Position numbers and translations under genes: made by a program. Under the pieces are notes generated by a model. That model had not been told where the DNA came from, ran no database searches, and saw only the letters and a list, made by a program, of their open reading frames with translations. This document shows positions 1 to 64,000 of a stretch of 64,000 nt of DNA, one piece after another (position 1 is the first letter of the stretch; each line of letters opens with the position of its first letter). This DNA is from a virus, in the IMG/VR virus record IMGVR_UViG_3300034110_001068, positions 7,014-71,013 of that record; one strand, written 5' to 3'.

Positions 1-1004
1 GGCCCAGCCTTCGCCAGCATCGGGTCAATGGCGGCAGTCACCGCTGCGCGCAGGGCTTGCATGTCATCGCTGACGGGCACTTCCTGACGGCTGACCGGCG
101 ACGTCGACTGTTGCGCCACCGAGGGTGTCGACGCCAGTTTCACCGGCGTGGTTGCCACGGGCATCGACGCCACCCACTGCGCGACTTTGACCAGCATCGT
201 GTCCTGCACCAGATCGGCCATCGCTTGCGCGGCGGCATTGGTGTCCTTGCCGGTGGTGATCTTCGGCGCATCGGCCTTGCGAATCGCTTCGAGTTGCTGC
301 GACACGTCGGCAATCACGCCTCGGTAGCCTTCCTTGGCGAACGCTTTCAGCTCCTTGATATCGCCGAGCAAACCCTTGAATTCCGCCGCCACTTCCTTGG
401 GCAACTCCTTCACGGCTTTGACCAGTTCGGTGATTTGCCGGTACTGCTCGATCAACGGTTTCAGCTGTTCCTTGATCACGTCATAGACGCCGGTAAGGCT
501 GTTGCGCAGGTTGGTGATACCGATCCGCGCTGCCTTGATCAGCGCCATCGCCTGCTCGAAACGCGCCACCGCCGAACCCAGCAGACCGTCAGCTTTGACC
601 AACAGCACTTTCTGCGTGCTGACCGTTGCCGTCGGAAACGGCAGCGGCTGATCGGGGTAGAACTTCAGGGTAAACGTCACCAGCCCGCCGTCCTGGCGGG
701 TATGGGTCATGTCGCATTCGCCGACCTTGACCTGCAGGCGACCGAGCCACGGATGCACGAGTTCGCCACGGCCCTGCTCCAGCGCCTGGAGCAGCTTGTC
801 GCGCTGCTTCAGGCAATCAGGGCCGATGATGAACGCGGTCAGATCGTGGGTCTTGGCCTGCTGGCCGAGGTCCTCGAAAAACGGCAGGTCGCGTCGCGGG
901 TATTCGTGCAACTGCCCTTTGCGCCCGACCGGTGTCTTCGCCTGGTCGATCCAGAAACCGACACCGCGAAAGGATGCCGGCAATAAACGGTCACGCCAGT
1001 TCAT
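1..1004 (-). CDS. Mu gp43/N-like DNA circularization (tail) protein, truncated by window edge
   Basis: Read manually: ATG at 1004 overlaps tape-measure stop (ATGA); MNWRDRLLPASFRGV..GELVHPWLGRLQV matches prophage homolog 26447-27703. Confidence 0.9.
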   Translation of the reverse strand, partial: MNWRDRLLPASFRGVGFWIDQAKTPVGRKGQLHEYPRRDLPFFEDLGQQAKTHDLTAFIIGPDCLKQRDKLLQALEQGRGELVHPWLGRLQVKVGECDMTHTRQDGGLVTFTLKFYPDQPLPFPTATVSTQKVLLVKADGLLGSAVARFEQAMALIKAARIGITNLRNSLTGVYDVIKEQLKPLIEQYRQITELVKAVKELPKEVAAEFKGLLGDIKELKAFAKEGYRGVIADVSQQLEAIRKADAPKITTGKDTNAAAQAMADLVQDTMLVKVAQWVASMPVATTPVKLASTPSVAQQSTSPVSRQEVPVSDDMQALRAAVTAAIDPMLAKAG

Positions 1005-2542
1005 TGGGTACCTCCCATCGACAGCGAGCGATAGCCGATGCGCGAAGACACGGCCAGGCCCGGTTGATTGGTTTGCGGTTGTTCGGTGCGCAGGCCGGCC
1101 GGTGCATTTTCGAAGCGCACGGTCAGGCCGCCTTCGAGTTGCGTGCGGTTGTTGGCGGCGCTTTGCTGGATGAGGCTGCTCGAAGTTTGCGTCAGAGAAG
1201 TCGAGGACTGTGTCAGCGCCACCATCGGCGCAGGACTTGTGGAAGCGGAATCCGCACTGGAGCCAAAGAATTCTGGCGCCCACTCCCCCTTGCCTTGGGC
1301 ATTGGTTCGTTCCTGCGCGTGGGTAAAGACATCGACCTTGGCCGACGCTTCGGCGGCGAGCTCACCCAGGCCCCCGTTGAAAAATGCCCGGACCGGGGCA
1401 AGCGCCTGGTAAAACTTTTCGCTCCACTTCTCGATCCAGACCGTGACCGAGCCCCAGGCCTGAATGATCAGTTCCAGAGGCGACCAGCCCAACTGCTCGC
1501 GGATCACCGCATACAGGGCGAGCACGGGGAGTTTGATGGAATCGACAAGATCGTGGAAAAAAGCGCCCACCGGTACCGACACCGCTCGGAGCAGATCCCA
1601 GATCGATGCAAAAAGCCCTACCAGAGGCGCCCAGTTCTTCAGAATCAGCGCCTGCGGGGAATACGCAAACAACGTTGCATAAAAGTCGATGACCGGCGCA
1701 GCCAGCGCCTTGAGCACGTTCCACAGCGCCGCAAAGAACGTGCTTACCGGTCCCCAATTGCTGATCAGCATGCCCATCGGAGTGAACCCGAACATCGTGC
1801 GAAAGAAACTGGCCATCGGCATGACGACCGGCGCAATGTCTTGCCACAGTCGAGCAAAAAAAGCCGAGACGGGTTTCCAGTTGGCGACGATCAACCCGGC
1901 CGCCAGCGCAACTGCGGCGGCAAATAGACCGACAGGCGAAGCGAGCAGCGTCAGCACGGCGCTGAAACCGGCAGCCGCTGTTGTCACGAACGTGAACGCC
2001 AGCGCTGCCGCCGCCAGCCCTTCCACCAGTTGCGGGTGATCGGCGACAAATTCACCGACCGAAGTCACCACCGGCACCAGCGCCGTTACCAGTCTATTGA
2101 CGGCGGGTAGCAAAGCCTGCCCGATCTTCAATGAAATGTTGTCGAGGGAGAGGTTGAACTTCGCCAGATTAGTCGAAGTTTCCCCCTTCACTACCGCCGG
2201 CACCTGTGCCGGGACGGGCTTGTTCAACGGTGCAGGAATCAGCGCGTCTTTGCCCAGGGTCGGCACGCTGAGCTTTTTGCTCTTGGTCGCCAGTTCGTCT
2301 TCGGCCTTGATCGCCTTCTTCAGTCCCTCCTGAAAAGGTTTCAGCAAGCCGCCACCGGAAAGGAAACCCGATAAATCGAAGGGCTTGATCGAACTGCTTT
2401 CCAGACTTTTCCTGAACGCCGCCACCTTGCCTCGGACGCCCTTCATTTCAGTGTCCATCTTCTGCAGACCCTGCATCACGACCAGCATGTTCACCGTGGT
2501 CTGCATGTTCTGCTGGAGCGCATTTATTTGTGTCTTCGCCAT
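1001..2542 (-). CDS. tailocin tape measure protein
   Basis: Ala/Leu-rich with periodic W/F; position between chaperone and gp43; C-terminal RFEN..PQTNQPGL shared with prophage tape measure. Confidence 0.85.
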   Translation of the reverse strand: MAKTQINALQQNMQTTVNMLVVMQGLQKMDTEMKGVRGKVAAFRKSLESSSIKPFDLSGFLSGGGLLKPFQEGLKKAIKAEDELATKSKKLSVPTLGKDALIPAPLNKPVPAQVPAVVKGETSTNLAKFNLSLDNISLKIGQALLPAVNRLVTALVPVVTSVGEFVADHPQLVEGLAAAALAFTFVTTAAAGFSAVLTLLASPVGLFAAAVALAAGLIVANWKPVSAFFARLWQDIAPVVMPMASFFRTMFGFTPMGMLISNWGPVSTFFAALWNVLKALAAPVIDFYATLFAYSPQALILKNWAPLVGLFASIWDLLRAVSVPVGAFFHDLVDSIKLPVLALYAVIREQLGWSPLELIIQAWGSVTVWIEKWSEKFYQALAPVRAFFNGGLGELAAEASAKVDVFTHAQERTNAQGKGEWAPEFFGSSADSASTSPAPMVALTQSSTSLTQTSSSLIQQSAANNRTQLEGGLTVRFENAPAGLRTEQPQTNQPGLAVSSRIGYRSLSMGGTQ

Positions 2543-2713
2543 CACTGCACCTGCTGCATCGCATTGATCCGTTGCGCGTGCTCCAGCGATTCGCGGAGCA
2601 CATCCAGTGGCCTGGCCATCATCTGTTCGGGGTCAACCTTCCAGAACCAGGCCAGGTCATAGGCGACGGCGATCAGGTCGGTGATGGCGCCGACGCCGCA
2701 CTCATGAAAAAAC
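2542..2713 (-). CDS. -1 frameshift extension of tail assembly chaperone (G-T / E-E' type)
   Basis: Slippery T TTT TTC at 2706-2712; -1 frame open to TGA at 2542 (FFHECGVGAITDLIAVAYDLAWFW...); same arrangement in prophage. Confidence 0.8.
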
Positions 2714-2969
2714 TTGCGACGGCCCAGCTCAGCGCATTGAGGTCGGCCAGATCCAGCTGGTTGACCGACGACGGCGGAATGCCGGCGCACACGGCGATGT
2801 ATTTGGCCGCCACGTCCATGTCGAGGCTGACTTCTTCGTTCTTGTCGATCTTGTACGGCAGCGCCTTGATCGCTCGCACTTCCTGCACCGTCGGACGGCG
2901 CAGTTCGAGTTCGGTCAGGGGCTCGCCGTGGGCTACGATTGCTACTTGAAGCTTCACGGCGCCGCTCAT
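2673..2969 (-). CDS. tail assembly chaperone (Mu gp41-like)
   Basis: LRRPTV..LDLAD motif; between tube and tape measure. Confidence 0.88.
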   Translation of the reverse strand: MSGAVKLQVAIVAHGEPLTELELRRPTVQEVRAIKALPYKIDKNEEVSLDMDVAAKYIAVCAGIPPSSVNQLDLADLNALSWAVASFFMSAASAPSPT

Positions 2970-3313
2970 TGCCAGGTCCCCTTGATGCCTTCGAATTTCA
3001 ATTCGATGGTGGCGTCATCGCCCTTGGAGACAGGCTCTTCGACCAGATAGGCGCCGGCCAGCACGTAGACTTTGCCGTTGCTGAATTCGCAGGTGACGGT
3101 GATGTCTGTGCCTTCGATCAACTTCTTCAGCGGGAAGTCGGCGGTGTGCAGCGCGGTCACTTTGAACGACGGCGCGATGTCGGTTTCCTTGTAGAAACCG
3201 GGCACGACGGTTTCACGTTTGACGGCCATCAGCGGGGCTTCGCAGCCGCCGTTGATCGTCAGTTGTGCGCCGTCGACCTTGACGTAGCAGGTGCCTGCAA
3301 TCAGTTGACCCAT
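2966..3313 (-). CDS. tail tube protein (Mu gpM-like)
   Basis: MGQLIAGTCYVKVDG; start reassigned to ATG 3313 (SD AGGGAG); 115 aa like prophage tube. Confidence 0.9.
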   Translation of the reverse strand: MGQLIAGTCYVKVDGAQLTINGGCEAPLMAVKRETVVPGFYKETDIAPSFKVTALHTADFPLKKLIEGTDITVTCEFSNGKVYVLAGAYLVEEPVSKGDDATIELKFEGIKGTWQ

Positions 3314-3332
3314 GGTGTTACTCCCTTGAATG

Positions 3333-3355
3333 AAAAAGCCCACACGCGGTGGGCT
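3333..3355 (-). terminator. intrinsic terminator-like hairpin between sheath and tube
   Basis: AGCCCAC/GTGGGCT stem plus T5 on minus strand; equivalent hairpin at 30564-30586. Confidence 0.6.
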
Positions 3356-3380
3356 GAATGCTTGACGGTAAACGCGGATA

Positions 3381-4877
3381 TCAAGCCGCGTCGTCGTACT
3401 GCAGACGGAACTGGTTGAGCAGTGCGAACACACGCAGACCGTTGATGTAATCCGGCGGGAACAGCACGTTCACGCGGCTCGGGTCTTGCACGTCGCGCTC
3501 GACGATCAGGTGCTCGGCGAACAGCTCGGCGTTCTCCACGTGGCCTTCGAGTTCGAGCTTGGCATACTGGGCAATCAGCTCACCGCGAATGGTCGCCGGT
3601 GTAACGATCGGCTGGCCGGCGCCGAAACGGGTGCCGTCGGAGGCCAGTTTGTGCCGTCCGTATTTGCTGGTGATCACGCTTTGCAGACGGCGCACGATGA
3701 ATGCCGACTGGTGCATGGTTTCGCTGTCCAGATAAGAGTTGTCGGCCTGGCCGTAAGCGTTCTTCTGGTAGGTGGTGATCGAACGCTGAATGCGCACGTA
3801 ACCGCCCTCGTAGTAGGCGGTGGCGATCCCGTAGTTGAGCAGCGACTGACGCTCGGTCAGGGTAAAGCGTTCGCTCGCCGGTGCAGGGTCGACACCCGGC
3901 AGGCTGCCACTTTGCGTCGGACGGCTGGCATCGGCGGAGATGAACACAGCCGTGCGCGCAGCCAGCGCGGCGGCCTGCACCCAGAACGGTTGCGGTACGC
4001 CCGGCTCCAGCGCCTGAATGGTCATGTGCTGATCGTTGCGCGCCTGGCCTGCGGCGACCAGGGTGCCGACAGTGCCGCGTTTGGCGCTGTAGACGTGACC
4101 GAACAATTGCTTGGCCCACGACCAGCGCCCGTTGCTGTCATCCATGACCGCTTGCCAGGTGTTGAGGGTGGCCAGATCGGACCACGGCAAGGCGATGAAT
4201 TCGAATGGCTCATCGCCTAGCGCCGCAACGGCAGCGATCTGATCAGGCACGCCAGCGCCGCCGATCATCGCGCTGATCGCAGTGGTCAGGCCAGCCGGGG
4301 TTTCTTCACCGTTGCTCTTGCCCAAACGATTGAATTGCAGGCTGATATCGTTGCCGCTGTCGCCGGTCCATTTGGCGTTCAAGGTGACAATACCTTCGGC
4401 AGCCGCCGCGCTGACAGGCAAATCGGCGCTGGCGTTGATTTTCTGCGCCAGTGCGGTGGCAGCTTGTGCTGCGGTTGCGCCGTTGACCACGGTGGCCTGC
4501 ACCCGCACACCGCCAATATAAAGGTTGAGCATGCCCGCCTGTGTCGCGGTGCCGGTCAGAGTCAGCACGCCCTTGGCAATGGCGCCTTCGGTGTTGTGCA
4601 ATGGCAGGCACCAGATCTCGCCGATCGGGTCAGCCTTGCGGAAGGTCTCGTACATCGAAGCGAGCATCGAACCCTGGCCACCGATGTTCTTCGCCAGCGC
4701 CACGCTGGAAACCAGCACCAGTTTACCGACTTCAGTCGGGGCGATATTGTCGTTGACCTGAGCGACGATCAAACGGCGCATGGCCGAGGTCGCGCTATTG
4801 GCAGCCGAGTTGTCCATTTCGGCATAAAACAGCGGCACACGAATGTCCGCCGGGATGTTGCTGAATCCGATTGCCAT
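3381..4877 (-). CDS. contractile tail sheath (Mu gpL-like)
   Basis: 498 aa, IPADIRVPLFYAEMD..RSITTYQKNAYG..SYLDSET. Confidence 0.95.
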   Translation of the reverse strand: MAIGFSNIPADIRVPLFYAEMDNSAANSATSAMRRLIVAQVNDNIAPTEVGKLVLVSSVALAKNIGGQGSMLASMYETFRKADPIGEIWCLPLHNTEGAIAKGVLTLTGTATQAGMLNLYIGGVRVQATVVNGATAAQAATALAQKINASADLPVSAAAAEGIVTLNAKWTGDSGNDISLQFNRLGKSNGEETPAGLTTAISAMIGGAGVPDQIAAVAALGDEPFEFIALPWSDLATLNTWQAVMDDSNGRWSWAKQLFGHVYSAKRGTVGTLVAAGQARNDQHMTIQALEPGVPQPFWVQAAALAARTAVFISADASRPTQSGSLPGVDPAPASERFTLTERQSLLNYGIATAYYEGGYVRIQRSITTYQKNAYGQADNSYLDSETMHQSAFIVRRLQSVITSKYGRHKLASDGTRFGAGQPIVTPATIRGELIAQYAKLELEGHVENAELFAEHLIVERDVQDPSRVNVLFPPDYINGLRVFALLNQFRLQYDDAA

Positions 4878-5059
4878 TATTTGGCTCCCTGTGGTTTAGC
4901 CGCTTTTGCGGCCTTGAGTGTGATGTCGCCATCGGCCAGACGCCGGCGCCACCAGGCGCTGTCCGGCACGTCACGGCCTGCAGCCGGCAGCAGGTCGCCC
5001 GACTCCGGGTCAGGTACAACACGGCCGGCGGCCGGCACTACGGTGATGCGGTTGCTCAT
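4877..5059 (-). CDS. DUF2635 / Mu gp38-like small tail protein
   Basis: VPDP..WWRRRLADGD motif; ATG 5059 overlaps upstream stop. Confidence 0.85.
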   Translation of the reverse strand: MSNRITVVPAAGRVVPDPESGDLLPAAGRDVPDSAWWRRRLADGDITLKAAKAAKPQGAK

Positions 5060-5640
5060 GGGGTTACGTCTCCAGAGAAAGTCATTTCCACCCGTCCATC
5101 CGGACCCGGGTGTTGCAGGTTGGGGTCGGCCGGATCGATCGCATCGACCCGCACCGTCATCCCGGTAAAGGACGACAAAGCATCCAGTTCGCGCTCGTGC
5201 CAACTCTCCGCAGGCTGCCCTGGCAAATTGCGGCCGAGCTGGAATTGGGCGTAGAACCGCAGCCGATAGAGCACGCGGCTGCTGCTGATCGACACCAGTT
5301 CACCGCCGTCATAAACGATGGCGCTGTAGTTGGAATCGGGCTTGAACCCCACCAGCGCACGCCACAGTTCAGCGCGCAGGTCGTGCAACAGATCCAGCGC
5401 TTTTGTCGCGTCGGCTGCGTCAAGCACGAGGACGATTTCGAAACGGTCGCGGATCGGTTGGGTGGTGAGGTTTTGGCCGCTGCCAGGACTGGCCAGATCG
5501 GCCAGCGGCAATACGTGAGCCGAGGGCGTCGGTAGATCGGAGTTGCCTTGCAGCAACGCCAGATCGACACCCACCGAAACATGATTGGCAAGCCCAGGGC
5601 ATTGCCCACGCAACTGCGTGAGGATCGGGGTGATCTTCAT
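5056..5640 (-). CDS. tail terminator/completion protein (Mu gp37-like)
   Basis: Synteny; homologous to 32303-32893 (LLHDLRAELWRALVG, IDPADPNL..PGPDGR). Confidence 0.8.
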   Translation of the reverse strand: MKITPILTQLRGQCPGLANHVSVGVDLALLQGNSDLPTPSAHVLPLADLASPGSGQNLTTQPIRDRFEIVLVLDAADATKALDLLHDLRAELWRALVGFKPDSNYSAIVYDGGELVSISSSRVLYRLRFYAQFQLGRNLPGQPAESWHERELDALSSFTGMTVRVDAIDPADPNLQHPGPDGRVEMTFSGDVTP

Positions 5641-5800
5641 GGGGGGTGTTCCAGAGTTGGAGGGTATTGACGAAAACTCCGCACCCACTTTGGGTTTTGT
5701 GCGGGGTTCAGGCGTTTGGGGCGCGGCGCGTCGAGTTGGTCAGGCAGCGATCGCTGTTTTCAAAAAATAAATGCCGCTTGGCAGTGGGCAACTCAATATC

Positions 5801-5832
5801 AAACAAAACAGCCCCGAAGTGACTCGGGGCTG
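5801..5832 (-). terminator. intrinsic terminator after llpA
   Basis: CAGCCCCGA/TCGGGGCTG stem followed by TTTTGTTT on minus strand. Confidence 0.7.
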
Positions 5833-5845
5833 ACATCAGAAATAC

Positions 5846-6691
5846 TTAAAACGACCAGATTGGACGCTCGATAAACGGCGTCCATGGTCCGTTATCCCAC
5901 TGGTAAACCCGCTTCGGCAAAATGGTGGGGGTAAAACCGAATCGGGCCCACACCGGTTTCTCGCTGACAATCGAAAAACTGCCGTTAGCCTGTACCTTGG
6001 CCATGGCGCCCGGTTTGCCAGCAGTGCCGGTAAACCACAGTGGCGTATTGTTCGCGTCATAAATAACGAAGTTGCCGTCCTCCTGCATAACTGCACGGGT
6101 GGCACCTTTGTTCTGAGTCCAGCTCGCCCACAGGACACCAAGCGGGCCATTCGAAACCACCAGGTTGCCGTCGGACTGGAAGACTAGAGTCGTTCCCCCC
6201 ACGACATACCGTCGGTCAACTTCGAGCGTGGTACCGGCGGGAATATAGACAGATTCCACCACCGGACTGATCGGGATGGCAGAGTTGCTCGCCCACACCG
6301 GAACGGAGTCAACTACGACGAGGTTGCCGTCATTCTGCAACTGCAGATAGGTGCGAACATAAGCGCCCCAAATGTCATTGTTCAGTGGCGTACTGTTGGC
6401 AGTGCCCCACATCCGTCCGTGAGTCGGATCGTTGAGAAACGCGTAATACATCAGATAGAAATAAATCTTTGATTTATCAATCTGCTTACCCCCGGAGGTA
6501 TACGGTTGACCGGCCGTAGCTACCCAGACAGGAGTGGCACCATCGTAGATCACCAGGTTGCCATCGGCCTGAACATCCAGCTTGAAGCGCTTGTCCGGCG
6601 ATTGAAGATATTGTCCGGCGGACATCTCATGCAGCGGTAGCAAAACCGAACTGCCATTTTCAGTAAACGGATAACGAGGTAGCGATGCCAT
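5846..6691 (-). CDS. llpA: lectin-like bacteriocin (LlpA / putidacin L1 family)
   Basis: 281 aa, two GNA/B-lectin domains with QxDxNxV motifs (QADGNLVIY, QNDGNLVV, QSDGNLVV, QEDGNFVIY) and an aromatic C-terminal extension. Confidence 0.9.
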   Translation of the reverse strand: MASLPRYPFTENGSSVLLPLHEMSAGQYLQSPDKRFKLDVQADGNLVIYDGATPVWVATAGQPYTSGGKQIDKSKIYFYLMYYAFLNDPTHGRMWGTANSTPLNNDIWGAYVRTYLQLQNDGNLVVVDSVPVWASNSAIPISPVVESVYIPAGTTLEVDRRYVVGGTTLVFQSDGNLVVSNGPLGVLWASWTQNKGATRAVMQEDGNFVIYDANNTPLWFTGTAGKPGAMAKVQANGSFSIVSEKPVWARFGFTPTILPKRVYQWDNGPWTPFIERPIWSF

Positions 6692-6716
6692 AGAACTTCA
6701 CCTATTGCTTGATAAG

Positions 6717-6887
6717 TTATTGTTTGCAGTCTGAAGCTGTCAGTTCGCTCACAGGCGGGGTGCCAGGACGTTCAGCCTTGGCATAGTTCAATGTCCTGCA
6801 TCGAGGACATTTGATTTGTACTTGGAATACTGCGTTTACTCGGGCGAGCAAACGGTTGCATTGGCCGCAGCGAAATTCGCTCAACAT
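6717..6887 (-). CDS. Mu Com-family zinc-finger regulator (56 aa, below ORF-track cutoff)
   Basis: Manual translation MLSEFRCGQCNRLLARVNAVFQVQIKCPRCRTLNYAKAERPGTPPVSELTASDCKQ; CxxC..KCPRC signature; SD GGAGGT. Confidence 0.85.
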   Translation of the reverse strand: MLSEFRCGQCNRLLARVNAVFQVQIKCPRCRTLNYAKAERPGTPPVSELTASDCKQ

Positions 6888-6924
6888 GCAATGACCTCCC
6901 TTTCAGATGTGTCGTAATTGCGTA

Positions 6925-7269
6925 TTACTCCTTGTTGGTATTGCCTGACGGTACTTCGCAGACGCCAATGCGCTTGGCCGCCCAGCGTTCGTAAAGGCCA
7001 ATGGCGACATCAGCGCCGGCCATCGCCGTCAGACAGCCAAAGGCTCCAGCCGCCCAGATCGACATGCCGGCCGCATACAGCAGCATGATCGCCGACACTC
7101 CGCAGATCATGCAGGCGCCTGAGCGCAGGGCCAGACGCCGTACCAGTGACCAGCCGCGGGCGCCTTCCTTGTCGGCGCGCCACATTTCGCCAGACACCCC
7201 GCCGACGACGGCCAGGAGGATGACCAGCCAGATCGGCATGTCCGCCAACGCTTGTTGCTCGTTTGTCAT
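6925..7269 (-). CDS. tailocin holin
   Basis: MTNEQQALADMPIW, three hydrophobic segments, SD GGAGG, first gene of operon. Confidence 0.88.
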   Translation of the reverse strand: MTNEQQALADMPIWLVILLAVVGGVSGEMWRADKEGARGWSLVRRLALRSGACMICGVSAIMLLYAAGMSIWAAGAFGCLTAMAGADVAIGLYERWAAKRIGVCEVPSGNTNKE

Positions 7270-7339
7270 GTCACGCCTCCGTGGGTGATTGATGAGTGAT
7301 GGGGTGGATTCAAACGGTTTCGCTTGAGGCAGGCATTCC

Positions 7340-7370
7340 AAAAAGCCCGGCGCTCGCACGCCGGGCCTTT
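7340..7370 (-). terminator. intrinsic terminator inside tailocin leader, upstream of holin
   Basis: GCCCGGCG/CGCCGGGC stem plus TTTTT on minus strand. Confidence 0.75.
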
Positions 7371-7427
7371 GAGTAATGCGCTCCTTCGCCTTCCTTCAAA
7401 TCCTGTGTTCGAGAAGGAAGCTGACTT

Positions 7428-7576
7428 TTCGGCGCTGCTGGCGCGGTACGAGTCCATTCAGATTGTTTTTCCGACCGCGGTCCCTGCCCGCCGGATAACT
7501 GGTTCTGGTGCTTTACGCTGCACACCCGGGTCAGTTGCCAACCCTCTGAACCGTTGAGGCCGGTTCATCGCTGCCT
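7428..7576 (-). ncRNA. conserved structured leader RNA, copy 1 (candidate cis-acting antiterminator)
   Basis: Aligns end to end with 50481-50628 (about 85% by hand) with compensatory stem changes; no credible ORF. Confidence 0.7.
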
Positions 7577-7635
7577 GTTCTTGTGGAACCAAAGAGCTTG
7601 TCTTGCCAGCCGCTTTGTCGAGCGGCTTGGTGGCA

Positions 7636-7708
7636 AGAATATGCATGGATGCATACACAGTCAATGCATAAGTGCATTTATTTATGCATTAAATTTGCGT
7701 ACGTGCAT
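7636..7708 (-). promoter_or_regulatory. tailocin promoter with candidate PrtR operators
   Basis: TTGACT(7664-7659)-17-TATTCT(7641-7636); ATGC-N6-GCAT palindromes at 7641-7654 and 7664-7677, variant at 7695-7708. Confidence 0.65.
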
Positions 7709-7750
7709 GAGAGCCAAGCGGGGCAAGGGTTGGGGAGGTTTCTATAGACG

Positions 7751-7777
7751 AAAAAAAACCTGCCGAGCGGCAGGTTT
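7751..7777 (-). terminator. terminator after prtR-like gene
   Basis: AACCTGCC/GGCAGGTT stem plus T-run. Confidence 0.8.
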
Positions 7778-7795
7778 CTGTTGGATCGAAAGGGG

Positions 7796-8530
7796 TCAGC
7801 GTGCGTACATTCCCCACCAGAAGACATGACCGAGAATGACGATCTGCTCTTCCTGAATTTCCTGGAAGCTGTAGTCCTCATCCGGATGCTCGTCGCGATT
7901 GAAGCTGCGCAGACGAATGCCGGTGGGCAGGCGATAGAGTTGCTTCACGCGCAACTGGCCGTTGTGATTGATCGCATAAAGGTCGCCATCAATGATGTCG
8001 CCAATCCCGCATTTGCCGGCGTTTACGCCGACAGTGGCGCCATCACGCAGAACCGGCAACATGCTGTTGCCACGGACTGTCACGCATTTGGCCTGGTCGA
8101 ATTGCACACCGTTGTGACGCAGGCTGCGCTTGCCGAAACGCAGGCTAGAGCGCTCGCTCTCCTCGATGACGAATCTTCCTGATCCAGCAGCCAATTCAAC
8201 CTCACGTAGAAAGGGCACCGACACCTCGTCATCATCGACTGGCGTGTCGTCATCCCACAGGCTTATGTCCTTGAGTTCGGCATGCACATCTGCGCGCGTG
8301 CCGACGGCCGCTGGCGCGACATCCGCACGCCCGCGCAACTGATCGGTGCTGACGTTGAAATACTCGGCGATCTTCGAGATGTGCTTATCCGAAGGATCGA
8401 CAATTTTCCCGCTGAGAATCCGCGAGAGCGTGGATTGAGGCACGCCGGTGCGACGGTGGAGCTCCGTGGGGGAGATCCCGTGCTGATCGAGCAGTGCTCT
8501 TAAGACGGAGGATACGTTGCGTTTTTGCAT
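7796..8530 (-). CDS. prtR: PrtR-like repressor (XRE HTH + S24 autopeptidase)
   Basis: HTH (QSTLSRILSG), AG cleavage site (LAAGSG), GNSM and VKQL catalytic motifs; start 8530 or 8539. Confidence 0.88.
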   Translation of the reverse strand: MQKRNVSSVLRALLDQHGISPTELHRRTGVPQSTLSRILSGKIVDPSDKHISKIAEYFNVSTDQLRGRADVAPAAVGTRADVHAELKDISLWDDDTPVDDDEVSVPFLREVELAAGSGRFVIEESERSSLRFGKRSLRHNGVQFDQAKCVTVRGNSMLPVLRDGATVGVNAGKCGIGDIIDGDLYAINHNGQLRVKQLYRLPTGIRLRSFNRDEHPDEDYSFQEIQEEQIVILGHVFWWGMYAR

Positions 8531-8566
8531 AACGCGCATAGTGCTTGAAGTTTTTTGCAAAGACAA

Positions 8567-8580
8567 ATGCTGATTTGCAT
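8567..8580. promoter_or_regulatory. candidate PrtR autoregulatory operator
   Basis: ATGC-TGATTT-GCAT upstream of prtR, same consensus as boxes at 7641 and 7664. Confidence 0.5.
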
Positions 8581-8799
8581 ATTTCATATAAACTGCATTC
8601 TCATACCGACTGCAGCTCGCTTCAGGCATCGAAGCATCGGATACGATAAAACCACCACAAACCCTGGTCAGCGCTATCAGGGAATGTACGGTATGCAAAG
8701 TAATCTCTGCATACCGAACGCCCCTTTGAAACCACAAACACCTTCATTCGTGCATTTGCTATCGCTGGGCACGCAAGAAGTTCATTGCCCCCAACACGG

Positions 8800-10797
8800 C
8801 TATTTTGCCCTCGGTTTCAGGCGTTCAAGAGCGTTTACCGCATCTTGACTGCCGTTTAGCGCAGCCTTCTGATACCAGACGCTGGCTTCGACCTTGTTTT
8901 CAACAACCCCGATCCCGGTATCATAGGCCCGCGCCAGCCAATACTGAGCTTCAGCGTTATCGGTAGCAGCTGCTTTCATATACCAGTTCACTCCTTCGCC
9001 AGGATTCTTGGCGACACCTTGCCCTTCACTGTACATTCGCCCCAGAACAAGTTGAGCCGAAACATCACCATCGACGGCCCGCCTCAATATATTTCCGATA
9101 CTTTCAGGCATGTACTTGGTGCCCATCAGAACAATCGAGGGCTGAGATTGATTGCTACTCTGGTATGCGACATCGACAGGTTGCTCAAAGACAATCCGAA
9201 TTCGCTTGAAGGATTCAATATATTGACCCGATAACTGGGTAAACAAAAGCAGCCCCCCAGTACTTGGAAGAACCCGGCGAGCGTGCAGCTCATGCACTTG
9301 CCCCTGCATATCCTCCACCAGTGCTCGGCCACGTATGTCACTATCGGAATCGGAGGCAGGCTTAATAAACAAAGCGATCGACACCAGGTTTCGGCTCTGA
9401 ACAGACGCAGATATCGGCACCTCCAAGAGGTAACCCTCATCGCTCTTTTTAATTTGTTTTAATACGTAATTTTGCTCTGCCAAAGGCGTTAACCGCTCAC
9501 AGTTTCTCCCGTACAGCCATGGAAAAGGATCAATAGGAACGCACAAGGGCGTGACACCTTGGTCAATAGCTCCCGAAAACTCCTTCCAATAGGAGTTTCC
9601 AAGACCCGGAGCAACCCACTGACGACTGATCTTGGTACCATAGGAAGCCCAGCCAGTGCCAATAAACCAAAGAGAGAAAATCACCAGGGCGGCCAGGCGC
9701 CCGAAGCGAAACCTGGCAGCAGCCGACGCCAAAATGGCTGCACAGGCAGCGACAACAAATACAAACCCAATGTAAGCAGTCAGTATATATCTGGAAATTC
9801 TGAAATCTGTCACTACTGGCTGAAAGGAATCGGTCCAGACGAGACTAAACGCCAAACAATTTAAAAGCGCCGTGAACGCTACCAAGCCGACCCCAACCAA
9901 CAATAGAGGACGGGCATTAATTACCTTTGCAAATGCCAATCCGAGGATGGCCAACACCAGGGAACCGACCACTGCAAATGTGCCAAAACCAGCCTGAAAG
10001 TCAGGACCCAGTAAAAAACGTCCAAACAAGGTCACCGTATAAACGAGTGCCAGGTAGCCTTTGTAGAACAAAGAACTATCACTGTGTTGCAGCGGCGTCC
10101 ACCCGGTATTCGCACTTACGACCATCCGTGCGACCTGCACCAGGCAAAACAGTACAGAAACGACAGCAATTGCCCTTATACGTCCCGGCCTCAAGAGTGC
10201 TGCGAAGACCAATACTGGGAGAATCGTCATTACCGCTGGTTTCGAGACGAATAGAAAGGGTACTAACCAGGCCCATAGCGGTAGGTCATTTTTTCGATCG
10301 CTCAATGCAAGAGCGATTACAGCGCCAATGAAGAAAACCGAAAAATAAGTAAAATTGATAAACGTACGGCTTTCAAAGTCAGCAACCATCAAGACAGCTA
10401 TAACAACCAGCAATCGTAACCCGTCGCTTTCGATAACAGCTCGAAACCGCTCGATCAAAAAAGAGCAGATTAACAGAGAGATAAGTGCAACAGACATCCA
10501 GCTATAGTAATACGGCACGGAGACTGCCGGAATTGAAAACAACGCACCTATATAAGCGACAATACGTTGCGGTAAAGGTACGTACCCCGCGTCCACAGCG
10601 AAAAAATTCTGATAAAGCGATGGAGCGTTCGCATTATCAAAATAATTAGGCCCCATTTCCGCCCACATTGCACCACCCAACAACCAACCAGGTTGCAGGG
10701 CCAGTAAATAGACCACATGAAATAAAACTGCTGCCCAAAATAATATAGCGCCTCTCCCGAGGAAGTTATTTCTATTTGGGGATTCTACGGATTGCAT
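8800..10797 (-). CDS. polytopic GT-C-like (GtrC-type) membrane glycosyltransferase fused to C-terminal Sel1 repeats
   Basis: Many TM segments, N-terminal WAEMG..GY..RI loop reminiscent of GtrV/GtrX, C-terminal AQxxLGxMYxxGxGV Sel1 motifs. Confidence 0.6.
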   Translation of the reverse strand: MQSVESPNRNNFLGRGAILFWAAVLFHVVYLLALQPGWLLGGAMWAEMGPNYFDNANAPSLYQNFFAVDAGYVPLPQRIVAYIGALFSIPAVSVPYYYSWMSVALISLLICSFLIERFRAVIESDGLRLLVVIAVLMVADFESRTFINFTYFSVFFIGAVIALALSDRKNDLPLWAWLVPFLFVSKPAVMTILPVLVFAALLRPGRIRAIAVVSVLFCLVQVARMVVSANTGWTPLQHSDSSLFYKGYLALVYTVTLFGRFLLGPDFQAGFGTFAVVGSLVLAILGLAFAKVINARPLLLVGVGLVAFTALLNCLAFSLVWTDSFQPVVTDFRISRYILTAYIGFVFVVAACAAILASAAARFRFGRLAALVIFSLWFIGTGWASYGTKISRQWVAPGLGNSYWKEFSGAIDQGVTPLCVPIDPFPWLYGRNCERLTPLAEQNYVLKQIKKSDEGYLLEVPISASVQSRNLVSIALFIKPASDSDSDIRGRALVEDMQGQVHELHARRVLPSTGGLLLFTQLSGQYIESFKRIRIVFEQPVDVAYQSSNQSQPSIVLMGTKYMPESIGNILRRAVDGDVSAQLVLGRMYSEGQGVAKNPGEGVNWYMKAAATDNAEAQYWLARAYDTGIGVVENKVEASVWYQKAALNGSQDAVNALERLKPRAK

Positions 10798-11259
10798 AAA
10801 AAATTCCCTGGTTGAAAATCAGACAAAACTTCCGAAAAAATCAGAGCAGCCTATTCGCTGAGGACATCACCGTCCACCGCCCCCCTTTTCTGGGGCAGCA
10901 GATCAAGGCGCTCATCCCCCCTGCGATGCGCGGGATGATACCTGCCAACCCTGCTTGTGGCTAACACAAGTCGAAGCAATTTGCTGAAGCAGACCAGGAG
11001 TAATCGGGCTCTGGCTTTGCATTAATGGATGCCAAAATCTGATCTACGGCAAATGAATTGCTCCTGTCACCGGATTTCCACAACCACGAGTCGAAGCCGG
11101 ACCTCAGTTCATCGCTAGCTCGTCCCGCGTCTGAAACGGGCAGATTTGGCCACTCACAGGCCTTCTAAAGCGCCGTTCCAAGACGTATAATCGCGACACT
11201 TCAAAGCGTGCTGCCCCCTAGTAGCTTTCGATATCAACCAAGTACATGGCGAGGACATC

Positions 11260-12933
11260 TTGCAAATAATCATTCCAATGTCAGGCTTTGGTGAACGGTT
11301 CCGCCGTGCCGGTTATACCGTTCCAAAACCGCTAATTGAAATAGACGGCAAGCCTATCATTGCACATGTTCTAGATATGTTCCCTGGTGAGCAGGACGTC
11401 ATTTTTATTTGCAATCAGGATCATCTTGATAACTCCGACTACCGTATGGAGTCGCTCCTGAAGAATCTTTGCCCGACGGGTAAAATCATCGGCATACCTG
11501 CGCATAAACTCGGGCCTGTCTATGCTGTTCGCCAAATTGAGCACTTGATCAAACTCGACAGCCCGGTCGTGGTTAACTATTGTGACTTTACCTGTTACTG
11601 GGATTGGCCGCATTTTAAGAGCTTTGTAAAAACCACAGGCTGCGCCGGTGCAATACCTGCCTACAAAGGATTCCACCCCCACTCGCTGGGCAGCACTAAT
11701 TATGCCTATATTCGAGAAACTTTAGGCGCTGTACAGGACATTCAGGAAAAACAGCCTTACACCAATAATCGAATGGATGAGTATGCTTCCAGTGGTACCT
11801 ATTACTTCGACTCAGGCAGGACGATGATCGATGCGTTCCGGCAAACCATGGACCAGCAACTCAACGTCAATGGAGAATATTATGTCAGTCTGGCCTACAA
11901 GCCGTTACTGGCCGACAGCCGTTCTGTAATGGTTTATCCGCTCCAGCACTTCATGCAGTGGGGCACACCCGATGACGTCAGAGAGTATAACGGCTGGTCT
12001 ACAGCATTCAGAAAGATGAACCAGCTGTCCGCCCCTCTCTCTGCCCCACCCGCCGGCGCGCTGATCATTCCAATGGCCGGTATGGGTCAACGTTTTGCCA
12101 ACGAAGGTTATGCGCTGACTAAACCCCTGATACCTGTTTCAGGCAAAACCATGGTCAATCAGGCAACCGACGATTTGCCTAAAGCCAAACATCATGCATT
12201 CGTCATTCGCCAAGACATGCCGGGATATGCCGAAACCGCGGAGCAACTTGAAGGTCTGTATCCTGGCACGGTAATCAAGACAATTCCGAACGTTACACAG
12301 GGGCAGGCCTGCACAGCGTTACTCGGTCTTGATGCACTTGAGAGCGCCATTGGGCATATTGACGGTCCTATTACTTTCGGCGCCTGTGATAACGGTGCTC
12401 TTTATGATGAACAGGCGTTTCGAACCCTGATCGACAATCCTGAAGTGGACGTAATTGTCTGGGGCGTGAGAGGCCATGCAAATGCGATCCGTCAGCCACA
12501 AATGTACGGCTGGATCGACTCGGAGAATGGCCGCATTCTTCGTGTTTCGGTGAAGACACCACTGGCGTCTCCAGAAACAGACCCGATCATCCTCGGAACA
12601 TTCACTTTCCGACGTGCAGAAGACTTCCGTTTGGCAATCTCTAATTTGATTCAGAGAGATGGTCGTATCAACGGCGAGTTTTATATTGACTCTGTTATCA
12701 ATGACGCAATTGAAACAGGCCTGCGTTGCGAGCTGTTTGAGGTAGATAGCTTTCTATCGTGGGGCACCCCGAACGATCTGCGCACGTTTGAATATTGGCA
12801 ATCCTGCTTTCACAAATGGCCAAGCCACCCTTATCGATTGCAGAACGACGCACGAATTCCACCGCAAGCCGTTGTAGAGCTGGAATCGCGTTACCAAGCG
12901 ATACTACCCGAACTCCCTGGCTCAAACGTATGA
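11260..12933 (+). CDS. sugar-phosphate nucleotidyltransferase with two tandem NTP-transferase domains
   Basis: IIPMSGFGERF..PKPLI and IIPMAGMGQRF..KPLI; two GE(Y/F)Y(V/I)..WGTP motifs; TTG start with SD GAGG. Confidence 0.85.
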   Translation: MQIIIPMSGFGERFRRAGYTVPKPLIEIDGKPIIAHVLDMFPGEQDVIFICNQDHLDNSDYRMESLLKNLCPTGKIIGIPAHKLGPVYAVRQIEHLIKLDSPVVVNYCDFTCYWDWPHFKSFVKTTGCAGAIPAYKGFHPHSLGSTNYAYIRETLGAVQDIQEKQPYTNNRMDEYASSGTYYFDSGRTMIDAFRQTMDQQLNVNGEYYVSLAYKPLLADSRSVMVYPLQHFMQWGTPDDVREYNGWSTAFRKMNQLSAPLSAPPAGALIIPMAGMGQRFANEGYALTKPLIPVSGKTMVNQATDDLPKAKHHAFVIRQDMPGYAETAEQLEGLYPGTVIKTIPNVTQGQACTALLGLDALESAIGHIDGPITFGACDNGALYDEQAFRTLIDNPEVDVIVWGVRGHANAIRQPQMYGWIDSENGRILRVSVKTPLASPETDPIILGTFTFRRAEDFRLAISNLIQRDGRINGEFYIDSVINDAIETGLRCELFEVDSFLSWGTPNDLRTFEYWQSCFHKWPSHPYRLQNDARIPPQAVVELESRYQAILPELPGSNV

Positions 12934-13334
12934 TCCTCCGCGAGCTTAAGGTTTTTTTAATCGTTGGAATCTTGACCGTTCTCATCGATTTCCTGACCTA
13001 CCGCGCCATTATCTGGACCGCGCGACTGGATATCGACATGGCCAAAGCAGCTGGTTTTCTGGCAGGTACCTTATTCGCCTACGTTGCAAACAGGAGATGG
13101 ACGTTTGATCAAAGGGAACATGCGCCCGGGAGCGCATGGCGCTTTATACCGCTTTACGCGATCACTTTGGGCGCCAACGTCTGGGTAAACTCGATGTGCC
13201 TGAGTCTGCTCCACTCCTTGCCCGGTTCAATCCAGATGTCGTTTCTGGTCGCCACGGCAATGTCCGCCGCGCTCAACTTTCTGGGAATGAAGCTCTATGT
13301 GTTCAAAGCGCACACTACTAAGGAGAGGTCATGA
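12930..13334 (+). CDS. gtrA: GtrA-family polyprenyl-P-sugar flippase
   Basis: 134 aa, four TM segments, FLIVG and NRRWTF motifs. Confidence 0.85.
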   Translation: MILRELKVFLIVGILTVLIDFLTYRAIIWTARLDIDMAKAAGFLAGTLFAYVANRRWTFDQREHAPGSAWRFIPLYAITLGANVWVNSMCLSLLHSLPGSIQMSFLVATAMSAALNFLGMKLYVFKAHTTKERS

Positions 13335-14029
13335 AGTTCTCGCTCGTCATTCCCTGCTATAACGAGTCGGCCAGTTTGCCGTTATTGCTTGAACGCTGCA
13401 AAGGCCTGGTTGCGCAAAAGGGCGTAGAGGTCATTTTGGTCGATAACGGATCGACCGATAGCACACCGCAAGTACTGGAAAGCCTGCTACCTGCTTACCC
13501 AGGTTGCAGAAGCGTGCGAGTCGACGTTAATCATGGATATGGCCACGGTATTCTCTGTGGTTTGCGTGCGGCCGAAGGCGACGTTCTCGGATGGACGCAC
13601 GCAGATCTACAAACCGATCCAATGGACGCACTGCGTGGGCTAGCTATCTTTGATCAGTATGGACCGGAAATTTTCGTCAAGGGTCGTCGCTTTGGTCGCC
13701 CCTTAGCGGACGTCGCGTTCACGTTTGGCATGAGCGTCTTCGAAACCATTCTGCTGGGTAAACCCATGTGGGATATCAACGCTCAACCCACCATGTTTTC
13801 GAGAGACTTCTTTGCGCGTTGGGAGTCAGCTCCTGCAGATTTTGCACTGGATTTATATGCCTACCATCTGGCACAGGCCGAAGGACTGAAAATTCATCGA
13901 TTTGCGGTTCGCTTTGGTGAGCGCCACCATGGTGTATCCCACTGGAACGTCAACTGGGCTGCTAAAAGAAAGTTTATCCGCAGAACTATCGATTTCAGCT
14001 TGCAACTTAAAAAGAGTCTAAGGAAATGA
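13331..14029 (+). CDS. GT2 DPM1/GtrB-like polyprenyl-phosphate glycosyltransferase
   Basis: VIPCYNE, VDNGSTD, GYGHG, HADLQTDP, RHHGVS. Confidence 0.88.
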   Translation: MKFSLVIPCYNESASLPLLLERCKGLVAQKGVEVILVDNGSTDSTPQVLESLLPAYPGCRSVRVDVNHGYGHGILCGLRAAEGDVLGWTHADLQTDPMDALRGLAIFDQYGPEIFVKGRRFGRPLADVAFTFGMSVFETILLGKPMWDINAQPTMFSRDFFARWESAPADFALDLYAYHLAQAEGLKIHRFAVRFGERHHGVSHWNVNWAAKRKFIRRTIDFSLQLKKSLRK

Positions 14030-14631
14030 AGCTCATCTCGCATCGGCGTAACACTCGCCAAGAACTCAATGCCACTGATGGAAAATACGGTATTGAAGTC
14101 GACATCCGCAGCTTCGGAAATGAGCTGGTCATCCACCACGACCCCTATACAAAGGGTGAGTCGTTCGAGGAGTGGGTTAATGACTATCGTCACGGTACGC
14201 TGATTCTGAACGTGAAGGAAGAAGGACTGGAGGCGCGCCTGATTGCGCTGATGAAAGAAAAGGCAATTGAGGATTACTTCTTTCTGGATCAGTCATTTCC
14301 GTTCCTGATCAAGTGGTCCAAAGCGGGTGAACGCCGATGTGCTGTGCGTGTATCAGAGTTTGAGTCCATTGAAACAGCTTTGACACTTGCCGGAAAAATC
14401 GAATGGGTATGGGTCGACTGTTTTTCCCGCTTTCCGCTCAGTAATGAAGACGCCACGCGCTTGCAGAATGCTGGCTTTAAGCTGTGCCTGGTATCTCCAG
14501 AATTGCAAGGCCGGGATGCAGAGTCGGAAATCCCGTTACTGATAAACATGCTGAGTGAACGGAACATTGTTGCGGAAGCTGTCTGCACCAAAAGACCTGA
14601 TTTGTGGGAAAAATTGGCGACGAAGGCATGA
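14026..14631 (+). CDS. PI-PLC/GDPD-like phosphodiesterase-fold protein
   Basis: ISHRRN, GIEVDIR, HHDP, NVKEEG motifs. Confidence 0.7.
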   Translation: MKLISHRRNTRQELNATDGKYGIEVDIRSFGNELVIHHDPYTKGESFEEWVNDYRHGTLILNVKEEGLEARLIALMKEKAIEDYFFLDQSFPFLIKWSKAGERRCAVRVSEFESIETALTLAGKIEWVWVDCFSRFPLSNEDATRLQNAGFKLCLVSPELQGRDAESEIPLLINMLSERNIVAEAVCTKRPDLWEKLATKA

Positions 14632-16682
14632 AATCAAAGCTATTTATCCACCCGCTCTTCCTGATCGGTCTGGCACTGCGCATTCTGCTCATACTGTGTA
14701 TCGCTCCCGCGTCAATGACAAATTGGTATGTGCCCTTTCTGGATACCAGCGTTAGTACATTGACAATTGACCCGTGGGCTACGTGGCTTGAACAAGGTGG
14801 CGATATCGCTGCGTTTCCCTATGGTTACGTTATGTGGACAGCCTTCACGCCTTTGATAGCGCTATGCAAGCTCCTTTCAATACCGCTTTCTGTGGGTTAT
14901 GGCCTGACTTTGTTTGGCACCGACCTGCTATTATTGATCGTTTTGCAAAAACTGATCCCAAATCGCGATCGCTTGCTGCTGGCAGTCTATTGGTTGTCGC
15001 CCATAGTGATAGTGGGCAGCTATGTACTGGGCTTTAACGACTTGATTCCAGTGCTTCTTCTTGCTGGCTCACTCTACTTTATCAAACGTGCCCGATTGGT
15101 TATCGCGGGACTGATATTTGTCTGTGCGGTATCTGCGAAACTCAGTATGGTACTGGCCCTGCCTTTTTTCCTCGTTTACTTGCAACACAACCGACCACTA
15201 CGTCAGTTTTTACCGCGTTTTCTAATCGCCCTTGCGGTGGGTGCCTTTGTCACGATATTGCCATTCCTTCTGTTCAGTTCCGGTTTGAGCATGCTTTACA
15301 ACAACCCGGAAATTCAAAAGGTCTACAAGCTAACTATCAGCATCAACGAAAATAACCTCCTGTACATCGTACCGCTTGCATACTTATTGATGATTTATGC
15401 AACATGGAGAATTAAACGGCCTAACTTTGAACTCTTTCACTCAACACTAGGCGTCGTTTTTTTACTTGTGGTGCTCATGACACCTGCGTCACCTGGCTGG
15501 TTTATCTGGGTCATTCCTTCTCTGGTAGCTTACCAGGCAGCCAGTGATCGGATTGCTATTGTGATTACCGGAGTTTTTTCGCTGCTCTACGTCGCAAGCT
15601 CGGCGCTGATCATCTCTGATCTCGGTGTAGCCGCTCAGCAAGCGACCTGGTTACCGCAAGTCGTCAGCCAGTGGTTGCTAAACGGCAAGTTGTCTTCTCT
15701 GATTCATACAGCCATGGTTGCGACGGGCATTATTCTGACCCTTCGTATATGGCGTGAATCTGTCAGTCGCAACGATTATTTCAGACTGAGTCGAAAGCCT
15801 TTCGTCATTGGTGTGGCTGGAGATTCCGGGGCAGGCAAAGATACCTTTTCAGACGCCATCAAAGGTCTGTTCGGGGGCCACTCGGTAGCGACGCTATCTG
15901 GCGACGACTACCATCTATGGGATCGTCAGAAACCAATGTGGCAAGTGATGACCCACTTGAACCCGATGGCCAACGACCTCGAAGGTTTCGCCAATGATCT
16001 GATATCACTGACGGACTCAAAACCCATCCACTCTCGTCACTATGACCACCATACGGGTCGCATGAGCCGTCCCTTCGTCATCAACAGCAATGACTTCATC
16101 ATTGCAAGTGGTTTGCACGCTCTGTACTTACCGATCTTGCGCGAATGCTACAACTTGAGTGTTTACTTGGATATCGATGAGGATTTGAGGCGCCATTTCA
16201 AGCTTCAACGTGATGTACACCAGCGCGGACATACGGAAGAAAAGGTGCTCTCGTCTTTCGCTCGCAGAGAACCCGATTCCGCGCGTTTTATACGCCCTCA
16301 GGCGGCACATGCAGATCTCGTATTGTCCTTGCAACCGATACACCCGCGTATTCTCGATGGGGCAGACATAGAACGTCTTCTGCACTTCAAGATTGTGGCC
16401 CGTTCGTGCAATGGCTTGAACGAGATGTCCCTGGTCCGGGTGCTGGTCGGGGTTTGTGGGCTGCATGTCGATATGTCGACCAATGACGATGCGACTCAAG
16501 TAGAGCTGACTATCGAAGGCGAAACCTCTGCTCAGGATATTGAGATGGCAGCGAGGATGATCTGTCCAAGGATCTTCGAGTTTCTGGATCTGACGCCCCA
16601 ATGGCAGGATGGCGTAATGGGGCTGATGCAATTGATCACCCTCTCTCACATCAATCAAGCACTCACGAAACGGTTTATATAG
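14628..16682 (+). CDS. membrane GT-C-like domain fused to phosphoribulokinase/uridine-kinase domain
   Basis: N-terminal ~390 aa polytopic; P-loop GVAGDSGAGKDT, DDYH, YDHHTG, KLQRDVHQRG. Confidence 0.75.
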   Translation: MKSKLFIHPLFLIGLALRILLILCIAPASMTNWYVPFLDTSVSTLTIDPWATWLEQGGDIAAFPYGYVMWTAFTPLIALCKLLSIPLSVGYGLTLFGTDLLLLIVLQKLIPNRDRLLLAVYWLSPIVIVGSYVLGFNDLIPVLLLAGSLYFIKRARLVIAGLIFVCAVSAKLSMVLALPFFLVYLQHNRPLRQFLPRFLIALAVGAFVTILPFLLFSSGLSMLYNNPEIQKVYKLTISINENNLLYIVPLAYLLMIYATWRIKRPNFELFHSTLGVVFLLVVLMTPASPGWFIWVIPSLVAYQAASDRIAIVITGVFSLLYVASSALIISDLGVAAQQATWLPQVVSQWLLNGKLSSLIHTAMVATGIILTLRIWRESVSRNDYFRLSRKPFVIGVAGDSGAGKDTFSDAIKGLFGGHSVATLSGDDYHLWDRQKPMWQVMTHLNPMANDLEGFANDLISLTDSKPIHSRHYDHHTGRMSRPFVINSNDFIIASGLHALYLPILRECYNLSVYLDIDEDLRRHFKLQRDVHQRGHTEEKVLSSFARREPDSARFIRPQAAHADLVLSLQPIHPRILDGADIERLLHFKIVARSCNGLNEMSLVRVLVGVCGLHVDMSTNDDATQVELTIEGETSAQDIEMAARMICPRIFEFLDLTPQWQDGVMGLMQLITLSHINQALTKRFI

Positions 16683-17440
16683 TGAAAATTTTTACACCTG
16701 AGCGGTTTGACCGGCTTCCCGACGCTATTTTGTTCGACACCGACAACACTCTTTATCCCTATGATCCTGCACATGCGGCTGCCCAGCAGGCGATTCGGGA
16801 TAAAGTCGTCAACACTTTCTCTATCAAACCGGAAGTTTTCGACGCCGCTTTCAAGGAGGCTCGTCAACAGGTGAAGACCCGGCTCAAACACACGGCTTCA
16901 TCTCATAGTCGCCTGTTGTACCTTCAACGTATGCTGGAAATCATGGGACTGGGCTCACAAGTCCTTCTGGCGCTCGATTTTGATCAGACGTATTGGCGTA
17001 CCTTTCTCAGCAATGCGGTTCTATTCGACGAGGTCAAAGACCTTCTTGACGACCTGAGACTGATGGGAATACCCACTGCGATCGTCACAGATCTGACGGC
17101 CCAGATTCAGTTTCGCAAGGTAGTCTACTTCGGGCTTGATCATTATTTTGATTACATCGTGACCAGCGAAGAGGCAGGTTACGACAAGCCTCATCCGGCA
17201 CCATTCGAGATTGCCCTGGAGAAAATGCGTCCAAAAGGCAATTGCATCTGGATGATTGGCGACAACCCAATCAACGACATCCGAGGTGGCCGCGAGCAGA
17301 TCAACGCGGTCACATTGCAAAAGATTCATACCGGGACCCCAATGGGTACTGGCGAGAACTCTCCGGACGCCGCATTCACTGATTTCAAAGAGCTACGTCG
17401 CCTGATCTCAAAATTGAGGGACAAACATGAACATGCATGA
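16682..17440 (+). CDS. HAD-superfamily phosphatase
   Basis: FDTDNTL motif I, KP motif, IGDNPINDI; GTG start overlapping upstream stop. Confidence 0.88.
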   Translation: MKIFTPERFDRLPDAILFDTDNTLYPYDPAHAAAQQAIRDKVVNTFSIKPEVFDAAFKEARQQVKTRLKHTASSHSRLLYLQRMLEIMGLGSQVLLALDFDQTYWRTFLSNAVLFDEVKDLLDDLRLMGIPTAIVTDLTAQIQFRKVVYFGLDHYFDYIVTSEEAGYDKPHPAPFEIALEKMRPKGNCIWMIGDNPINDIRGGREQINAVTLQKIHTGTPMGTGENSPDAAFTDFKELRRLISKLRDKHEHA

Positions 17441-18437
17441 GTCCGTGCGAAAATTCTGCGCAACGATCGGTGAGAATCCGCTACTGGTTCAAGGCGCTGG
17501 AGGAAACGTCTCTTGGAAAGAAGACGCTACTTTATGGATTAAAGCGTCGGGCACCTGGTTGGCTGAGGCGATGACAGACGAAATTTTCGTTCAGGTTGAG
17601 CTCAAGAACCTCACCCAAGAACTGCAAAACAAAAACTATAGCATCACGCCTCAAGTGATCGAGCCAGGTTCATTGAAGCCTTCGATTGAAACTTTGCTTC
17701 ACGCACTAATGCCACACCCGGTAGTCGTTCACCTGCACGCAGTGGAAGTGCTTGCTCATTTAGTGCGTGAAACATTCGAGCTTTCAGCCTATCCAGATCT
17801 CGACACCACATTGAATGCAAGGGTAGTGAACTATTTAAAACCAGGGGTCGATCTCGCGAAAGGCGTTGCTGATCAACTTGAAAACTCGGATCAAACTCGT
17901 GTCATTTTTTTAAAGAGTCACGGCGTCATCCTCGGGGGCGAGAGCATAGAGGAAATAGATAACCTCTTGAACTATCTGACGAAATTCTTCAGGACTCAAC
18001 CAGCACACTTTGCCCCCTTGGAGGTACCCTTGCCTATAAGCCTAGTGTGCGGCGCAACATACAATCCTGTGTCGGACATCAGACTTCATGAGCTTTCATT
18101 AAACCCGGAGCACATCACTCGTATCAAAGAGAGCTGGGCTCTCTATCCTGACCATGTGGTGTTCATGGGCGCCCAAGCCCATATATTTGAGAGCCGTGAG
18201 GACGCTGAACGCCAGCTATCGGCATACGAAGAGCTCCCCGACGTTATTTTCATTAAAGGCGCAGGAACCTTTACAAGTGAAAAAATAAGCAAGGCAAAGA
18301 GTGCTCAACTTACTTGCTATTACGACGTCATAAAAAGACAGCCCACTGATACAGTGCTCTCAACACTGAGAGAGTCCGAAATTGCCGAACTTCTCAATTG
18401 GGATGCCGAGAAGCTCAGAATTCAACTCTCAAAATAG
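17427..18437 (+). CDS. class II aldolase/adducin-family protein
   Basis: QGAGGNVS, KASG, PSIETLLH, HLH, SHG motifs. Confidence 0.85.
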   Translation: MNMHESVRKFCATIGENPLLVQGAGGNVSWKEDATLWIKASGTWLAEAMTDEIFVQVELKNLTQELQNKNYSITPQVIEPGSLKPSIETLLHALMPHPVVVHLHAVEVLAHLVRETFELSAYPDLDTTLNARVVNYLKPGVDLAKGVADQLENSDQTRVIFLKSHGVILGGESIEEIDNLLNYLTKFFRTQPAHFAPLEVPLPISLVCGATYNPVSDIRLHELSLNPEHITRIKESWALYPDHVVFMGAQAHIFESREDAERQLSAYEELPDVIFIKGAGTFTSEKISKAKSAQLTCYYDVIKRQPTDTVLSTLRESEIAELLNWDAEKLRIQLSK

Positions 18438-18673
18438 TCATAATCGCGTAAGCGCTCGATGGACAGTCCTTTCGCATGCGCTTCTGCTCGAGCCTCACCC
18501 TCCATGGTAACCTTGCACTAATTAGCAAAACTATGGGCGAGAGTTTCATCTCCGGACAGTGAATAGATCGGCCTGCGTTCGCAGCACCAAGCCGCATAGG
18601 CTCCGCGATCAAATCGCTTATCTAGACGCTCTCTTTTCGCCCCACACTTTTAAAGAAAAGCGCTAAGTCATTG

Positions 18674-18784
18674 ATGAATAAAGCAACTTCCGACCTGTCC
18701 TCCCACACCCCAATGATGCAGCAGTATGGATGGAAACGGCTTGCAGGCCTTGTACTGCAAAGGTATGCATTGGCTCCTGTCTAA
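18674..18784 (+). pseudogene. mutS: orphaned native 5' end of mutS fused to prophage DNA (36-aa chimera)
   Basis: [18 protein letters not shown] matches the Pseudomonas MutS N-terminus, then diverges (GWKRLAG...) to TAA 18782-18784. Confidence 0.9.
18707..18723 (+). repeat. left att core ACCCCAATGATGCAGCA
   Basis: Identical to 59444-59460. Confidence 0.92.
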
Positions 18785-18852
18785 AACTCAATCCCGAGAA
18801 AGCGCGCCTTTGCCTCAACAAAACCGCTTTAATGCTCGGTAGTTTTAGACAG
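18777..18852. repeat. candidate integrase arm-type sites (12-bp inverted repeat)
   Basis: CTGTCTAAAACT 18777-18788 / AGTTTTAGACAG 18841-18852; related AGTATTAGACA 59371-59381 and AATAGACAG 59396-59404 at the other end. Confidence 0.65.
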
Positions 18853-18948
18853 ATGCCAAACCCATCTCCGGCGTTCTGCCGACCGATTATCAAACCAAAA
18901 ATCTACAGCTCGTCGCCTCACCCTCGCTCACCCTACGCGCCTCGATTA

Positions 18949-18964
18949 CTGTATATGCAAACAG
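18949..18964. promoter_or_regulatory. LexA (SOS) box
   Basis: CTGT-ATATGCAA-ACAG, 18 nt upstream of ORF 18983. Confidence 0.8.
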
Positions 18965-18982
18965 TATTCAGTAAGGCATTCC

Positions 18983-19363
18983 GTGGACCACCTCATAGAA
19001 GATACCGACGATTGGCTCGGTAACCCGACCCCGCTCGAAACCTGCCGACACCAGCTCAGGATGTACGAGAACGAATTCGAGGCTCTCACCCTCAAGCTTG
19101 AGCGCGCACTTGAAAATATTCAGGGTCTGGTGCGTGACAACGATGCGCTCACGCTCGAGAGGAATTCTCTCAGGGCTGAGCTAACTGCTGCCAAAACTGA
19201 AGCCGCCGAGGCTGGCCGGCGCGCGAATGACATCACAATCAAAACCAACTGGGAGCTGATGGCGAAGGACAAGCACATCTCTCACCTGTCGACGGAAATT
19301 AAAAAGCTAAAAGGCGAGACCCCCTTCGCCCCGGCCTTTCCGCATCAGCGGGATATTTCCTGA
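18983..19363 (+). CDS. SOS-regulated coiled-coil hypothetical protein
   Basis: 126 aa with heptad pattern; GTG start with SD AAGG; LexA box upstream. Confidence 0.7.
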   Translation: MDHLIEDTDDWLGNPTPLETCRHQLRMYENEFEALTLKLERALENIQGLVRDNDALTLERNSLRAELTAAKTEAAEAGRRANDITIKTNWELMAKDKHISHLSTEIKKLKGETPFAPAFPHQRDIS

Positions 19364-19848
19364 ACGTACGCTTGGCACGCCTGAAGCGCGATCAGTCCCT
19401 GGTCGCCGGTGTCGGTGATGGCGATAATTCGTTGAGCATGCGCCGGGTCAAGTCGGGCTCGTACGGTTGCATGATCCACGCCGCCGGCGCCGGTGGCTTT
19501 GGGCACGTCACAGCCACCGGCTGAATCCGCGTCGATGAGGACTGACAGCCGCAGATCAGCAGTGGCAAGGCGATCACGCAGGCGATCCTGGTAACGTTGG
19601 GCATCACTCAATTTCCTGTAGTGGATTTGCTCGTTGGCCGCCAACTTCTGCTCGAGCGCGAGGCGCTTGTCCTGCTCGGCCTTCTGCGCCTCGGCGCCGG
19701 CCATTGCTAGCTGGTTAAGTGTCTCGCCGTGCACCCTCGCCTGCTCGGCCAGCTGCCAGCCGTAGCGCCAGTCCTGGAACTCCCAGGCGCTTACGAAGCC
19801 GGCGAGCGCCAGCGCCAGCGCGCCGATCAACCGCCATGGGACAGTCAC
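19345..19848 (-). CDS. Rz-like i-spanin
   Basis: N-terminal TM, coiled coil, ACQAYV end; GTG start overlapping endolysin stop. Confidence 0.85.
   Translation of the reverse strand: MTVPWRLIGALALALAGFVSAWEFQDWRYGWQLAEQARVHGETLNQLAMAGAEAQKAEQDKRLALEQKLAANEQIHYRKLSDAQRYQDRLRDRLATADLRLSVLIDADSAGGCDVPKATGAGGVDHATVRARLDPAHAQRIIAITDTGDQGLIALQACQAYVQEISR
19392..19607 (-). CDS. Rz1-like o-spanin lipoprotein embedded in Rz
   Basis: Lipobox-like LICGC, Pro-rich CPKPPAPAAW, alternate frame inside Rz. Confidence 0.85.
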   Translation of the reverse strand: MMPNVTRIACVIALPLLICGCQSSSTRIQPVAVTCPKPPAPAAWIMQPYEPDLTRRMLNELSPSPTPATRD

Positions 19849-20378
19849 GCCAACACCCCGCGCGCCTTCTTCCAAAGCTCCAGTCGATCCGCCAAACCGT
19901 TCAACCCGCCGTTGATGCGCCGAGTGATGGTGTTGAACTCGTCCCGATCGGCCAAATCGTTCAACCCCTTCTGCTTCCAGAACCAGGCCGCCGACATAGC
20001 GGCATGCTGTGGCAGCTCGAGCAATTCAGGATGATTGATCAGGTCAAGGCCCAGCGCCTCGCCACACTTGGCATAGTTCGCCCGTCCGGTGATCTGGATC
20101 AGCCCTCGTCCGCAATACTTGCGACCGTCGCCCGGCACGGTATTGCCCAGGTCTGCGCGCCCCTCGTAACCGCGCTGAGCTGCAGTCGGCCCCCAGATCT
20201 CACGGACGTAGCGCAGCTGGCCAGACTCATGGCCGATTTGCGCAATGAACGCGGCGGCGCGCTTTGGGCCCACGATCTGGTAGTGCTGCATAGCGGTGTT
20301 CAGGGCGGAAACAAAAACGCCCGCTTGATTGCGGGCGTTCGGGAGGATCTGCAGCAACTGCTGCTGGGTGATCGGCAT
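19845..20378 (-). CDS. GH19 endolysin
   Basis: FIAQIGHESG, GRGLIQITGRANY, TRRINGG. Confidence 0.95.
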   Translation of the reverse strand: MPITQQQLLQILPNARNQAGVFVSALNTAMQHYQIVGPKRAAAFIAQIGHESGQLRYVREIWGPTAAQRGYEGRADLGNTVPGDGRKYCGRGLIQITGRANYAKCGEALGLDLINHPELLELPQHAAMSAAWFWKQKGLNDLADRDEFNTITRRINGGLNGLADRLELWKKARGVLA

Positions 20379-20395
20379 AGAATTCTCCTGACAAT

Positions 20396-20418
20396 AAAAA
20401 ACCCGCCGAAGCGGGTTT
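20396..20418 (-). terminator. terminator after acyltransferase moron
   Basis: AACCCGC/GCGGGTT stem plus T-run. Confidence 0.7.
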
Positions 20419-20438
20419 AAGATGTTTAAAGCTGCTAT

Positions 20439-21560
20439 TCAGGCTGGCTCTTTTTCTAACGCCCCAAAAATACGTCGCTTGACCAAAGCTTTAATGGGAA
20501 CAACTATATATCGATCAAACGCCAGCGAATACAACACCGCTGCGACAATATAAAAAGGCCACGAATGCACAGTATCAAGCTGATAATATTGGCTTGTCAC
20601 ATCTGATGGCTTTATAACACCAATGACACAAAGCAAAACATTCAACACAAAAAATCCGAACAGGTGGTGCAGCAATATCGGAAAGGAGTTCTTACCTATG
20701 TAACCAAGAACCATCGTGAATGACTTGTTGCTAGAGGCGATTTGAGCGATCCCGTAGAAAAATGCTATCCCCAGCACACTGCTGAACACTGGCAAATACG
20801 TTGCCTGATATTTTGAAACCTGCATCCAAAAATCAAGATTCCCGGCAAAAACAAGCATCTGCTGCTGAACTATATAAATAGCAGCCAGCACAAACACATT
20901 ACTGAAAAACCGTTGAGCCCTGTACTTTGCAACGACTGAGCCAAGGTAATAGAAAAAAGCTGCGAACATAAAACGATAGCAAATAATCTTGTCTATTGGA
21001 GCATAATTATCCCCATACATTCTCATGCTGTATACGACGGCTAGGAATGCCAAAGCCAGATACACACAGAGAAAACCGCTCGATACCAGACCTTCACCGA
21101 ACCCTCTCAACAAAACAGCTAGTCGGGTATGGACAAGCGAGAAGTATAACTTCACAAAAAATAGGCACGAAATAAACCAATATGCAGAAGTAAACTTGTA
21201 CGCCCCGCCGGTTGTAAATTGATTAACAAACAAAAAATCAAAGCTGAATGGTTGTACGAAAGCGCTGAACCCGAGATGAGAGATCACCCAGCACGCGACG
21301 GCATAGAACAAATAGAACACGATGGAATATAGCAGCAAAGATCTTACGTTCTTAGCTACAGTAGAGATTACACCGTCAACTTTATACTCAGAAAAAAACA
21401 ACCCAGAAACAAAGAAAAATAACGGCATATGAAAAGAGTAAGGCGCAAAAGCAACCATTGTCGCGCCACTGCTTGCATGCCCAGAAACGACCAACAATAT
21501 TCCCAGGCCGCGCAGAACATCGACACTCAAATCCCTGTCTTTCACAAACTCTCTCCACAT
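20439..21560 (-). CDS. acyltransferase-3 family membrane protein (O-antigen acetylase-like moron)
   Basis: DVLRGLGILLVVSGH, FHMPLFFFVSG, YWFI, IGKNSFPILLHH; AT-rich. Confidence 0.9.
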   Translation of the reverse strand: MWREFVKDRDLSVDVLRGLGILLVVSGHASSGATMVAFAPYSFHMPLFFFVSGLFFSEYKVDGVISTVAKNVRSLLLYSIVFYLFYAVACWVISHLGFSAFVQPFSFDFLFVNQFTTGGAYKFTSAYWFISCLFFVKLYFSLVHTRLAVLLRGFGEGLVSSGFLCVYLALAFLAVVYSMRMYGDNYAPIDKIICYRFMFAAFFYYLGSVVAKYRAQRFFSNVFVLAAIYIVQQQMLVFAGNLDFWMQVSKYQATYLPVFSSVLGIAFFYGIAQIASSNKSFTMVLGYIGKNSFPILLHHLFGFFVLNVLLCVIGVIKPSDVTSQYYQLDTVHSWPFYIVAAVLYSLAFDRYIVVPIKALVKRRIFGALEKEPA

Positions 21561-21614
21561 CACAATCGATCAAGGGCACCCCTGTAGACCGAGATGATAT
21601 GGAGAGATTGAGTC

Positions 21615-21818
21615 TTATGCTATAGCTGGCTGCCCGCCATTCGTTGGATCAGGCAGATCGCCAGTGATCGTGCCTTCCGGGAGCGACTCCCACCAAAGCT
21701 CATACCGGGGATCATCAGCAAAGATCTCAGCTTGGAAAGGTACGTATTCAACTGGCTGGAGGGAGCTAAAAATACCAATGATCTTCGTCACTGTAGCGTC
21801 TGAAAACTCGGCAATAAT
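21615..21818 (-). CDS. small tail-fibre-associated protein, apparent ATT start
   Basis: Open frame IIAEFSDATVTKIIGIFSS..DDPRYELWWESLP after SD GAGGTGA; in-frame TGA directly upstream; alternative GTG start at 21791. Confidence 0.55.
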   Translation of the reverse strand: MIAEFSDATVTKIIGIFSSLQPVEYVPFQAEIFADDPRYELWWESLPEGTITGDLPDPTNGGQPAIA

Positions 21819-21826
21819 TTGTCACC

Positions 21827-22801
21827 TCAGAATTCGTAATTTTTTACGCTGATAGTAAAGCTAGGTATCCCACCGGTTGAACTGGCTGTTTGATAGATGG
21901 TTTGTGGGACAGATATAGCAACACGGAAAGGTATCGCGACAGAGCCACCCGGCAATGTTGCGGTATTGAACTGGCCGCCAATAGCCGAGTTGGAGACTGA
22001 AGTTAAAACTTGTGAGACGGAGCTGGCGGCCGAGCTACCGGCCTGGTTGAACCCGGAGACAAATTTGGCGCTGTATGGGAAACCTGTTGAGGCTCTCGCA
22101 AATGGCCCGCCTACAGCAGTTGAGGAGGTGAGAATACCGACCCCCAAATAGTCGACTGTGCGATCAACCTGAAAGAACGGCGCGAATTGCCCCGCCGCCG
22201 CACTGATTGGCGCAACCGAAACGAGCGCAGAGGCCGTGTATCCAGCAGGCATGAATGAGCCAGCATAGGCGGCAGGCAAGAAGGAGCCGGCCTCCATCCT
22301 CCCGATTAACATTGGGTTGGTGGCCGACACGGGGATGGTGGGATTGAAGCACGCATAGATTCCCAAGAATCCGTTCGCAGTCGCCGCTCCGTTGTCCATG
22401 CCTCCAATGCCGATTTTGCTTAGGTCGATGGTTCTACTGAAATTAGGCACCACATAGCTCATCCCGCCCAGCATTGATTTCATGACGACTTCATCGGCCG
22501 TGATGGTCGCGGTAGCTGAGGCGGCAAGAACTGAACAACGCAGGTTGCGTACAGAACCTATCACTGGAGAATTATAAGGCAGTCGCGAGCCGATGAGCTG
22601 ACTGATCGCGGCTGCAAGCTGGTTGTTCACTGCCTCATTGGGTGTGAGTCCTGCCACATTGATCACGTTGAGAATTTCGTCTGTTACCGCATTACCCCAT
22701 TGCGCTGGAATCAATGACCCAGGCGTTCCCGCCAAAGGATCTTCATCTACAAACTTCCCACCCACCAGTCCAACGCTCGGCACGCTAATCGGATAATCCA
22801 C
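21827..22801 (-). CDS. tail fibre / receptor-binding protein
   Basis: MDYP..GKFVDED..IPAQWGNAVTDEILNVI baseplate anchor; follows DUF2313 gene. Confidence 0.85.
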   Translation of the reverse strand: MDYPISVPSVGLVGGKFVDEDPLAGTPGSLIPAQWGNAVTDEILNVINVAGLTPNEAVNNQLAAAISQLIGSRLPYNSPVIGSVRNLRCSVLAASATATITADEVVMKSMLGGMSYVVPNFSRTIDLSKIGIGGMDNGAATANGFLGIYACFNPTIPVSATNPMLIGRMEAGSFLPAAYAGSFMPAGYTASALVSVAPISAAAGQFAPFFQVDRTVDYLGVGILTSSTAVGGPFARASTGFPYSAKFVSGFNQAGSSAASSVSQVLTSVSNSAIGGQFNTATLPGGSVAIPFRVAISVPQTIYQTASSTGGIPSFTISVKNYEF

Positions 22802-22812
22802 GTTTCTACCTC

Positions 22813-23412
22813 TCAGTCATAATTGATGTGCACGACGGTGTGCGCTGGCGCCGGACGCCTGATCGTGCATTCGAGCGGGTTGCCTGGGTTGGCACCGAAG
22901 CGCTCTCCCCAATAGCTGACGCCGAAGCGCCGGCCCTGGCGCTGCCTGCCGCCGGTGTTGAGCGTCCACATGAACTGCGCTTTCCATGTGCCGAAGTGGG
23001 CGACGCCAAAACGAGAACGCCCCATTCGGGGCGCTCGATGTTCGGTGATGGTCGCATCCGGGTAACCCTGGCTTATGGCGATTTCTATGAAATAGGCTCT
23101 GCTCTGCCCGCCGACATCTACGAGGCGGCGACGAACGGCCAAGCGGCGATCCTCAAAAGTTGGGTTCGGCCCGAGACAGGGATCCGGCAGGTTCATGACA
23201 GCCTCCCAGTCCGGTACCAACTCGCTAACGCCAGCAGGATCCATCTCGTTCAGCAGGTCGACCGCCCGGGCATCGAGGCGCGCAAATTCAATTGCGACAC
23301 CCTTTAGCACCAGGTCTATTTCGGGCACCAGCTCAGGATCCCAGGCTGGGCCAGCAGGCAAGAGACCACGAAGCTGACGACGGTACTGCTCGGCGGTTCG
23401 GGCTACAGCCAT
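22813..23412 (-). CDS. baseplate wedge protein (Mu gp48/YmfQ, DUF2313)
   Basis: LLPAGPAW, LPDPC, PAHT motifs. Confidence 0.9.
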   Translation of the reverse strand: MAVARTAEQYRRQLRGLLPAGPAWDPELVPEIDLVLKGVAIEFARLDARAVDLLNEMDPAGVSELVPDWEAVMNLPDPCLGPNPTFEDRRLAVRRRLVDVGGQSRAYFIEIAISQGYPDATITEHRAPRMGRSRFGVAHFGTWKAQFMWTLNTGGRQRQGRRFGVSYWGERFGANPGNPLECTIRRPAPAHTVVHINYD

Positions 23413-24440
23413 GTGATGCCTCCGAAGGTCAGCAGCTCGTTGGCAACCGCGGTAACGTCGGCAACTGGAACAGTCAGCGAATGATCCGTTTCGCCGGCTG
23501 CGCCACTGATAGCCTCACGAATGTGACTGATCAACAACTTGTCGCCCAGACCGGCCTCGCGTTCGTGCAGGTCCTTTAGACTTGCCGTGATGGCTGCGCG
23601 CACCGCTGTTGTGTCTGGCACAGGATGGATGCTGTAAAGCACCGGTTTGAGCGTTGGTGCCAAAACATAGAGCTCAGCTGTTACTGGCCGCAACGGCTCG
23701 ATGTAGTCCTTGATCTCCTGCAGTTGTGTCGGGTTCGGCAACGGCATGGGATCGTTGTCGCGCATCACGAACAGCCCGACCGTGCCCGGTCCAAGGTAAT
23801 TGCCACGGCACCATGCCCGCGTGACGCCGGGAAACTCCAAAGCCCAGGTCTCGTAATCGTCCGCCGAACCTCCGTGAGGGATGACTCGGTATGACCGGAT
23901 CACCCGCGCGCGCAGGGATTCGATGCTTTCCTTTTCAATGCCACCAGATAACCCGGGAGCAGTGACTGTAAAAGAGTTGGTCACGCCAGCCACTGGCTGG
24001 ACCAGTGTAAGCTGAAGGCTGGCATCCGCATTGCCAAGCGCGCCAGCTTCCACCGCTTCAATCGTGGTCGTGTTCAGTCCCGCCACCGTAGTGACACCGG
24101 CGGTAACTCGGTACATGCGGCCGTCACCAGCCTGCAGAATCACATCGACATCCAGTACGGCACCAGCGGCAGCACTGAAGCTCACGCTACCCTCTGCAGG
24201 CTGAGCAGAATTGCGCGGACGATTCAGACGCAGCGCGGCAATGCGCTCGAGCGTTTCCTCGTCGGCTTTGTCTGGCAGGATTTGGTCGGCGATCCAGTCG
24301 AGATAGCCGTACAACCCGTAAGCGGTGCCGCTCAAGGTCCGCGCCAGCACCTGGGCATCGGAACGCCGTAGCGCTTCGCTGGCCAGATCGCTTTGCGTGC
24401 GACTGATGAGCACCGGCAGTGAAGGTGTTTCAAACGGCAT
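23403..24440 (-). CDS. baseplate J-like protein (Mu gp47)
   Basis: PHGGSADDYETWALE..GVTRAW. Confidence 0.92.
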   Translation of the reverse strand: MPFETPSLPVLISRTQSDLASEALRRSDAQVLARTLSGTAYGLYGYLDWIADQILPDKADEETLERIAALRLNRPRNSAQPAEGSVSFSAAAGAVLDVDVILQAGDGRMYRVTAGVTTVAGLNTTTIEAVEAGALGNADASLQLTLVQPVAGVTNSFTVTAPGLSGGIEKESIESLRARVIRSYRVIPHGGSADDYETWALEFPGVTRAWCRGNYLGPGTVGLFVMRDNDPMPLPNPTQLQEIKDYIEPLRPVTAELYVLAPTLKPVLYSIHPVPDTTAVRAAITASLKDLHEREAGLGDKLLISHIREAISGAAGETDHSLTVPVADVTAVANELLTFGGITWL

Positions 24441-24828
24441 AGATCACCTGCCAGGAAGAGATGGGTTTTATTTCGATGCGGTCGCCGCCGGGCACCGTGA
24501 GGATGACCGTCAGGCTCAATCGACTGATGTCGACCTTCTCGCTGGTGATCTCGATCGCGATCGCGTGTCCCTCGTCCAGCAGCCACCGTAGGGCTTCGTT
24601 CGCGTAGAACTCCGCATCGCGCTGCGTGGCGTCGGTCAGCTTGACCCGCCGCAACAACCACAAGCGCGAGCCGATGCGGTCATCTGCAATATCTGGGTAA
24701 CTGTCCCCCCACCACCCGAACAGTTCGTCATCGTCCACTGGGTCATCGGTCAGCGCTCGGCGCCAGGTAAACAGACTGATCAGCACGGCGCGGGTCAGGG
24801 CTGATTGGCGATCATCAGAAAAAATCAT
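24430..24828 (-). CDS. baseplate protein (Mu gp46)
   Basis: VLISLFTWRRA..GWWGD..GSRLWLL. Confidence 0.92.
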   Translation of the reverse strand: MIFSDDRQSALTRAVLISLFTWRRALTDDPVDDDELFGWWGDSYPDIADDRIGSRLWLLRRVKLTDATQRDAEFYANEALRWLLDEGHAIAIEITSEKVDISRLSLTVILTVPGGDRIEIKPISSWQVIYAV

Positions 24829-25334
24829 CAGCCCCCCGCTGCGGGTGGCCCGCTGTTGCCGTTGCCCGCCTGGACATTGGTGTGGACGTGCTCGATTTGA
24901 CTAACGCCGCCGGCGACCTGATCACCCGTAGAAACGATCTGTCCGGTCTGGTTGATGACCGGCGTGTCAAAGTTCACCGCGGTCGTTGCCTTGATGTTCA
25001 GCGTGGCCGTTTCGATATCGATAATCCGGCCACGCTTGAAGTGGATCTTGTCGCCTTCGTCCGTGTAGATAGCCACTTCACCCGGTTTCAGTTCCTTGAT
25101 GCGGTACCGGCGGTCTGACGCCACCACGACAACAGCGTGGGAACGGTCGCCGTTGAGGAACATTGTCAGCACCTCGGCGCCCGCCAGCGGATTGCTGGTC
25201 AGCCCGTAAGGTTCGAAGTGCTCGACGTTGTCCTTCAGCTCGCCGGCGGTCATCCGCACCTGCAGCATCTGCATCATCTTACCGGCCGCCGCCAGCACAA
25301 CCGTGCCGCGCGCCATCATGCTTTTCAGGCTCAT
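24828..25334 (-). CDS. baseplate spike (Mu gp45 / gpV)
   Basis: EPYGLTS, GEVAIY, C-terminal HVH. Confidence 0.92.
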   Translation of the reverse strand: MSLKSMMARGTVVLAAAGKMMQMLQVRMTAGELKDNVEHFEPYGLTSNPLAGAEVLTMFLNGDRSHAVVVVASDRRYRIKELKPGEVAIYTDEGDKIHFKRGRIIDIETATLNIKATTAVNFDTPVINQTGQIVSTGDQVAGGVSQIEHVHTNVQAGNGNSGPPAAGG

Positions 25335-26443
25335 TTTTTCGGCTCGTAGTCTGCAGGGATGAGGTATTCGAAGTTGTCGGCCTTGCCGCCCTTCTTCAAC
25401 TTGCGGTCTTTGTGCGGGTCGTGCGGCTCAGGCTCGAAGCCGTCCGGAGGACCTACCTCCAACTTGGTAATCTGCCCGCTGTCGGTGAGCGCATAAGTCA
25501 CCCGGGCGATGAGCATGATGCGATCGAAGCCCACAATTGGGTCGATGACCCGCACCAGCGAGTTGTGTTTCCAGAGCGCGCCGTTTGATTGTCGCCAGCC
25601 CTGTACGGTGTAATTGGTGGTGAGGGCTTTACCCATGCGCGTGCCGCGTTCCCAGTTCGCCCGGGCCTGCGCCAGGTCGTTGGTCATCTGCCCCGATTCC
25701 TGAATGATCATGACCCGCTTGCGGCCAACGCGCGGATCCGCCACGACCGCCGATACCTCTGCCGCCTGCTCGCCGAACTCGTCGTCGGTACCGCTCTTCT
25801 GGCCGAGCACTTGGTATTCGGAAAAGACCGCCGAGAAGTCCAGCGCGGCATCACCGGTCAGGATGTTGTTGCCTACTTCCAGCGCATCGAATGCCCGGAC
25901 CTCGCTGCCGGGCTTGGCAAGCACGGCCATGCCCTTGGCATCGTCTGTGGAGAAAACGCGGAACAGCGTCAGCAGGCGATCGATGGATTCGAACACCGTT
26001 TCGCCGGGCTCGATCGTGTGGTCTGAAAGCTTTGCCCCTTCCGGGATCTCGCTGCGCACACGAACACCGTAAGGCGACGACAGCGCCCTGACGATCGAGA
26101 GAACGCTTTGGTTGTTCCACTGCCCCGGCTTATTGATTGCCCCGCAGTCCACCAGATCGGCGGTGAGGGAGCGGCCGCTGACGCTGGTGGTGATTTGCTG
26201 ATGGTCGTAACTGATCGGCGTGGCGAACACCCAGCCAGTCAGCACAAGGTCGTCGCCGATCCTGACCTGGCACTTGGCTCCCTGCTTGATCGGCAAAGGC
26301 AACGGCTGCCCGGGCCATTTCCATGTGATGTTCAGCGTGAATGACCGCGCCTGATCCTCAAGTCCGGCGGTGATCTCTACGGATTTCCAGCCGAAGTAAT
26401 CCAGACCGTCAACCGTGAGGCTGACAGCATTGACGTCTTCCAT
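25331..26443 (-). CDS. baseplate hub (Mu gp44/gpP)
   Basis: GWKSVEI, GRSLTADLVDC, EPGETVFE. Confidence 0.92.
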   Translation of the reverse strand: MEDVNAVSLTVDGLDYFGWKSVEITAGLEDQARSFTLNITWKWPGQPLPLPIKQGAKCQVRIGDDLVLTGWVFATPISYDHQQITTSVSGRSLTADLVDCGAINKPGQWNNQSVLSIVRALSSPYGVRVRSEIPEGAKLSDHTIEPGETVFESIDRLLTLFRVFSTDDAKGMAVLAKPGSEVRAFDALEVGNNILTGDAALDFSAVFSEYQVLGQKSGTDDEFGEQAAEVSAVVADPRVGRKRVMIIQESGQMTNDLAQARANWERGTRMGKALTTNYTVQGWRQSNGALWKHNSLVRVIDPIVGFDRIMLIARVTYALTDSGQITKLEVGPPDGFEPEPHDPHKDRKLKKGGKADNFEYLIPADYEPKK

Positions 26444-26446
26444 GGG

Positions 26447-27703
26447 TTACCTCTGGGCGATTTTGATCGGGCGAGCCGGGACGAACCCGGGGTGACGCAG
26501 GCGATTGCGCTGTACCACTTCGGATTCCCGCGTGGCATCACCGAAACGACGGTACGCCAGCACCAACGCCGACAGTGTTTCCGGCGGTGTGATTTCCACC
26601 AGGCGCACGCCCGACTCCGCGACGGCGGTCAGGTGTTTGACGATGGTCTGTCGCAGCGTGTTGAGCACCATGTAGTGCTCGGGATCGGCTTTCAACGACG
26701 CTTGAAAAATCGCCTCGTTGAGGTTATCGCGCAGCTCAAGCACGTCGTCAGCCACTGGCACCTCCGGGCGCACGATCGGCTGCACTGCCTGCTGCTCGAC
26801 CGAAGCCACCGTGGTCGTCGAAACCGGCTGCGAGGCGACAGGCATTTCACTGATGATCAGGGCGACCTGCACCAGCAAAGCGTCCTGCACCAGGTTGGCA
26901 GTGGCTTGTGATGCAGCCGCCGCATCGACACCGCCTGAATCGCTGACGGTATTGATGCTGGCCACGGCCTCGGTCTGCTGCGTAGCGGTGGCCACCGAGT
27001 TCCTGTAGCTCGAACCAGAGTCGTCGCCTAGGTAATCATCCACCGAAAATTCGCTGAAGTAGCTGGAGAACAGCGACGACAGTGAATCTGGCGCGTTCAT
27101 CAATGATTGCACAAAGCCGGTCAGGTTGGTGAAGGCGCCGATAATGGTGGAGAACTGCTGCTGAATGACCGTGTACACGCCCGACAGGCTGTTGCGCAGA
27201 CGGGCCAATCCCAGACGGGCCTGATCCACTTTGGCCATCGCCGACTTGTACCGGGCCAGCGCGGAGTCCAGCAGGCTATCGGAAGCCTTGACGACCTGCT
27301 GCTGGGTGTTGACCTTCGCTGTCGGAAACTTCAGCGGTATGTCCGGGTAGAACGTCACCGCGAACGCCGCCATGCCGCCCTGCTTGAAGTCGTGCGTCAG
27401 TTCGGCTTCACCGGCCTTGACCTGCATGCGGCCCAGCCAAGGGTGCACCAGCTCGCCGGCGCCCGGCGTCTGCACGGCTTCCATGAATTTATCGCGGCGC
27501 TCGAAGCAGTCATCACCGATGATCCAGCAAACCAGCCGGTGAATCTGCGCCTGTTTGCCCATTTGCTCGGCATAGGGCTCGTCGCGCTGCGGAAACTCGT
27601 GCAGCTGCACTTTCATGCCGACCGGCACCGAAGCCTGTGGGATCAGAAAACTGATCCCCCGGAACGACGCCGGCAGCATTTGATCACGCCATGTCTGATC
27701 CAT
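26447..27703 (-). CDS. DNA circularization protein (Mu gp43/N)
   Basis: ASFRG, GELVHPWLG, RHPGFVP. Confidence 0.92.
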   Translation of the reverse strand: MDQTWRDQMLPASFRGISFLIPQASVPVGMKVQLHEFPQRDEPYAEQMGKQAQIHRLVCWIIGDDCFERRDKFMEAVQTPGAGELVHPWLGRMQVKAGEAELTHDFKQGGMAAFAVTFYPDIPLKFPTAKVNTQQQVVKASDSLLDSALARYKSAMAKVDQARLGLARLRNSLSGVYTVIQQQFSTIIGAFTNLTGFVQSLMNAPDSLSSLFSSYFSEFSVDDYLGDDSGSSYRNSVATATQQTEAVASINTVSDSGGVDAAAASQATANLVQDALLVQVALIISEMPVASQPVSTTTVASVEQQAVQPIVRPEVPVADDVLELRDNLNEAIFQASLKADPEHYMVLNTLRQTIVKHLTAVAESGVRLVEITPPETLSALVLAYRRFGDATRESEVVQRNRLRHPGFVPARPIKIAQR

Positions 27704-29776
27704 TTATGGCCTCATCACACCCACGGTGCGGGTGCCTACGTTGGGCTTGATGTTCAGCCCCGGCTGATTGGTTTGTGGCTTGTCGACTTGAAGGCCCGGC
27801 GGCGGATTCTCGAAACGCATCACCAGCTCGCCCTGCAGCTTTGGCTGACTGGCGGCCATGGCGTTCTGAACGAGCGAGTCCCCTTGCGGCGACCAGCGCT
27901 CACCCTCCGGCCGCGGCCGCAGTAATGTGCCGTCGCCGTTGCCAGCCCGCGCGGGAGCCACCTGCATGGTCAGGTTGTTGACGGCATCGGTGGCGTTGTT
28001 CACCGCCCCGTCCATGCCCGCCTCGCCCACCATGCCGAATGCGCCCATGATCGATTTCACCCACCCGCTGATCTTGTCCCAGGCATCCTTGAACCACTTC
28101 AGCGCCGGCTCCCAGTTTGCAATCAGGGCGCCGGCGGCCATGGCGATCAGGCTGGCAATCAGGATGAAGGGGTTGGCTTTCGCCACCAGGTTGAATATCC
28201 GGGTCGCTACCGTTGCCGCCAGCACCGCCCCCCGCACCACGACGAGCGTCGCGCTGAAGATTTTCCCGGCGACAGTTGCTGCCAGCATGGCAACGCGCAT
28301 CGCAAGGAACCCGGCAGCCGCGCCCATCAGACTCTTGGCCAGAACCGGGCTGGTCTGGGTGAACTTGTCCCACGCCAATTGTGCGCGCTGGGCGACTGCC
28401 TTGATCAGGTTCCAGAGTGCCGAGAAGAACGGCGCCACCTTCTGCCAGTTCGCGATGAGCAGGCCAGCCGCCAGCGCGAGCCCGCGGATGATCAAGCCGA
28501 CGGGAGATATTTTCGTCGCCGTATCGAACAGCTTCATCGCAACGATTGCGCCCATCACACCCAATTTCAAAACACCAAAGGCCAATCCTGCACCCAAGAT
28601 CCCTTTCACCAACCCAGGGTTCGCCGCAGCGAACTCAGATATCTGGCTGACGATCGGTCCCATCAGCGTCATGATTTCATTGAGAGGTGGCAGAAGTGCA
28701 TTGCCGATCTCAATGCCCAGACGCGTCACGCGGTTGCGCATCAACTGCATGGCATTCGCCGTGGTCGCCGACCGGGCCTCGTATTCCTTGCTCATCGAGC
28801 CGGCGAATTTGGTGCTTGCCGAAACGTCGCCGAAACTCTTTTTCAGCAAATCAAGATTCGTCAGAAGCGGAGCAATTGCCGTAACCGATTCAGATCCGAA
28901 CAGTTGCGTCAGCAGTCCGGCCTGTTTCTCAGGGGCAACTTTTGCGACGCGCTGGAGGACATCAATCATCGTTCCTTCGGCATCTTTCTGCATGCCTTCG
29001 GAAACCTTCTGCACGTCCAGGCGCAGCGACTTGAACGCCTGAGTTTGCTCCTTAGTAGCCGCTTTGCCTTTGGTCAGCGCCAGCATGAAGTTCTTCAGGC
29101 CGGTGGCGGCCACCTCACTCGGTACGCCCACACCGGCAAGCGTTGCGCCCATCGCGGCGATTTGCCCAGACGCCAAGCCAGCGATTTTACCAAGAGGGCC
29201 AATGCGGGTGACGATATCGGCAATCTGCGCCGCAGAGGATGGGCCGGTGTTGCTCAGGTAGTTAATCTGGTCAGCCAGTTTTACAACCTCTGGCTGAGTG
29301 AGTTTGAAAGACGTTCGCCACTTGGCCATCATCTCGCCGGACTGCTCAGCGGTCTGGTCAAAAGCGATACCCATCTTCACGGCGTCTTCAGCAAACTGGC
29401 GCAACTCGCCAGCGGCGAAACCAGCCTGCCCACCGGCGGCGACGATCGCAGCGATGCCGCTGGCCGCCATTGGCATCTTCTCGGACAGATCGAGCACGTC
29501 CTTGCCCATCGCCTTGAACTGCTCCGGCGTGGCGAAATCGACCACCTTCTTCACATCGGCCATGGACGACTCGAATTCGATCGCTGCCTTGGTTCCCGCC
29601 ACGAACGGGGCAGCGAATGCCCCACCCTGCAACACATCTTGGAAACTGATCTTGCCGAGGCCCGAGCTTTCCATTTGCTTGCGAAAGCCTGCGACCTTTT
29701 TCCGGATGCCGCCCAGCATCGGCGACAGCTTGTCGACGCCGGTGATCAACGCCTTGAGCTGGAATTTATCCGCCAT
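27704..29776 (-). CDS. tape measure protein
   Basis: AIEFESSMADVKKV core, Ala/Gly-rich, synteny. Confidence 0.92.
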   Translation of the reverse strand: MADKFQLKALITGVDKLSPMLGGIRKKVAGFRKQMESSGLGKISFQDVLQGGAFAAPFVAGTKAAIEFESSMADVKKVVDFATPEQFKAMGKDVLDLSEKMPMAASGIAAIVAAGGQAGFAAGELRQFAEDAVKMGIAFDQTAEQSGEMMAKWRTSFKLTQPEVVKLADQINYLSNTGPSSAAQIADIVTRIGPLGKIAGLASGQIAAMGATLAGVGVPSEVAATGLKNFMLALTKGKAATKEQTQAFKSLRLDVQKVSEGMQKDAEGTMIDVLQRVAKVAPEKQAGLLTQLFGSESVTAIAPLLTNLDLLKKSFGDVSASTKFAGSMSKEYEARSATTANAMQLMRNRVTRLGIEIGNALLPPLNEIMTLMGPIVSQISEFAAANPGLVKGILGAGLAFGVLKLGVMGAIVAMKLFDTATKISPVGLIIRGLALAAGLLIANWQKVAPFFSALWNLIKAVAQRAQLAWDKFTQTSPVLAKSLMGAAAGFLAMRVAMLAATVAGKIFSATLVVVRGAVLAATVATRIFNLVAKANPFILIASLIAMAAGALIANWEPALKWFKDAWDKISGWVKSIMGAFGMVGEAGMDGAVNNATDAVNNLTMQVAPARAGNGDGTLLRPRPEGERWSPQGDSLVQNAMAASQPKLQGELVMRFENPPPGLQVDKPQTNQPGLNIKPNVGTRTVGVMRP

Positions 29777-29947
29777 CACTGCACCTGCTGGAGATTATTG
29801 ATCCGTTGCGCGTGCTCCATGGATTCGCGGAGCACGTCGAGCGGGCGAGCCAACATCAGTTCCGGATCCGTTTTCCAGAACCACGCCAGGTCATAAGCAA
29901 CGGCGATCAGGTCGTGGATGGAGTCGACGCCGCACTCATGAAAAAAC
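29776..29947 (-). CDS. -1 frameshift extension of prophage tail chaperone
   Basis: T TTT TTC at 29940-29946; -1 frame FFHECGVDSIHDLIAVAYDLAWFWKTDPELMLARPLDVLRESMEHAQRINNLQQVQ*. Confidence 0.8.
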
Positions 29948-30200
29948 TGGCCACCGCCCAGCTCAGCGAGTTCAAATCAGCCAGATCCAGCTGGTTGACC
30001 GACGACGGCGGAATGCCGGCGCAGACGGCGATGTATTTCGCGGCCACGTCCATGTCCAGGCTGACTTCTTCGTTTTTGTCGATCTTGTACGGCAGCGCCT
30101 TGATGGCCCGCACTTCCTGCACCGTCGGACGGCGCATGGTCAGCTCGGTCAGCGGCTCCCCGTGAGCCTCGATTGCAACCTGTAATTTTACTGCGCTCAT
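29907..30200 (-). CDS. tail assembly chaperone (Mu gp41-like)
   Basis: Nearly identical to 2673-2969. Confidence 0.9.
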   Translation of the reverse strand: MSAVKLQVAIEAHGEPLTELTMRRPTVQEVRAIKALPYKIDKNEEVSLDMDVAAKYIAVCAGIPPSSVNQLDLADLNSLSWAVASFFMSAASTPSTT

Positions 30201-30544
30201 TGCCAGCTCCCTTTCACGCCGTCGAATTGCAGTTCAGTGGTACCGTCTTCGCCTTTATAAGAAGGCTCGTCGACGAGGTAACCGCCGGAAAGCACGTAGA
30301 CCTTTCCGTTTGCGAATTCACAGGTCACCGTCATATCCCGGCCATTCACGAGTTTTTTCAAGGGGAACCCCTGCGGAACGAGAGACGTCACCTTCAAATA
30401 AGGTGGCAGCTCTTCCTCCTTGTAGAACCCCGGCCAAACGGTCTCGCGCTTGACCTCCATCAATGGCGCCTCCGCGCCCCCGGTGATGGTCAGCTGTTCA
30501 CCGTCAACTTTGACGTAAACGGTGCCGGCTACTTTTTCGCCCAT
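30197..30544 (-). CDS. tail tube protein
   Basis: Homolog of 2966-3313. Confidence 0.9.
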   Translation of the reverse strand: MGEKVAGTVYVKVDGEQLTITGGAEAPLMEVKRETVWPGFYKEEELPPYLKVTSLVPQGFPLKKLVNGRDMTVTCEFANGKVYVLSGGYLVDEPSYKGEDGTTELQFDGVKGSWQ

Positions 30545-30603
30545 GGTCTTTGTCTCCAGAATGAAAAAGCCCGCACAGGGCGGGCTGGGTGTTCAGTTGA
30601 GCG

Positions 30604-32100
30604 TTACGCCGCTTCGTCGTACTGGAGGCGGAACTGATTGAGCAGCGCGAAGATGCGCAGGCCGTTGATGTAGTCAGGCGGGAACAGCACGTTGACCCGG
30701 CTCGGATCGTTGATATCGCGCTCAACTACCAGATGCTCGGCGAACAGATCAGCGTTTTCCACATGACCTTCCAGCTCGAGCTTGGCGTACTGGGCAATGA
30801 GTTCGCCGCGGATGGTCGCCGGGGTGACGATCGGTTGGCCGGCGCCGAAGCGGGTGCCGTCGCTCGCCAGCTTGTGCCGACCGTACTTGCTGGTAATCAC
30901 ACTCTGCATGCGCCGGACGATGAACGCCGACTGGTGCATGGTCTCGCTGTCCAAGTACGAATTGTCGGCCTGTCCGTACGCGTTTTTCTGATAGGTGGTG
31001 ATCGAGCGCTGGATGCGCACGTAACCGCCTTCGTAGTACGCAGTGGCAATGCCGTAGTTCAGCAGCGACTGGCGCTCGGTCAGCGTGAAGCGGTCACTGG
31101 CTGGAGCCGGATCGACACCTGGCATGCTGCCGCTTTGCGTTGGACGGCTAGCATCGGCAGAGATGAACACCGCCGTGCGGGCCGCGAGCGATGCCGCCAC
31201 CACCCATACCGGTTGAGGCACGCCGGGTTCGACGCCCTGAATGGTCATGTGTTGATCGTTGCGCACCTGCCCGGCGGCCACCAGCGTGCCGATGGTGCCG
31301 CGCTTGGCGGTGTACACATGGCCGAACAACTGTTTCGCCCAGCTCCAGCGGCCAGTGTTGTCGTCCATCGCATCCTTCCAGGCGTTCAGCGTGGTCGTGT
31401 CCGACCAAGGCTGGCACAGGAATTCGAAGGGCTCATCACCCAGCGCGGCGATCGCATCGACAACATCCGGCGCGCCGGCGCCCGCGGTCATCGCAGTGGT
31501 GACCACGGTCAGGCCTGCCGGCGTGGATTCGCCGTTGGACTTGCCGAGGCGGTTCATCTGAATGCTGATGTCGTTTCCGCTTTCGCCTGTCCACTTGCAG
31601 GTCAGCGTCACCACGCCGACAGCCGCCGTAGCGGTGACGGGCAGATCCGGCGTCGCGTTGATCTTCACGGCCAAGGCAGCGGCAGCAATCGTAGGGGTTG
31701 CCGCCGATGCAACCACCGACTGGACGCGCACGCCGCCGATGTACAGGTTCAGCAGCCCGGCCTCGGTAGCAGCACCGGTGATGGTGATGGTTGCCGAAGC
31801 GGATTCGCCGGTTTCATTCTGCAGCGGCAGACACCAGACCTCGCCAATCGGATCGACTTTGCGCCAGGTCTCGTACATCGCGGCGAGCATCGAGCCTTGG
31901 CCGGCAATGCTCTTGGCGATCGCGAGGCTGGAGACCAGTACCAGCTTGCCGATGTTTTCGCTCTCGGCGTCGTCATTGACCTGCGCAACGATGAGACGGC
32001 GCATCGCGCTCGAAGCGCTGTTTGCCGCCGAGCTATCCATCTCCGCATAGAACAGCGGCACTCGGATATCGGCGGGAATGTTGCTGAATCCGATGGCCAT
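30604..32100 (-). CDS. contractile tail sheath
   Basis: 498 aa, colinear with 3381-4877. Confidence 0.95.
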   Translation of the reverse strand: MAIGFSNIPADIRVPLFYAEMDSSAANSASSAMRRLIVAQVNDDAESENIGKLVLVSSLAIAKSIAGQGSMLAAMYETWRKVDPIGEVWCLPLQNETGESASATITITGAATEAGLLNLYIGGVRVQSVVASAATPTIAAAALAVKINATPDLPVTATAAVGVVTLTCKWTGESGNDISIQMNRLGKSNGESTPAGLTVVTTAMTAGAGAPDVVDAIAALGDEPFEFLCQPWSDTTTLNAWKDAMDDNTGRWSWAKQLFGHVYTAKRGTIGTLVAAGQVRNDQHMTIQGVEPGVPQPVWVVAASLAARTAVFISADASRPTQSGSMPGVDPAPASDRFTLTERQSLLNYGIATAYYEGGYVRIQRSITTYQKNAYGQADNSYLDSETMHQSAFIVRRMQSVITSKYGRHKLASDGTRFGAGQPIVTPATIRGELIAQYAKLELEGHVENADLFAEHLVVERDINDPSRVNVLFPPDYINGLRIFALLNQFRLQYDEAA

Positions 32101-32306
32101 TATTTGCCTTCCTCGATCAGCGCCGTTTTGCCGGCTTTGGTGGATGGGGTTTCGACATTTTTGGTTCTGACATCTCCGTCAGCGAGGCGGCGACGCCACC
32201 AGGCGTTGTCGGGGACTTCCCGACCTTCAACGGGCAACAGGTCGCCAGCCTCCGGATCGGGCACAGAGCGGCCAGCGGCCGGCACCACAGTGATGCGCTT
32301 GGTCAT
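32100..32306 (-). CDS. DUF2635 / Mu gp38-like protein
   Basis: WWRRRLADGD. Confidence 0.85.
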   Translation of the reverse strand: MTKRITVVPAAGRSVPDPEAGDLLPVEGREVPDNAWWRRRLADGDVRTKNVETPSTKAGKTALIEEGK

Positions 32307-32893
32307 GGTGTTACGTCTCCAGTGAATGCAACTTCAATGCGCCCGTCAGGGCCAGGTCGTTTCAGGTTCGGATCTGCTGGGTCGATGCAGTCCATGTTGA
32401 TGGTCGCGCCGGTGAACACCGGCAAGCCGTCGAGCTCCCACTCCTGCCATGTCTCTGGCGGCTGGTCGGGGCGATTTCGGCCGAGCTGGAATTCGGAGAA
32501 GAAGGTGAACTGGTAAACCACCCGCGCCCGACTGATATGCAGCAGGGCGCCCTTCCCGTATTCGATTCGTGTGTACTCAGGCCCTGGCTTCCAGCCAACA
32601 AGAGCGCGCCAGAGTTCAGCGCGGATGTCGTGCAACAGATCGTTGTCCGCCTGGCCACGCTCATCCGATGTCTTCAACACGATCACTACATTGAACTGGT
32701 CGGTGATATCCTGAATGACCATGTTCTGGGCCCTGCTCGGGCTGGCAGCGTCGGCCGTGGCGATCACATAAGCGGCCGGCAGTTCAAGCTGGGCGCTGTC
32801 GACGACTGAGTCCCAGTCGATGCCGCCCGCAATTCGACCGGCAAAGGTCGGGCACGTCAGCCGCAGATGGGCAACGATAGGATTCAGTTTCAT
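32303..32893 (-). CDS. tail terminator/completion protein (Mu gp37-like)
   Basis: Start MKLNPIV at 32893 by homology to 5056-5640. Confidence 0.8.
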   Translation of the reverse strand: MKLNPIVAHLRLTCPTFAGRIAGGIDWDSVVDSAQLELPAAYVIATADAASPSRAQNMVIQDITDQFNVVIVLKTSDERGQADNDLLHDIRAELWRALVGWKPGPEYTRIEYGKGALLHISRARVVYQFTFFSEFQLGRNRPDQPPETWQEWELDGLPVFTGATINMDCIDPADPNLKRPGPDGRIEVAFTGDVTP

Positions 32894-32913
32894 GCGGGTG
32901 TCCGGTGCAGCGA

Positions 32914-33435
32914 TCAGCCCAGCGCGTTTGCGAATGCGGTAGAGAGGATCGATTGAACTTGCGAAGCCGAGTCCTGCAGAGCGTCGGCCATGTAGTTGTC
33001 GCGTGGCTTGATGCGCCATTCGCCGGCAGCACGCTCAGCTACCGCGGCGGCACGGGCACCAGCAGCCCGCCGGTTTGATTTACCTCGGCCCTGGCCGGGT
33101 GCGAGCTTTCCGAGCTTGCGGCCCTTCTTCACACCGTAGTGCAGATAAACCGGGTAGAAATCTTCCATGGCGGAAGTCTTGGTCGGCGAGACGCGAACCA
33201 GAAAACCAGACTTCGACACCTTGAAAATCACCGACTCAACCGTGCGCCCGGTCCGGCTGGTGGGGTAACCGTCTTGCCCGCCCCCCAAAACAAGGTTCAT
33301 TTGGGCCCGCTGCGCTACCAACAAGCCGGCCTTGCGCATGCCGGCGCGGATCTTCCGCTTATCGAAAGCGTCGCGCTGGAAATTGTCGAAGCCTTCGAAG
33401 TGAAGATAGCCTTCAACCGATGCTGAGTTAGCCAT
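32914..33435 (-). CDS. HK97 gp10-like neck/tail completion protein
   Basis: SRTG, YLHYG, KPRDNYM motifs; synteny. Confidence 0.7.
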   Translation of the reverse strand: MANSASVEGYLHFEGFDNFQRDAFDKRKIRAGMRKAGLLVAQRAQMNLVLGGGQDGYPTSRTGRTVESVIFKVSKSGFLVRVSPTKTSAMEDFYPVYLHYGVKKGRKLGKLAPGQGRGKSNRRAAGARAAAVAERAAGEWRIKPRDNYMADALQDSASQVQSILSTAFANALG

Positions 33436-33790
33436 AAATACCTCCACCTGAGTGGATCAGGCCGAGCTCTTCGACTTCCAGCACAACGAATCGGCCACGG
33501 CCGTTCATGTCGAAGCCGCGTTTCACCCGATACAGAGTTTGCTGATGGACTACTTCGTAGGCCGTCGTGATGCCAGTGCGAAAGCGGAGGAATATCCGGT
33601 GGGTGATCTTGTTGTCGGTCTGTGCGCTGTCTGTGTAGACGGCCGAACCGACAGGCTCAATTTTTGCCCATCGCGGATTGAGCTCCGAGAACAGGGACTC
33701 CAAGCCCATGTCAGCAGAGGGGGCATCACCTCGGCGGCGCAGCGTGACGTGCTTGTTGAGCTCGCCAGCGCCAGGTTCGCGATATGCCAT
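33428..33790 (-). CDS. head closure / head-tail adaptor
   Basis: AGELNKHVTL, WAKIEP, THRIFLR. Confidence 0.85.
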   Translation of the reverse strand: MAYREPGAGELNKHVTLRRRGDAPSADMGLESLFSELNPRWAKIEPVGSAVYTDSAQTDNKITHRIFLRFRTGITTAYEVVHQQTLYRVKRGFDMNGRGRFVVLEVEELGLIHSGGGIYG

Positions 33791-34276
33791 TCAAACCCCC
33801 AGACCTACCCGGTACGGGAAAAGCAGCGAACGCGATCCATGCGGCAATTCAATAACCGACGAGGTGTTGATACCAGTCACGGTATCTTCCCGGTTCGCCC
33901 ACAAATGACCTAGCGTCAGAAGGCAGGCAGCAGTAATTGACTTATTGAGAACAATCCCTCGAGAAATCATTGCCACGTTGCGCAACGACTCCTTATAACG
34001 GCACTGCGCGTCGCGCTCGGCCATCAGGCGATCGTCAAAATTATCGATCAACGAAGCCTCCGAGAGTGCCGAGTCGAGAACAACCCGACATTCCGATCTC
34101 AGGGTGATGACAGTTGTCAGAGCCGCCCACAGTGCCGTCCCATCAACATAGAGCTTGCGATTCAAATACTGCTCGGCCGCATCCTCAGCAGCGTCCAGTT
34201 TTGACTGGACATCATCCACACCCTCGGACTCCGCACGCAAATGCTTCATCGCCAGTTCGATGTCGATCACGCTCAT
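33791..34276 (-). CDS. head-tail connector (HK97 gp6-like)
   Basis: AMKHLR, AAEQYLNR, GHLWANRE, LLFPYR. Confidence 0.88.
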   Translation of the reverse strand: MSVIDIELAMKHLRAESEGVDDVQSKLDAAEDAAEQYLNRKLYVDGTALWAALTTVITLRSECRVVLDSALSEASLIDNFDDRLMAERDAQCRYKESLRNVAMISRGIVLNKSITAACLLTLGHLWANREDTVTGINTSSVIELPHGSRSLLFPYRVGLGV

Positions 34277-34278
34277 GC

Positions 34279-34536
34279 TCAGTCAGCCTTTTTCTTTTCG
34301 GTGGCCTTTGCCTTGGTACCAGGCTTAGAAGCGGCAACCGCAGTGGTGGTGGTCATGGGTGTTGGTTCGTCTTCAGAGTCGGTTAAATCCACCACCGCTT
34401 CATCCTTGCCGTCGTCCAGTTCGGCATAGCCTTTCTGAATTAGCTGTCGCCCGTGCTGTTCCGCGGTCAAAAACGAGGTGCCTTCCACCAGCGTTTTACC
34501 GCCGAGGTACAGCGGTTTTAGGGTTTTCATTTTCAT
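34279..34536 (-). CDS. hypothetical protein after capsid
   Basis: SD GGAGG, in-operon position. Confidence 0.7.
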   Translation of the reverse strand: MKMKTLKPLYLGGKTLVEGTSFLTAEQHGRQLIQKGYAELDDGKDEAVVDLTDSEDEPTPMTTTTAVAASKPGTKAKATEKKKAD

Positions 34537-34577
34537 GTCGGCCTCCCAAGGGCCGCCGCTCGGGCGGCCCTGCTACA

Positions 34578-35786
34578 TCAAGGGGTTGGAGTGGCGAAGG
34601 TGCCGTAGATGAACGCTTCCGGACGCTTGACAGCCAAAGCAAGGCGCTCTTCGCAACGAATCGAGATCATGTTCTTCTCGAAGTCATCAGCGTTCTCAGT
34701 GGAGATCACCACGTTGGCATCTTCGCGATCGAAGATCTGAGCGCCGGTTTGGAAGGCGCCGGTCAGGAACTTGCCGAGGAATGCTGCCAGTTCAGTTGCA
34801 ACAACTGGCAAGCCCCAGAGCGTAGGGCCAGCGAGACTCAGCGGGTTGCCGATGATGTAACGACCCAGGGTGTCCTTGGTCAGTTCGATCTTCGCCCAGT
34901 CGGTAAAGTGCAGCACATGGCCGCTCGCCGGCAGACGCGCGAGTTGCGACTGAAGCATCGCCAGCCGCAATTGATCGATGTGGGTCATCGCGTCGGGCTC
35001 GAAAGCGGCCGAGTACGCCTCGGCCTGCGGAACGATACCGTGCAGATGCACACCGGTACCGTCACCGAACAGAATTTCAGACTCTTCGGCGTATTTCAGG
35101 CCGTAGCGCATTTCAGCATCAATGGTCGACTGCAGCTGGGCGAAGTCGTCCAAAATCTGCTTCGACGCCTTGAACATATGCGCGATGGTGGTCACGGGCG
35201 TGATCTTGGTGTCGAACACGATGTCGCTGTAGGGCTTCGCGGTGTTCTCCGCCACAACGCGAGCGGCGTTGGTGAAACCAGTCTGTTGCACCCAGAAGAT
35301 CGCTGGGGAAGTGGTACGGCCCGGAGCGATCAGATCCCGGATGAACAGGCGCTGTTTAGGCATCACGTCGATGCCTGGCAAGCGCTGAGGCTCGACCACG
35401 CCTTCGGGAACGCCGGTGCTCAGCAGCGCTGCATTAACCGGAACGCTGACGCGGCGATTGCCTTGAATGCTCTTGGCAAACTCGGCGAGCGCTTCGCTTT
35501 TGATGACGGTGCCACCCAGGGTTTCCCGCTGAGCGGCAGATACCTGGGCTGGAATTCTGGCGAACTCCTGCTCCAGTTCGCCGAGCTGGGCCTTGAGCTG
35601 CTTCTCAGCCTCTGTGAGGGTGTTGAACTTCAGGGCCATCTCATCGACGGCAGCTTTGGTTTCTGCTGACAAGGCGCCGGCCTTTTTGGCCTCGCCCAAG
35701 GCGGATTCGGCCTTGGCGCTGAATTCGCTGGAAGCCTTTTCCAGTTCGGCACTCATTTTCGCAAGCAGTTGGGCTTGTTCGGACAT
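34578..35786 (-). CDS. HK97-family major capsid protein
   Basis: Coiled-coil delta domain, LWGLPVV, EERLALAVKRPEAF. Confidence 0.95.
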   Translation of the reverse strand: MSEQAQLLAKMSAELEKASSEFSAKAESALGEAKKAGALSAETKAAVDEMALKFNTLTEAEKQLKAQLGELEQEFARIPAQVSAAQRETLGGTVIKSEALAEFAKSIQGNRRVSVPVNAALLSTGVPEGVVEPQRLPGIDVMPKQRLFIRDLIAPGRTTSPAIFWVQQTGFTNAARVVAENTAKPYSDIVFDTKITPVTTIAHMFKASKQILDDFAQLQSTIDAEMRYGLKYAEESEILFGDGTGVHLHGIVPQAEAYSAAFEPDAMTHIDQLRLAMLQSQLARLPASGHVLHFTDWAKIELTKDTLGRYIIGNPLSLAGPTLWGLPVVATELAAFLGKFLTGAFQTGAQIFDREDANVVISTENADDFEKNMISIRCEERLALAVKRPEAFIYGTFATPTP

Positions 35787-35798
35787 GTTGAATTTCCT

Positions 35799-36671
35799 TT
35801 ATTTGGTGGCGGCTGCCGAGAAGCGAGCGAGCGCTCGTTCCAGATCGGCTATCGGTTCGGCCAGATTGGCCAGCGTGTCGGCAGCGTCTTGCGTACCGGG
35901 TCCAGCAGCGCAGGGCGTACCGGACTTGATTTCTTGGATGAGTGATCTGCGCTCACTTCGAGGCATGCCCTGCTTCGCGAGAATCAGATCCAGCTTGCGA
36001 GCAGCGACTAGACCAGCCTGCGCCTTGCCGCTTTCCTTGATGGCATCGCTGTCGAGCAGAGAGTCGGCGAAACCTTGTTCAACAGCGGCTGATCCGCCAA
36101 TCCAAGTTTCCGCGTCCATAAGTTTCTGCATCGCCTTGAGCTCGCTACCGGTCCGAGCTGCATAGATGTCACCCATCGCCGCATCGAACGGCTCCATCAT
36201 GTCGGCGATTTCGCGAAAGTGATGTCGATTGCCTGCGGCGATCGTCCAACCGTTGTGGATCATCAGAAAGCCCGACCGCGCGACCTGAAGATCGTCGGCG
36301 GCCATGGCAATAATGGAAGCCGCCGAAGCCGCAAGGCCCAACACCTTTACCGTCACATGACCTTTGTATTCACGAAGAATGTTGTAAATCGCCAGACCTT
36401 CGAACATGTCCCCACCAGGAGAATTCATGTTCACTGTCACGTCCTCGCCGTTCATGCTTCGCAGAGCGGCCGAGACACGTTTGGCTGTAACGCCCTCTCC
36501 AGACCACGGATCGAAGCCGATGGCGTCAAGCATGGAAATGGTGTTCTTGAGATCGCTTTCAGCAGCCTGGATCGTGGAGTTCCAACGCTCCATTGCTTGG
36601 GGCATCAGATCGAAGGAAACACCCGCGCACGGGCGACCCGCCGGCGCTGCCGGAAGGCTACGAATTGTCAT
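35799..36671 (-). CDS. ClpP-like prohead protease
   Basis: NSPGGD, LAASAAS, MIHN, AETW. Confidence 0.92.
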   Translation of the reverse strand: MTIRSLPAAPAGRPCAGVSFDLMPQAMERWNSTIQAAESDLKNTISMLDAIGFDPWSGEGVTAKRVSAALRSMNGEDVTVNMNSPGGDMFEGLAIYNILREYKGHVTVKVLGLAASAASIIAMAADDLQVARSGFLMIHNGWTIAAGNRHHFREIADMMEPFDAAMGDIYAARTGSELKAMQKLMDAETWIGGSAAVEQGFADSLLDSDAIKESGKAQAGLVAARKLDLILAKQGMPRSERRSLIQEIKSGTPCAAGPGTQDAADTLANLAEPIADLERALARFSAAATK

Positions 36672-36674
36672 GGG

Positions 36675-37973
36675 TCAGTCTCCAGAACTGCCGGGGGATC
36701 GGCTCATATCATTTGGTGCAAGCCAGTCGGCAAGTGCCGCCCTCACCCGCTCGCCACTATCTGCGCCTTGGCCAAGCTGTTCTATGGGGAGCAGGTTTGA
36801 CTGGACGGTGTATACATCGCCACCAGGTATTGGCGGCAGATTTTCCAGACGTCGCACCTCGTTGCGGCTCATCCAGCCATTTTGTAGGCAGATGTTGTAG
36901 TAGGTCGCCCGTCCCTGGCTGTCGGCGCGAAGCAGACCTTCAACTGCGAATTCTGCGAAATATCGATCATCTCGATCCAGCAAACAGCGGCCGATTTCCT
37001 GCTCGATGTTCTCCAGAAGCGGCCTAAGGCAGTTGGTTAGAAACTGCAGGTTCTGCCCTTCTGCGCTGGACGCCCAACTGCTTTGTTTGTCCATGTGCCC
37101 AACCATGAAAGGGGGCACGCGAAACCAGCGGCAGACCTCTTCGATCCCGTAAGAGCGAGATTCAAGCATCTGGGCCGCCTCAGGATTCATGGTGATGCCT
37201 TGGTATTTCAGTCCAGCCTCGGCAACCATGATTTTGCCGGCGTTCTTGGAGCCCATGAAAGCCTGGAGACTCGCCCTAAGCTGCTCACGCTGCTCCGGCT
37301 TGAGAGTTTCATCGCTGCTCAGTATTCCAGAAGCTTGCATGCCCTGAGCGAACACTTTTGCTGCGGCTTCTTCCGCCGAGATAGCCGCACCCAGAATTTC
37401 TTTGCCGGTCGATACCGGCAACATTCCGCAAACCCCATCGAGACCAAATCCACGAATATGCATCAGGTCATCCTCAACGATCACGCGAGGCTTACCATTC
37501 AACGTGTATTTGTATTCGAGACGGCCACTGTCCAAGCGCTTGACGGTCATAAGCTGTGGGAGCAGCGGGTCCAGCGCCACCACTCTGCTACCGATGCGCC
37601 TTTTCTCGACAAAGGCATTGCCCCGTAAGCAGATGCTGGCGACGATCATCAGCATGAACCGACCCGGGGTCATCTCTGCGTTTGGGCGTTTCGTCAGGAT
37701 GTCGTAGAGCGGGTGACTCGTAGCGGCGACACGGCCGCCATTCGGGTCGCGCTCATATAACTTCAAGGGCAACGTCGAAACGGTCTCTGACAGCAATCGA
37801 ACACAGGACCAAACCGCTGAAAGCTGCAAAGCTTTATCGACGGTGACTACTTGTCCACTGGCCGATGTTCCGAACCACTCTTGCCAGAACGCCTTGTCGT
37901 TCAACCCTACGGGCACGCCAAGCCAGCTTTGCAGGGCCGACCTGACCCGGCCAGGCTTCTTTTCGCGCGCCAT
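36675..37973 (-). CDS. HK97-family portal protein
   Basis: RGNAF, HIRGFGLDG, FRVPP, NEVRRLENLPP. Confidence 0.95.
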   Translation of the reverse strand: MAREKKPGRVRSALQSWLGVPVGLNDKAFWQEWFGTSASGQVVTVDKALQLSAVWSCVRLLSETVSTLPLKLYERDPNGGRVAATSHPLYDILTKRPNAEMTPGRFMLMIVASICLRGNAFVEKRRIGSRVVALDPLLPQLMTVKRLDSGRLEYKYTLNGKPRVIVEDDLMHIRGFGLDGVCGMLPVSTGKEILGAAISAEEAAAKVFAQGMQASGILSSDETLKPEQREQLRASLQAFMGSKNAGKIMVAEAGLKYQGITMNPEAAQMLESRSYGIEEVCRWFRVPPFMVGHMDKQSSWASSAEGQNLQFLTNCLRPLLENIEQEIGRCLLDRDDRYFAEFAVEGLLRADSQGRATYYNICLQNGWMSRNEVRRLENLPPIPGGDVYTVQSNLLPIEQLGQGADSGERVRAALADWLAPNDMSRSPGSSGD

Positions 37974-39697
37974 TAAATGCCTACCATGATTGGGTTTTCG
38001 TAGAAGCCTGTGGTATCAGGCTCATGAATATTTATAAGAACTCTGCCGATCGCCATGATCAGTGCAATTGCACCGTCGATCTTGTTGTCATCGCCTTGCT
38101 TGATCGGGCGCACAATGTCGTTGTTCCCCGGCAGGTTTTTGCCAATGACGTTGCTGATACACCACGTCATGATCGGGTTGCCGTCGTGATGAAACCGACC
38201 CGACTCGATAGCCGCTTCAAGCTCCTTCATCGGATCCGACATGTTGGTGTAATTCTGCGTGATCGTAATGGGGTTGAATCCCTCGTCGTCTAGCTCATGA
38301 CCAAGCCCCGTCGCACCGTGGGGGTCAATCGGCGCCAGTCTAATTGGCGCCTGATGATTCGCCTCCTTGGTGTCCTCTAGAATCTCTCGATAATCAATCT
38401 CGGCGCCTTCCGTTACATCAAGGTGCCGAGAGTTGATCCACGCCTGAAAGCGTTCCGACATGCGCTTGTTGTCGCTGTTGAACGCAGTGTCTTCTGGCAC
38501 CCAGAACTTAGGCGCAACACTGTAGTAATGCGTCTTCCCATCGATCACGCGCCAGAACAATCTGGCGCGCGAATTCATATCCAGTTTGCGCGCCAGGTCG
38601 AAGCCGGCGATCCATTCCTGGCCCTCAAACTGCTCCAGTGTCAGCGTCGTGTCTTCACACGCTTTCCAGCTTTCCATGTTGTAGAAGCCGGCCTTGGCGC
38701 TCACCCATAGATTGAGGTGCTTCGTTTTGAATGTGTTGGTGAACCTTGCCGATCGGATCGCGCGCGCCTGCTGGCTTTCCAGATACTCCTGGAACACAGA
38801 CACCCCATGGTTAGGGTTGGCCTTGGCCAGCATCTTGGGATCGGTCCAGTCATCGCCCTCGTCCAGCGTCCATATCCAGCCGAACAGCTCGTCGTCTGGC
38901 ACCGTGCCCTCGAGCATCTCGATCACTTGCCGACGTTTGTCGTAGCAAGGCCCTTCGATATCCGCACCGGCCGTGGTGATGATGAACATCAGCGGCTGCC
39001 GGCGTGCGCCCATGCCGGTGAGCATGGTGTCGTACTGAGCAGAGGTCGGGTGTTCGTGGTATTCGTCGACAATGGCGCAGCTCGGTGAGGCGCCGTCGCC
39101 AGGGTTGCCGATCAGCGGCTCGAACCGGCTGAAGTCGGACGGGATGTTCATGTTCGAGGCGTTGACCTCGATGCCCGCGGCCTGGATGAGCATCGGCGAC
39201 TTGCTGACCATCAACTTGGCAGGTCGGAAAACCTCCCACGCCTGCTTCTCAGTTGTGGCGCCGGCATATACCTCGGCGCCGAACTCGTCATCGGCAACGA
39301 ACATGCTAATGCCCACGCAGCCCGCGACGACAGATTTGCCGTTCTTGCGCGGTACTTCCCAGTAACTTTCACGGAACCGGCGGTGACCGCCCTTCTTCTT
39401 TACCCAGCCGAAGGTGGCGGCAAGGCCGAACAACTGCCATGGCTCGAGAGTAATCAGTTGACGCTTGAACGCCCACTCACCTTTTGTGTGCGGAAGCAGT
39501 TGGCTCAACTTGAGCTTTTTCTCAGCCTTGGCTGCATCGAATTTATAGCGAAATCCGCGTTTGCGACTGGCGGCCAGGTCATCGAAGTGCCGCTGGATCG
39601 CTTGGTGAACATACCGGCAAGCCGGCACCTTGCCTCGAAGAACCGAGCGCCCCCAAGCCGTCGCCCTATCGACGTTCGGCGTAGGGGACTTGGCCAT
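37973..39697 (-). CDS. terminase large subunit
   Basis: LEPWQ, PRKNGKS, IVDEYH, ITTAG, KIDG. Confidence 0.95.
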
Positions 39698-40186
39698 TTA
39701 GGATCTCAGTAGTTGGGCGAATTCATTGGTTTGTTTTTCCTTGTTCCCGCCGATCAGGCGCGAGCGGCTGGACGGATCAAGGCCAAGCATCGACCCGAAG
39801 GTCACCATCTGGCGCATCGCCTCGTTGGCCGCGGTCAGTGCTGGATTTTTCATCGGGCTGCCTTGGGCGGAACTGACAACAATGCCGAACTGCTGGACGG
39901 AATCTTCGGCCATCCGCCACTTGCTGTACGCAGTGCAAAACGCCTCCACGTTATGAAGGTCGGTCAGGGCTATGACGTGTTCGCGGAGTAATTCCGGGAC
40001 GACCATCTTCCACATGGTGGCGGCGATATCGCTCATCCACTCGGGCGGATCGATGTCTTTTGTGATTTCTGAAAACTGTGGCTCGGACGTGTTCAGCGCC
40101 CGCTTGCCGGGATTACCGGCCAGTGCTTTCTTGGCCGTTGGCTTGGGTTTGCGACCACGGCCGGCGACCGTGGCGGTGCCTCCCAT
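39698..40186 (-). CDS. terminase small subunit (P27 family)
   Basis: GRKPKPT..GNPGKR, KNPA, LGLDPSSRSRL. Confidence 0.92.
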   Translation of the reverse strand: MGGTATVAGRGRKPKPTAKKALAGNPGKRALNTSEPQFSEITKDIDPPEWMSDIAATMWKMVVPELLREHVIALTDLHNVEAFCTAYSKWRMAEDSVQQFGIVVSSAQGSPMKNPALTAANEAMRQMVTFGSMLGLDPSSRSRLIGGNKEKQTNEFAQLLRS

Positions 40187-40335
40187 CGCGCAACTCCTGA
40201 TTTTTTAATTTCGCGGGCGTAAGAGAAAGGCTGGGCGGACGGTCTAGAAGCAAAAAGCCCCCGACTTTTGACCCTCCCCCACCCCTCTGGATGGGAATAT
40301 GTCTCATCTGGCCGTTTTCCGTGCATTTCGCACGA

Positions 40336-40719
40336 CTAGCGCCTTGGGTTGCCCCAACCACCGTCTTCGGAGGCCGTCTTCGTGCTGTGGCAGCTATGGC
40401 ACAGCGACTGCCAGTTGCTGCGATCCCAGAAAAGAGTCATGTCGCCCTTGTGAGGGATGATGTGATCCACCTCAGTCGCGGCCACCACCTCGTTGCGCCG
40501 ACCATGTTCAGCGCACAGCGGGTGCTTGATGAGGAAGCCTTTGCTCGCCTTCTGCCACTTGTACCCGTAGCCACGCTGCGTGCTGCTCTCTCTCTGAGCA
40601 TCGACGCGCTTGGCTGCCGCAGCCTTCGCCAGCTCGGCATGGTCATCGCAGTAACGGGCATTGCGGGTCAGCGCCCGGCAGCCAAGCGCGGTGCATGGCT
40701 TTTGTGGACGTAACGGCAT
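40336..40719 (-). CDS. terminase-associated HNH endonuclease
   Basis: VDHIIPHKG..NWQSLCHSCH; upstream of terS. Confidence 0.92.
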   Translation of the reverse strand: MPLRPQKPCTALGCRALTRNARYCDDHAELAKAAAAKRVDAQRESSTQRGYGYKWQKASKGFLIKHPLCAEHGRRNEVVAATEVDHIIPHKGDMTLFWDRSNWQSLCHSCHSTKTASEDGGWGNPRR

Positions 40720-40730
40720 GACTACCTCTA

Positions 40731-41069
40731 TTACTGAGTGACTCGCTCAACTGCTTCAGCAGCCTTGCCGGCGGCTTGGCTTGCGACATCTGCTGCCTGG
40801 GTGGCGGTGTTCGCTGCCTTGGTTGCCTTCTCTGCAGCAGTGCCCGTTTTCCGCGTCAACTCATCCAGACGATGATCACGCTCAACCATCGCGGTCGCGT
40901 ACGCGCTGCGAATGTCCTCGACCTGCTTGGCCTGTTTCTCGGCCAAGGACCAGTAGCAGGCCTGATAGCCAAGTACCGATCCACCGGCAACCAACACGAT
41001 TGCGATCGCCCAGACCTCAGCCCGGCGCCACCAGCGGCGGGCAATGAATTCCATTGCACATCTGTCCAT
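40731..41069 (-). CDS. single-TM protein of putative holin pair
   Basis: N-terminal TM then coiled coil; early late-operon position. Confidence 0.55.
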   Translation of the reverse strand: MDRCAMEFIARRWWRRAEVWAIAIVLVAGGSVLGYQACYWSLAEKQAKQVEDIRSAYATAMVERDHRLDELTRKTGTAAEKATKAANTATQAADVASQAAGKAAEAVERVTQ

Positions 41070-41440
41070 TAAGCGACACCTCCGAGCTTGTTCCGCAGGC
41101 GCGTGATTTCGTCGCTCTGCAGCGTCACCCGCTCGGTAAGCTGGGCGACCTGACTGGTCAAGGCTTCAATCTTCCCTTCCATGCGCCCGACGGATGCAGC
41201 AAGGTCGTTTCGCTCCTTGGCGAATTGATCGGCACGCGCCTCGGCTTCCTTCCGGGCCGTGCGCTCGGAATCCAACAATTCATTGAGGCGACGAACCGTA
41301 CCGATATCGGCATTGTCCATGGCTCGATCAGCGGCGTCCTTTGAAAGGAATTTCCGCAGCCAAAGCAAGCCGCCGAGGATCACCGTGGCACTACCGCTCA
41401 GCCAGGTAACGGTGCCTGCGCCGAGGTCGGTAGGATCCAT
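41069..41440 (-). CDS. putative holin-like TM plus coiled-coil protein
   Basis: Start MDPTDLG at 41440 (SD GGAG); one TM; lysis-gene position after Q. Confidence 0.55.
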   Translation of the reverse strand: MDPTDLGAGTVTWLSGSATVILGGLLWLRKFLSKDAADRAMDNADIGTVRRLNELLDSERTARKEAEARADQFAKERNDLAASVGRMEGKIEALTSQVAQLTERVTLQSDEITRLRNKLGGVA

Positions 41441-41537
41441 CACAACTCCGAAATAAAAAGAGGCCTGCGTGGCCTGGGGCAATGCCCGGAAACGAAAAAG
41501 CCCAGCTTGATTGCTGGGCTTTCATATTTGGAAAAGA

Positions 41538-42023
41538 TCAGTTCTTTATGAGAATTTTCGACTGATCTAGTCTGGCGATCAGGATTTCAACAATCTGGTT
41601 ATAAACCGGTTCAAAACTTCCCGATTTTACAGATTCTACTTCGAGGATGACGCCCTTACCGTTTACATCGAAGAGGTATCCCTCATCGCAAAATTGGACG
41701 CTCATGTCGAATACGTAGATTGTTCGGCTATCTCGGTCTTCTGAGACGATGGTTAGAGCGAGAGAGAAGTCGACTTTTCCATTTAGGCTGCTGAGCTCAT
41801 TCCAGCGCTTTTCTTTAAACGCATGTCCTGCACCCTCTCCCAATGTAACGTAGCGGTCACCTATCTTACCGTCGGGATGATTCCACCGATCTCCCGGCAG
41901 CCCTAAGTATTTCCCGAAGCCGGAAGCTAGATCAGCCGCTGCCTTAGAAAGCAGATGAAGCTGAGCCTGGATAGCGGCTTCACGGGTCTCATATCGTTTC
42001 TGAAGATCTGCGTACAGGGACAT
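41538..42023 (-). CDS. hypothetical moron protein (161 aa)
   Basis: SD AAGGAG; AT-richer; bracketed by terminators 41495-41522 and 42080-42107. Confidence 0.75.
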   Translation of the reverse strand: MSLYADLQKRYETREAAIQAQLHLLSKAAADLASGFGKYLGLPGDRWNHPDGKIGDRYVTLGEGAGHAFKEKRWNELSSLNGKVDFSLALTIVSEDRDSRTIYVFDMSVQFCDEGYLFDVNGKGVILEVESVKSGSFEPVYNQIVEILIARLDQSKILIKN

Positions 42024-42079
42024 AACCAACTCCTTATGATCGAGCTGGCAACATGCCACAAAGACGGAAATCGAACCAC

Positions 42080-42183
42080 AAAAAAGCCCCGCTCGGTGGC
42101 GGGGCTTCGTGGGTCGTCTCTCATAACGCGCAAGATCGACATGATGGGGTTAATTTACGGCCAATTGGCCATCATGGTCAAGC
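42080..42183 (-). promoter_or_regulatory. late promoter PR'-like and tR'-like terminator
   Basis: TTGACC-18-TAAATT overlapping the Q stop codon, then AGCCCCGC/GCGGGGCT + T-run. Confidence 0.55.
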
Positions 42184-42747
42184 GGCATCTACAAAGATTT
42201 GTTCCCGGTCGAAAATCTCGGTTGCATGGACCACTGCAGCCTCTTCTAGCTGCTCAAGTCGTTTGTGGATTCCGCCACGCCAATTACGTCGCGTGCGCTC
42301 AGGTGAGCCCGACAAATCCCAAGTGTTCATGTCGTAGAACTCGGCCGGCAGCACGATCATGTCGGTTGAGCGCTTACCCGACTGCACACCCTTCAGCTTC
42401 GGAATAGCCCAAGCAGTGAGCGCTTTGTAAATGAACAGTTCAGGCGCCGGCGAGGTCATTCGCGAAACCAGCCGGCCGATCGCGGCTACCTTGTTGGCCT
42501 TGTGGGTCGAATACTTGGCAACCAGAACGTCCCACTGCGCGGGCGCGAGCTGACGGTGCAGAAGCGCATATAAGCAGCAGTCGTAATCGAACTTGTCGCG
42601 GGGTGATAGGGAGCTGCCATTTCCGCCTTGGCGCAGATCGGCATCGATCAGCTTTTGCCAGGACTGCTTGGTGCTGTTGTCGATGTTATCGGCAGCGAGC
42701 ACGCGCACGAGGGTGCTCATCACGTCTTTATACATACCCATGCTCAA
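42178..42747 (-). CDS. late-gene regulator (antiterminator Q-like)
   Basis: Last gene of early-right operon, directly before promoter/terminator pair; assignment mainly by synteny. Confidence 0.6.
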   Translation of the reverse strand: MSMGMYKDVMSTLVRVLAADNIDNSTKQSWQKLIDADLRQGGNGSSLSPRDKFDYDCCLYALLHRQLAPAQWDVLVAKYSTHKANKVAAIGRLVSRMTSPAPELFIYKALTAWAIPKLKGVQSGKRSTDMIVLPAEFYDMNTWDLSGSPERTRRNWRGGIHKRLEQLEEAAVVHATEIFDREQIFVDAA

Positions 42748-43055
42748 TCCCCCTTGTAAGACGAACCGCCAGGCCCGCGGCTGTTTGCTGTTTGGTATTC
42801 ATCAACGATCAAGTGAGTCGGATTTTTGCCGGTGATCTGTGCGCCACCCCGACGAGCCATTCGGGCGAGCTGAACCACCAGATGCTCCAGCGGCACCACC
42901 TCAAGAGTCTGGGCATGGACGAAGCCGGACGAGTGACAGCCGATGCAATCGAGCTCGTAGAAAACGCCCTTGATCATTCCTTTACCAGCGCACGACGGGC
43001 AGTCGGTGAGCGGGATCAGGGTTCGCACTAAGGCAGGTCCATGCGACTTCTTCAT
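42744..43055 (-). CDS. CxxC zinc-finger hypothetical protein
   Basis: CPSCAGKG..CIGCHSSG. Confidence 0.7.
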   Translation of the reverse strand: MKKSHGPALVRTLIPLTDCPSCAGKGMIKGVFYELDCIGCHSSGFVHAQTLEVVPLEHLVVQLARMARRGGAQITGKNPTHLIVDEYQTANSRGPGGSSYKGD

Positions 43056-43249
43056 ACGGCCTCCAGCAGCTGGAAGTGGAGTTTGGCGACATCGACACCA
43101 GTCTCAGGGCGATGCGCTACCTGAACCTCGAAACCATCCTTCATGGTAATCACCAGATACTTGGATCCGTTGAACTTGCTGAACCGAATCGAACCAACCA
43201 TTGCGGGATTCACGGCGAGACCGGAGTGCTGATCGAGCAAAATCATCAT
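43052..43249 (-). CDS. hypothetical protein
   Basis: Translationally coupled in nin-like region. Confidence 0.65.
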   Translation of the reverse strand: MMILLDQHSGLAVNPAMVGSIRFSKFNGSKYLVITMKDGFEVQVAHRPETGVDVAKLHFQLLEAV

Positions 43250-43251
43250 TT

Positions 43252-44532
43252 TTAAACCTCGCCTATGGTTGTTTCTTTAATGGCCTTGCAGGCCTTATGG
43301 TCTGTGGCTTGCAGCGAATTACCAGAATCTTCAAATCTAAAGTCGGTCAATCCATGAATCGCTGCAAAGCCTTTCTGATCTAGATGTGCGTGCCACTGTT
43401 GAAGGGCATCCCGCTTGCGGCTCATTACGTCCGACTGGATGTAAACCTTCACGTTGTGCCCCATTGCGTGGTTGATTAGAAGCTCGCCAATGAGGTGGTC
43501 GATGCCGAGATCTGCCCAGCCCGTGCGCGCCACCTTGCGCAAGTCGTGACTGGTCCACTCGCCCTTTCCCAACCGACGGAACACGGCGCAGCCTTGTGCC
43601 TCGCCCAGCGCCTTGCCATTGCGCGCAGGGAACATGCATTGGCCGTCATAGCCTCGGGCGTACTGACTTTCTCGGTACCGGGTCAGCAGCGTGCAAACCT
43701 GCTCGGTCAGGGGCAGGTGATGCTCGACGCTGGTTTTCGTGTTCTCGGCCGGGATGAACCATTCGCGTTCAGCTAAGCTAATGTGAGACCAGCGCGCCAT
43801 CCGGGTTTCACCGATCCGCGTGCCATGGCAGAGCATCATCAGTGCGAGCATCGAATCCAGCGGCGCGGTGCTCATGACTTCGGCCAGTTGCCCGAGCAGG
43901 CCTTCCAACTGAACGCCGCGCAGACGGGACGGCTTGATGCCGACTTTTGCCTTAGAGAAGTCGTTGAACCGGATCGCTGCCATCGGGTTGGACGTGATCA
44001 TCCCCAGCTTGGCCGCCTGCCGGAATGCCAAGGCCAGCAACTGGAATGCCGAACGCACGTAGTCGATGGAAACCGTTTCCTGCAGCGGCCACATCAGCAG
44101 GGTATCGAGAGCGGCCTTGTCGATGCCGATCAGGGGCAGCTCGCCAAGGCGCGGTTTCAGGTGGCACTTGATGATCGATGCGCCAGTGTTCTTGCGCTTG
44201 GTCGAGAGATTGCGATCGCGTGACATGCGATCAGCGAACCAGTCCAGCAGCTCACCCACGGTGTTCCACTTCGACAGGTTTGCGCCTTCGCCAGCGGCCA
44301 GACGAAGTCGAATCGACGGAAGCGCCGAGACCACCTGCTTGTGTGTCAGCTCGGGGAAGGTACCGATCTGGTTCCACTCGCCCTTCAACACCAGGTACCA
44401 AGATCCACCGGTGCGAGCCTTGTTGAAGCGCAGGTACAGGCCTTTGTTTTCGAGGTCGCGCACGTCCTGTACGGTGCCGGCCACTTGGCGCTTGATCTCA
44501 GCTTCGGTGATCTTCACTGCGGCGGTTGTCAT
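43252..44532 (-). CDS. second tyrosine recombinase (in nin-like region)
   Basis: GTRIGE, HDLRK, INH, VY catalytic set; N-terminal arm-binding-like domain (GLYLR..SWY). Confidence 0.88.
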   Translation of the reverse strand: MTTAAVKITEAEIKRQVAGTVQDVRDLENKGLYLRFNKARTGGSWYLVLKGEWNQIGTFPELTHKQVVSALPSIRLRLAAGEGANLSKWNTVGELLDWFADRMSRDRNLSTKRKNTGASIIKCHLKPRLGELPLIGIDKAALDTLLMWPLQETVSIDYVRSAFQLLALAFRQAAKLGMITSNPMAAIRFNDFSKAKVGIKPSRLRGVQLEGLLGQLAEVMSTAPLDSMLALMMLCHGTRIGETRMARWSHISLAEREWFIPAENTKTSVEHHLPLTEQVCTLLTRYRESQYARGYDGQCMFPARNGKALGEAQGCAVFRRLGKGEWTSHDLRKVARTGWADLGIDHLIGELLINHAMGHNVKVYIQSDVMSRKRDALQQWHAHLDQKGFAAIHGLTDFRFEDSGNSLQATDHKACKAIKETTIGEV

Positions 44533-44798
44533 GCCGGTACCGCCTTGGACTTTTGCCCTGCAGGTGCGAAATCACCACGCAATGGAATGAGCTCATGCTC
44601 GCCGTACGCAGTGCGCGCCCCGGAACTGTGGTGAGTCACGTACCAACCGGCCGTGGGAGCCTTAAACTTCCAGTCTTTGCCCCGAACTACATCCCCTTTT
44701 TCTATGCGCTCCGAAAGCTCCACCTGACTACCCGCTGGGATTTCCGCATCAAAGACTTTGGTTAGCGCCAGATCACCCGGTTGAAATTGATTGCTCAT
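44529..44798 (-). CDS. hypothetical protein
   Basis: MSNQFQPGDLAL, ATGA-coupled at both ends. Confidence 0.7.
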   Translation of the reverse strand: MSNQFQPGDLALTKVFDAEIPAGSQVELSERIEKGDVVRGKDWKFKAPTAGWYVTHHSSGARTAYGEHELIPLRGDFAPAGQKSKAVPA

Positions 44799-45226
44799 GC
44801 AGCCACCACAGTAGGAGCGAGTCGAAGGTAGGCGCGGATCTGCTCCATCGCGTCGAAGTGCCCACGGCACACGATGGCGAGATAGCCCTGCTCGTTCAGC
44901 TTGCGTAGCCGCTCCTGCTGACTCGGCGACACCGGGGCGTCGTTCGGCGGCGTGGCCTTGAATTCGATATAGAGACCGAAGTAGCCACCGCGAGCCATGT
45001 TCAGCACCAGATCCGGAATACCGGCCTTCACGCCCTGGGCTTTGAGCTTGGCAGCCACCGCCTTCACTCGGTGCCCGCCGTTCGGGACGTGATAGATCAG
45101 ATCGAACACGACCGGTAAGCAGAGCTCAAGCTCACGCATCAGACCCGCCTGTTCCAACCCTTCCCGGTCGACTGGCTTGGCCCGGGCGGCTTTCGGCTTG
45201 AACAGTTTTGGGGAGAATGACTTCAT
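44795..45226 (-). CDS. VRR-NUC nuclease / Holliday junction resolvase
   Basis: HVPNGG, GVKAGIPDL, YIEFK. Confidence 0.9.
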   Translation of the reverse strand: MKSFSPKLFKPKAARAKPVDREGLEQAGLMRELELCLPVVFDLIYHVPNGGHRVKAVAAKLKAQGVKAGIPDLVLNMARGGYFGLYIEFKATPPNDAPVSPSQQERLRKLNEQGYLAIVCRGHFDAMEQIRAYLRLAPTVVAA

Positions 45227-45354
45227 AGGCGCTCACCACGGGCCATGCGTGCACGTCGGGTCAGCCGCCAAATGCCCCACAGGCAAGCGACGAAGAGGAT
45301 CAGCAGCGAACCGAAATAGAAGTGGAGCAGATTGTTTTCCAGAAAGGCGATCAT
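45223..45354 (-). CDS. small single-TM protein (43 aa)
   Basis: MIAFLENNLLHFYFGSLLILFVACLWGIWR, ATGA-coupled. Confidence 0.6.
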   Translation of the reverse strand: MIAFLENNLLHFYFGSLLILFVACLWGIWRLTRRARMARGERL

Positions 45355-45653
45355 GCGGCCCCCTTTACGGTGAGAATTCCTGCCCTGATCAGGGCTTCGT
45401 GGGTTTCGGCGATCGCGCGCGGCACGTCCTGCCAATCGATCTCGCCGGCGGCGCGGCCGTCGATCACGTCATGGCAGGCGCTGCACGCGTACACCGCCAC
45501 TGTGTCGAAGCCCTTCATGCCCATGCCCTTCTGCCCGCAAGGCAGATGCGCGAGCACGGTGGTTTCCGGGTTGTGGTTGCAGACGCCTGGCATGCGCAGC
45601 GTGCAGTCTTGGCCGTTCGCCGAGGCGCGGAGTTTCTTCGAGGTCACGCGCAT
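45351..45653 (-). CDS. DUF1364/YbcO-family protein
   Basis: CTLRMPGVC, VLAHL, ACSACHD. Confidence 0.85.
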   Translation of the reverse strand: MRVTSKKLRASANGQDCTLRMPGVCNHNPETTVLAHLPCGQKGMGMKGFDTVAVYACSACHDVIDGRAAGEIDWQDVPRAIAETHEALIRAGILTVKGAA

Positions 45654-45853
45654 ACCCGCTCTCCCGTGGTGATGTCGATCACCTCGCAACAGCATGGCCA
45701 CATCGATTGTCCGTACCGGAGGGCGGCTGCTGAATCAGCGAACAGCGCGACGGCACGGTCAGGCAGACAAGTCAGGTCCCACTTGTAGCCGCAGCTGTGG
45801 ACGGCGTACCGGTAATCCGAAGGATCAACCGGCGCAAGGCGGGAATCAGCCAT
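45644..45853 (-). CDS. hypothetical protein
   Basis: Coupled ORF after replication P gene. Confidence 0.65.
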   Translation of the reverse strand: MADSRLAPVDPSDYRYAVHSCGYKWDLTCLPDRAVALFADSAAALRYGQSMWPCCCEVIDITTGERVCA

Positions 45854-46610
45854 GGGCGGCGCCCCCCACGACCCGAGCCGATGGCGTGAGACCGAGACGG
45901 CGCAGCAGCTGCTCGCGCGCCGCCTGGCCGTCGGCCGGAATTCCCATCCGCGCCACCTGCGCCTGCGCTACTCGCTCGGTCAGTTCGTTTGCCCGCTCGA
46001 TCGGCGGCTTGCTGCCGTCGTGGCCAATGCCAACGGCGATATCCTCGAGCGGCAGACCCTGCACGAGACGGCGGATGGTGATGTCGTAAGCCCGGTCGAA
46101 AACCTTGCTGGCCTTCTCCGGGATCAGATCACCGAGGTTGTGCAGCTCGCACTGGAGCGCAGCATGGCGCACGGCAGCGTGGGACCAAGTGCGCGCGCCG
46201 AAACGACTCGGATGCGAGTTCTCCAGCGCCTCGCGAAAGGCCTTGTCGTGGGATGGGATTCCGAGCATTTCGGGCGTTGGCTGGCACCACTTGATGAACT
46301 TGCCGACGCTCGGGGCGAAGTCGCCACCGATCTGCCGGCAGTTCTGGAGGCCGTATCGGATCTGTTCCAGCTGATTGATCCCGGCCGCGAGGAATGCCTT
46401 GATCCAGCTGCGCTTTGCAGCCTTCAGCGCCTCATCATCCGGCCAAGCCTGCTTCCATGCCGGGAAAATCGCCTGCAATTCCTTGAACAGCGCGTTCACG
46501 ACCTCGGCGGTACCCGGCGGCAACTGCTTCGGCTGAACCAACGTTACCGGCGGAAGATTGCCCATGGTGCTGAGCAGTTGTTCGGTGCTGCGTGGCTTAT
46601 TGTTTTCCAT
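45846..46610 (-). CDS. replication protein P-like (helicase loader)
   Basis: LFKELQAIFPAW, FAPSVGKFIKWC; follows initiator. Confidence 0.85.
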   Translation of the reverse strand: MENNKPRSTEQLLSTMGNLPPVTLVQPKQLPPGTAEVVNALFKELQAIFPAWKQAWPDDEALKAAKRSWIKAFLAAGINQLEQIRYGLQNCRQIGGDFAPSVGKFIKWCQPTPEMLGIPSHDKAFREALENSHPSRFGARTWSHAAVRHAALQCELHNLGDLIPEKASKVFDRAYDITIRRLVQGLPLEDIAVGIGHDGSKPPIERANELTERVAQAQVARMGIPADGQAAREQLLRRLGLTPSARVVGGAAHG

Positions 46611-47401
46611 CACAGGTCTCCCAGATCGTTCGCCCAGCTGGTGTCATCGAAGTCAGGCGTCCTGCCCTGACCCGAGGCCTTGACACGTTCGCGCTTGACC
46701 CACTGCACCAGCCGGTAGCACCAGCCGGCAGACGTGTCGACGGTGGCTGGCTTGGCGACGAAGAACCCCATGAACGCTCGGATAGCCGCGTCAGGAACGG
46801 CATCGGCAGGAAGTCCGGCGATCGCGATCTGATCCGACAGCGCTTTCTCGTTCGGAGCCCAGGTGGCGAACATGGCGAAGCGTTTGCGATCGTCTTGCGA
46901 TTCGACGGCGGCCCAGTCTTGGTCGACGACAGCGGAATCGATCTCGCGCTGCTGCAGCTGCTCTTCGGTTACCTGATGGTTAAGTGACGTATTGGGTGCA
47001 GCCACTGCACCCCGTTCTGTCTCAGGCTGCACCCCGTTCTGTTGTGAGTTGCACCCCGTTGCGTCATTTGCACCCCGCTCAGAACGGGGTGCAGGATTTG
47101 CACCCCGCGATAGTTGAAGGTCGTAAACGACTGGGCGGCGGTCATGACGGTCGATGTGTACGGCGGCGATGGCCTGATTGCCCTTCTTGATCAGCCCGGA
47201 CTTCTCCAGATCGTCCAGTTTGTAACGCACAGTGCGCTCAGACAGACCGGTGTCGTCGGCCAGGGTGGTAGCAGATGGGAAAGCGCCAGTGCCGTTCGAC
47301 CCGGCGTAGTTGGCTAGGCACAGCAGCACGTGCCGAGCGCTGGAGTCTTTGAGAACTTGAGTGGGCAAACCGAGCGCCCATGACATTGCTTGAACGCTCA
47401 C
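46610..47401 (-). CDS. replication initiator (O-like, N-terminal wHTH)
   Basis: LLCLANYA..FPS..LADDTGLSERTV; contains iterons. Confidence 0.88.
   Translation of the reverse strand: MSVQAMSWALGLPTQVLKDSSARHVLLCLANYAGSNGTGAFPSATTLADDTGLSERTVRYKLDDLEKSGLIKKGNQAIAAVHIDRHDRRPVVYDLQLSRGANPAPRSERGANDATGCNSQQNGVQPETERGAVAAPNTSLNHQVTEEQLQQREIDSAVVDQDWAAVESQDDRKRFAMFATWAPNEKALSDQIAIAGLPADAVPDAAIRAFMGFFVAKPATVDTSAGWCYRLVQWVKRERVKASGQGRTPDFDDTSWANDLGDL
46994..47108. repeat. replication origin iterons TGCACCCCG
   Basis: Direct copies at 47006, 47028, 47050, 47069, 47099; inverted copy 47085-47093 and partial 46994-47000, inside the initiator gene as in lambda ori. Confidence 0.8.
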
Positions 47402-48138
47402 AGCGAAGCTCCGATATTGAATTCGGCCAGACGGGCAAGGCCCTTCGGGGTAACGAGAGGATCGAAAGCGGCGCGTTCCACGCCGGTTTCTGGGTCAGGC
47501 TTGAGCGCGGTCACCTTGTGGACCATGCACCCTGATGTGATTCGTGGCTGGTAAGCAGTCCAGCGGCCGGAGCCTTTGCGGCGAAAGATCCACCGGTTCT
47601 GCTCCATCCACGTGAACAGCTTCGAAGGCTGAATCTGCAGATGCTTTGCAGCGTCGGTGATGCAGATCGCACCGCCGGCAGCGGCAAGGCGATTGATTGC
47701 CGCAACCTTCGGCGCCTGATCGAGAATGACCAGTCGCAGTGTCTGGTTGTCCTTCGCCTGATCGGCTGCGGCTTGCAGCGCCTCGGCATAGGTGGCCGGG
47801 ATCTGGAACTGACCGGCCTGGGCTTCCAGCTCTTGCCAGCGGTCGATAATGCGAGCGCGCAGCTCGACGCTGTAGCCGGATACAACGACCAGAGTGTCAC
47901 GCTGAGACAGCAGGAACTCGCGATAGACCTGACCGTTCTGCGGATGGATATAGGGGGTGTCGTTTGAAGAAACGACCCCCCTTGCAACCAGTGATCGGAT
48001 GGTTTTCAGCACGTTGTCGTGAGAGCTACCGATAAGCTCGGCGATCTCACGCGATGACATGTGTCGCGACACGTTTTGCGAGTTACTGAAATGTGTCGCG
48101 ACACTGGGGGTATTGCCGGGGGTGGTGTTCGTGTTCAT
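47398..48138 (-). CDS. Rha-like / KilA-C (ANT) antirepressor
   Basis: MSSREIAEL..HDNVL, IIDRWQELE, QAPKV, VTPKGL; alternative start 48060. Confidence 0.88.
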   Translation of the reverse strand: MNTNTTPGNTPSVATHFSNSQNVSRHMSSREIAELIGSSHDNVLKTIRSLVARGVVSSNDTPYIHPQNGQVYREFLLSQRDTLVVVSGYSVELRARIIDRWQELEAQAGQFQIPATYAEALQAAADQAKDNQTLRLVILDQAPKVAAINRLAAAGGAICITDAAKHLQIQPSKLFTWMEQNRWIFRRKGSGRWTAYQPRITSGCMVHKVTALKPDPETGVERAAFDPLVTPKGLARLAEFNIGASL

Positions 48139-48208
48139 AATGGCCCCACTGTGTTTTACAAGTTGTTGAAAGAACCGCCCTGCCAGGCGGTTTTTTTATG
48201 CCTGCGGT

Positions 48209-48631
48209 TCAGGCGACTTTTACCGATGCCTTCAGCTGAGCCAGTGCTTCTTCCGCCTGGCCTATCTCTTTCAAGATCCGGGCACGCTCTACCTGATCGA
48301 CCCGCCCATCAGCCATTGCCGTGTGCGTCTCGACGGTAACCTCAGCGAATTCCAGCGTTGCGCGGCCAAGCGCTTCATGAATTCCCAGCGCAACAGGCTG
48401 GTCCTGCTTCACGATCGAGTACCCGAACTCGCCAGCCAGAGCTGCCAGAGGTCGCATGTCTTGGGTATGTAGAAGCAATGCGTACAGATGCTTCGCGTTA
48501 AACCACGCGCCGTCGTAGTTGGCATTCGCCCGCTGGAGCAGGCTCACCGGCGGCATGTTCATAAGCGTGGCAAGTTCCTTGGTATTGGCTTCATCAACCA
48601 CGTCGTCGCAGGCCTTCAGAAAATCTTGCAT
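48209..48631 (-). CDS. CII-like regulator
   Basis: After cro; MADGRVDQVE motif; SD GAGG. Confidence 0.7.
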   Translation of the reverse strand: MQDFLKACDDVVDEANTKELATLMNMPPVSLLQRANANYDGAWFNAKHLYALLLHTQDMRPLAALAGEFGYSIVKQDQPVALGIHEALGRATLEFAEVTVETHTAMADGRVDQVERARILKEIGQAEEALAQLKASVKVA

Positions 48632-48703
48632 CCGTAAAACCTCAATCTTGTTTATGTGGCTGCATGCCATCAGTCGTTGCAAAATGTTTCTCAGGGCGAT
48701 AGG

Positions 48704-48940
48704 TCAAGCAGCGCCGAGCAAAACCTTGTGGGCCAGCTCGACGAGATCGGGACGAAGTCCGGCGATGGTGATTTCGCCTCCGGAGGCATCCTGCAAGCGC
48801 TCAGCAAGTTCGGCAGAAGCTTTGCGGTGACCACCCGCGAGCTGCCAGAGATGGCCGACGGTGGTTTTAGCGGCAGCGGCAACTGCTTCACGGCGGCTGG
48901 AAGCAGCGTTTGCGAGCCAGTCGCGCAGATGGTCATTCAT
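48704..48940 (-). CDS. Cro/YdaS-like repressor
   Basis: 78 aa HTH ending LRPDL; divergent from cI. Confidence 0.88.
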   Translation of the reverse strand: MNDHLRDWLANAASSRREAVAAAAKTTVGHLWQLAGGHRKASAELAERLQDASGGEITIAGLRPDLVELAHKVLLGAA

Positions 48941-48964
48941 AAGGAATCTCCTGAAACGTAGGAG

Positions 48965-49033
48965 AAATTTAGCTTAGGGCTAACATTGGAGCAAGGAATA
49001 TTTAGCTGTGAGCACATTTAGCATTGAGCTAAA
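48965..49033. promoter_or_regulatory. OR operators and PR promoter
   Basis: TTTAGC-N5-GCTAAA-like 17-mers at 48968, 49001, 49017; minus-strand TTGCTC-17-TAAATT. Confidence 0.75.
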
Positions 49034-49052
49034 CGCTGTCATCCTTGGCCGC

Positions 49053-49904
49053 ATGGATATTTATGCGATTCGCAAACACCAATTGATCACGCTGATTGGC
49101 GACCAAAGAAAAGGCGCCTGCGCAGAGCGCTGGGGGATGGCGCCTGCGCACTTAAGTCAGATCCTGTCGGATAAAACCGCTAAGAACCTTGGGGATGACG
49201 TTGCTCGGCGCATCGAGTCGATCGAGAAACTTCCGCGTGGCTGGTTTGACTCAATACCTAATGATGGTGGCGTGATCGCCAAGGGCACGGAATCCGAAGG
49301 CGAAGCAGCGGAGATGGCTGCGAAGGCAGCTTCCGCCGCGGACCAGGTTAAGCGGATGCTCGCCAAGGTGAAGGGGCTATCGATTGAGGCCAGGGACCGT
49401 ATCGTCGCAGCTGCAGAAGAGCCGGACGATGGACCTGAGCACGTCATTTCGAGCAACCTGTCCCGGCTTCGCCCTACAAGCGAAGAAATTTTGATCCCTC
49501 AATACGATGTCCGTGCTGCTATGGGACATGGTCAGGTTCCCCCGGAATACAACGAGGCCGTTCGCAATCTCGTTGTTAGGGAGGAGATCCTTCGAGAAAA
49601 GGGAGTGACGTATACCGCCGCAAACGCTTTGGCGATGATTACGGGGTGGGGGCAGTCGATGGAAGGAACCATCAACGACAAAGACCTTGTCATCGTCGAT
49701 CGGGGCGTCAACGAGTTTGTTGGTGAGGGCATATATTTGATGACTTGGCACCAAGAGCTCTATATAAAGCGAGTCATGCGGTTAGATGAAGAGCATTACA
49801 GATTGATCTCTGACAATCAGCACTACGAAAACCAGACCGCAAGGATCGACGACGTCAACATTCATGCGAAGGTGCTGTTGATCTGGAACGCGCGAAAAGC
49901 GTGA
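49053..49904 (+). CDS. CI repressor (HTH + S24 peptidase)
   Basis: AAMGHG cleavage region, GQSME and YIKR catalytic motifs. Confidence 0.92.
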   Translation: MDIYAIRKHQLITLIGDQRKGACAERWGMAPAHLSQILSDKTAKNLGDDVARRIESIEKLPRGWFDSIPNDGGVIAKGTESEGEAAEMAAKAASAADQVKRMLAKVKGLSIEARDRIVAAAEEPDDGPEHVISSNLSRLRPTSEEILIPQYDVRAAMGHGQVPPEYNEAVRNLVVREEILREKGVTYTAANALAMITGWGQSMEGTINDKDLVIVDRGVNEFVGEGIYLMTWHQELYIKRVMRLDEEHYRLISDNQHYENQTARIDDVNIHAKVLLIWNARKA

Positions 49905-49915
49905 ACCAGCACAAG

Positions 49916-49942
49916 AAGCCCGCTACCCAGCGGGCTTTTTTT
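49916..49942 (+). terminator. terminator after cI
   Basis: AGCCCGCT/AGCGGGCT + T-run. Confidence 0.8.
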
Positions 49943-49947
49943 CGCCT

Positions 49948-50265
49948 TTAAAAAGGTGCTATTTCCTCCAATGGCTCGAGCTCGTCATTCATTTCTACCT
50001 GCGCATCGTTATCTGAGGCTGCCTCCCACCGCAACGTGACCGATTCGGGGTCGTCGTTGAAAACGATATCGATGCCGTCGACCTCGGCGAGCACATTCAT
50101 CACCTCATCCCACTCCCTATCCCCGTCCGTGTCCAACCGATGGATAGTCACCGTCCGGTTCAACTGCGCGATCGGGTGATTGATCATGCTCGAGACCCGC
50201 AAATTCAGGCGCTCTATTCCAGACATAGGGGTACGTTCTTGTTTCTGCTTTTGTGGGCGCGCCAT
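49948..50265 (-). CDS. DUF1654-like protein, SOS-regulated
   Basis: ERLNLRVSSMINHPIAQ..W..V; LexA box upstream. Confidence 0.75.
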   Translation of the reverse strand: MARPQKQKQERTPMSGIERLNLRVSSMINHPIAQLNRTVTIHRLDTDGDREWDEVMNVLAEVDGIDIVFNDDPESVTLRWEAASDNDAQVEMNDELEPLEEIAPF

Positions 50266-50282
50266 GTGTCGTTGCTCCTGTG

Positions 50283-50298
50283 CTGTATATTCGTACAG
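50283..50298. promoter_or_regulatory. LexA (SOS) box
   Basis: CTGT-ATATTCGT-ACAG. Confidence 0.8.
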
Positions 50299-50383
50299 TA
50301 TTCGTGTCGCAGCATAGCGACACTTAGCGCGATGCAAAAGCCCCCTCCGTCGAAACGATCCCTTCCAACATGCCCTCGAAGAA

Positions 50384-50447
50384 TTTCACTCGAAGCTAAA
50401 TTATTTAGCTGTGAGCTATTGACGCATCTTTAGCTAGAAGCTAAATT
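50384..50447 (+). promoter_or_regulatory. OL operators and PL promoter
   Basis: 17-mers at 50384, 50404, 50429 (TTTAGCTAGAAGCTAAA); TTGACG(50419-50424)-17-TAAATT(50442-50447). Confidence 0.8.
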
Positions 50448-50480
50448 AATTTCAACGCCGGATAACCACCGGCCTCAGCA

Positions 50481-50628
50481 AGGCAGCGATGAATCGGCCT
50501 AAACGATTCAGAGGGATGGCAACTGTCCCAGGGTGCGCAGCGTAAAGCCCCAAATCAGTTATCCGGCGGACGGTGTCGCGGCCGGAAGAAAAATTTGAAT
50601 GAGCCCGTACCGCGCCAGCAGCGCCGAA
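50481..50628 (+). ncRNA. conserved structured leader RNA, copy 2 (PL leader)
   Basis: Homologous to 7428-7576; begins about 30 nt after predicted PL start. Confidence 0.7.
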
Positions 50629-50701
50629 GGGACACGGAATTTTTCACTGATGCACCTGGTTGGCCGGGTGCATTGGGAAAACAACCGACAGGTGATCGAC
50701 C

Positions 50702-50863
50702 ATGAAGTACGAAGACGCAATCGCGAAGCTCGAGCAGCACGCTCAACAGTGCGAGGACAACGCCGCAATTCAACGGCGTGAGGGCAATTGGAAGGAAGCT
50801 GATTACAACGACGGCGTGGCAGCTGGTTACCGCGTTGCCGTTGCAGTTCTGAAGGCCGAGTGA
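50702..50863 (+). CDS. small hypothetical protein (53 aa), first gene of PL operon
   Basis: MKYEDAIAKLEQHAQQCEDNAAIQRREG..LKAE; SD AGGTGA. Confidence 0.65.
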   Translation: MKYEDAIAKLEQHAQQCEDNAAIQRREGNWKEADYNDGVAAGYRVAVAVLKAE

Positions 50864-51230
50864 TCATCGCTGCTGCACCTTGGCGACAGGGTGCAGCGGG
50901 ATGCGGACGCCAACCCAGCAGACGCTGGACACCTGCAGGCAAAACCAGAGACCGGCGAGCGCCCGCCAAGATGCCAACGGCGCGCATTGGAGGATGACCA
51001 CCATGAAATAGACAAGCGCTTCAACTTGGGTAGCGAAGAAAGCCTGCAGTATTCGCTCGAGACTCCACGAACAGGCAGCGGACATCTGGGCCGTCGGTGT
51101 CACCGCGCACTGGCCGAGCAATCGGTAGGCCACCCCAAGCTCAAGGTCACCGCTGATGATTCAAACCCAGTCTGTCGCCAGTAGCGAGCCTGGGAGGCTG
51201 TCACGTAGGGAGGTCTTCGTGGCACCACCG

Positions 51231-51257
51231 AAAGCCCGGGGCGACTCGGGCTTTTTT
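51231..51257 (+). terminator. tL-like intrinsic terminator
   Basis: AGCCCGGG/CTCGGGCT + T-run. Confidence 0.8.
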
Positions 51258-51361
51258 ACGCCCGCCTTTATGCGTCATCACTCTCCCCCTGCGCCCAACG
51301 GCAACCGGAAGGCGGCACAGAGTGTTGACGAATACACGCAACCCACACCGAGGCATCTGCC

Positions 51362-51634
51362 ATGCATCCATCATTTCAAGAGCGCATCGACGAACTCGGT
51401 GTGCTGCTCCAGAAAACCCACGCCGCGCGACTGGAGTTCTTCAAGCGCGTTGACCAAGTCATGCCACCCAAGAAGGTTCGCTTCCAAGTGTCCGGCGAGA
51501 GCGGCGGTATGTATCGGGTCATCGACCTGAGCAGCGGCAAGACTCGCGCCTTCCGTGAAACCTTCAAGGCGGCGTATGACATCGCAATGCAATTCGAAGA
51601 GAAGGCCAACCGGCCGGCGGGAGGTGTCCAGTGA
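51362..51634 (+). CDS. hypothetical protein
   Basis: SD GAGG, PL operon. Confidence 0.7.
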   Translation: MHPSFQERIDELGVLLQKTHAARLEFFKRVDQVMPPKKVRFQVSGESGGMYRVIDLSSGKTRAFRETFKAAYDIAMQFEEKANRPAGGVQ

Positions 51635-51942
51635 TCGGTGTCCCCCTTCCTGATCCGCGCGACGAGGTCACCGCAAAGATCAGCCGCGCACTCGAAGACT
51701 TCTTCGGCGCCGGCAAACACGTCCAGCACATCCCGTCCGGCGTCAGCGCTGAGGTGCCGATGTTCGGCGCCACCCCGCACAGCAAAAAGCTGCGGGCACT
51801 GCGTGACAAAGACGCGCCGAAGGTGAAAGCCCAGGCCGAAGCCGGCAAGACCGCATCCATGGCCGCCACCGCGCTCGACATGCGCATCAGCCGCGTGAAG
51901 CTGATCGCCCAGGAGAACGGCATTACGTTCGCCGAGAAATGA
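51631..51942 (+). CDS. hypothetical protein
   Basis: GTGA coupling, SD GGAGG. Confidence 0.7.
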   Translation: MIGVPLPDPRDEVTAKISRALEDFFGAGKHVQHIPSGVSAEVPMFGATPHSKKLRALRDKDAPKVKAQAEAGKTASMAATALDMRISRVKLIAQENGITFAEK

Positions 51943-52033
51943 AGCGCATCAGCAAACAGGTGCAGCAGCGCCTTCGACAATCGCAGTTCTACCTTCCCCC
52001 CAGCGGCCTGTTGGCCAACCCGGAGAAAAAACA

Positions 52034-52381
52034 ATGTCCACCCCAACTGATACCGCCGAGTTCCTCGAAGAGCTGAACGGCGGCGCCTTTGCCAGCCAGA
52101 TCGGCCATGCCCTTTCCGAAGTAGCGGCCGGGGTGGTTGACCACGGCAAGGCCGGCAAGCTGGTCATCACCCTGGACTTCAGCCAGATCGGTGAATCCAG
52201 CCAGGTGAAGATCAAGCACAAGCTCGACTACAAGGTTCCGACCAAGCGTGGTACCCGCAGCGAGAACACCAGCCTGGATACGCCGATGCACGTCGGCTCC
52301 GGCGGCAAGATCACTCTGTTCGCTGAAAAGCACGACCAGCTCTTCACCCGTGAAGAAGCCCCCATCAAACCCCGCACCTGA
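52034..52381 (+). CDS. conserved phage protein preceding DUF2303 gene
   Basis: SD GGAG; FLEELNGG..GKLVITL. Confidence 0.75.
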   Translation: MSTPTDTAEFLEELNGGAFASQIGHALSEVAAGVVDHGKAGKLVITLDFSQIGESSQVKIKHKLDYKVPTKRGTRSENTSLDTPMHVGSGGKITLFAEKHDQLFTREEAPIKPRT

Positions 52382-52409
52382 TTCCACCCCACTCACAAGG
52401 AACTGAAGA

Positions 52410-53225
52410 ATGTCCCTGACCAAAGATGCGATCCAGCTCATCACCGATACCGCTCTCGAAGCAAGCGGCAAAAGCCTCGAAACCCTGACCCCCACCGTCG
52501 TTCTTCCAGATGGCTGCCAGATCGTCAGCTTGGAGAAATGGCAGACCGGCCGCAGTCGTTTCCGCGGCATCTACTCCACTCACTCGCTGGCTGACTTCAG
52601 CGCCTACGTCGCCGACCGCGCGATCGCAACCGCCAAAGGCTTCATCGACCAGGACGAAATGACCTGCACGCTGCTGTTCAACCTGGGGACCGATGCGGAG
52701 CCAGGGCACGCAGACGATCGCGCGGTGCTGAAACTCAAGGCATCGGCCGGATACAAAGCTGCTCAGTCAATTGGCGGCCGACCAATGACGCAGAAGGATT
52801 TGAGCGACTGGATCGAGGACTGGCACCAGTACCTGACGCCAGTGGATGACGAAGGTAAAGCGATTCCTGTCGCCCGAGCCATCGCTGCGGTGCGCACCAT
52901 CACCGTGAAAGCGACCAGCGAATCCGAAAACACCGTCGGCGACACCAGCGCCAGCCGTAGCGCTATGGATCAGATCGAAGCCCGCAGTAAAGAAACGCTT
53001 CCCGCTGCGCTGCTATTCAACATTATCCCGTTCGAGGGTCTGACCGAGCAGCAAATAAACCTCCGAATCTCGGTCATCACCAGCGGCGCAGTGCCAGCGC
53101 TGAAGCTGCGCTGGGTCGGTGAAGAGGTGCAGCGGGAAGACATCGCGCAGGAATTCAAGACAGTGCTTCAGGAAAAAATCGGCACCAACGCATCGCTTTG
53201 CCTCGGATCTTTCGATCCAAAGTAA
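52410..53225 (+). CDS. DUF2303/YfdQ-family protein
   Basis: RSRFRG, PGHADD, DWIEDW, PFEGL. Confidence 0.85.
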   Translation: MSLTKDAIQLITDTALEASGKSLETLTPTVVLPDGCQIVSLEKWQTGRSRFRGIYSTHSLADFSAYVADRAIATAKGFIDQDEMTCTLLFNLGTDAEPGHADDRAVLKLKASAGYKAAQSIGGRPMTQKDLSDWIEDWHQYLTPVDDEGKAIPVARAIAAVRTITVKATSESENTVGDTSASRSAMDQIEARSKETLPAALLFNIIPFEGLTEQQINLRISVITSGAVPALKLRWVGEEVQREDIAQEFKTVLQEKIGTNASLCLGSFDPK

Positions 53226-53285
53226 AAGGATAGGCCGGGAAACCGGCCTCACTTATCGCTATGAAGTACATTAAGTTCGCTTTTA

Positions 53286-54371
53286 TCAGAACCTGGCAAT
53301 AGGTCCTGAGCGCCAGTCATGGTCAATCACGTGCCGACCATGAAATACTCCTGTTTTCACCCACCCATTATCTTCTGAGGCAATGAAATCGAGCACGAAG
53401 TGATCCCAAAACTGGGACTCAGTTTTTATTCCTCTAATCATCGCTTCCGCAATCAGTGCAATAACGCGCTTACAGAGAAACTCTGTCAGAGCAACAAACC
53501 AATCCAACTTGTCAGCATCTATCGTCGAAGAACTTAAGTCCGTTCCACCTTCATGGATTATTTCACACCTATAGCTATACATATCTTTGATTGATTGCTT
53601 CCAGAGCGACGCCCAAGGATTGGCGTTCTTACTCATGAACTCGCGTTTTTCCTTATCTTTATATATAAGCCCTGCGTAATATTTTCCGGGCGCTCCGACC
53701 AACATTGAGTATCGCTTCGAAACGCCGGTCCCATTTCTTTCATCACTTGAAAGTAGTGATTCTAATCCGATCCAGTTGAAGGCGAATTTGTGCGCAACAT
53801 GTGGTGAAAACTCGGATTCACGCTGCCAATCCATGCATTTACTTAGTGCAACTCCTAGAGGATCAAGCCTTCCTCGAATGGTTTCTCCGAGGAACCAGTC
53901 CCAAAAATCATAGTCCGGAGGCATGATCAAAAAAGGGCCGAACGATGACGGCTCTTCCTCGATCGGGCTCCAAACCCCACCTTTTAAAATGACTCCTACC
54001 GCACGGCCGGCTTGGCGATTCCAGGAAAGCAAACGAGCTTTGGCAGAAAAGACCTTCCTGTTAAATATCGACAGCGACATGTCAGCCACCATCAGACCTA
54101 TCCGAATCCCATGATCGCTCAAATCTTTCATTGGGATGAATATCAGTTTCGGATCACCCAAAGTTATCTTTTGTGAAAGCTCAATACCAAAAGACGAAAA
54201 TGATTTTACTAGAGCATCATTAAATCCAGCCGACAGACTTGGTTCTAAATCGCTCTGCTTCGCAAGATAAACATCTGGTCCTTGCCCCAGCGGCACGACA
54301 GGGAAAGTTGCTATTCCGGTTACTGCCAAAGCTATCCAGCTGGACTCAGCATCTATAGGAACGGTAGGCAT
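53286..54371 (-). CDS. HEPN-domain protein (ApeA-like), candidate anti-phage moron
   Basis: WIGLESLL helix and YSYRCEIIHEG (Rx4H); AT-rich; opposite to PL operon. Confidence 0.65.
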   Translation of the reverse strand: MPTVPIDAESSWIALAVTGIATFPVVPLGQGPDVYLAKQSDLEPSLSAGFNDALVKSFSSFGIELSQKITLGDPKLIFIPMKDLSDHGIRIGLMVADMSLSIFNRKVFSAKARLLSWNRQAGRAVGVILKGGVWSPIEEEPSSFGPFLIMPPDYDFWDWFLGETIRGRLDPLGVALSKCMDWQRESEFSPHVAHKFAFNWIGLESLLSSDERNGTGVSKRYSMLVGAPGKYYAGLIYKDKEKREFMSKNANPWASLWKQSIKDMYSYRCEIIHEGGTDLSSSTIDADKLDWFVALTEFLCKRVIALIAEAMIRGIKTESQFWDHFVLDFIASEDNGWVKTGVFHGRHVIDHDWRSGPIARF

Positions 54372-54419
54372 AAAATAAAGGCTCCAAAATCACCAAAGCT
54401 ATTAAGACAGGAATTGATC

Positions 54420-54737
54420 ATGCAGTCGAAAATATATTTGTCTGGACCTATGACCGGCCTGCCCGGAGTCAACTTCCCAGCCTTCCACGCCATGACCGGC
54501 CAGCTCCGCGACGCCGGCTACACGGTGACCAACCCTTCCGAGCTCAACCCGGACGGCGGCACCTGGAGTGAATGCATGCGCCGCGACATCAAGGCGCTGA
54601 TGGACTGCGACACGGTGGCCAGGCTTCCCGGCTGGCGCTCTTCAAGCGGTGCCCGCCTCGAAGTGCTGATCGCTGAACGCCTCGGCATGAAGGTTGTGAA
54701 TGCCCATGATCTGGTATCGATGGAGATTGCAGGATGA
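54420..54737 (+). CDS. DUF4406 protein
   Basis: IYLSGPMTG..NP..LPGW..SSGARLE. Confidence 0.85.
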   Translation: MQSKIYLSGPMTGLPGVNFPAFHAMTGQLRDAGYTVTNPSELNPDGGTWSECMRRDIKALMDCDTVARLPGWRSSSGARLEVLIAERLGMKVVNAHDLVSMEIAG

Positions 54738-54973
54738 ACGGCATCCGAATAATGAAAAACGATTTACTGCCGCCGATGACAATGATGGTGAGCCCGGATC
54801 TGTATCAGCAGCTGACGGAAACACCGGAGCAGGCCAAGGCGCGGCGTGAATACACCCTGACCCAGTTGGCAACTTTGACAGCGATGGTGAAAACGGCCGC
54901 CAGCCGTAAGCACAGCGCATGCCAGCAACCACAAGCACATCCAGCTCGGTGCGGATGCGGAGAACTGCCATGA
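54734..54973 (+). CDS. hypothetical protein
   Basis: ATGA-coupled at both ends. Confidence 0.55.
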   Translation: MNGIRIMKNDLLPPMTMMVSPDLYQQLTETPEQAKARREYTLTQLATLTAMVKTAASRKHSACQQPQAHPARCGCGELP

Positions 54974-55365
54974 CTGAGGTCCATCGATACAAAGCCGTGA
55001 CGATGATTTCAGCGGCCGGCGCGACCATTGGATATGACCCGCACGGGCCTGATGTGGTGATGGCCGCGGAGTTCGACCGGGTCACCGCCGAGCGTGACGC
55101 CCTGCAACTGCTGCTGAACGAGCGGGACGAACGACTGCACAGCCTTGAGCAGTCACGCCGTGCTGAATTCGACAATGGACGGGCGGCGGAGCAGCGGAAC
55201 GAAGAGCTGTCAGGGATGCTGCAGCACTTGGTCGATAACCCCTATCGATTCACCGACGCCTACCGCGCTCGCATCGCGGCGGTGCTCAACCCAGAACCAG
55301 AAGTCGATAACCAACGAACCATTGACGCCCTCAAGGAAGCTGGCTTCATCGGGCTGAAAACATGA
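54970..55365 (+). CDS. hypothetical coiled-coil protein
   Basis: MTEVHRY start with SD GGAG. Confidence 0.65.
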   Translation: MTEVHRYKAVTMISAAGATIGYDPHGPDVVMAAEFDRVTAERDALQLLLNERDERLHSLEQSRRAEFDNGRAAEQRNEELSGMLQHLVDNPYRFTDAYRARIAAVLNPEPEVDNQRTIDALKEAGFIGLKT

Positions 55366-55538
55366 GCCCTGAATACGCGCCGCTGGCCGTGATTTGCACA
55401 GGAATCATCAGCGGTTTGGCGGGCTACATGTACGGCTTTTTGCGCGCCCAGTCGAAGTACATCCCTGAAATCGTCGAAGTCAACCATGAAGTTGCCAAGC
55501 TGAAGCTGCTGGCCCGCCTCGACTCCGAACAGAAGTAA
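55362..55538 (+). CDS. small single-TM protein (58 aa)
   Basis: MSPEYAPLAVICTGIISGLAGYMYGFLR..DSEQK, ATGA-coupled; read manually. Confidence 0.55.
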   Translation: MSPEYAPLAVICTGIISGLAGYMYGFLRAQSKYIPEIVEVNHEVAKLKLLARLDSEQK

Positions 55539-55589
55539 CTCCCTCCCCCTTCAAAGTCAGCCGCTATAGCGGCAAGGACGAGCTCGCCC

Positions 55590-55913
55590 ATGGAAACGAT
55601 AAAACTGATTCAGCCGGCGCCGGTTGTGCGCGATGAGAACGGCATGTTCCAGCATCCAGATATGCCCGACTTCGACGAGGGTGACGGCGACAAGTGCAAG
55701 GTTTGGATAGCCGAGCAAGGCCTTCAAGTCGGCATGGTCAGTCTCGAGTTCGCAGAACCCGCAATCGCCGACCGCTACTTCGAATCCCACGACCCGAATT
55801 GCAGCTACTGGGAGCCTGACCGCCCCGATGGCGAAGGCTGGTTCTGCCTGGCGATTCACGACACCGACGATGGCCCTGTCTGCTGGTGGGCACGCCGCGA
55901 GGTGACGCCATGA
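55590..55913 (+). CDS. conserved phage hypothetical protein
   Basis: RDENGMFQHP..WFCLAIHDTDDGP. Confidence 0.75.
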   Translation: METIKLIQPAPVVRDENGMFQHPDMPDFDEGDGDKCKVWIAEQGLQVGMVSLEFAEPAIADRYFESHDPNCSYWEPDRPDGEGWFCLAIHDTDDGPVCWWARREVTP

Positions 55914-56284
55914 GCAAGCGAGCGATTCATCTTTACCCGTGGGACGGCGGCACTGAGGCTGATCAGGATCCGCCAGAGCACGTCTATTGCGGCACCGACG
56001 GCGTCATGACCGACGACCAGCTCACCAATGACTGGCGGTACGTCACCTGCAAGCGCTGCCTCAAGATCCATGAAAAAGAGGTGGCCGCGCGAGCAGCTGA
56101 CGACCGAGACCAGAAGGTCAAACTGTTCGACGAAGCCCAGGCCATCACCATCACCCTGGGTCACCGGAATATCTCAACCGCCATCAAGGCTTTGGTCAGG
56201 GAGCTCGACGAACTCAGGAATGAGCGTGACAACCTGCGCTTAGACCGAGACGGCCTACTCGAAGCAGGAGCGCACCTTCTATGA
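55910..56284 (+). CDS. hypothetical protein (H/C..CxxC plus coiled coil)
   Basis: ATGA-coupled; VTCKRC. Confidence 0.65.
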   Translation: MSKRAIHLYPWDGGTEADQDPPEHVYCGTDGVMTDDQLTNDWRYVTCKRCLKIHEKEVAARAADDRDQKVKLFDEAQAITITLGHRNISTAIKALVRELDELRNERDNLRLDRDGLLEAGAHLL

Positions 56285-56333
56285 TCGCCCTCGCCTGGTT
56301 CGCCTACGTGTACTGCTACAAGGGGCCTCGGTG

Positions 56334-56816
56334 ATGAGTGCAGCAGCGAAAGTTCTCGACCCGTGCAGCGCCAGTCGAATGATGTGGTTCGACAAACAAG
56401 ACCAGCGCGCGCTGTTCGGCGACATCCGTGACGAGCAGCACCTGCTTTGCGATGGCCGAGTATTGAGAGTTGAGCCGGATGTGCTGATGGATTTCCGGAA
56501 ATTGCCCTTCGAGGCCTCAACCTTCCGCCTGGTGGTATTCGATCCGCCGCACCTGACCCGCGCCGGGGTCGACAGCTGGATGCGGGCCAAGTACGGAATG
56601 CTGACCGCCGACTGGCGCGAGGACATTCGACAGGGTTTCGCCGAGTGTTTCCGGGTGCTGGAACCCGAAGGCATTTTGATCTTCAAGTGGAACGAGACCC
56701 AGGTGACGGTCAGTGAGCTGCTTGCGCTTACCGATGAAAAACCGCTGTTTGGCCACAAGTCAGGCAAGCGCGAAAAAACGCACTGGATCACGTTCATGAA
56801 GCGGCCGGCACCATGA
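56334..56816 (+). CDS. SAM-dependent methyltransferase (probable amino-DNA MTase)
   Basis: VLDPC..SRMMWF, FDPPH, FKWNE. Confidence 0.85.
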   Translation: MSAAAKVLDPCSASRMMWFDKQDQRALFGDIRDEQHLLCDGRVLRVEPDVLMDFRKLPFEASTFRLVVFDPPHLTRAGVDSWMRAKYGMLTADWREDIRQGFAECFRVLEPEGILIFKWNETQVTVSELLALTDEKPLFGHKSGKREKTHWITFMKRPAP

Positions 56817-57130
56817 ACCGCATGGTCAGCGTCCGCACCGAGGAACTGACCGGCCCGGCGCTGGACTGGGCAATAAACGCGGTCGAGGGTGATCAGCAGC
56901 CCGCCGCCGGCCAGCTGGATCTCTTCACCCTGCCAGACGCCGAGCAGCTGATGACGAAGTACGGCGTCTGGGTCGACGCTGGCCACCGGCACCCATGGCT
57001 GGCCGACGCGACCAACGATCCGTTCAACCGCCAGCCCGGCGAAACCCGAACCATCGCAGTGTTCCGCGCCGTGGTCTTCGCCAAGCGCGGCGCCGCGGTG
57101 AAAGTCCCCGCCGAACTGATCCAACAATAA
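56813..57130 (+). CDS. NinX/DUF2591-like protein
   Basis: ELTGPALDWA..VKVPAEL. Confidence 0.7.
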   Translation: MNRMVSVRTEELTGPALDWAINAVEGDQQPAAGQLDLFTLPDAEQLMTKYGVWVDAGHRHPWLADATNDPFNRQPGETRTIAVFRAVVFAKRGAAVKVPAELIQQ

Positions 57131-57183
57131 CCCCTCCCCTAACTCAACAGCCTGCCGGTGTACGGCGGGCGAGGTATTCGCGC

Positions 57184-58143
57184 ATGTTCAAAATAATCAA
57201 AGCGTGGTGGGCCCGCAATGTTTTCCGGGCGAACCCATGGCACGACAAGTTCGTGCTGCTGAACTTTATTGATCTGTACTACAAAGGCCAGCGCGACAGT
57301 GTCCTGGGCGTCACGTTGAACTCCGGCGATCAGGGCGACTACCCCGGCAACAAGCTGGTACTCCAGATCTGGAAATACTCGGCCTGGATCAAGATCCCCA
57401 AAATCATTAAGCCGTGGGCTGAGCAGCACACCTTCACCAGCCTGAGCCCTGAAGCGGAAGCCAAGCGAATTGCAGAGTACGGGCACCTTCATTACTACGA
57501 ATACCACTCCCGCCAGTTCGGCTTCCACCTAACCACTCACGGGATCCATACCAACTTCGGCCCGAGCACTTGGGATTCCAAGACCACGAAGTCTCGCTAT
57601 CACTCGTTCCCATGGCGCGAGTTTGATCTCGTGCGCCATGTCATCTGCGACGCTTCGGGCATCGAACACACCGAAAAGGGAAAGGGTGTCAGCCTCGACT
57701 ACAAGGAAAGGTCAGCGATCAAGGACGCCATGCCGCGCTACGTCTTCCTGCTTCAGGACTACGACGGCGAGGAAATCCGTGCCTATTGCTACATGGAGAA
57801 GCGCGTATACCGCGTAGGCACCGGCTGGGTGAAGAAGTATTTCGGTGCGCTGCGACCCACTCGAACATTCGTTCAGCTTGAAATCTCGTTCGATGGCGAG
57901 ACGGGCCCCGAGAAAGGGTCGTGGAAAGGCGGAACGATCGGCACAGGTAGTCGCGCAGAGAAAGGCGATAAGCACGACGCCCAGTTCCTGATCGAGAAAT
58001 ATTGCGCCGGAACGCATCGCGCCAAAGGCTCCCAATACCAGATGACCCTGGTGCGCCGTGAGCCCGATGCACCCTACACCAACGAGACGTACCGGAAGGC
58101 TTCGGCCGAGCGGCGCGGCGAAACTTACGCCCCTCTCGCATAA
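57184..58143 (+). CDS. hypothetical protein (319 aa)
   Basis: Start MFKIIK with SD GAGGT; GSWKGGTIG motif; no family recognised. Confidence 0.75.
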   Translation: MFKIIKAWWARNVFRANPWHDKFVLLNFIDLYYKGQRDSVLGVTLNSGDQGDYPGNKLVLQIWKYSAWIKIPKIIKPWAEQHTFTSLSPEAEAKRIAEYGHLHYYEYHSRQFGFHLTTHGIHTNFGPSTWDSKTTKSRYHSFPWREFDLVRHVICDASGIEHTEKGKGVSLDYKERSAIKDAMPRYVFLLQDYDGEEIRAYCYMEKRVYRVGTGWVKKYFGALRPTRTFVQLEISFDGETGPEKGSWKGGTIGTGSRAEKGDKHDAQFLIEKYCAGTHRAKGSQYQMTLVRREPDAPYTNETYRKASAERRGETYAPLA

Positions 58144-58187
58144 CCCATCACCACCTTCTGCCGCCACGCGCGGCATGGAGCATCATC

Positions 58188-58382
58188 ATGTTTCTCACCG
58201 CTGAAGAAGTGGCCGAGCTCACCGGCTACACGAAGCCTGGCGCCCAAATAAAATGGCTGCAGGCGGAAAAATACGGGTTCGCCATCGACGGTTACGGCAA
58301 GCCGAAAGTGCTGCGCCAGGTTGTCATTGGCCGGCTCGGTGGTATTCAATCGAAGAAAGGTCCGGAACTCCGGCTCGCATAA
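58188..58382 (+). CDS. DUF4224 excisionase-like protein
   Basis: FLTAEEVAELTG..QIKWL..GKPKVLR immediately before integrase. Confidence 0.8.
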   Translation: MFLTAEEVAELTGYTKPGAQIKWLQAEKYGFAIDGYGKPKVLRQVVIGRLGGIQSKKGPELRLA

Positions 58383-58394
58383 GGAAGGCAACGA

Positions 58395-59372
58395 ATGCGC
58401 CCTCGCAAGAAAGACCGGCACCTGCCGGCGTGCATGTACCAGAAGCACGGCGCTTACTACCTGGTGCGCAAAGGGAAGTGGCTGCGCCTTGGAACAGATT
58501 TCCAGGCGTCGCTCGTTGAATATGCGAAGGCGATCAACAAGGGCAATCAGGGCGGGATGCCTAAGCTGATTGATGACGCGCTGGCGTCGATGGCGCCGAA
58601 GCTTTCCCCAAACACCGTCATCCAGTACGAGGCTGCGGCTGCTCGACTGAAAGATGCTTTCGCCGACTTCGAGCCGCGCGACGTGCTGCCCCGCCATGTG
58701 GCTGCGCTGAAAATGCACATGGCCAGCACGCCGAACATGTCGAACCGGGTGATTTCGTTTTTGAGGATGGTCTTCATGTACGCCTTGGAGAGCCAGCTGG
58801 TGGACTCCAATCCCTGCACAGGAATCCGGCGACATGCGGAGAAGCGGCGCGATCGGTACATTACCGATGCTGAGTTTGAAAAGATCTGCGAGAAGGCGAG
58901 CCCGAACATGCGGGTCATTTATGAGATGTGCTACCTGACCGGGCAGCGGATCAGCGACGTGCTGTCCATACACCTGTCAGATATCAGCGAGGAAGGTATT
59001 GCGTTCAAGCAGCAGAAGACCGGCGCGCGCCTGATCGTCCGAATGAGCCCAGACCTCGAAGCGTTGGTCGCAAGGATCAAAGCCTTGCCGCGCACAATCC
59101 GGGGCCTGACATTGTTCTGCTCGCCACGGGGCGGGAAACCTGTTCATTACAGCTCGGTGAAGGATGCGTTCAAGCGCAACTGTGACGCAGCCGGGGTCGT
59201 CGGCGCAACGCTGCACGACCTGCGCGCGAAGTCGCTGACCGACACCGACAAGCAGGGCAACAACGCCCAGAAACTCGGCGGGCACACCGACGCGAAAATG
59301 ACGGCGCGCTATCTGCGCCTGCGCGAAACCGACATCGCAGAGCCGCCGACAATGCCGAAAAAATCCCTGTAG
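58395..59372 (+). CDS. int: prophage tyrosine integrase
   Basis: TGQRISD, QQKTG, HDLRAK, GGH, RY; adjacent to att. Confidence 0.95.
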
Positions 59373-59389
59373 TATTAGACAATTGCCAA

Positions 59390-61993
59390 GTGTCAAATAG
59401 ACAGATAGAGCCAAAGCCTTTGAATACCGACGTTTCCAGCCATACCCCAATGATGCAGCAATACTGGCGCCTGAAGAATCAGCACCCGGATCAGCTGATG
59501 TTCTACCGCATGGGCGATTTCTACGAGATCTTCTACGAAGATGCGAAGAAAGCCGCCAAATTGCTGGATATCACCCTGACCGCGCGCGGGCAGTCGGCGG
59601 GTCAGGCGATTCCGATGTGTGGGATTCCTTACCACGCCGCGGAAGGTTATCTGGCGAAACTGGTCAAGCTCGGCGAGTCGGTGGTGATCTGTGAACAGGT
59701 CGGTGACCCGGCCACCAGCAAAGGCCCGGTCGAACGCCAGGTCGTGCGTATCATCACCCCGGGAACGGTCAGTGATGAAGCGCTGCTGGACGAGCGTCGC
59801 GATAATTTGATCGCAGCCGTATTGGGCGACGAGCGTCTGTTTGGTCTGGCGGTGCTGGACATCACCAGCGGCAATTTCACCGTGCTCGAAATCAAAGGCT
59901 GGGAAAACCTCCTGGCCGAGCTGGAGCGCGTGAATCCGGTTGAGCTGCTGATCCCGGATGACTGGCCGAAAGACCTGCCGGCGGAAAAACGCCGTGGCGT
60001 GCGTCGTCGTGCGCCGTGGGACTTCGAGCGTGACTCTGCGTTGAAAAGTCTCTGCCAGCAGTTTTCCACCCAAGACCTGAAAGGCTTCGGCTGCGAAAAC
60101 CTGACCCTGGCCATTGGCGCTGCCGGTTGCCTGTTGGCCTACGCCAAGGAAACCCAGCGCACCGCCCTGCCTCACTTGCGCAGCCTGCGTCACGAACGCC
60201 TCGATGACACCGTGGTGCTGGACGGTGCCAGCCGGCGCAATCTGGAACTCGACACCAACCTGGCCGGCGGCCGCGACAACACCCTGCAATCGGTCGTTGA
60301 TCGCTGCCAGACCGCCATGGGCAGCCGTTTGCTCACTCGTTGGCTGAACCGGCCACTGCGCGATCTCTCCGTACTGCTGGCCCGCCAAACCTCGATCCGT
60401 TGCCTGCTCGACGGTTACCGCTTCGAAAAGCTGCAACCGCAGCTCAAGGAAATCGGTGACATCGAGCGGATCCTGGCGCGGATCGGTCTGCGCAACGCGC
60501 GGCCGCGTGACCTTGCGCGTCTGCGCGATGCACTCGGCGCACTGCCTGAACTGCAAGTGGCGATGACCGATCTGGAAGCGCCGCACTTGCAGCATCTGGC
60601 GGCTACCACCAGCACTTACCCGGAACTGGCGGCGCTGCTGGCAAAAGCCATTATCGATAACCCGCCTGCGGTGATCCGTGACGGCGGCGTGCTGAAAACC
60701 GGTTACGACAGCGAGCTTGATGAACTGCAATCACTGAGCGAAAACGCCGGACAGTTCCTCATCGATCTGGAAGCCCGCGAAAAGGCCCGCACCGGCCTGG
60801 CCAATCTGAAAGTCGGCTACAACCGCATCCACGGCTACTTCATCGAATTGCCGAGCAAGCAGGCTGAGTCGGCGCCGGCGGACTACATCCGCCGGCAGAC
60901 ACTGAAGGGCGCCGAGCGATTCATCACGCCGGAGTTGAAAGAGTTCGAAGATAAAGCGCTGTCGGCCAAGAGCCGCGCGCTGGCTCGGGAAAAAATGCTT
61001 TACGAGGCGCTGCTCGAGGACTTGATCAGCCAATTGCCGCCGTTGCAGGACACCGCCGGGGCGCTGGCTGAGCTCGATGTGCTGAGCAACCTCGCCGAGC
61101 GTGCGCTGAATCTTGACCTCAACTGCCCGCGTTTCGTCAGCGAGCCGTGCATGCGCATCACCCAGGGTCGTCACCCGGTGGTCGAGCAAGTGCTGACCAC
61201 ACCGTTCGTAGCCAACGATCTTAGCCTGGACGACAACACGCGCATGCTGGTCATCACCGGCCCGAACATGGGCGGTAAGTCCACCTACATGCGGCAAACA
61301 GCTCTGATTGTGCTCCTGGCGCATATCGGCAGCTTTGTACCGGCCGCCAGTTGCGAGCTGTCGCTGGTGGATCGGATTTTCACCCGCATCGGTTCCAGCG
61401 ATGACCTCGCTGGCGGTCGTTCGACTTTCATGGTCGAGATGAGCGAAACCGCCAATATCCTGCATAACGCTACCGAGCGCAGTCTGGTGCTGATGGACGA
61501 AGTCGGACGTGGCACCAGCACTTTCGACGGTCTGTCGCTGGCGTGGGCGGCGGCTGAGCGTCTGGCCCATCTGCGCGCCTACACCCTGTTCGCCACCCAT
61601 TATTTTGAACTGACCGTGCTGCCCGAAGCCGAACCTCTTGTCGCTAACGTGCACCTCAACGCTACCGAGCACAACGAACGCATCGTGTTCCTGCACCACG
61701 TTCTGCCCGGGCCTGCCAGTCAGAGCTATGGCCTGGCGGTGGCGCAACTGGCGGGCGTGCCGAGCGAAGTGATCCTGCGCGCGCGCGAGCATCTGAGCCG
61801 CCTGGAAGACACTGCCCTGCCCCACGAAGCCCCGAAACCGGCGGCCAAGGGGAAACCCTCGACACCCCAGCAAAGCGATATGTTTGCCTCGCTGCCGCAT
61901 CCTGTACTGGACGAATTGGCGAAAGTGGATCTGGACGACATGACGCCACGGCGTGCGCTCGAAATGCTCTACGCACTGAAGAACCGGATATAA
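59390..61993 (+). CDS. mutS: DNA mismatch repair protein MutS with phage-supplied N-terminus (start GTG 59390, TTG 59420 or ATG 59450)
   Basis: [32 protein letters not shown]. Confidence 0.98.
59444..59460 (+). repeat. right att core ACCCCAATGATGCAGCA
   Basis: Identical to 18707-18723. Confidence 0.92.
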
Positions 61994-62156
61994 GCACTGA
62001 AGAAGCGGATATAACGCAAATCGCTTCAAGCTGTTAGAATCTCGCGCGGTTCGGGATGCTGCTGGCTCATAGCCTGGTCAGCAGGTATCGCTCCCGAACC
62101 TGGCGACCCCAACCGTGAAGGGGCAACGCTGCCGCCGCCTGAGGAGAAAATTAGAA

Positions 62157-62480
62157 ATGACCTTCGTCGTCACCGACAACTGCATCAAGTGCAAGTACAC
62201 CGACTGCGTAGAAGTCTGTCCGGTGGACTGCTTTTACGAAGGCCCGAACTTCCTGGTGATTCACCCGGACGAGTGCATCGACTGCGCGCTGTGTGAACCA
62301 GAATGCCCGGCTGTGGCGATCTTCTCGGAAGACGAGATCCCAAGTGGCATGGAAAACTTCATCGAGCTCAACGCCGAGCTGGCAGATATCTGGCCGAACA
62401 TCACCGAGCGCAAGGATCCTCTTCCGGATTCCGCCGAGTGGGATGGCAAGCCGAACAAGATCGAACAACTCGAACGCTGA
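62157..62480 (+). CDS. fdxA: ferredoxin I (7Fe)
   Basis: [37 protein letters not shown]. Confidence 0.97.
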
Positions 62481-62496
62481 TCGCTCGCGCTCGATT

Positions 62497-62520
62497 GAAA
62501 AGGCCCTTGCGGGCCTTTTT
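62497..62520 (+). terminator. fdxA terminator
   Basis: AGGCCC/GGGCCT + T-run. Confidence 0.8.
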
Positions 62521-62550
62521 GCTTTTGCAGCTATCACTTTTCTGCAGGCG

Positions 62551-62678
62551 AAAAAAGGGGCGGTATGACCCGCCCACATTTTTTCCCTATTCCCTGTGAT
62601 CCTTTTCATCGTCCTGATGAATCGCTTCCTGCGATGTCCATTCCCCTCCTCCGTGAAGGGCGTGTCTGTCCGTCGACA
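62551..62678 (-). ncRNA. rsmZ: RsmZ (PrrB) small RNA
   Basis: Multiple GGA motifs, terminal GGGCGG..CCGCCCC-T6 hairpin, conserved rpoS-fdxA position. Confidence 0.93.
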
Positions 62679-62851
62679 CACTTGAGATATTAGCGGTTTT
62701 GCGCTGAGGAGCAATTGGCCCTCGGTGCGCTTGCGACCTGTCATAAAGGCATAACAATGAAAAAATACGATTAAAAATCAGAAGCTTAGCGGTTGTAGCA
62801 GATGGCGATCGCCGTCTACCGAAGTGTAAAAATAACGAACACTTACGGCAC

Positions 62852-62869
62852 AGTAAGCGAAGGCTTACA
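62852..62869 (-). promoter_or_regulatory. GacA box (UAS) of rsmZ
   Basis: TGTAAG-CCTTCG-CTTACT on minus strand. Confidence 0.8.
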
Positions 62870-62953
62870 GCGCGAGACGACAAACACAGAAATTGCCGAC
62901 CGCTTGTCTGGTGCCCTGCCTGCCAGACCGAGTGCACGAGGAAGGTTGTCAAC

Positions 62954-62990
62954 AAAAAGCCCCGACTGATCAAATCAGCCGGGGCTTTTT
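62954..62990 (-). terminator. rpoS terminator (bidirectional)
   Basis: AAAAAGCCCCG..CGGGGCTTTTT. Confidence 0.8.
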
Positions 62991-63010
62991 GCGGGCGGTC
63001 AAAAAAGCAC

Positions 63011-64000
63011 TTATTGAAACAGCGACTCGCTCGACAGGCCATTCTTCTCGAGGATTTCGCGCAAACGCTTGAGGCCCTCAACCTGGATCTGCCGAACCCG
63101 CTCACGGGTCAGACCGATCTCCAGGCCTACGTCTTCCAGGGTGCTGCTCTCGTGGCCGCGCAGGCCGAAGCGGCGAATCACCACCTCACGCTGCTTGTCG
63201 GTCAGCTCCGACAGCCATTGATCGATGCTCTGAGACAGGTCGTCATCCTGCAGCAGTTCGCAAGGATCGGTGGGACGATCGTCAGTGAGCGTGTCCAGCA
63301 GGGTTTTATCCGAATCCGGACCCAGCGAGACGTCGACCGAAGATACCCGTTCATTCAGGCCGAGCATACGCTTGACCTCGCCTACCGGTTTTTCCAGCAG
63401 GTTGGCGATTTCTTCGGGTGAAGGTTCGTGATCGAGTTTTTGCGTCAGCTCCCGTGCAGCCCGCAGGTACACGTTGAGTTCCTTGACCACATGAATCGGC
63501 AACCGAATGGTCCGGGTCTGATTCATGATCGCGCGTTCGATGGTCTGACGGATCCACCAGGTCGCATAGGTCGAGAAGCGGAAGCCGCGCTCGGGATCGA
63601 ACTTTTCCACCGCGCGGATCAGGCCGAGGTTGCCCTCTTCGATGAGATCCAGCAGCGACAGCCCACGATTGACGTAACGCCGAGCGATCTTGACCACCAG
63701 CCGCAGGTTACTTTCGATCATGCGCTTGCGCCCGGCCGGGTCACCACTTTGCGACAAGCGCGCAAAATGAACTTCTTCTTCCGGAGAGAGCAGAGGGGAA
63801 AAGCCGATTTCGTTGAGATACAGCTGCGTGGCATCAAGTGCCCGAGTGTAGTCGATGTACTTATGTTGTTTGAGTGTGGCGGAGTGTCTGGATTTGGAAC
63901 GAACGGAAGGTGGAGCAGCCCCTTCATCATTCAACATCGAATCCGAATCGATGCCGGTCTCCATAAGGAGAACCTCATCGTCGATGTCAAACTCCGGCAC
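63011..64000 (-). CDS. rpoS: RNA polymerase sigma factor RpoS (5' end beyond window)
   Basis: [37 protein letters not shown]. Confidence 0.97.

Follow-up and report, generated by a model that had tools for sequence, protein, structure and literature searches.

Plant-associated and environmental Pseudomonas make tailocins, which attract study both as precision antimicrobials and for driving competition among kin. The clusters that encode them carry the repressor PrtR and no known activator, and one study found that DNA damage induces them independently of PrtR. What, then, might carry RNA polymerase through the terminators of such an operon? We addressed this question in a 64 000-nucleotide stretch of a viral record (hereafter the window), in which an earlier note had singled out a conserved RNA of approximately 150 nt, present in a tailocin leader and again in a prophage PL leader, and had proposed that it is a put-like or extended nut-like antitermination element.

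Two copies in the leaders of early operons

The reverse complement of positions 7428−7576 is 85% identical to 50481−50628 (BLAST within its own record, query positions 10−158, E 4e-42), and in a MAFFT alignment the likeness of the two copies, A and B, collapses on both sides, in agreement with the original description of an end-to-end match between unrelated flanks. A covariance model of the core, R1, matched copy A at 7577−7469 on the minus strand (134 bits, with pair counts supporting the same interval) and copy B at 50480−50587 on the plus strand (114 bits); the window holds no third copy, the next best R1 match scoring 10.7 bits (E 0.48). The four blocks that had been termed invariant are the same in both copies. 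Two of the stem changes quoted as compensatory, GAACCG/CGGTTC versus GAATCG/CGATTC and GGGTT..GACCC versus GGGAT..GTCCC, were found as described, while the third, GTCGGA versus GCCGGA, is present but exchanges G-U for G-C by a change on one side.

Copy A is best explained as the leader of a prtR-hol tailocin operon. Upstream of it lies a PrtR-like repressor gene with HTH and S24 peptidase domains (7796..8737, minus strand; domain search), whose terminator was located by a terminator scan at 7779−7754 (minus strand), and downstream lies the holin gene, the first of the tailocin operon (6925..7269, minus strand; PF16085, E 2.1e-55). Copy B, best explained as the leader of the PL-type operon of a lambdoid prophage, follows a cI-like repressor gene with an S24 peptidase domain (49008..49904, plus strand; domain search). 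Within the window, R1 found a copy on the PL side of this prophage alone and none on its PR side.

Relatives share this setting. In 150 of 189 loci the upstream 1.5 kb contain the end of a same-strand S24 (LexA-like) repressor homologue (median 222 nt). The downstream 2.5 kb contain the start of a holin homologue in 159 of 207, and its median distance of 278 nt from the element start leaves no room for a regulator gene. Divergent copies of the element (43−78 bits) likewise come after cI-like genes. The RNA family occurs in at least 120 viral contigs and at least 120 species genomes, and of 151 genomes sampled at each rank, 89 from the genus (a tally that counts the unpublished genome G102, with two matches), 10 from the family and 2 from the order contain the element. 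It belongs to a large RNA family that is widespread in Pseudomonas and sits, as had been claimed, in the leaders of early operons under repressor control, ahead of intrinsic terminators.

A pseudoknotted core supported by covariation

The 109-nt core consists of four helices, an H-type pseudoknot and two invariant single strands containing GCAGCG, a motif that alignments place three times in the element. In copy A (minus strand), covariation pair counts define helix P1 at 7567−7561/7553−7547, P2 at 7544−7541/7531−7528, P3 at 7526−7522/7511−7507 and P4 at 7495−7487/7480−7470, with the pseudoknot (AACUG/CAGUU) joining 7536−7532 to 7501−7497; the conserved single strands read AGGCAGCGAUGA and GCAGCGUAAAGC. 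Among 77 unique cores, 99.6% of the cells are paired and both sides change at 15 of the 30 pairs; none of 500 shuffles equalled the observed pairing or covariation, and slid controls paired at 21.7−48.1%. Adding five divergent genome copies gave a set of 57 sequences, in which 99.2% of cells pair, two-sided changes extend to 21 of 30 pairs and again 0 of 500 shuffles matched the observed covariation. The pseudoknot pairs, which were left out of the model that aligned these 57 sequences, show two-sided changes in four cases out of five. The structured RNA postulated earlier is thus upheld by covariation among homologs, in the four helices and in the pseudoknot. It is read on the operon strand, because its G-U pairs would become A-C on the opposite one. 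Single-sequence folding energies are ordinary for the two copies (z −0.37 and −0.51), so it is the comparison of relatives that supports the structure.

Two further pairings were considered and rejected. A long-range helix between GCCGGAUAAC in the 5' hairpin of copy B and GUUAUCCGGC on the 3' side of P3 was dropped by eye on the alignment, where neither GCCGGAUCAC nor GCCGGUCAGC in relatives is met by a compensating change. Pairing of the CAGUA loop of the downstream hairpin P5 (see below) with a conserved UACUG ahead of the leader terminator was unsupported, the loops CAGUC and CAGCA being uncompensated.

Promoters, boxA and the P5 hairpin

Each copy has a promoter ahead of it, as the earlier note had it. 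The tailocin leader starts from a sigma-70-like promoter (TTGACT, 17 bases, TATTCT; 7636..7664, minus strand), the sole promoter-like site in 1−8900, and the end of its −10 hexamer lies 59 bases from 7576. ATGCAT-type inverted repeats around it are presumably PrtR operators, which would place this promoter under repressor control. The PL-type prophage promoter, also sigma-70-like (TTGACG, 17 bases, TAAATT; 50419..50447, plus strand), is the sole promoter-like site in the scanned region; it is flanked by AGCTAAAT repeats, as read from the sequence, and the distance from its −10 hexamer to 50481 is 32 bases. Both leaders open with a terminal hairpin, GCCGCU-CGACAA-AGCGGC in leader A (7609..7626, minus strand) and GCCGG-AUAACCA-CCGGC in leader B (50457..50473, plus strand), each assigned from sequence and alignment, and an alignment of relatives shows a 5' hairpin at the same place in all element types.

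Between hairpin and core, leader A has a boxA-like motif, GCTCTTTG (7590..7597, minus strand), with one mismatch; in most relatives it reads GCTCTTTA. No boxA was found in leader B. When 200 nt upstream of the element were searched in 114 unique contexts, boxA (GCTCTT[TC][AG]) appeared 20−55 nt upstream in 77 and was missing from 37, and it occurred downstream in none of the 114. The host rrn leader boxA in one element-bearing genome (G001) is CGCTCTTTAACAA; GCTCTTTAACAA occurs there in six copies, and the two examined both lie approximately 150 nt upstream of 16S rRNA. The boxA of the element and that of the host rrn leaders share the core CGCTCTTTA.

A further hairpin, P5, follows the core. 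In copy A (7423..7454, minus strand) it has an outer stem GACU/AGUC, an internal loop CGUACC/CGAAA, an inner stem GCGC/GCGC and the pentaloop CAGCA, the loop also found in copy B (50604..50631, plus strand; sequence and hairpin scan). P5 with a CAGNN loop was identified in 165 of 222 unique elements, with CAGUA in 111, CAGUC in 41 and CAGCA in nine, giving the consensus CAGYN. In 129 of 138 cases every position of the outer stem pairs, and the stem exists in at least six complementary variants.

Terminators

All of the intrinsic terminators named earlier were confirmed, with slightly adjusted ends for two of them. In the tailocin operon (minus strand), the leader terminator T1 at 7340..7370 combines an A-tract, a GC-rich stem and U5 (−32.4 kcal/mol, z −4.26); T2 lies 3' of a lectin-type bacteriocin gene (5809..5832, 10-bp stem, z −4.08) and T3 is positioned 3' of the sheath gene (3337..3355, z −3.24). 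The gap of approximately 70 nt between T1 and the holin ATG contains no promoter-like site, and polymerase must therefore pass T1 to transcribe the operon. The terminator scan placed the first canonical intrinsic terminator of the PL-type operon (51231..51257, plus strand) approximately 750 nt downstream of copy B. A long hairpin closer by (50641..50681, plus strand; −27.2 kcal/mol, z −4.0) is not a canonical terminator because it has no U-tract.

In relatives, 106 of 112 tailocin-type contexts have a terminator-like site at a fixed distance in the interval from core to holin, its U-tract at a median of +192 from the core start, and 37 of 38 contexts with a distant holin also have a terminator at fixed distance. 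The fixed-distance terminator is part of the tailocin version of the element. Among prophage-type contexts, only 25 of 56 have a terminator-like site within 700 nt. This terminator, the host-like boxA at most copies and the spread in Pseudomonas are new relative to the earlier note.

Protein partners

The note's statement that no prtN, N or Q gene is recognisable beside the element held. PF11112 (the PrtN family) is missing from the whole 71-kb record, and PHROGs comparison annotated none of the 10 ORFs downstream of copy B as an antiterminator; 10 ORFs on the PR side of the prophage likewise have no such annotation. Across genomes, PF11112 was present in 67 of 151 from the genus and wholly missing from 48 of the 89 that bear the element. 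If both surveys drew the identical 151 genomes, as the cross-table assumes, 41 have both, 48 the element only, 26 PF11112 only and 36 neither (odds ratio 1.18, p 0.62). PrtN, considered as an alternative activator, is common in the genus, but its genome-wide presence is unrelated to that of the element and therefore uninformative.

Relation to known systems

The element belongs to no named Rfam family, as the earlier note had supposed: with Rfam 15 at gathering thresholds the sole match in the whole window was RsmZ at 62550−62680, and at E up to 10 the two leaders gave sub-threshold noise (rsmX at 18.2 bits, and miRNA-like matches on the operator palindromes). The HK022 immunity region likewise matches no Rfam family, so the missing match is uninformative on likeness to put. 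A literature search found no published description of the leader RNA.

HK022 put is the one proven RNA-only phage antiterminator; it acts in cis, with no phage protein, via the β' zinc-binding domain of RNA polymerase. Like put, the leader element is nascent RNA made right after an early repressor-controlled phage promoter and ahead of terminators, in an operon with no N-type protein, and a cis action on RNA polymerase is what we propose for it. The likeness does not extend to sequence or architecture, and on this point the put-like label failed. R1, run on the whole HK022 genome with filters off, gave a best match of 9.1 bits (E 0.72) and nothing near PL/PR or the immunity region; there is therefore no homology to HK022 put. 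The core of the element runs to 109 nt and comprises four helices and a pseudoknot, with the P5 hairpin in addition, whereas put, as PMC9378689 describes it, has approximately 70 nt that form a V from two long stem-loops, stem I containing a triplex. HK022 has put copies on both PL and PR, unlike the prophage in the window, which has the element on PL only, and put requires no boxA, a motif that most leader copies carry.

The resemblance to lambda nut lies in the position after cI and PL and before the first terminators, and in a boxA with structured RNA behind it, one hairpin of which has a conserved pentaloop. Lambda, however, has an N-type gene in the operon, the product of which binds the short boxB hairpin through an Arg-rich motif, whereas no N-like gene follows the leader and the holin comes directly next in most loci; approximately 130 nt of pseudoknotted RNA separate boxA from P5, and the boxB pentaloops of lambda-type nut sites differ from CAGYN. 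With the rrn leader (boxB-boxA-boxC, served by NusB/E, NusA, NusG and SuhB) the element shares a hairpin followed by boxA, an identical boxA core and, as proposed here, independence from phage proteins; it differs in not preceding rRNA and in its pseudoknotted core, which has no counterpart in the rrn leader examined. The Bacillus eps-associated RNA (EAR) and the RNA parts of conjugative-element antitermination systems are structured RNAs that act in cis, within long operons or ahead of them, and help polymerase past distant terminators, and the element could by analogy function in the same manner; the hosts are unrelated and the element matches no Rfam family at E up to 10. Lastly, the R/F pyocins of P. 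aeruginosa have the same LexA-like PrtR upstream of a holin-first tailocin operon, but their control uses PrtN, which the window's record lacks, a regulatory gap that the RNA leader may fill.

Transcripts and published reporter data

In two RNA runs of one study, assembled leader contigs extend over 7620−7363 and 7620−7390 at depths of 14−16, with separate holin contigs at depths of 3−4, while a third run gave a single 6.3-kb contig across the leader and the region downstream at a depth of 260. Contigs that end near T1 weakly hint that many transcripts stop there and that read-through is not constitutive. Metatranscriptome contig X5 comes from a relative at 90−95% likeness, and stretches that no contig covers carry no weight.

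According to the main text of a study of P. protegens CHA0, this strain is without PrtN, which is reported missing from environmental Pseudomonas tailocin clusters (PMC12066065). The same text describes a reporter driven by the 516-bp prtR1-hol intergenic region alone, which mitomycin C induces by approximately 3 log; induction is seen in the wild type and persists once the tailocin cluster or prtR1 is lost, expression is unaffected in a mutant without both prophages, and the authors invoke other mechanisms for the PrtR1-independent part (PMC12066065). As far as that text goes, no tailocin- or prophage-encoded factor is therefore required to reach a gene past the prtR1-hol region, and induction without PrtR1 points to a conditional step that a simple put-like element does not explain. 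The corresponding intergenic region of the window is 526 bp, and CHA0 is taken here as a candidate bearer of the element. The terms terminator, untranslated, secondary structure and transcription start are absent from the main text of PMC12066065.

A possible antitermination leader and its alternatives

The chances seem to us about even that the element works in cis, assisted by Nus factors, as an antitermination leader for early operons of Pseudomonas under SOS-repressor control, a function that we infer from genomic context. A repressor-controlled sigma-70 promoter would yield an RNA comprising the 5' hairpin, boxA in most copies, the 109-nt core, P5 and, in tailocins, T1. The nascent leader would act in cis on the very polymerase transcribing it, with boxA, where present, recruiting host NusB/S10, and would presumably stay bound to that polymerase; the elongation complex, altered at terminators and now resistant to them, could pass T1 and then T2 and T3, so that the whole lysis and tail operon of more than 20 kb becomes expressible. 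The leader RNA would thereby stand in for the missing PrtN, N or Q, with no element-encoded protein required. Counting against this reading are copy B and the other contexts that lack boxA, the prophage copy on PL only, the ordinary folding energies, the lack of an R1 match in HK022 and the scarcity of nearby terminators in prophage-type contexts.

If the element does antiterminate, RNA control of elongating polymerase would extend beyond HK022, the induction of phages and tailocins would be tied to the host Nus machinery and the expression of long operons would gain a compact, portable part. It is rather doubtful, though conceivable, that the leader is a self-contained pseudoknotted sensor which, with boxA-bound Nus factors, makes polymerase terminator-resistant only after DNA damage. 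Such damage gating might, with similarly low probability, supply the PrtR-independent control by mitomycin and replace PrtN, N and Q across Pseudomonas tailocins and lambdoid prophages; RNA-based processive antitermination would then be known for the first time outside enterobacterial lambdoid phages, and in a signal-gated form. With its rrn-type boxA and its own terminator, a leader RNA present in so many genomes of the genus is in any case a testable object for PrtR-independent control.

A serious rival, if an unlikely one, is a conditional attenuator, riboswitch-like or factor-dependent, in which the core senses and T1 decides, locally and not processively. It might add a second, PrtR-independent DNA-damage checkpoint ahead of the lysis genes, again an unlikely outcome, and the element would then represent a new class of regulatory RNA guarding a lethal lysis programme. 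The fixed spacing of T1 fits such a switch, as do the aptamer-like invariant unpaired stretches and the pseudoknot of the core, the discrete leader contigs ending at T1 with more depth than the holin contig in two runs and the continuous contig in the third, and the mitomycin response of the CHA0 reporter without PrtR1. In folds that end before the 3' arm of T1, its 5' arm pairs fully with the upstream leader in six of six leaders; however, 17−38 of 100 shuffled leaders do the same. No antiterminator helix with covariation emerged, the CCCGGG of the core being invariant and so giving covariation nothing to score, and P5 and a variable linker lie between core and T1. Moreover, 31 of 56 prophage-type contexts retain the core without a nearby terminator, the gene context suggests no ligand or factor, and the distance of the copy B terminator makes action at a distance a better fit than a local switch.

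Distinctly unlikely, in our view, is a nut-like site for an antiterminator protein encoded elsewhere, by the host or as an unrecognised phage protein, with P5 as boxB. The order of boxA and P5 and the threefold GCAGCG would suit a protein-binding site, and a Com-like zinc-finger ORF lies directly past T1 in some tailocin loci. Yet the holin is the next recognised gene in most loci, neither side of the prophage offers an annotated antiterminator, the CHA0 reporter is, in the text cited above, indifferent to loss of the tailocin cluster and of both prophages, and an Arg-rich ORF overlapping P5 of copy B is not conserved, its linker ATG occurring in no more than 58 of 223 unique elements.

Still less probable is a stable small RNA, a promoter-to-T1 transcript of approximately 290 nt acting in trans, or else a 5' structure that stabilises mRNA, with the operon fed by leaky termination. 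RNA contigs of about 231−258 nt in the two runs of one study fit the discrete unit of promoter and terminator, and 5' hairpins occur in all types, but the need to read the operon through T1, the frequent loss of T1 from prophage-type copies and a core more complex and invariant than a stabiliser needs all argue against it.

It is extremely improbable that a small protein-coding gene or a DNA-level site (operators, an attachment site) accounts for the conservation: an ORF does begin at an invariant ATG (37 aa in copy A), and GenBank annotates CDSs over the element in PseuP_224 (hypothetical protein) and DVM-2008 ('Com'), but no conserved translated peptide explains the conservation, since this ORF stops after four codons in 62 of 210 unique elements and ranges from 4 to at least 130 codons, the linker ATG is as sparse as noted above, indels of 1−2 nt occur within the core and the helix substitutions are compensatory, G-U pairs included.

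Two copies and their relatives

The reverse complement of positions 7428–7576 (copy A, minus strand, in the tailocin leader) aligned with 50481–50628 (copy B, plus strand, in a prophage PL-type leader) at 85% identity (BLAST, E 4e-42), and the likeness stopped sharply at either edge, upholding the kinship between otherwise dissimilar leaders that the earlier note had claimed. BLAST found just these two copies in the whole 71-kb virus record. The host is a Pseudomonas: the window carries an RsmZ/PrrB small RNA gene (62550–62680, minus strand; 129.6 bits, full length) and the element's close relatives all come from that genus. The RsmZ/PrrB gene is located close to the window's right-hand end, past the PL-side genes of the prophage.

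Neither copy matched Rfam 15, at gathering thresholds or at E values up to 10, in agreement with the initial view that this is no named family, and a full-text literature search found no account of the RNA. BLASTN located the element in 11 phage records: in the Pseudomonas fluorescens Q8r1-96 tailocin region (DVM-2008) it lies between prtR and the genes downstream, in PseuP_224 it follows cI, and in Orimi01/Orisa and Medea1/Aurca01 it adjoins immunity genes. A two-motif pattern retrieved at least 120 IMG/VR stretches and at least 120 stretches in species-representative genomes. Among the matches listed, 116 of 120 genome loci bore Pseudomonas titles; the other four (Gordonia, Janthinobacterium, a Gallionella MAG and a Bacteroidia MAG; L170, L179, L211 and L216, respectively) are probably contamination or mis-binning, and the two of them that were scored, from Gordonia and Janthinobacterium, gave 134–135 bits, like Pseudomonas copies. 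R1, a covariance model of the 109-nt core (helices P1–P4 and a pseudoknot), matched 89 of 151 sampled genomes from the genus of P. migulae, with one to three copies each (a tally that takes in the unpublished genome G102), 10/151 in a family sample and 2/151 in an order sample, both already known from the genus. The RNA family is confirmed as real and widespread, and is undescribed in the sources searched.

Genomic setting

Of the 189 loci with enough upstream sequence, 150 had a homologue of the S24 repressors in the window, on the same strand as the element and ending less than 1.5 kb upstream (median 222 nt). A PF16085 holin homologue began no more than 2.5 kb downstream in 159 of 207 loci, at a median of 278 nt counted from the element start. 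The majority of copies are thus prtR–hol leaders of tailocin clusters. The remaining copies are leaders of PL-type prophage operons, and divergent copies share the same genomic setting. Upstream of copy A lie a PrtR-like gene (7796–8737), which has its own terminator (7779–7754), and a promoter (7664–7636, minus strand). The first gene after copy A encodes the holin (7269–6925, minus strand), followed by a lectin-type bacteriocin, a tail terminator protein and sheath genes. The bacteriocin gene (5846–6691, minus strand; B_lectin, LlpA-like), between holin and tail genes, appears to be inserted cargo, which polymerase transcribing the operon has to cross. The PrtR-like gene is itself directly preceded, on its own strand, by an ORF of 665 aa with Sel1 repeats (8800–10797, minus strand).

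Copy B is preceded by a cI-like gene (49008–49904, plus strand), a divergently oriented DUF1654 gene (49948–50265, minus strand) and a PL-type promoter (50419–50447, plus strand); the genes after it are small and of unknown function. A DUF1654 gene (3758–4147, minus strand) is again found just upstream of the element in a distant relative (L257), there on the same strand as the element, which suggests that this gene is a recurrent moron at this spot. At another locus (L256), a Fic-domain gene (4177–5553, minus strand) is inserted between a cI-like repressor and a divergent element copy.

RNA structure

RNAalifold predicted 28 pairs from 101 unique copies, 10 of them with compensatory changes; the fold was then refined by hand to P1, P2, the pseudoknot, P3 and P4. 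The pseudoknot joins the P2 loop (AACUG) to a CAGUU located after P3, and P4 carries two bulged conserved G residues. Covariation across homologues proved strong, in line with the structured RNA proposed in the earlier note: across 77 unique cores, pairing holds in 99.6% of cells and 15/30 pairs vary on both sides, none of 500 shuffles reached any of the measures, and partners slid by 1–3 columns paired at 21.7–48.1%. With five divergent genome copies (43–78 bits) included, 57 sequences gave 99.2% paired cells and both-side changes in 21/30 pairs. These include four of the five pseudoknot pairs, although the pseudoknot was absent from the model that produced the alignment; variants read from the alignments are CACUA:UAGUG, AACGG:CCGUU and CUCC(A):(U)GGAG. 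G–U pairs are frequent and would be A–C on the opposite strand, so the folded strand is the operon's sense RNA.

The single-stranded blocks AGGCAGCGAUGA and GCAGCGUAAAGC are nearly invariant, divergent copies included. Downstream of the core, the hairpin P5 has a CAGNN pentaloop in 165/222 unique elements; among copies of the common type, 129 of 138 pair completely in the outer stem of P5, with at least six complementary variants, and the asymmetric internal loop of the hairpin (CGUACC/CGAAA) may resemble a loop-E or sarcin–ricin motif.

A conserved translated peptide, raised earlier as a competing explanation, does not account for the conservation. Read from the invariant ATG, the frame meets a stop after four codons in 62 of 210 unique elements; in the others the ORF extends for anything from 5 to 130 or more codons. 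A second ATG, in the linker, occurs in only 58/223. ORFs from the linker ATG cross the terminator and vary in length and sequence; the CDSs that GenBank places over the element (DVM-2008, PseuP_224) are thus most probably over-annotations. A coding or DNA-level explanation is all but excluded.

boxA, terminators and transcripts

Of 114 unique contexts, 77 carry the motif GCTCTT[TC][AG] 20–55 nt ahead of the core, and none carries it in the 700 nt downstream. By context, it occurred in 81/112 tailocin-type, 32/38 holin-far and 27/56 other (prophage-type) cases. NusB/NusE recognize the eight-base boxA core, according to PMC3177189. One element-bearing genome holds the 12-mer GCTCTTTAACAA six times; the two occurrences examined lie approximately 150 nt upstream of 16S rRNA, in the leader CCGCTCTTTAACAA. 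Copy A has GCTCTTTG as its boxA-like motif, and copy B lacks a boxA because its promoter abuts the 5′ hairpin.

All the promoters and terminators previously placed around the two copies were recovered. T1, the leader terminator before the holin gene (7370–7340, minus strand), is canonical, with an A-tract, a GC-stem and U5. Of 112 tailocin-type contexts, 106 have a terminator-like site in the stretch from core to holin, defined as a hairpin of at most −9 kcal/mol ending no more than 3 nt from a U-tract; the U-tract falls at a median of +192 (interquartile range 188–195). Such sites occur in 37/38 holin-far but only 25/56 other contexts, and a stricter scan returned 46/114. No promoter-like site was found between T1 and the holin start, so the operon must be read through T1 and then through the internal terminators T2 (5832–5809, minus strand; strong), directly after the bacteriocin gene, and T3 (3355–3337, minus strand). 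Copy B is followed by a 13-bp hairpin without a U-tract and then by its first canonical terminator (51231–51257, plus strand). The T1 5′ arm (7366–7359) reads GCCYGGG in most tailocin leaders. It complements the invariant ACCCGGGU where P2 meets P3 (7528–7524 region), a stretch in which the core does not vary, so that covariation cannot tell whether the pairing matters.

Expression data consisted of assembled RNA contigs. Two runs from one study contained separate leader contigs (7620–7363, depth 14.4; 7620–7390, depth 16.4) and holin contigs at depths of 3.1 and 4.1; a third gave a single 6.3-kb contig (depth 260) across the leader and holin region. The leader contigs share the end 7620, which is 16 nt beyond the last base of the −10 hexamer (7636) and close to the expected position of a transcript start. 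This hints weakly at a discrete leader RNA ending at T1 alongside a read-through state, with DNA carry-over possible.

Regulators and function

PF11112 (PrtN) was not found in the virus record, although the identical search matched 67 of 151 genus genomes; it was wholly missing from 48 of 89 element-bearing genomes, and its presence showed no association with the element in either direction. None of ten PL-side and ten PR-side ORFs carried an antiterminator annotation. In agreement with the earlier note, no prtN or Q gene is recognized beside the tailocin repressor and no N gene in the PL operon. Several genomes (G057, G090, G146 and G005) have a PF11112 gene approximately 36–40 kb from the element on the same contig, perhaps in an adjacent prophage or at the distal end of the tailocin region.

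PMC12066065 reports environmental Pseudomonas tailocin clusters with PrtR and without PrtN. There, a plasmid reporter with the 516-bp prtR1–hol intergenic region of P. protegens CHA0 was induced approximately 3 log by mitomycin C. Induction was kept without the whole cluster, and without prtR1 besides, and was unaltered when both prophages were deleted; the study's authors infer that other mechanisms are involved. Its text nowhere uses the words terminator, untranslated or secondary structure. The window's equivalent of this region is 526 bp.

The nutL-like position, the rrn-type boxA, the built-in and downstream terminators, the lack of an adjacent regulator gene and the reporter data make it plausible, at about even chances, that the RNA would act in cis as a processive antitermination module using host factors only. 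A conditional attenuator or sensor, a distinctly smaller possibility, would fit the fixed place of T1, the leader-sized RNA contigs and the PrtR-independent inducibility reported for CHA0. A remote protein partner is somewhat less likely again, and a role as an sRNA or stabilizer is improbable.

As an antitermination module the element would function like put, the HK022 antiterminator RNA, or the lambda nut site, yet it belongs to neither. Rfam reported nothing in the HK022 immunity region and so says nothing on put-likeness; R1, compared directly, found nothing in HK022, and put is a two-stem RNA of different architecture, so the put-like character first proposed is not borne out in sequence or architecture. 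The position is that of nutL in lambda, and the boxA and hairpin features are reminiscent of both nut and the rrn leader, but neither an N gene nor rRNA accompanies the element. We therefore regard it as a new RNA family that fills an already known regulatory niche.

An integrase-family ORF (43252–44532, minus strand; 426 aa, phrog_1) in the PR-side operon occupies the place expected of a Q-type late regulator, with RusA/NinG-like genes on one side and the genes for lysis and packaging on the other; none of the ten PR-side ORFs scanned had a Q-like annotation. The PseuP_224 paper mentions that a cluster of this kind contains an integrase gene.

Some tailocin loci (L003, 2025–2333, in DVM-2008, and about 10 others) have an ORF for a Mu Com-like zinc finger after T1. 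Its GenBank CDS starts at an ATG inside the element and crosses the terminator; the true start is probably the internal MLKDFRCG. Mu Com is an RNA-binding translational activator, and by analogy a link between this ORF and the leader RNA is conceivable.

Follow-up and report, generated by a model that had tools for sequence, protein, structure and literature searches.

Insertions of mobile elements, prophages among them, at the HTPMMQQ codons of mutS have been described by Chu et al. (2017; mBio, PMC5296598). The hosts are hundreds of Beta- and Gammaproteobacteria, P. putida F1 being one of them. According to the accessible portions of that article, the element brings along a new start and a regulatory region, and the idea of a regulatory switch was proposed there. 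Precise excision leading to an intact mutS was found in P. putida F1, E. coli 536 and B. multivorans CF2, and a Vibrio element was excised in about 1 in 10,000 genomes. Another excisable, phage-like element, SpyCIM1 in the mutS-mutL operon of Streptococcus pyogenes, is presented in excerpts of PMC13492144 and PMC4129442 as a proposed tuner of the mutation rate. The former excerpt also covers HK022 at torS, where the promoter is replaced and the effect on expression was measured. The mismatch-repair precedents in S. pyogenes and Vibrio which a first-pass annotation of the DNA studied here had cited do exist in the literature. At icd, phage 21 and e14 are examples of prophages replacing the 3′ end of the gene. 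For fluorescent pseudomonads, a hot spot for prophages and tailocins 'between mutS and cinA' is reported in the available part of Mavrodi et al. 2009 (PMC2647930), in which an insertion inside the mutS reading frame is not described. Phage phiAH14a (KU708004) was induced with mitomycin C and packaged, as stated in the available text of Dziewit & Radlinska 2016 (PMC4936722); that paper mentions neither mutS, attP and attB nor the terms 'integration site' and 'mismatch'.

In this study, we analysed a stretch of 64,000 nucleotides from a virus record (in the following, the window), in which a prophage is inserted within mutS. This is probably an integration that preserves gene function, i.e. the prophage uses an attB in mutS, supplies a substitute start and leaves mutS translatable. 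In this process, the attB of a temperate Pseudomonas phage would be the HTPMMQQY codons, which are conserved and located close to the 5′ end of mutS.

Prophage and attachment sites within mutS

The features of the locus are listed in Table 1; the prophage enclosed by attL and attR is complete and of lambdoid/myovirus type. Matches to PHROG and Pfam families in the prophage body include terminase, portal, capsid, sheath, tape measure, baseplate, spanin, cII, O-like, P and S24 repressor proteins, and the source virus record was estimated to be 100% complete. The xis-like gene and the lambda-type integrase gene read into mutS. From its position, the DUF4224 protein is a putative excisionase. In an alignment of 15 integrase sequences, R185, K208, H274, R277, H297 and Y306 were invariant, which we take to be the positions with the catalytic roles of tyrosine recombinases.

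Table 1. Coordinates of prophage, attachment site and mutS features in the window
Feature	Position	Strand	Basis
Native mutS upstream region (promoter/5′-UTR), parted from the gene	18440..18673	+	by-eye likeness
Orphaned native mutS start, 18 codons plus 18 phage codons (36-aa ORF)	18674..18784	+	translation
attL, imperfect 37-nt repeat with exact 17-nt core 18706-18722	18690..18726	.	repeat search
Prophage body, 40.7 kb, lambdoid early region, contractile tail	18723..59442	.	PHROG + Pfam
Likely arm-type Int sites, attL side (TGTCTA 18778-18783; TAGACA 18845-18850)	18778..18852	.	inferred binding
Rz-like spanin at the end of the late operon, reads toward attL	19345..19875	-	phrog_2466, E 1.3e-52
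CI-like repressor (S24 peptidase)	49008..49904	+	PF00717, E 3.8e-20
Hairpin with T-run, after the CI-like repressor gene	49907-49946		hairpin sequence from repeat search
DUF4224 protein, excisionase position	58188..58382	+	PF13986, E 9.8e-11
Lambda-type tyrosine integrase	58395..59372	+	PF00589, E 2.9e-15
Likely arm-type Int sites, attR side: direct TAGACA-type repeats at 59376-59381 and 59398-59403	59373..59404	+	inferred
mutS with phage-supplied 5′ end; candidate starts GTG 59390, TTG 59420, ATG 59450	59390..61993	+	translation
attR, imperfect repeat with exact core 59443-59459	59427..59463	.	repeat search

As the first-pass annotation had recognised, the native start is stranded at 18674, about 40.7 kb away from the rest of mutS. 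One direct repeat of 37 nt with 84% identity was detected by repeat search, and its spacing of 40,737 bp is also the distance between the native start and the mutS body. In the frame of ATG 18674, the native 18 codons are followed by phage DNA (translation GWKRLAGLVLQRYALAPV, then stop). The exact core ACCCCAATGATGCAGCA, delimited by eye, spans the T-P-M-M-Q-Q codons and thereby places the insertion at HTPMMQQ of mutS. By-eye inspection of differences flanking the core in other attL/attR pairs confined the crossover to approximately ATGATGCAGCA.

This architecture is not restricted to the window. A degenerate DNA word for HTPMMQQ(Y) was present in exactly two copies in each of five lysogen genomes, and the reversed-pattern control yielded 0 both there and in a sample of 401 genomes. 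In all five lysogens, one core copy connects a native start with phage DNA at attL and the other a phage arm with the mutS body; where both copies were located on one contig, the spacings were 16,441, 42,126 and 55,060 bp. Native-type starts of the form M[NS]K..SDLSSHTP were found at attL of these five lysogens and also in uninterrupted genes, and by eye the 3′ part of the region upstream of the window's native start resembles the upstream regions of the native-type starts at the five attL sites. The empty site is represented by a public contig (run X8): here, a native-type start continues without interruption into the mutS body, with the junction exactly at 59427. TAGACA-type repeats, putative arm-type Int sites judging from the sequence, are conserved on both sides of the core, and the distance from TGTCTA to the core is identical in the five other attL sequences. 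By arithmetic, each of the two His codons (18704 and 59441) is in phase with its own start; therefore, the native start and mutS would be back in one frame after precise excision. A clear Shine-Dalgarno sequence was not seen by eye at the native start.

The arrangement is also general among relatives of the integrase. A first scan found 12 relatives with 66-94% identity. In 11 of them, mutS follows directly on the same strand, and the remaining one is cut off by a contig end. In an alignment-based scan, mutS was located downstream at 18 of 21 loci, two further loci were cut by contig ends, and one distant locus (37% identity) had no mutS. At the 14 loci reaching the end of mutS, the alignment stops no more than 2 residues short of the C-terminus, and at the other four mutS extends to the locus end. 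Between int and mutS, six relatives have cargo encoded on the opposite strand, including a zeta-toxin gene; nevertheless, they retain the arm from ..CTGTAGTATTAGAC onward. A DNA search of complete E. coli genomes with int and attR gave no match. The 16.4-kb element of genome G001 had no match to phage records beyond 107 nt at megablast level, and no link of this element to the satellite phiAH14b was shown.

The phage-supplied 5′ end of mutS

The ORF beginning at GTG 59390 encodes a full MutS of 867 aa (TIGR01070 match with 1291 bits, residues 18-864); it is intact and 98% identical to mutS of another lysogen. The first-pass annotation had read the phage side as continuing in frame with different codons, and this was confirmed: GAC GTT TCC AGC CAT ACC stands on the phage side versus GAC CTG TCC TCC CAC ACC in the native gene. 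Also, the gap of 17 nt between int and mutS holds for the int stop codon (59370-59372) and GTG 59390, and it amounts to 47 nt for the TTG. In agreement with the statement that no strong Shine-Dalgarno sequence precedes mutS, none was recognisable by eye at any of the three candidate starts.

Comparison of 23 distinct attR/attP arms revealed an in-frame ATG in 21 of them, the two exceptions being the window and L007, an independent genome with the same TTG/TTG arrangement. Three other arms (L012, L065, L068) have an ATG where the window has its GTG, which is therefore a plausible real start. A frameshift considered for the phage-supplied codons of the L012 arm was rejected, as an in-frame ATG is present 17 codons before the His codon. 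The D/S-L-S-S/A/D-H-T-P codons, those ahead of the His included, differ among the arms mostly at synonymous positions. The attP of free phage phiAH14a is of the same kind; beside int it reads ..ATG ACC GAC CTC TCC AGC CAC ACC CCA ATG ATG CAG CAG TAT, followed by phage DNA.

From these sequence comparisons, the replacement N-terminus on the phage side looks kept by selection, in line with the protein-level mimicry which the first-pass annotation had proposed. The conservation of the start in 21 of 23 arms suggests that selection acts on the phages to keep MutS working. In the proposed mechanism, the attP arm beside int would contribute an in-frame start codon and approximately 6 to 17 substitute codons merging into the shared core. 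Since the arm carries a start, integration would strand the native promoter and 18 codons at attL and leave a translatable mutS at attR. Thereby, a conserved site could be exploited across hosts without destroying mismatch repair, and the MutS level in the lysogen would be near normal. In the lysogen of the window, a lower MutS output is possible because an in-frame ATG and a recognisable Shine-Dalgarno sequence are absent.

Transcription of mutS and alternative readings

In the lysogen, transcription of mutS would have to come from the phage side, and the likeliest promoter source would be signals within or just upstream of the conserved arm of about 75 nt, to which read-through from xis-int would add upon induction. 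In this arm, the block GTAGTATTAGAC..TGTCAAATAGAC is nearly invariant in all 23 sequences. A consensus scan of positions 56500-59700 gave 0 promoter-like sites. Terminator-like sites numbered four, each of them on the - strand and none on the + strand; this agrees with the first-pass annotation, which had seen neither a terminator nor a convincing promoter. The promoter scan is insensitive, because the region in front of the native start also scored no consensus promoter on the + strand. Hexamer scoring of the 23 arms yielded TAGTAT (59370-59375) as the only positionally shared -10-like hexamer, which overlaps a probable Int-binding site; a -35 hexamer with 3 or more matches out of 6 accompanied it in 13 of the 23 arms, and it was too weak to count as a promoter. 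The public sequencing runs matching the window were available as contigs only, and RNA-labelled runs contained at most 0.24 of the words. Among the contigs of runs X1, X2, X8 and X19, no RNA contig spanned int to mutS, so that they are uninformative for expression in the lysogen; in X19, the kind of which is not given, the region from int to mutS was covered as short contigs. The LexA-box pattern was not significant, with 2 occurrences in the window versus 0.72 expected and 17 of 100 shuffles reaching 2.

Among the alternatives to function-preserving integration, a regulatory switch as also proposed by Chu et al. (PMC5296598, accessible portions) is rather unlikely. In such a switch, signals on the phage side would make the MutS level and the mutation rate differ between lysogenic, induced and cured cells, and excision would restore the native promoter. 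The removal of the native upstream region by 40.7 kb and the ATG-less arm of the window are in favour of it. Furthermore, no terminator-like site was seen on the + strand from the early-left genes through int to mutS, which suggests that transcription upon induction should read into mutS. Replacement of the leader can matter, because the mutS leader of E. coli is a target of Hfq control (PMC5580658, in the part available). Against a switch, the conserved replacement start indicates selection to keep MutS working and not to modulate it, and excision as rare as in the Vibrio element would not allow population-wide regulation unless it is induced. The six relatives with opposite-strand cargo also speak against it; they show that coupling of mutS to int or PL transcription is not a feature of the family, which weakens the earlier proposal that mutS relies on a CI-repressed PL operon or a promoter within int.

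A narrower version concerns the sub-lineage of the window and L007 only. Its arm, which lacks both an ATG start and a recognisable promoter, might lead to under-production of MutS when integrated and to over-production or native control upon induction or excision, a speculation to which we give little credence. If true, it would be a phage-set mutation-rate switch in soil pseudomonads.

It is highly improbable that mutS is effectively off in the lysogen of the window, making it a constitutive mutator until excision. The absence of promoter-like sites upstream and of an in-frame ATG before the His codon would fit such silencing. However, the native promoter escapes the same scan as well, the intact mutS ORF is nearly identical to that of another lysogen, L007 shares the TTG/TTG arrangement, and the GTG stands where three other arms have ATG. 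Finally, an assembly artefact or chimeric contig mimicking an insertion, conceivable as the window stems from a single record of a virus collection, can practically be dismissed in view of the same attL/attR junction types in five independent genomes (three with both on one contig), the attP form in a sequenced free phage and the empty attB form in a public contig.

If signals on the phage side set MutS, the mutation rate of common soil- and plant-associated pseudomonads would differ between lysogeny, induction and curing, and phage carriage would be tied to evolvability. In the literature searched, an effect of mutS-inserted elements on the mutation rate was measured only for the Vibrio scar case, and the ATG-less arms point to the lysogens most worth testing.

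Comparison with described elements at mutS and other sites

The integrase of phiAH14a is about 76% identical to that of the window, and both share the int-attP-Rz arrangement with Rz at the end and adjoining attP. The phage differs in its size of 55 kb, and its DNA match to the window covers int/xis only. In E. coli 536, mutS is adjoined by a divergent DUF4102 (P4-type) gene fragment without BLASTP similarity to the Int of the window; therefore, more than one integrase lineage may use the mutS site.

SpyCIM1 integration, as described in the excerpts, interrupts expression and causes a mutator state, whereas the mutS coding sequence of the window is whole due to its replacement 5′ end. Likewise, the trait of active lysogeny of the SpyCIM1 and phi10403S type that integration abolishes the function of the host gene or operon appears to be lacking here, judging from the mutS ORF, which is full-length and has a replacement start. 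HK022 at torS, as far as the excerpt goes, shares with the window that the end or promoter of a host gene is swapped for phage sequence and the gene stays functional, with its control altered. The icd cases have this in common as well; they concern another gene and a replaced 3′ end, in contrast to the 5′ end of mutS in the window.

The mutS-cinA hot spot, as described in the available part of PMC2647930, is the same chromosomal neighbourhood as that of the window. A tailocin-like cluster lies upstream in the window (3381-8737), and the tail genes of the prophage resemble those of the Q8r1-96 element. A wider speculation, likewise given little credence, is that the hot spot arose from domesticated phages with the att type of the window.

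The closest correspondence is with the elements of PMC5296598, as described in its accessible portions. The window has the same motif, an orphaned host start upstream and an integrase beside mutS (the criterion there being 300 bp), and also an element-supplied in-frame start with its upstream region, here GTG 59390/TTG 59420. In those elements, some of which are prophages, mutS is in frame both in the integrated and in the excised state. The integrases there were screened by similarity to the one of V. splendidus 12B01 at E <= 1e-6. The element of V. splendidus 12B01 leaves a 2-bp scar in mutS upon excision, while nothing suggests a scar for the prophage of the window. Different from the cases reported there are the fluorescens/koreensis-like host, assigned by mutS identity, and the specific lambda-Int myovirus. 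The first-pass annotation had proposed the N-terminal replacement together with a switch; the arrangement is real, but both were already contained in Chu et al. 2017, the source of the Vibrio precedent cited by that annotation. What the present case contributes is an example annotated in full, a sequenced inducible phage that has the same attP, and, for the genus, a first figure of occupancy. The prophage of the window is a further case of an arrangement which, by the accessible portions of the 2017 article, had already been described for many bacteria.

Structure of the split mutS gene and its prophage

In the window, mutS is interrupted by a prophage, as the first-pass annotation had stated, and the anatomy of this insertion could be explained (see table). 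The native start is stranded on a stub away from the mutS body, at the spacing of an imperfect direct repeat which contains a 17-nt exact core spanning the T-P-M-M-Q-Q codons of mutS. Re-reading of the sequence also upheld two further details of that annotation, namely the codon differences between the phage side and the native side and the gap of only 17 nt between the int stop codon and the mutS GTG at 59390. The source record in the virus collection, of which the window is a part, comprises 71 kb and is estimated to be complete.

Features at the split mutS locus and in the adjoining DNA of the window
Feature	Position	Strand	Remarks
Tail sheath	3381-4877		tailocin-like cluster
Tail terminator	5056-5688		tailocin-like cluster
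B-lectin (LlpA-like)	5846-6691		tailocin-like cluster
HTH+S24 PrtR-like repressor	7796-8737		tailocin-like cluster
Gene block	11260-18437	+	nucleotidyltransferase, glycosyltransferase 2, PRK-domain protein, HAD hydrolase, class II aldolase
Orphan native mutS start	ATG 18674	+	18 native codons, then unrelated sequence; stop after 36 codons
Imperfect direct repeat	18690-18726 / 59427-59463		37 nt, 84% identical, 40,737 bp apart; one such pair links both mutS sites
LexA-like sites	18949-18964; 50283-50298		CTGTATAT-N4-ACAG
ORF	18983..19363	+	126 aa, no family match; first LexA-like site 19 nt upstream
Genes toward attL (left prophage end)		-	HNH, terminase, portal, capsid, sheath, tape measure, baseplate, Rz-like spanin ending at attL
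Second tyrosine recombinase	43252-44532	-	426 aa; PF00589; phrog_1; mid-prophage, replication genes on one side, HNH/terminase on the other
Genes from prophage centre toward attL		-	cro-like ORF, cII, Rha/ANT, O-like, lambda-P-like, VRR-NUC; then the second tyrosine recombinase listed above
S24 repressor	49008..49904	+	hairpin with T-run 3' of gene; small early genes after
Acb3-family gene (anti-CBASS)	56995-58143	+	PF25187, E 4e-40; directly upstream of xis-like gene and int
DUF4224 gene		+	excisionase position, upstream of int
Tyrosine integrase	58395..59372	+	reads into mutS
mutS body	59390..61993	+	full MutS, 867 aa counted from GTG; TIGR01070, 1291 bits

The DNA between both mutS sites is a complete temperate phage; its cro-like ORF, without a family match, is named by position. 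By eye, the N-terminus of the integrase resembles the arm-binding region of lambda Int, and conserved TAGACA-type repeats are found on both flanks of the core, an arrangement that fits a lambda-type attP.

Upstream of the native mutS start, the resident tailocin-like cluster represents the tailocin locus classically found on the mutS side in fluorescent pseudomonads, and the gene block following it may be a separate island. The two sites resembling SOS (LexA) boxes compare with 0.72 expected in the window, which is not significant. The 126-aa ORF behind the stub and the spanin gene converge on a two-way hairpin. Since no + strand terminator-like site was found in the scan between stub and ORF, transcripts from the stranded native mutS upstream region could read into this ORF.

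Occurrence of the insertion in other genomes

Searching with the integrase yielded 12 loci (66-94% identity), all from Pseudomonas or Stutzerimonas. In 11 of them mutS is the next gene downstream and has the same orientation, and a contig edge ends the remaining one. An alignment-based scan gave 21 loci including these 12, and mutS followed in 18; of the other three, two were truncated by contig ends and one, from Methylotenera (37% identical), had no mutS within 3 kb. A degenerate HTPMMQQ word occurred exactly twice in each of the five lysogen genomes checked (reversed control 0), once as native-type start followed by phage DNA and once as phage arm, i.e. the DNA adjoining int with substitute mutS codons, followed by the mutS body. 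Where both copies lay on one contig, the elements measured 16,441, 42,126 and 55,060 bp, the last being the length of Pseudomonas phage phiAH14a. The record of this phage holds the attP form, with int, the conserved arm and ATG ACC GAC CTC TCC AGC CAC ACC CCA ATG ATG CAG CAG TAT, followed by phage DNA and then Rz genes. The empty site was present in a contig of public sequencing run X8, where a native-type start meets the mutS body exactly at 59427, the start of the repeat. The smallest of these, the 16.4-kb element at this mutS site in Pseudomonas sp. ANT_H12B (G001; L019/L024), has an integrase 94% identical to that of the window. At megablast level no phage record matched the element beyond 107 nt, and it could be a satellite or remnant.

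Among 401 Pseudomonas species genomes (three flagged as unpublished, with a single copy each), the HTPMMQQ word was present in 395 and absent in six, with at least two copies in 20 (control 0). Four of these 20 were lysogens already reached by the integrase searches. Seven of the other 16 carried an integrase at 72-78% identity; the mutS junction was shown for six, and in the seventh int lay 2.2 kb from the core. Two were ruled out as assembly redundancy. Thus, occupancy was confirmed in 11/401 genomes, or 7/397 leaving out the four lysogens known before. The remaining seven had an intact native mutS and a single extra copy elsewhere (L036 in G363, L038 in G208, L041 in G019, L043 in G358, L044 in G258, L046 in G210 and L048 in G040), comprising 23-34 nt of the HTPMMQQY(W) coding stretch. 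In the three loci scanned (L036, L038, L041), these lone copies sit between ordinary genes, e.g. GNAT beside TP-methylase or the 3' end of an ABC ATPase, and no flanking ORF had an integrase domain. Two groups of lone copies are conserved between species, and the CAA/CAG choice matches that of the own genome in G210 and G363. Lone copies may be scars of secondary integration, or else an antisense element.

Translation and transcription of mutS behind the phage arm

For the replacement N-terminus, 23 distinct attR/attP arms were compared, leaving out L060 (identical to L032), L027 (core outside the locus) and L009 and L010, in which MutS reads YLK and an ATG is present by eye. An in-frame ATG was found in 21 arms, 5-6 codons before the His in 18 and 17 codons before it in three. 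The codons preceding the His encode D/S/G-L-S-S/A/D, with most of the variation falling on third positions, the serine change from host TCC to AGC being one example. Only the window and L007 (P. putida 700447) lack the ATG, having TTG at -7 and GTG or TTG at -17. Because the -17 position is ATG in L012, L065 and L068, the GTG at 59390 is a plausible start. Inspection by eye revealed no clear Shine-Dalgarno sequence before the phage-side starts, in line with the first reading, nor before the native start.

The lack of a terminator and of a convincing promoter ahead of mutS, likewise noted earlier, was reproduced in scans from 56500 to mutS, which found no + strand terminator-like site and no consensus promoter, but the native promoter likewise goes undetected in this promoter scan. 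The only -10-like hexamer shared in position by the 23 arms is TAGTAT, which spans the int stop and is accompanied by a -35 with at least 3/6 matches in 13; it was not accepted as promoter because it overlaps a probable Int site. Contigs of the public RNA runs compared, none of which bridged int and mutS, were uninformative on mutS transcription. In seven related prophages, int and mutS are separated by cargo of 0.6-2.2 kb. Six have this cargo on the opposite strand, as a zeta-toxin-family gene (PF06414) accompanied by a 46-aa partner ORF beside the att arm (L002, L006, L013), as a 289-300-aa ORF (L030, L032) or as two ORFs (L027). The arm from CTGTAGTATTAGAC onward is kept in all five opposite-strand-cargo loci that contain their arm. 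From this cargo and the retained arm we infer that mutS would not generally depend on int read-through among prophages with related integrases; the signals for its expression are probably located within the ~75-nt arm or a short way upstream. The opposite-strand cargo weakens the earlier idea that mutS expression depends on the CI-repressed PL operon or on a promoter within int. We judge it quite probable that the integration is function-preserving by design. A mutator switch, with excision or induction altering mutS control, is a hypothesis already in print, and appears unlikely to us. Most useful among the new pointers are phiAH14a, as an inducible phage sharing this attP, and the lack of an ATG in the arm of the present lysogen.

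Relation to known elements at mutS

In E. coli 536 (L076, NC_008253.1 2848976-2852507), mutS opens with the element-type start MSTPENFDAHTP. Ahead of this start lie a divergent DUF4102 protein (249 aa) and then a hypothetical protein (1283 aa) and IS elements. The arrangement suggests a decayed element whose integrase is of another type. As BLASTP detected no similarity between the DUF4102 protein and the window integrase (E 2.5), the site may be used by more than one integrase lineage.

With 14% of the query covered, the tail genes of the prophage (19380-32640) matched at ~76% the record 'Pseudomonas phage DVM-2008' from P. fluorescens Q8r1-96, presumably the prophage-01-like element beside mutS of that strain. 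This match hints at shared ancestry of mutS-locus tailocins and phages of the present att type. A prophage-01-like element adjoins mutS in Q8r1-96 according to the accessible text of Mavrodi et al. 2009 (PMC2647930), which treats mutS-cinA as a locus of prophages and tailocins and, unlike the situation in the window, does not there describe an insertion inside the reading frame. The phiAH14a paper (Dziewit & Radlinska 2016, PMC4936722) makes no mention of mutS or att sites.

On Pseudomonas phages integrating inside mutS, the only work among the matches listed was Chu et al. 2017 (PMC5296598). Its available portion reports elements ranging from 4 to over 150 kb, prophages among them, at the mutS HTPMMQQ motif in hundreds of Beta- and Gammaproteobacteria, the element contributing a fresh start and regulatory region to mutS, with scarless excision detected by PCR in E. 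coli 536, B. multivorans CF2 and P. putida F1, and proposes that excision toggles mutS between two regulatory regions. Table S2 of that study may already list close relatives of the present element, and the window prophage displays the structural features by which these elements are characterized in that portion.
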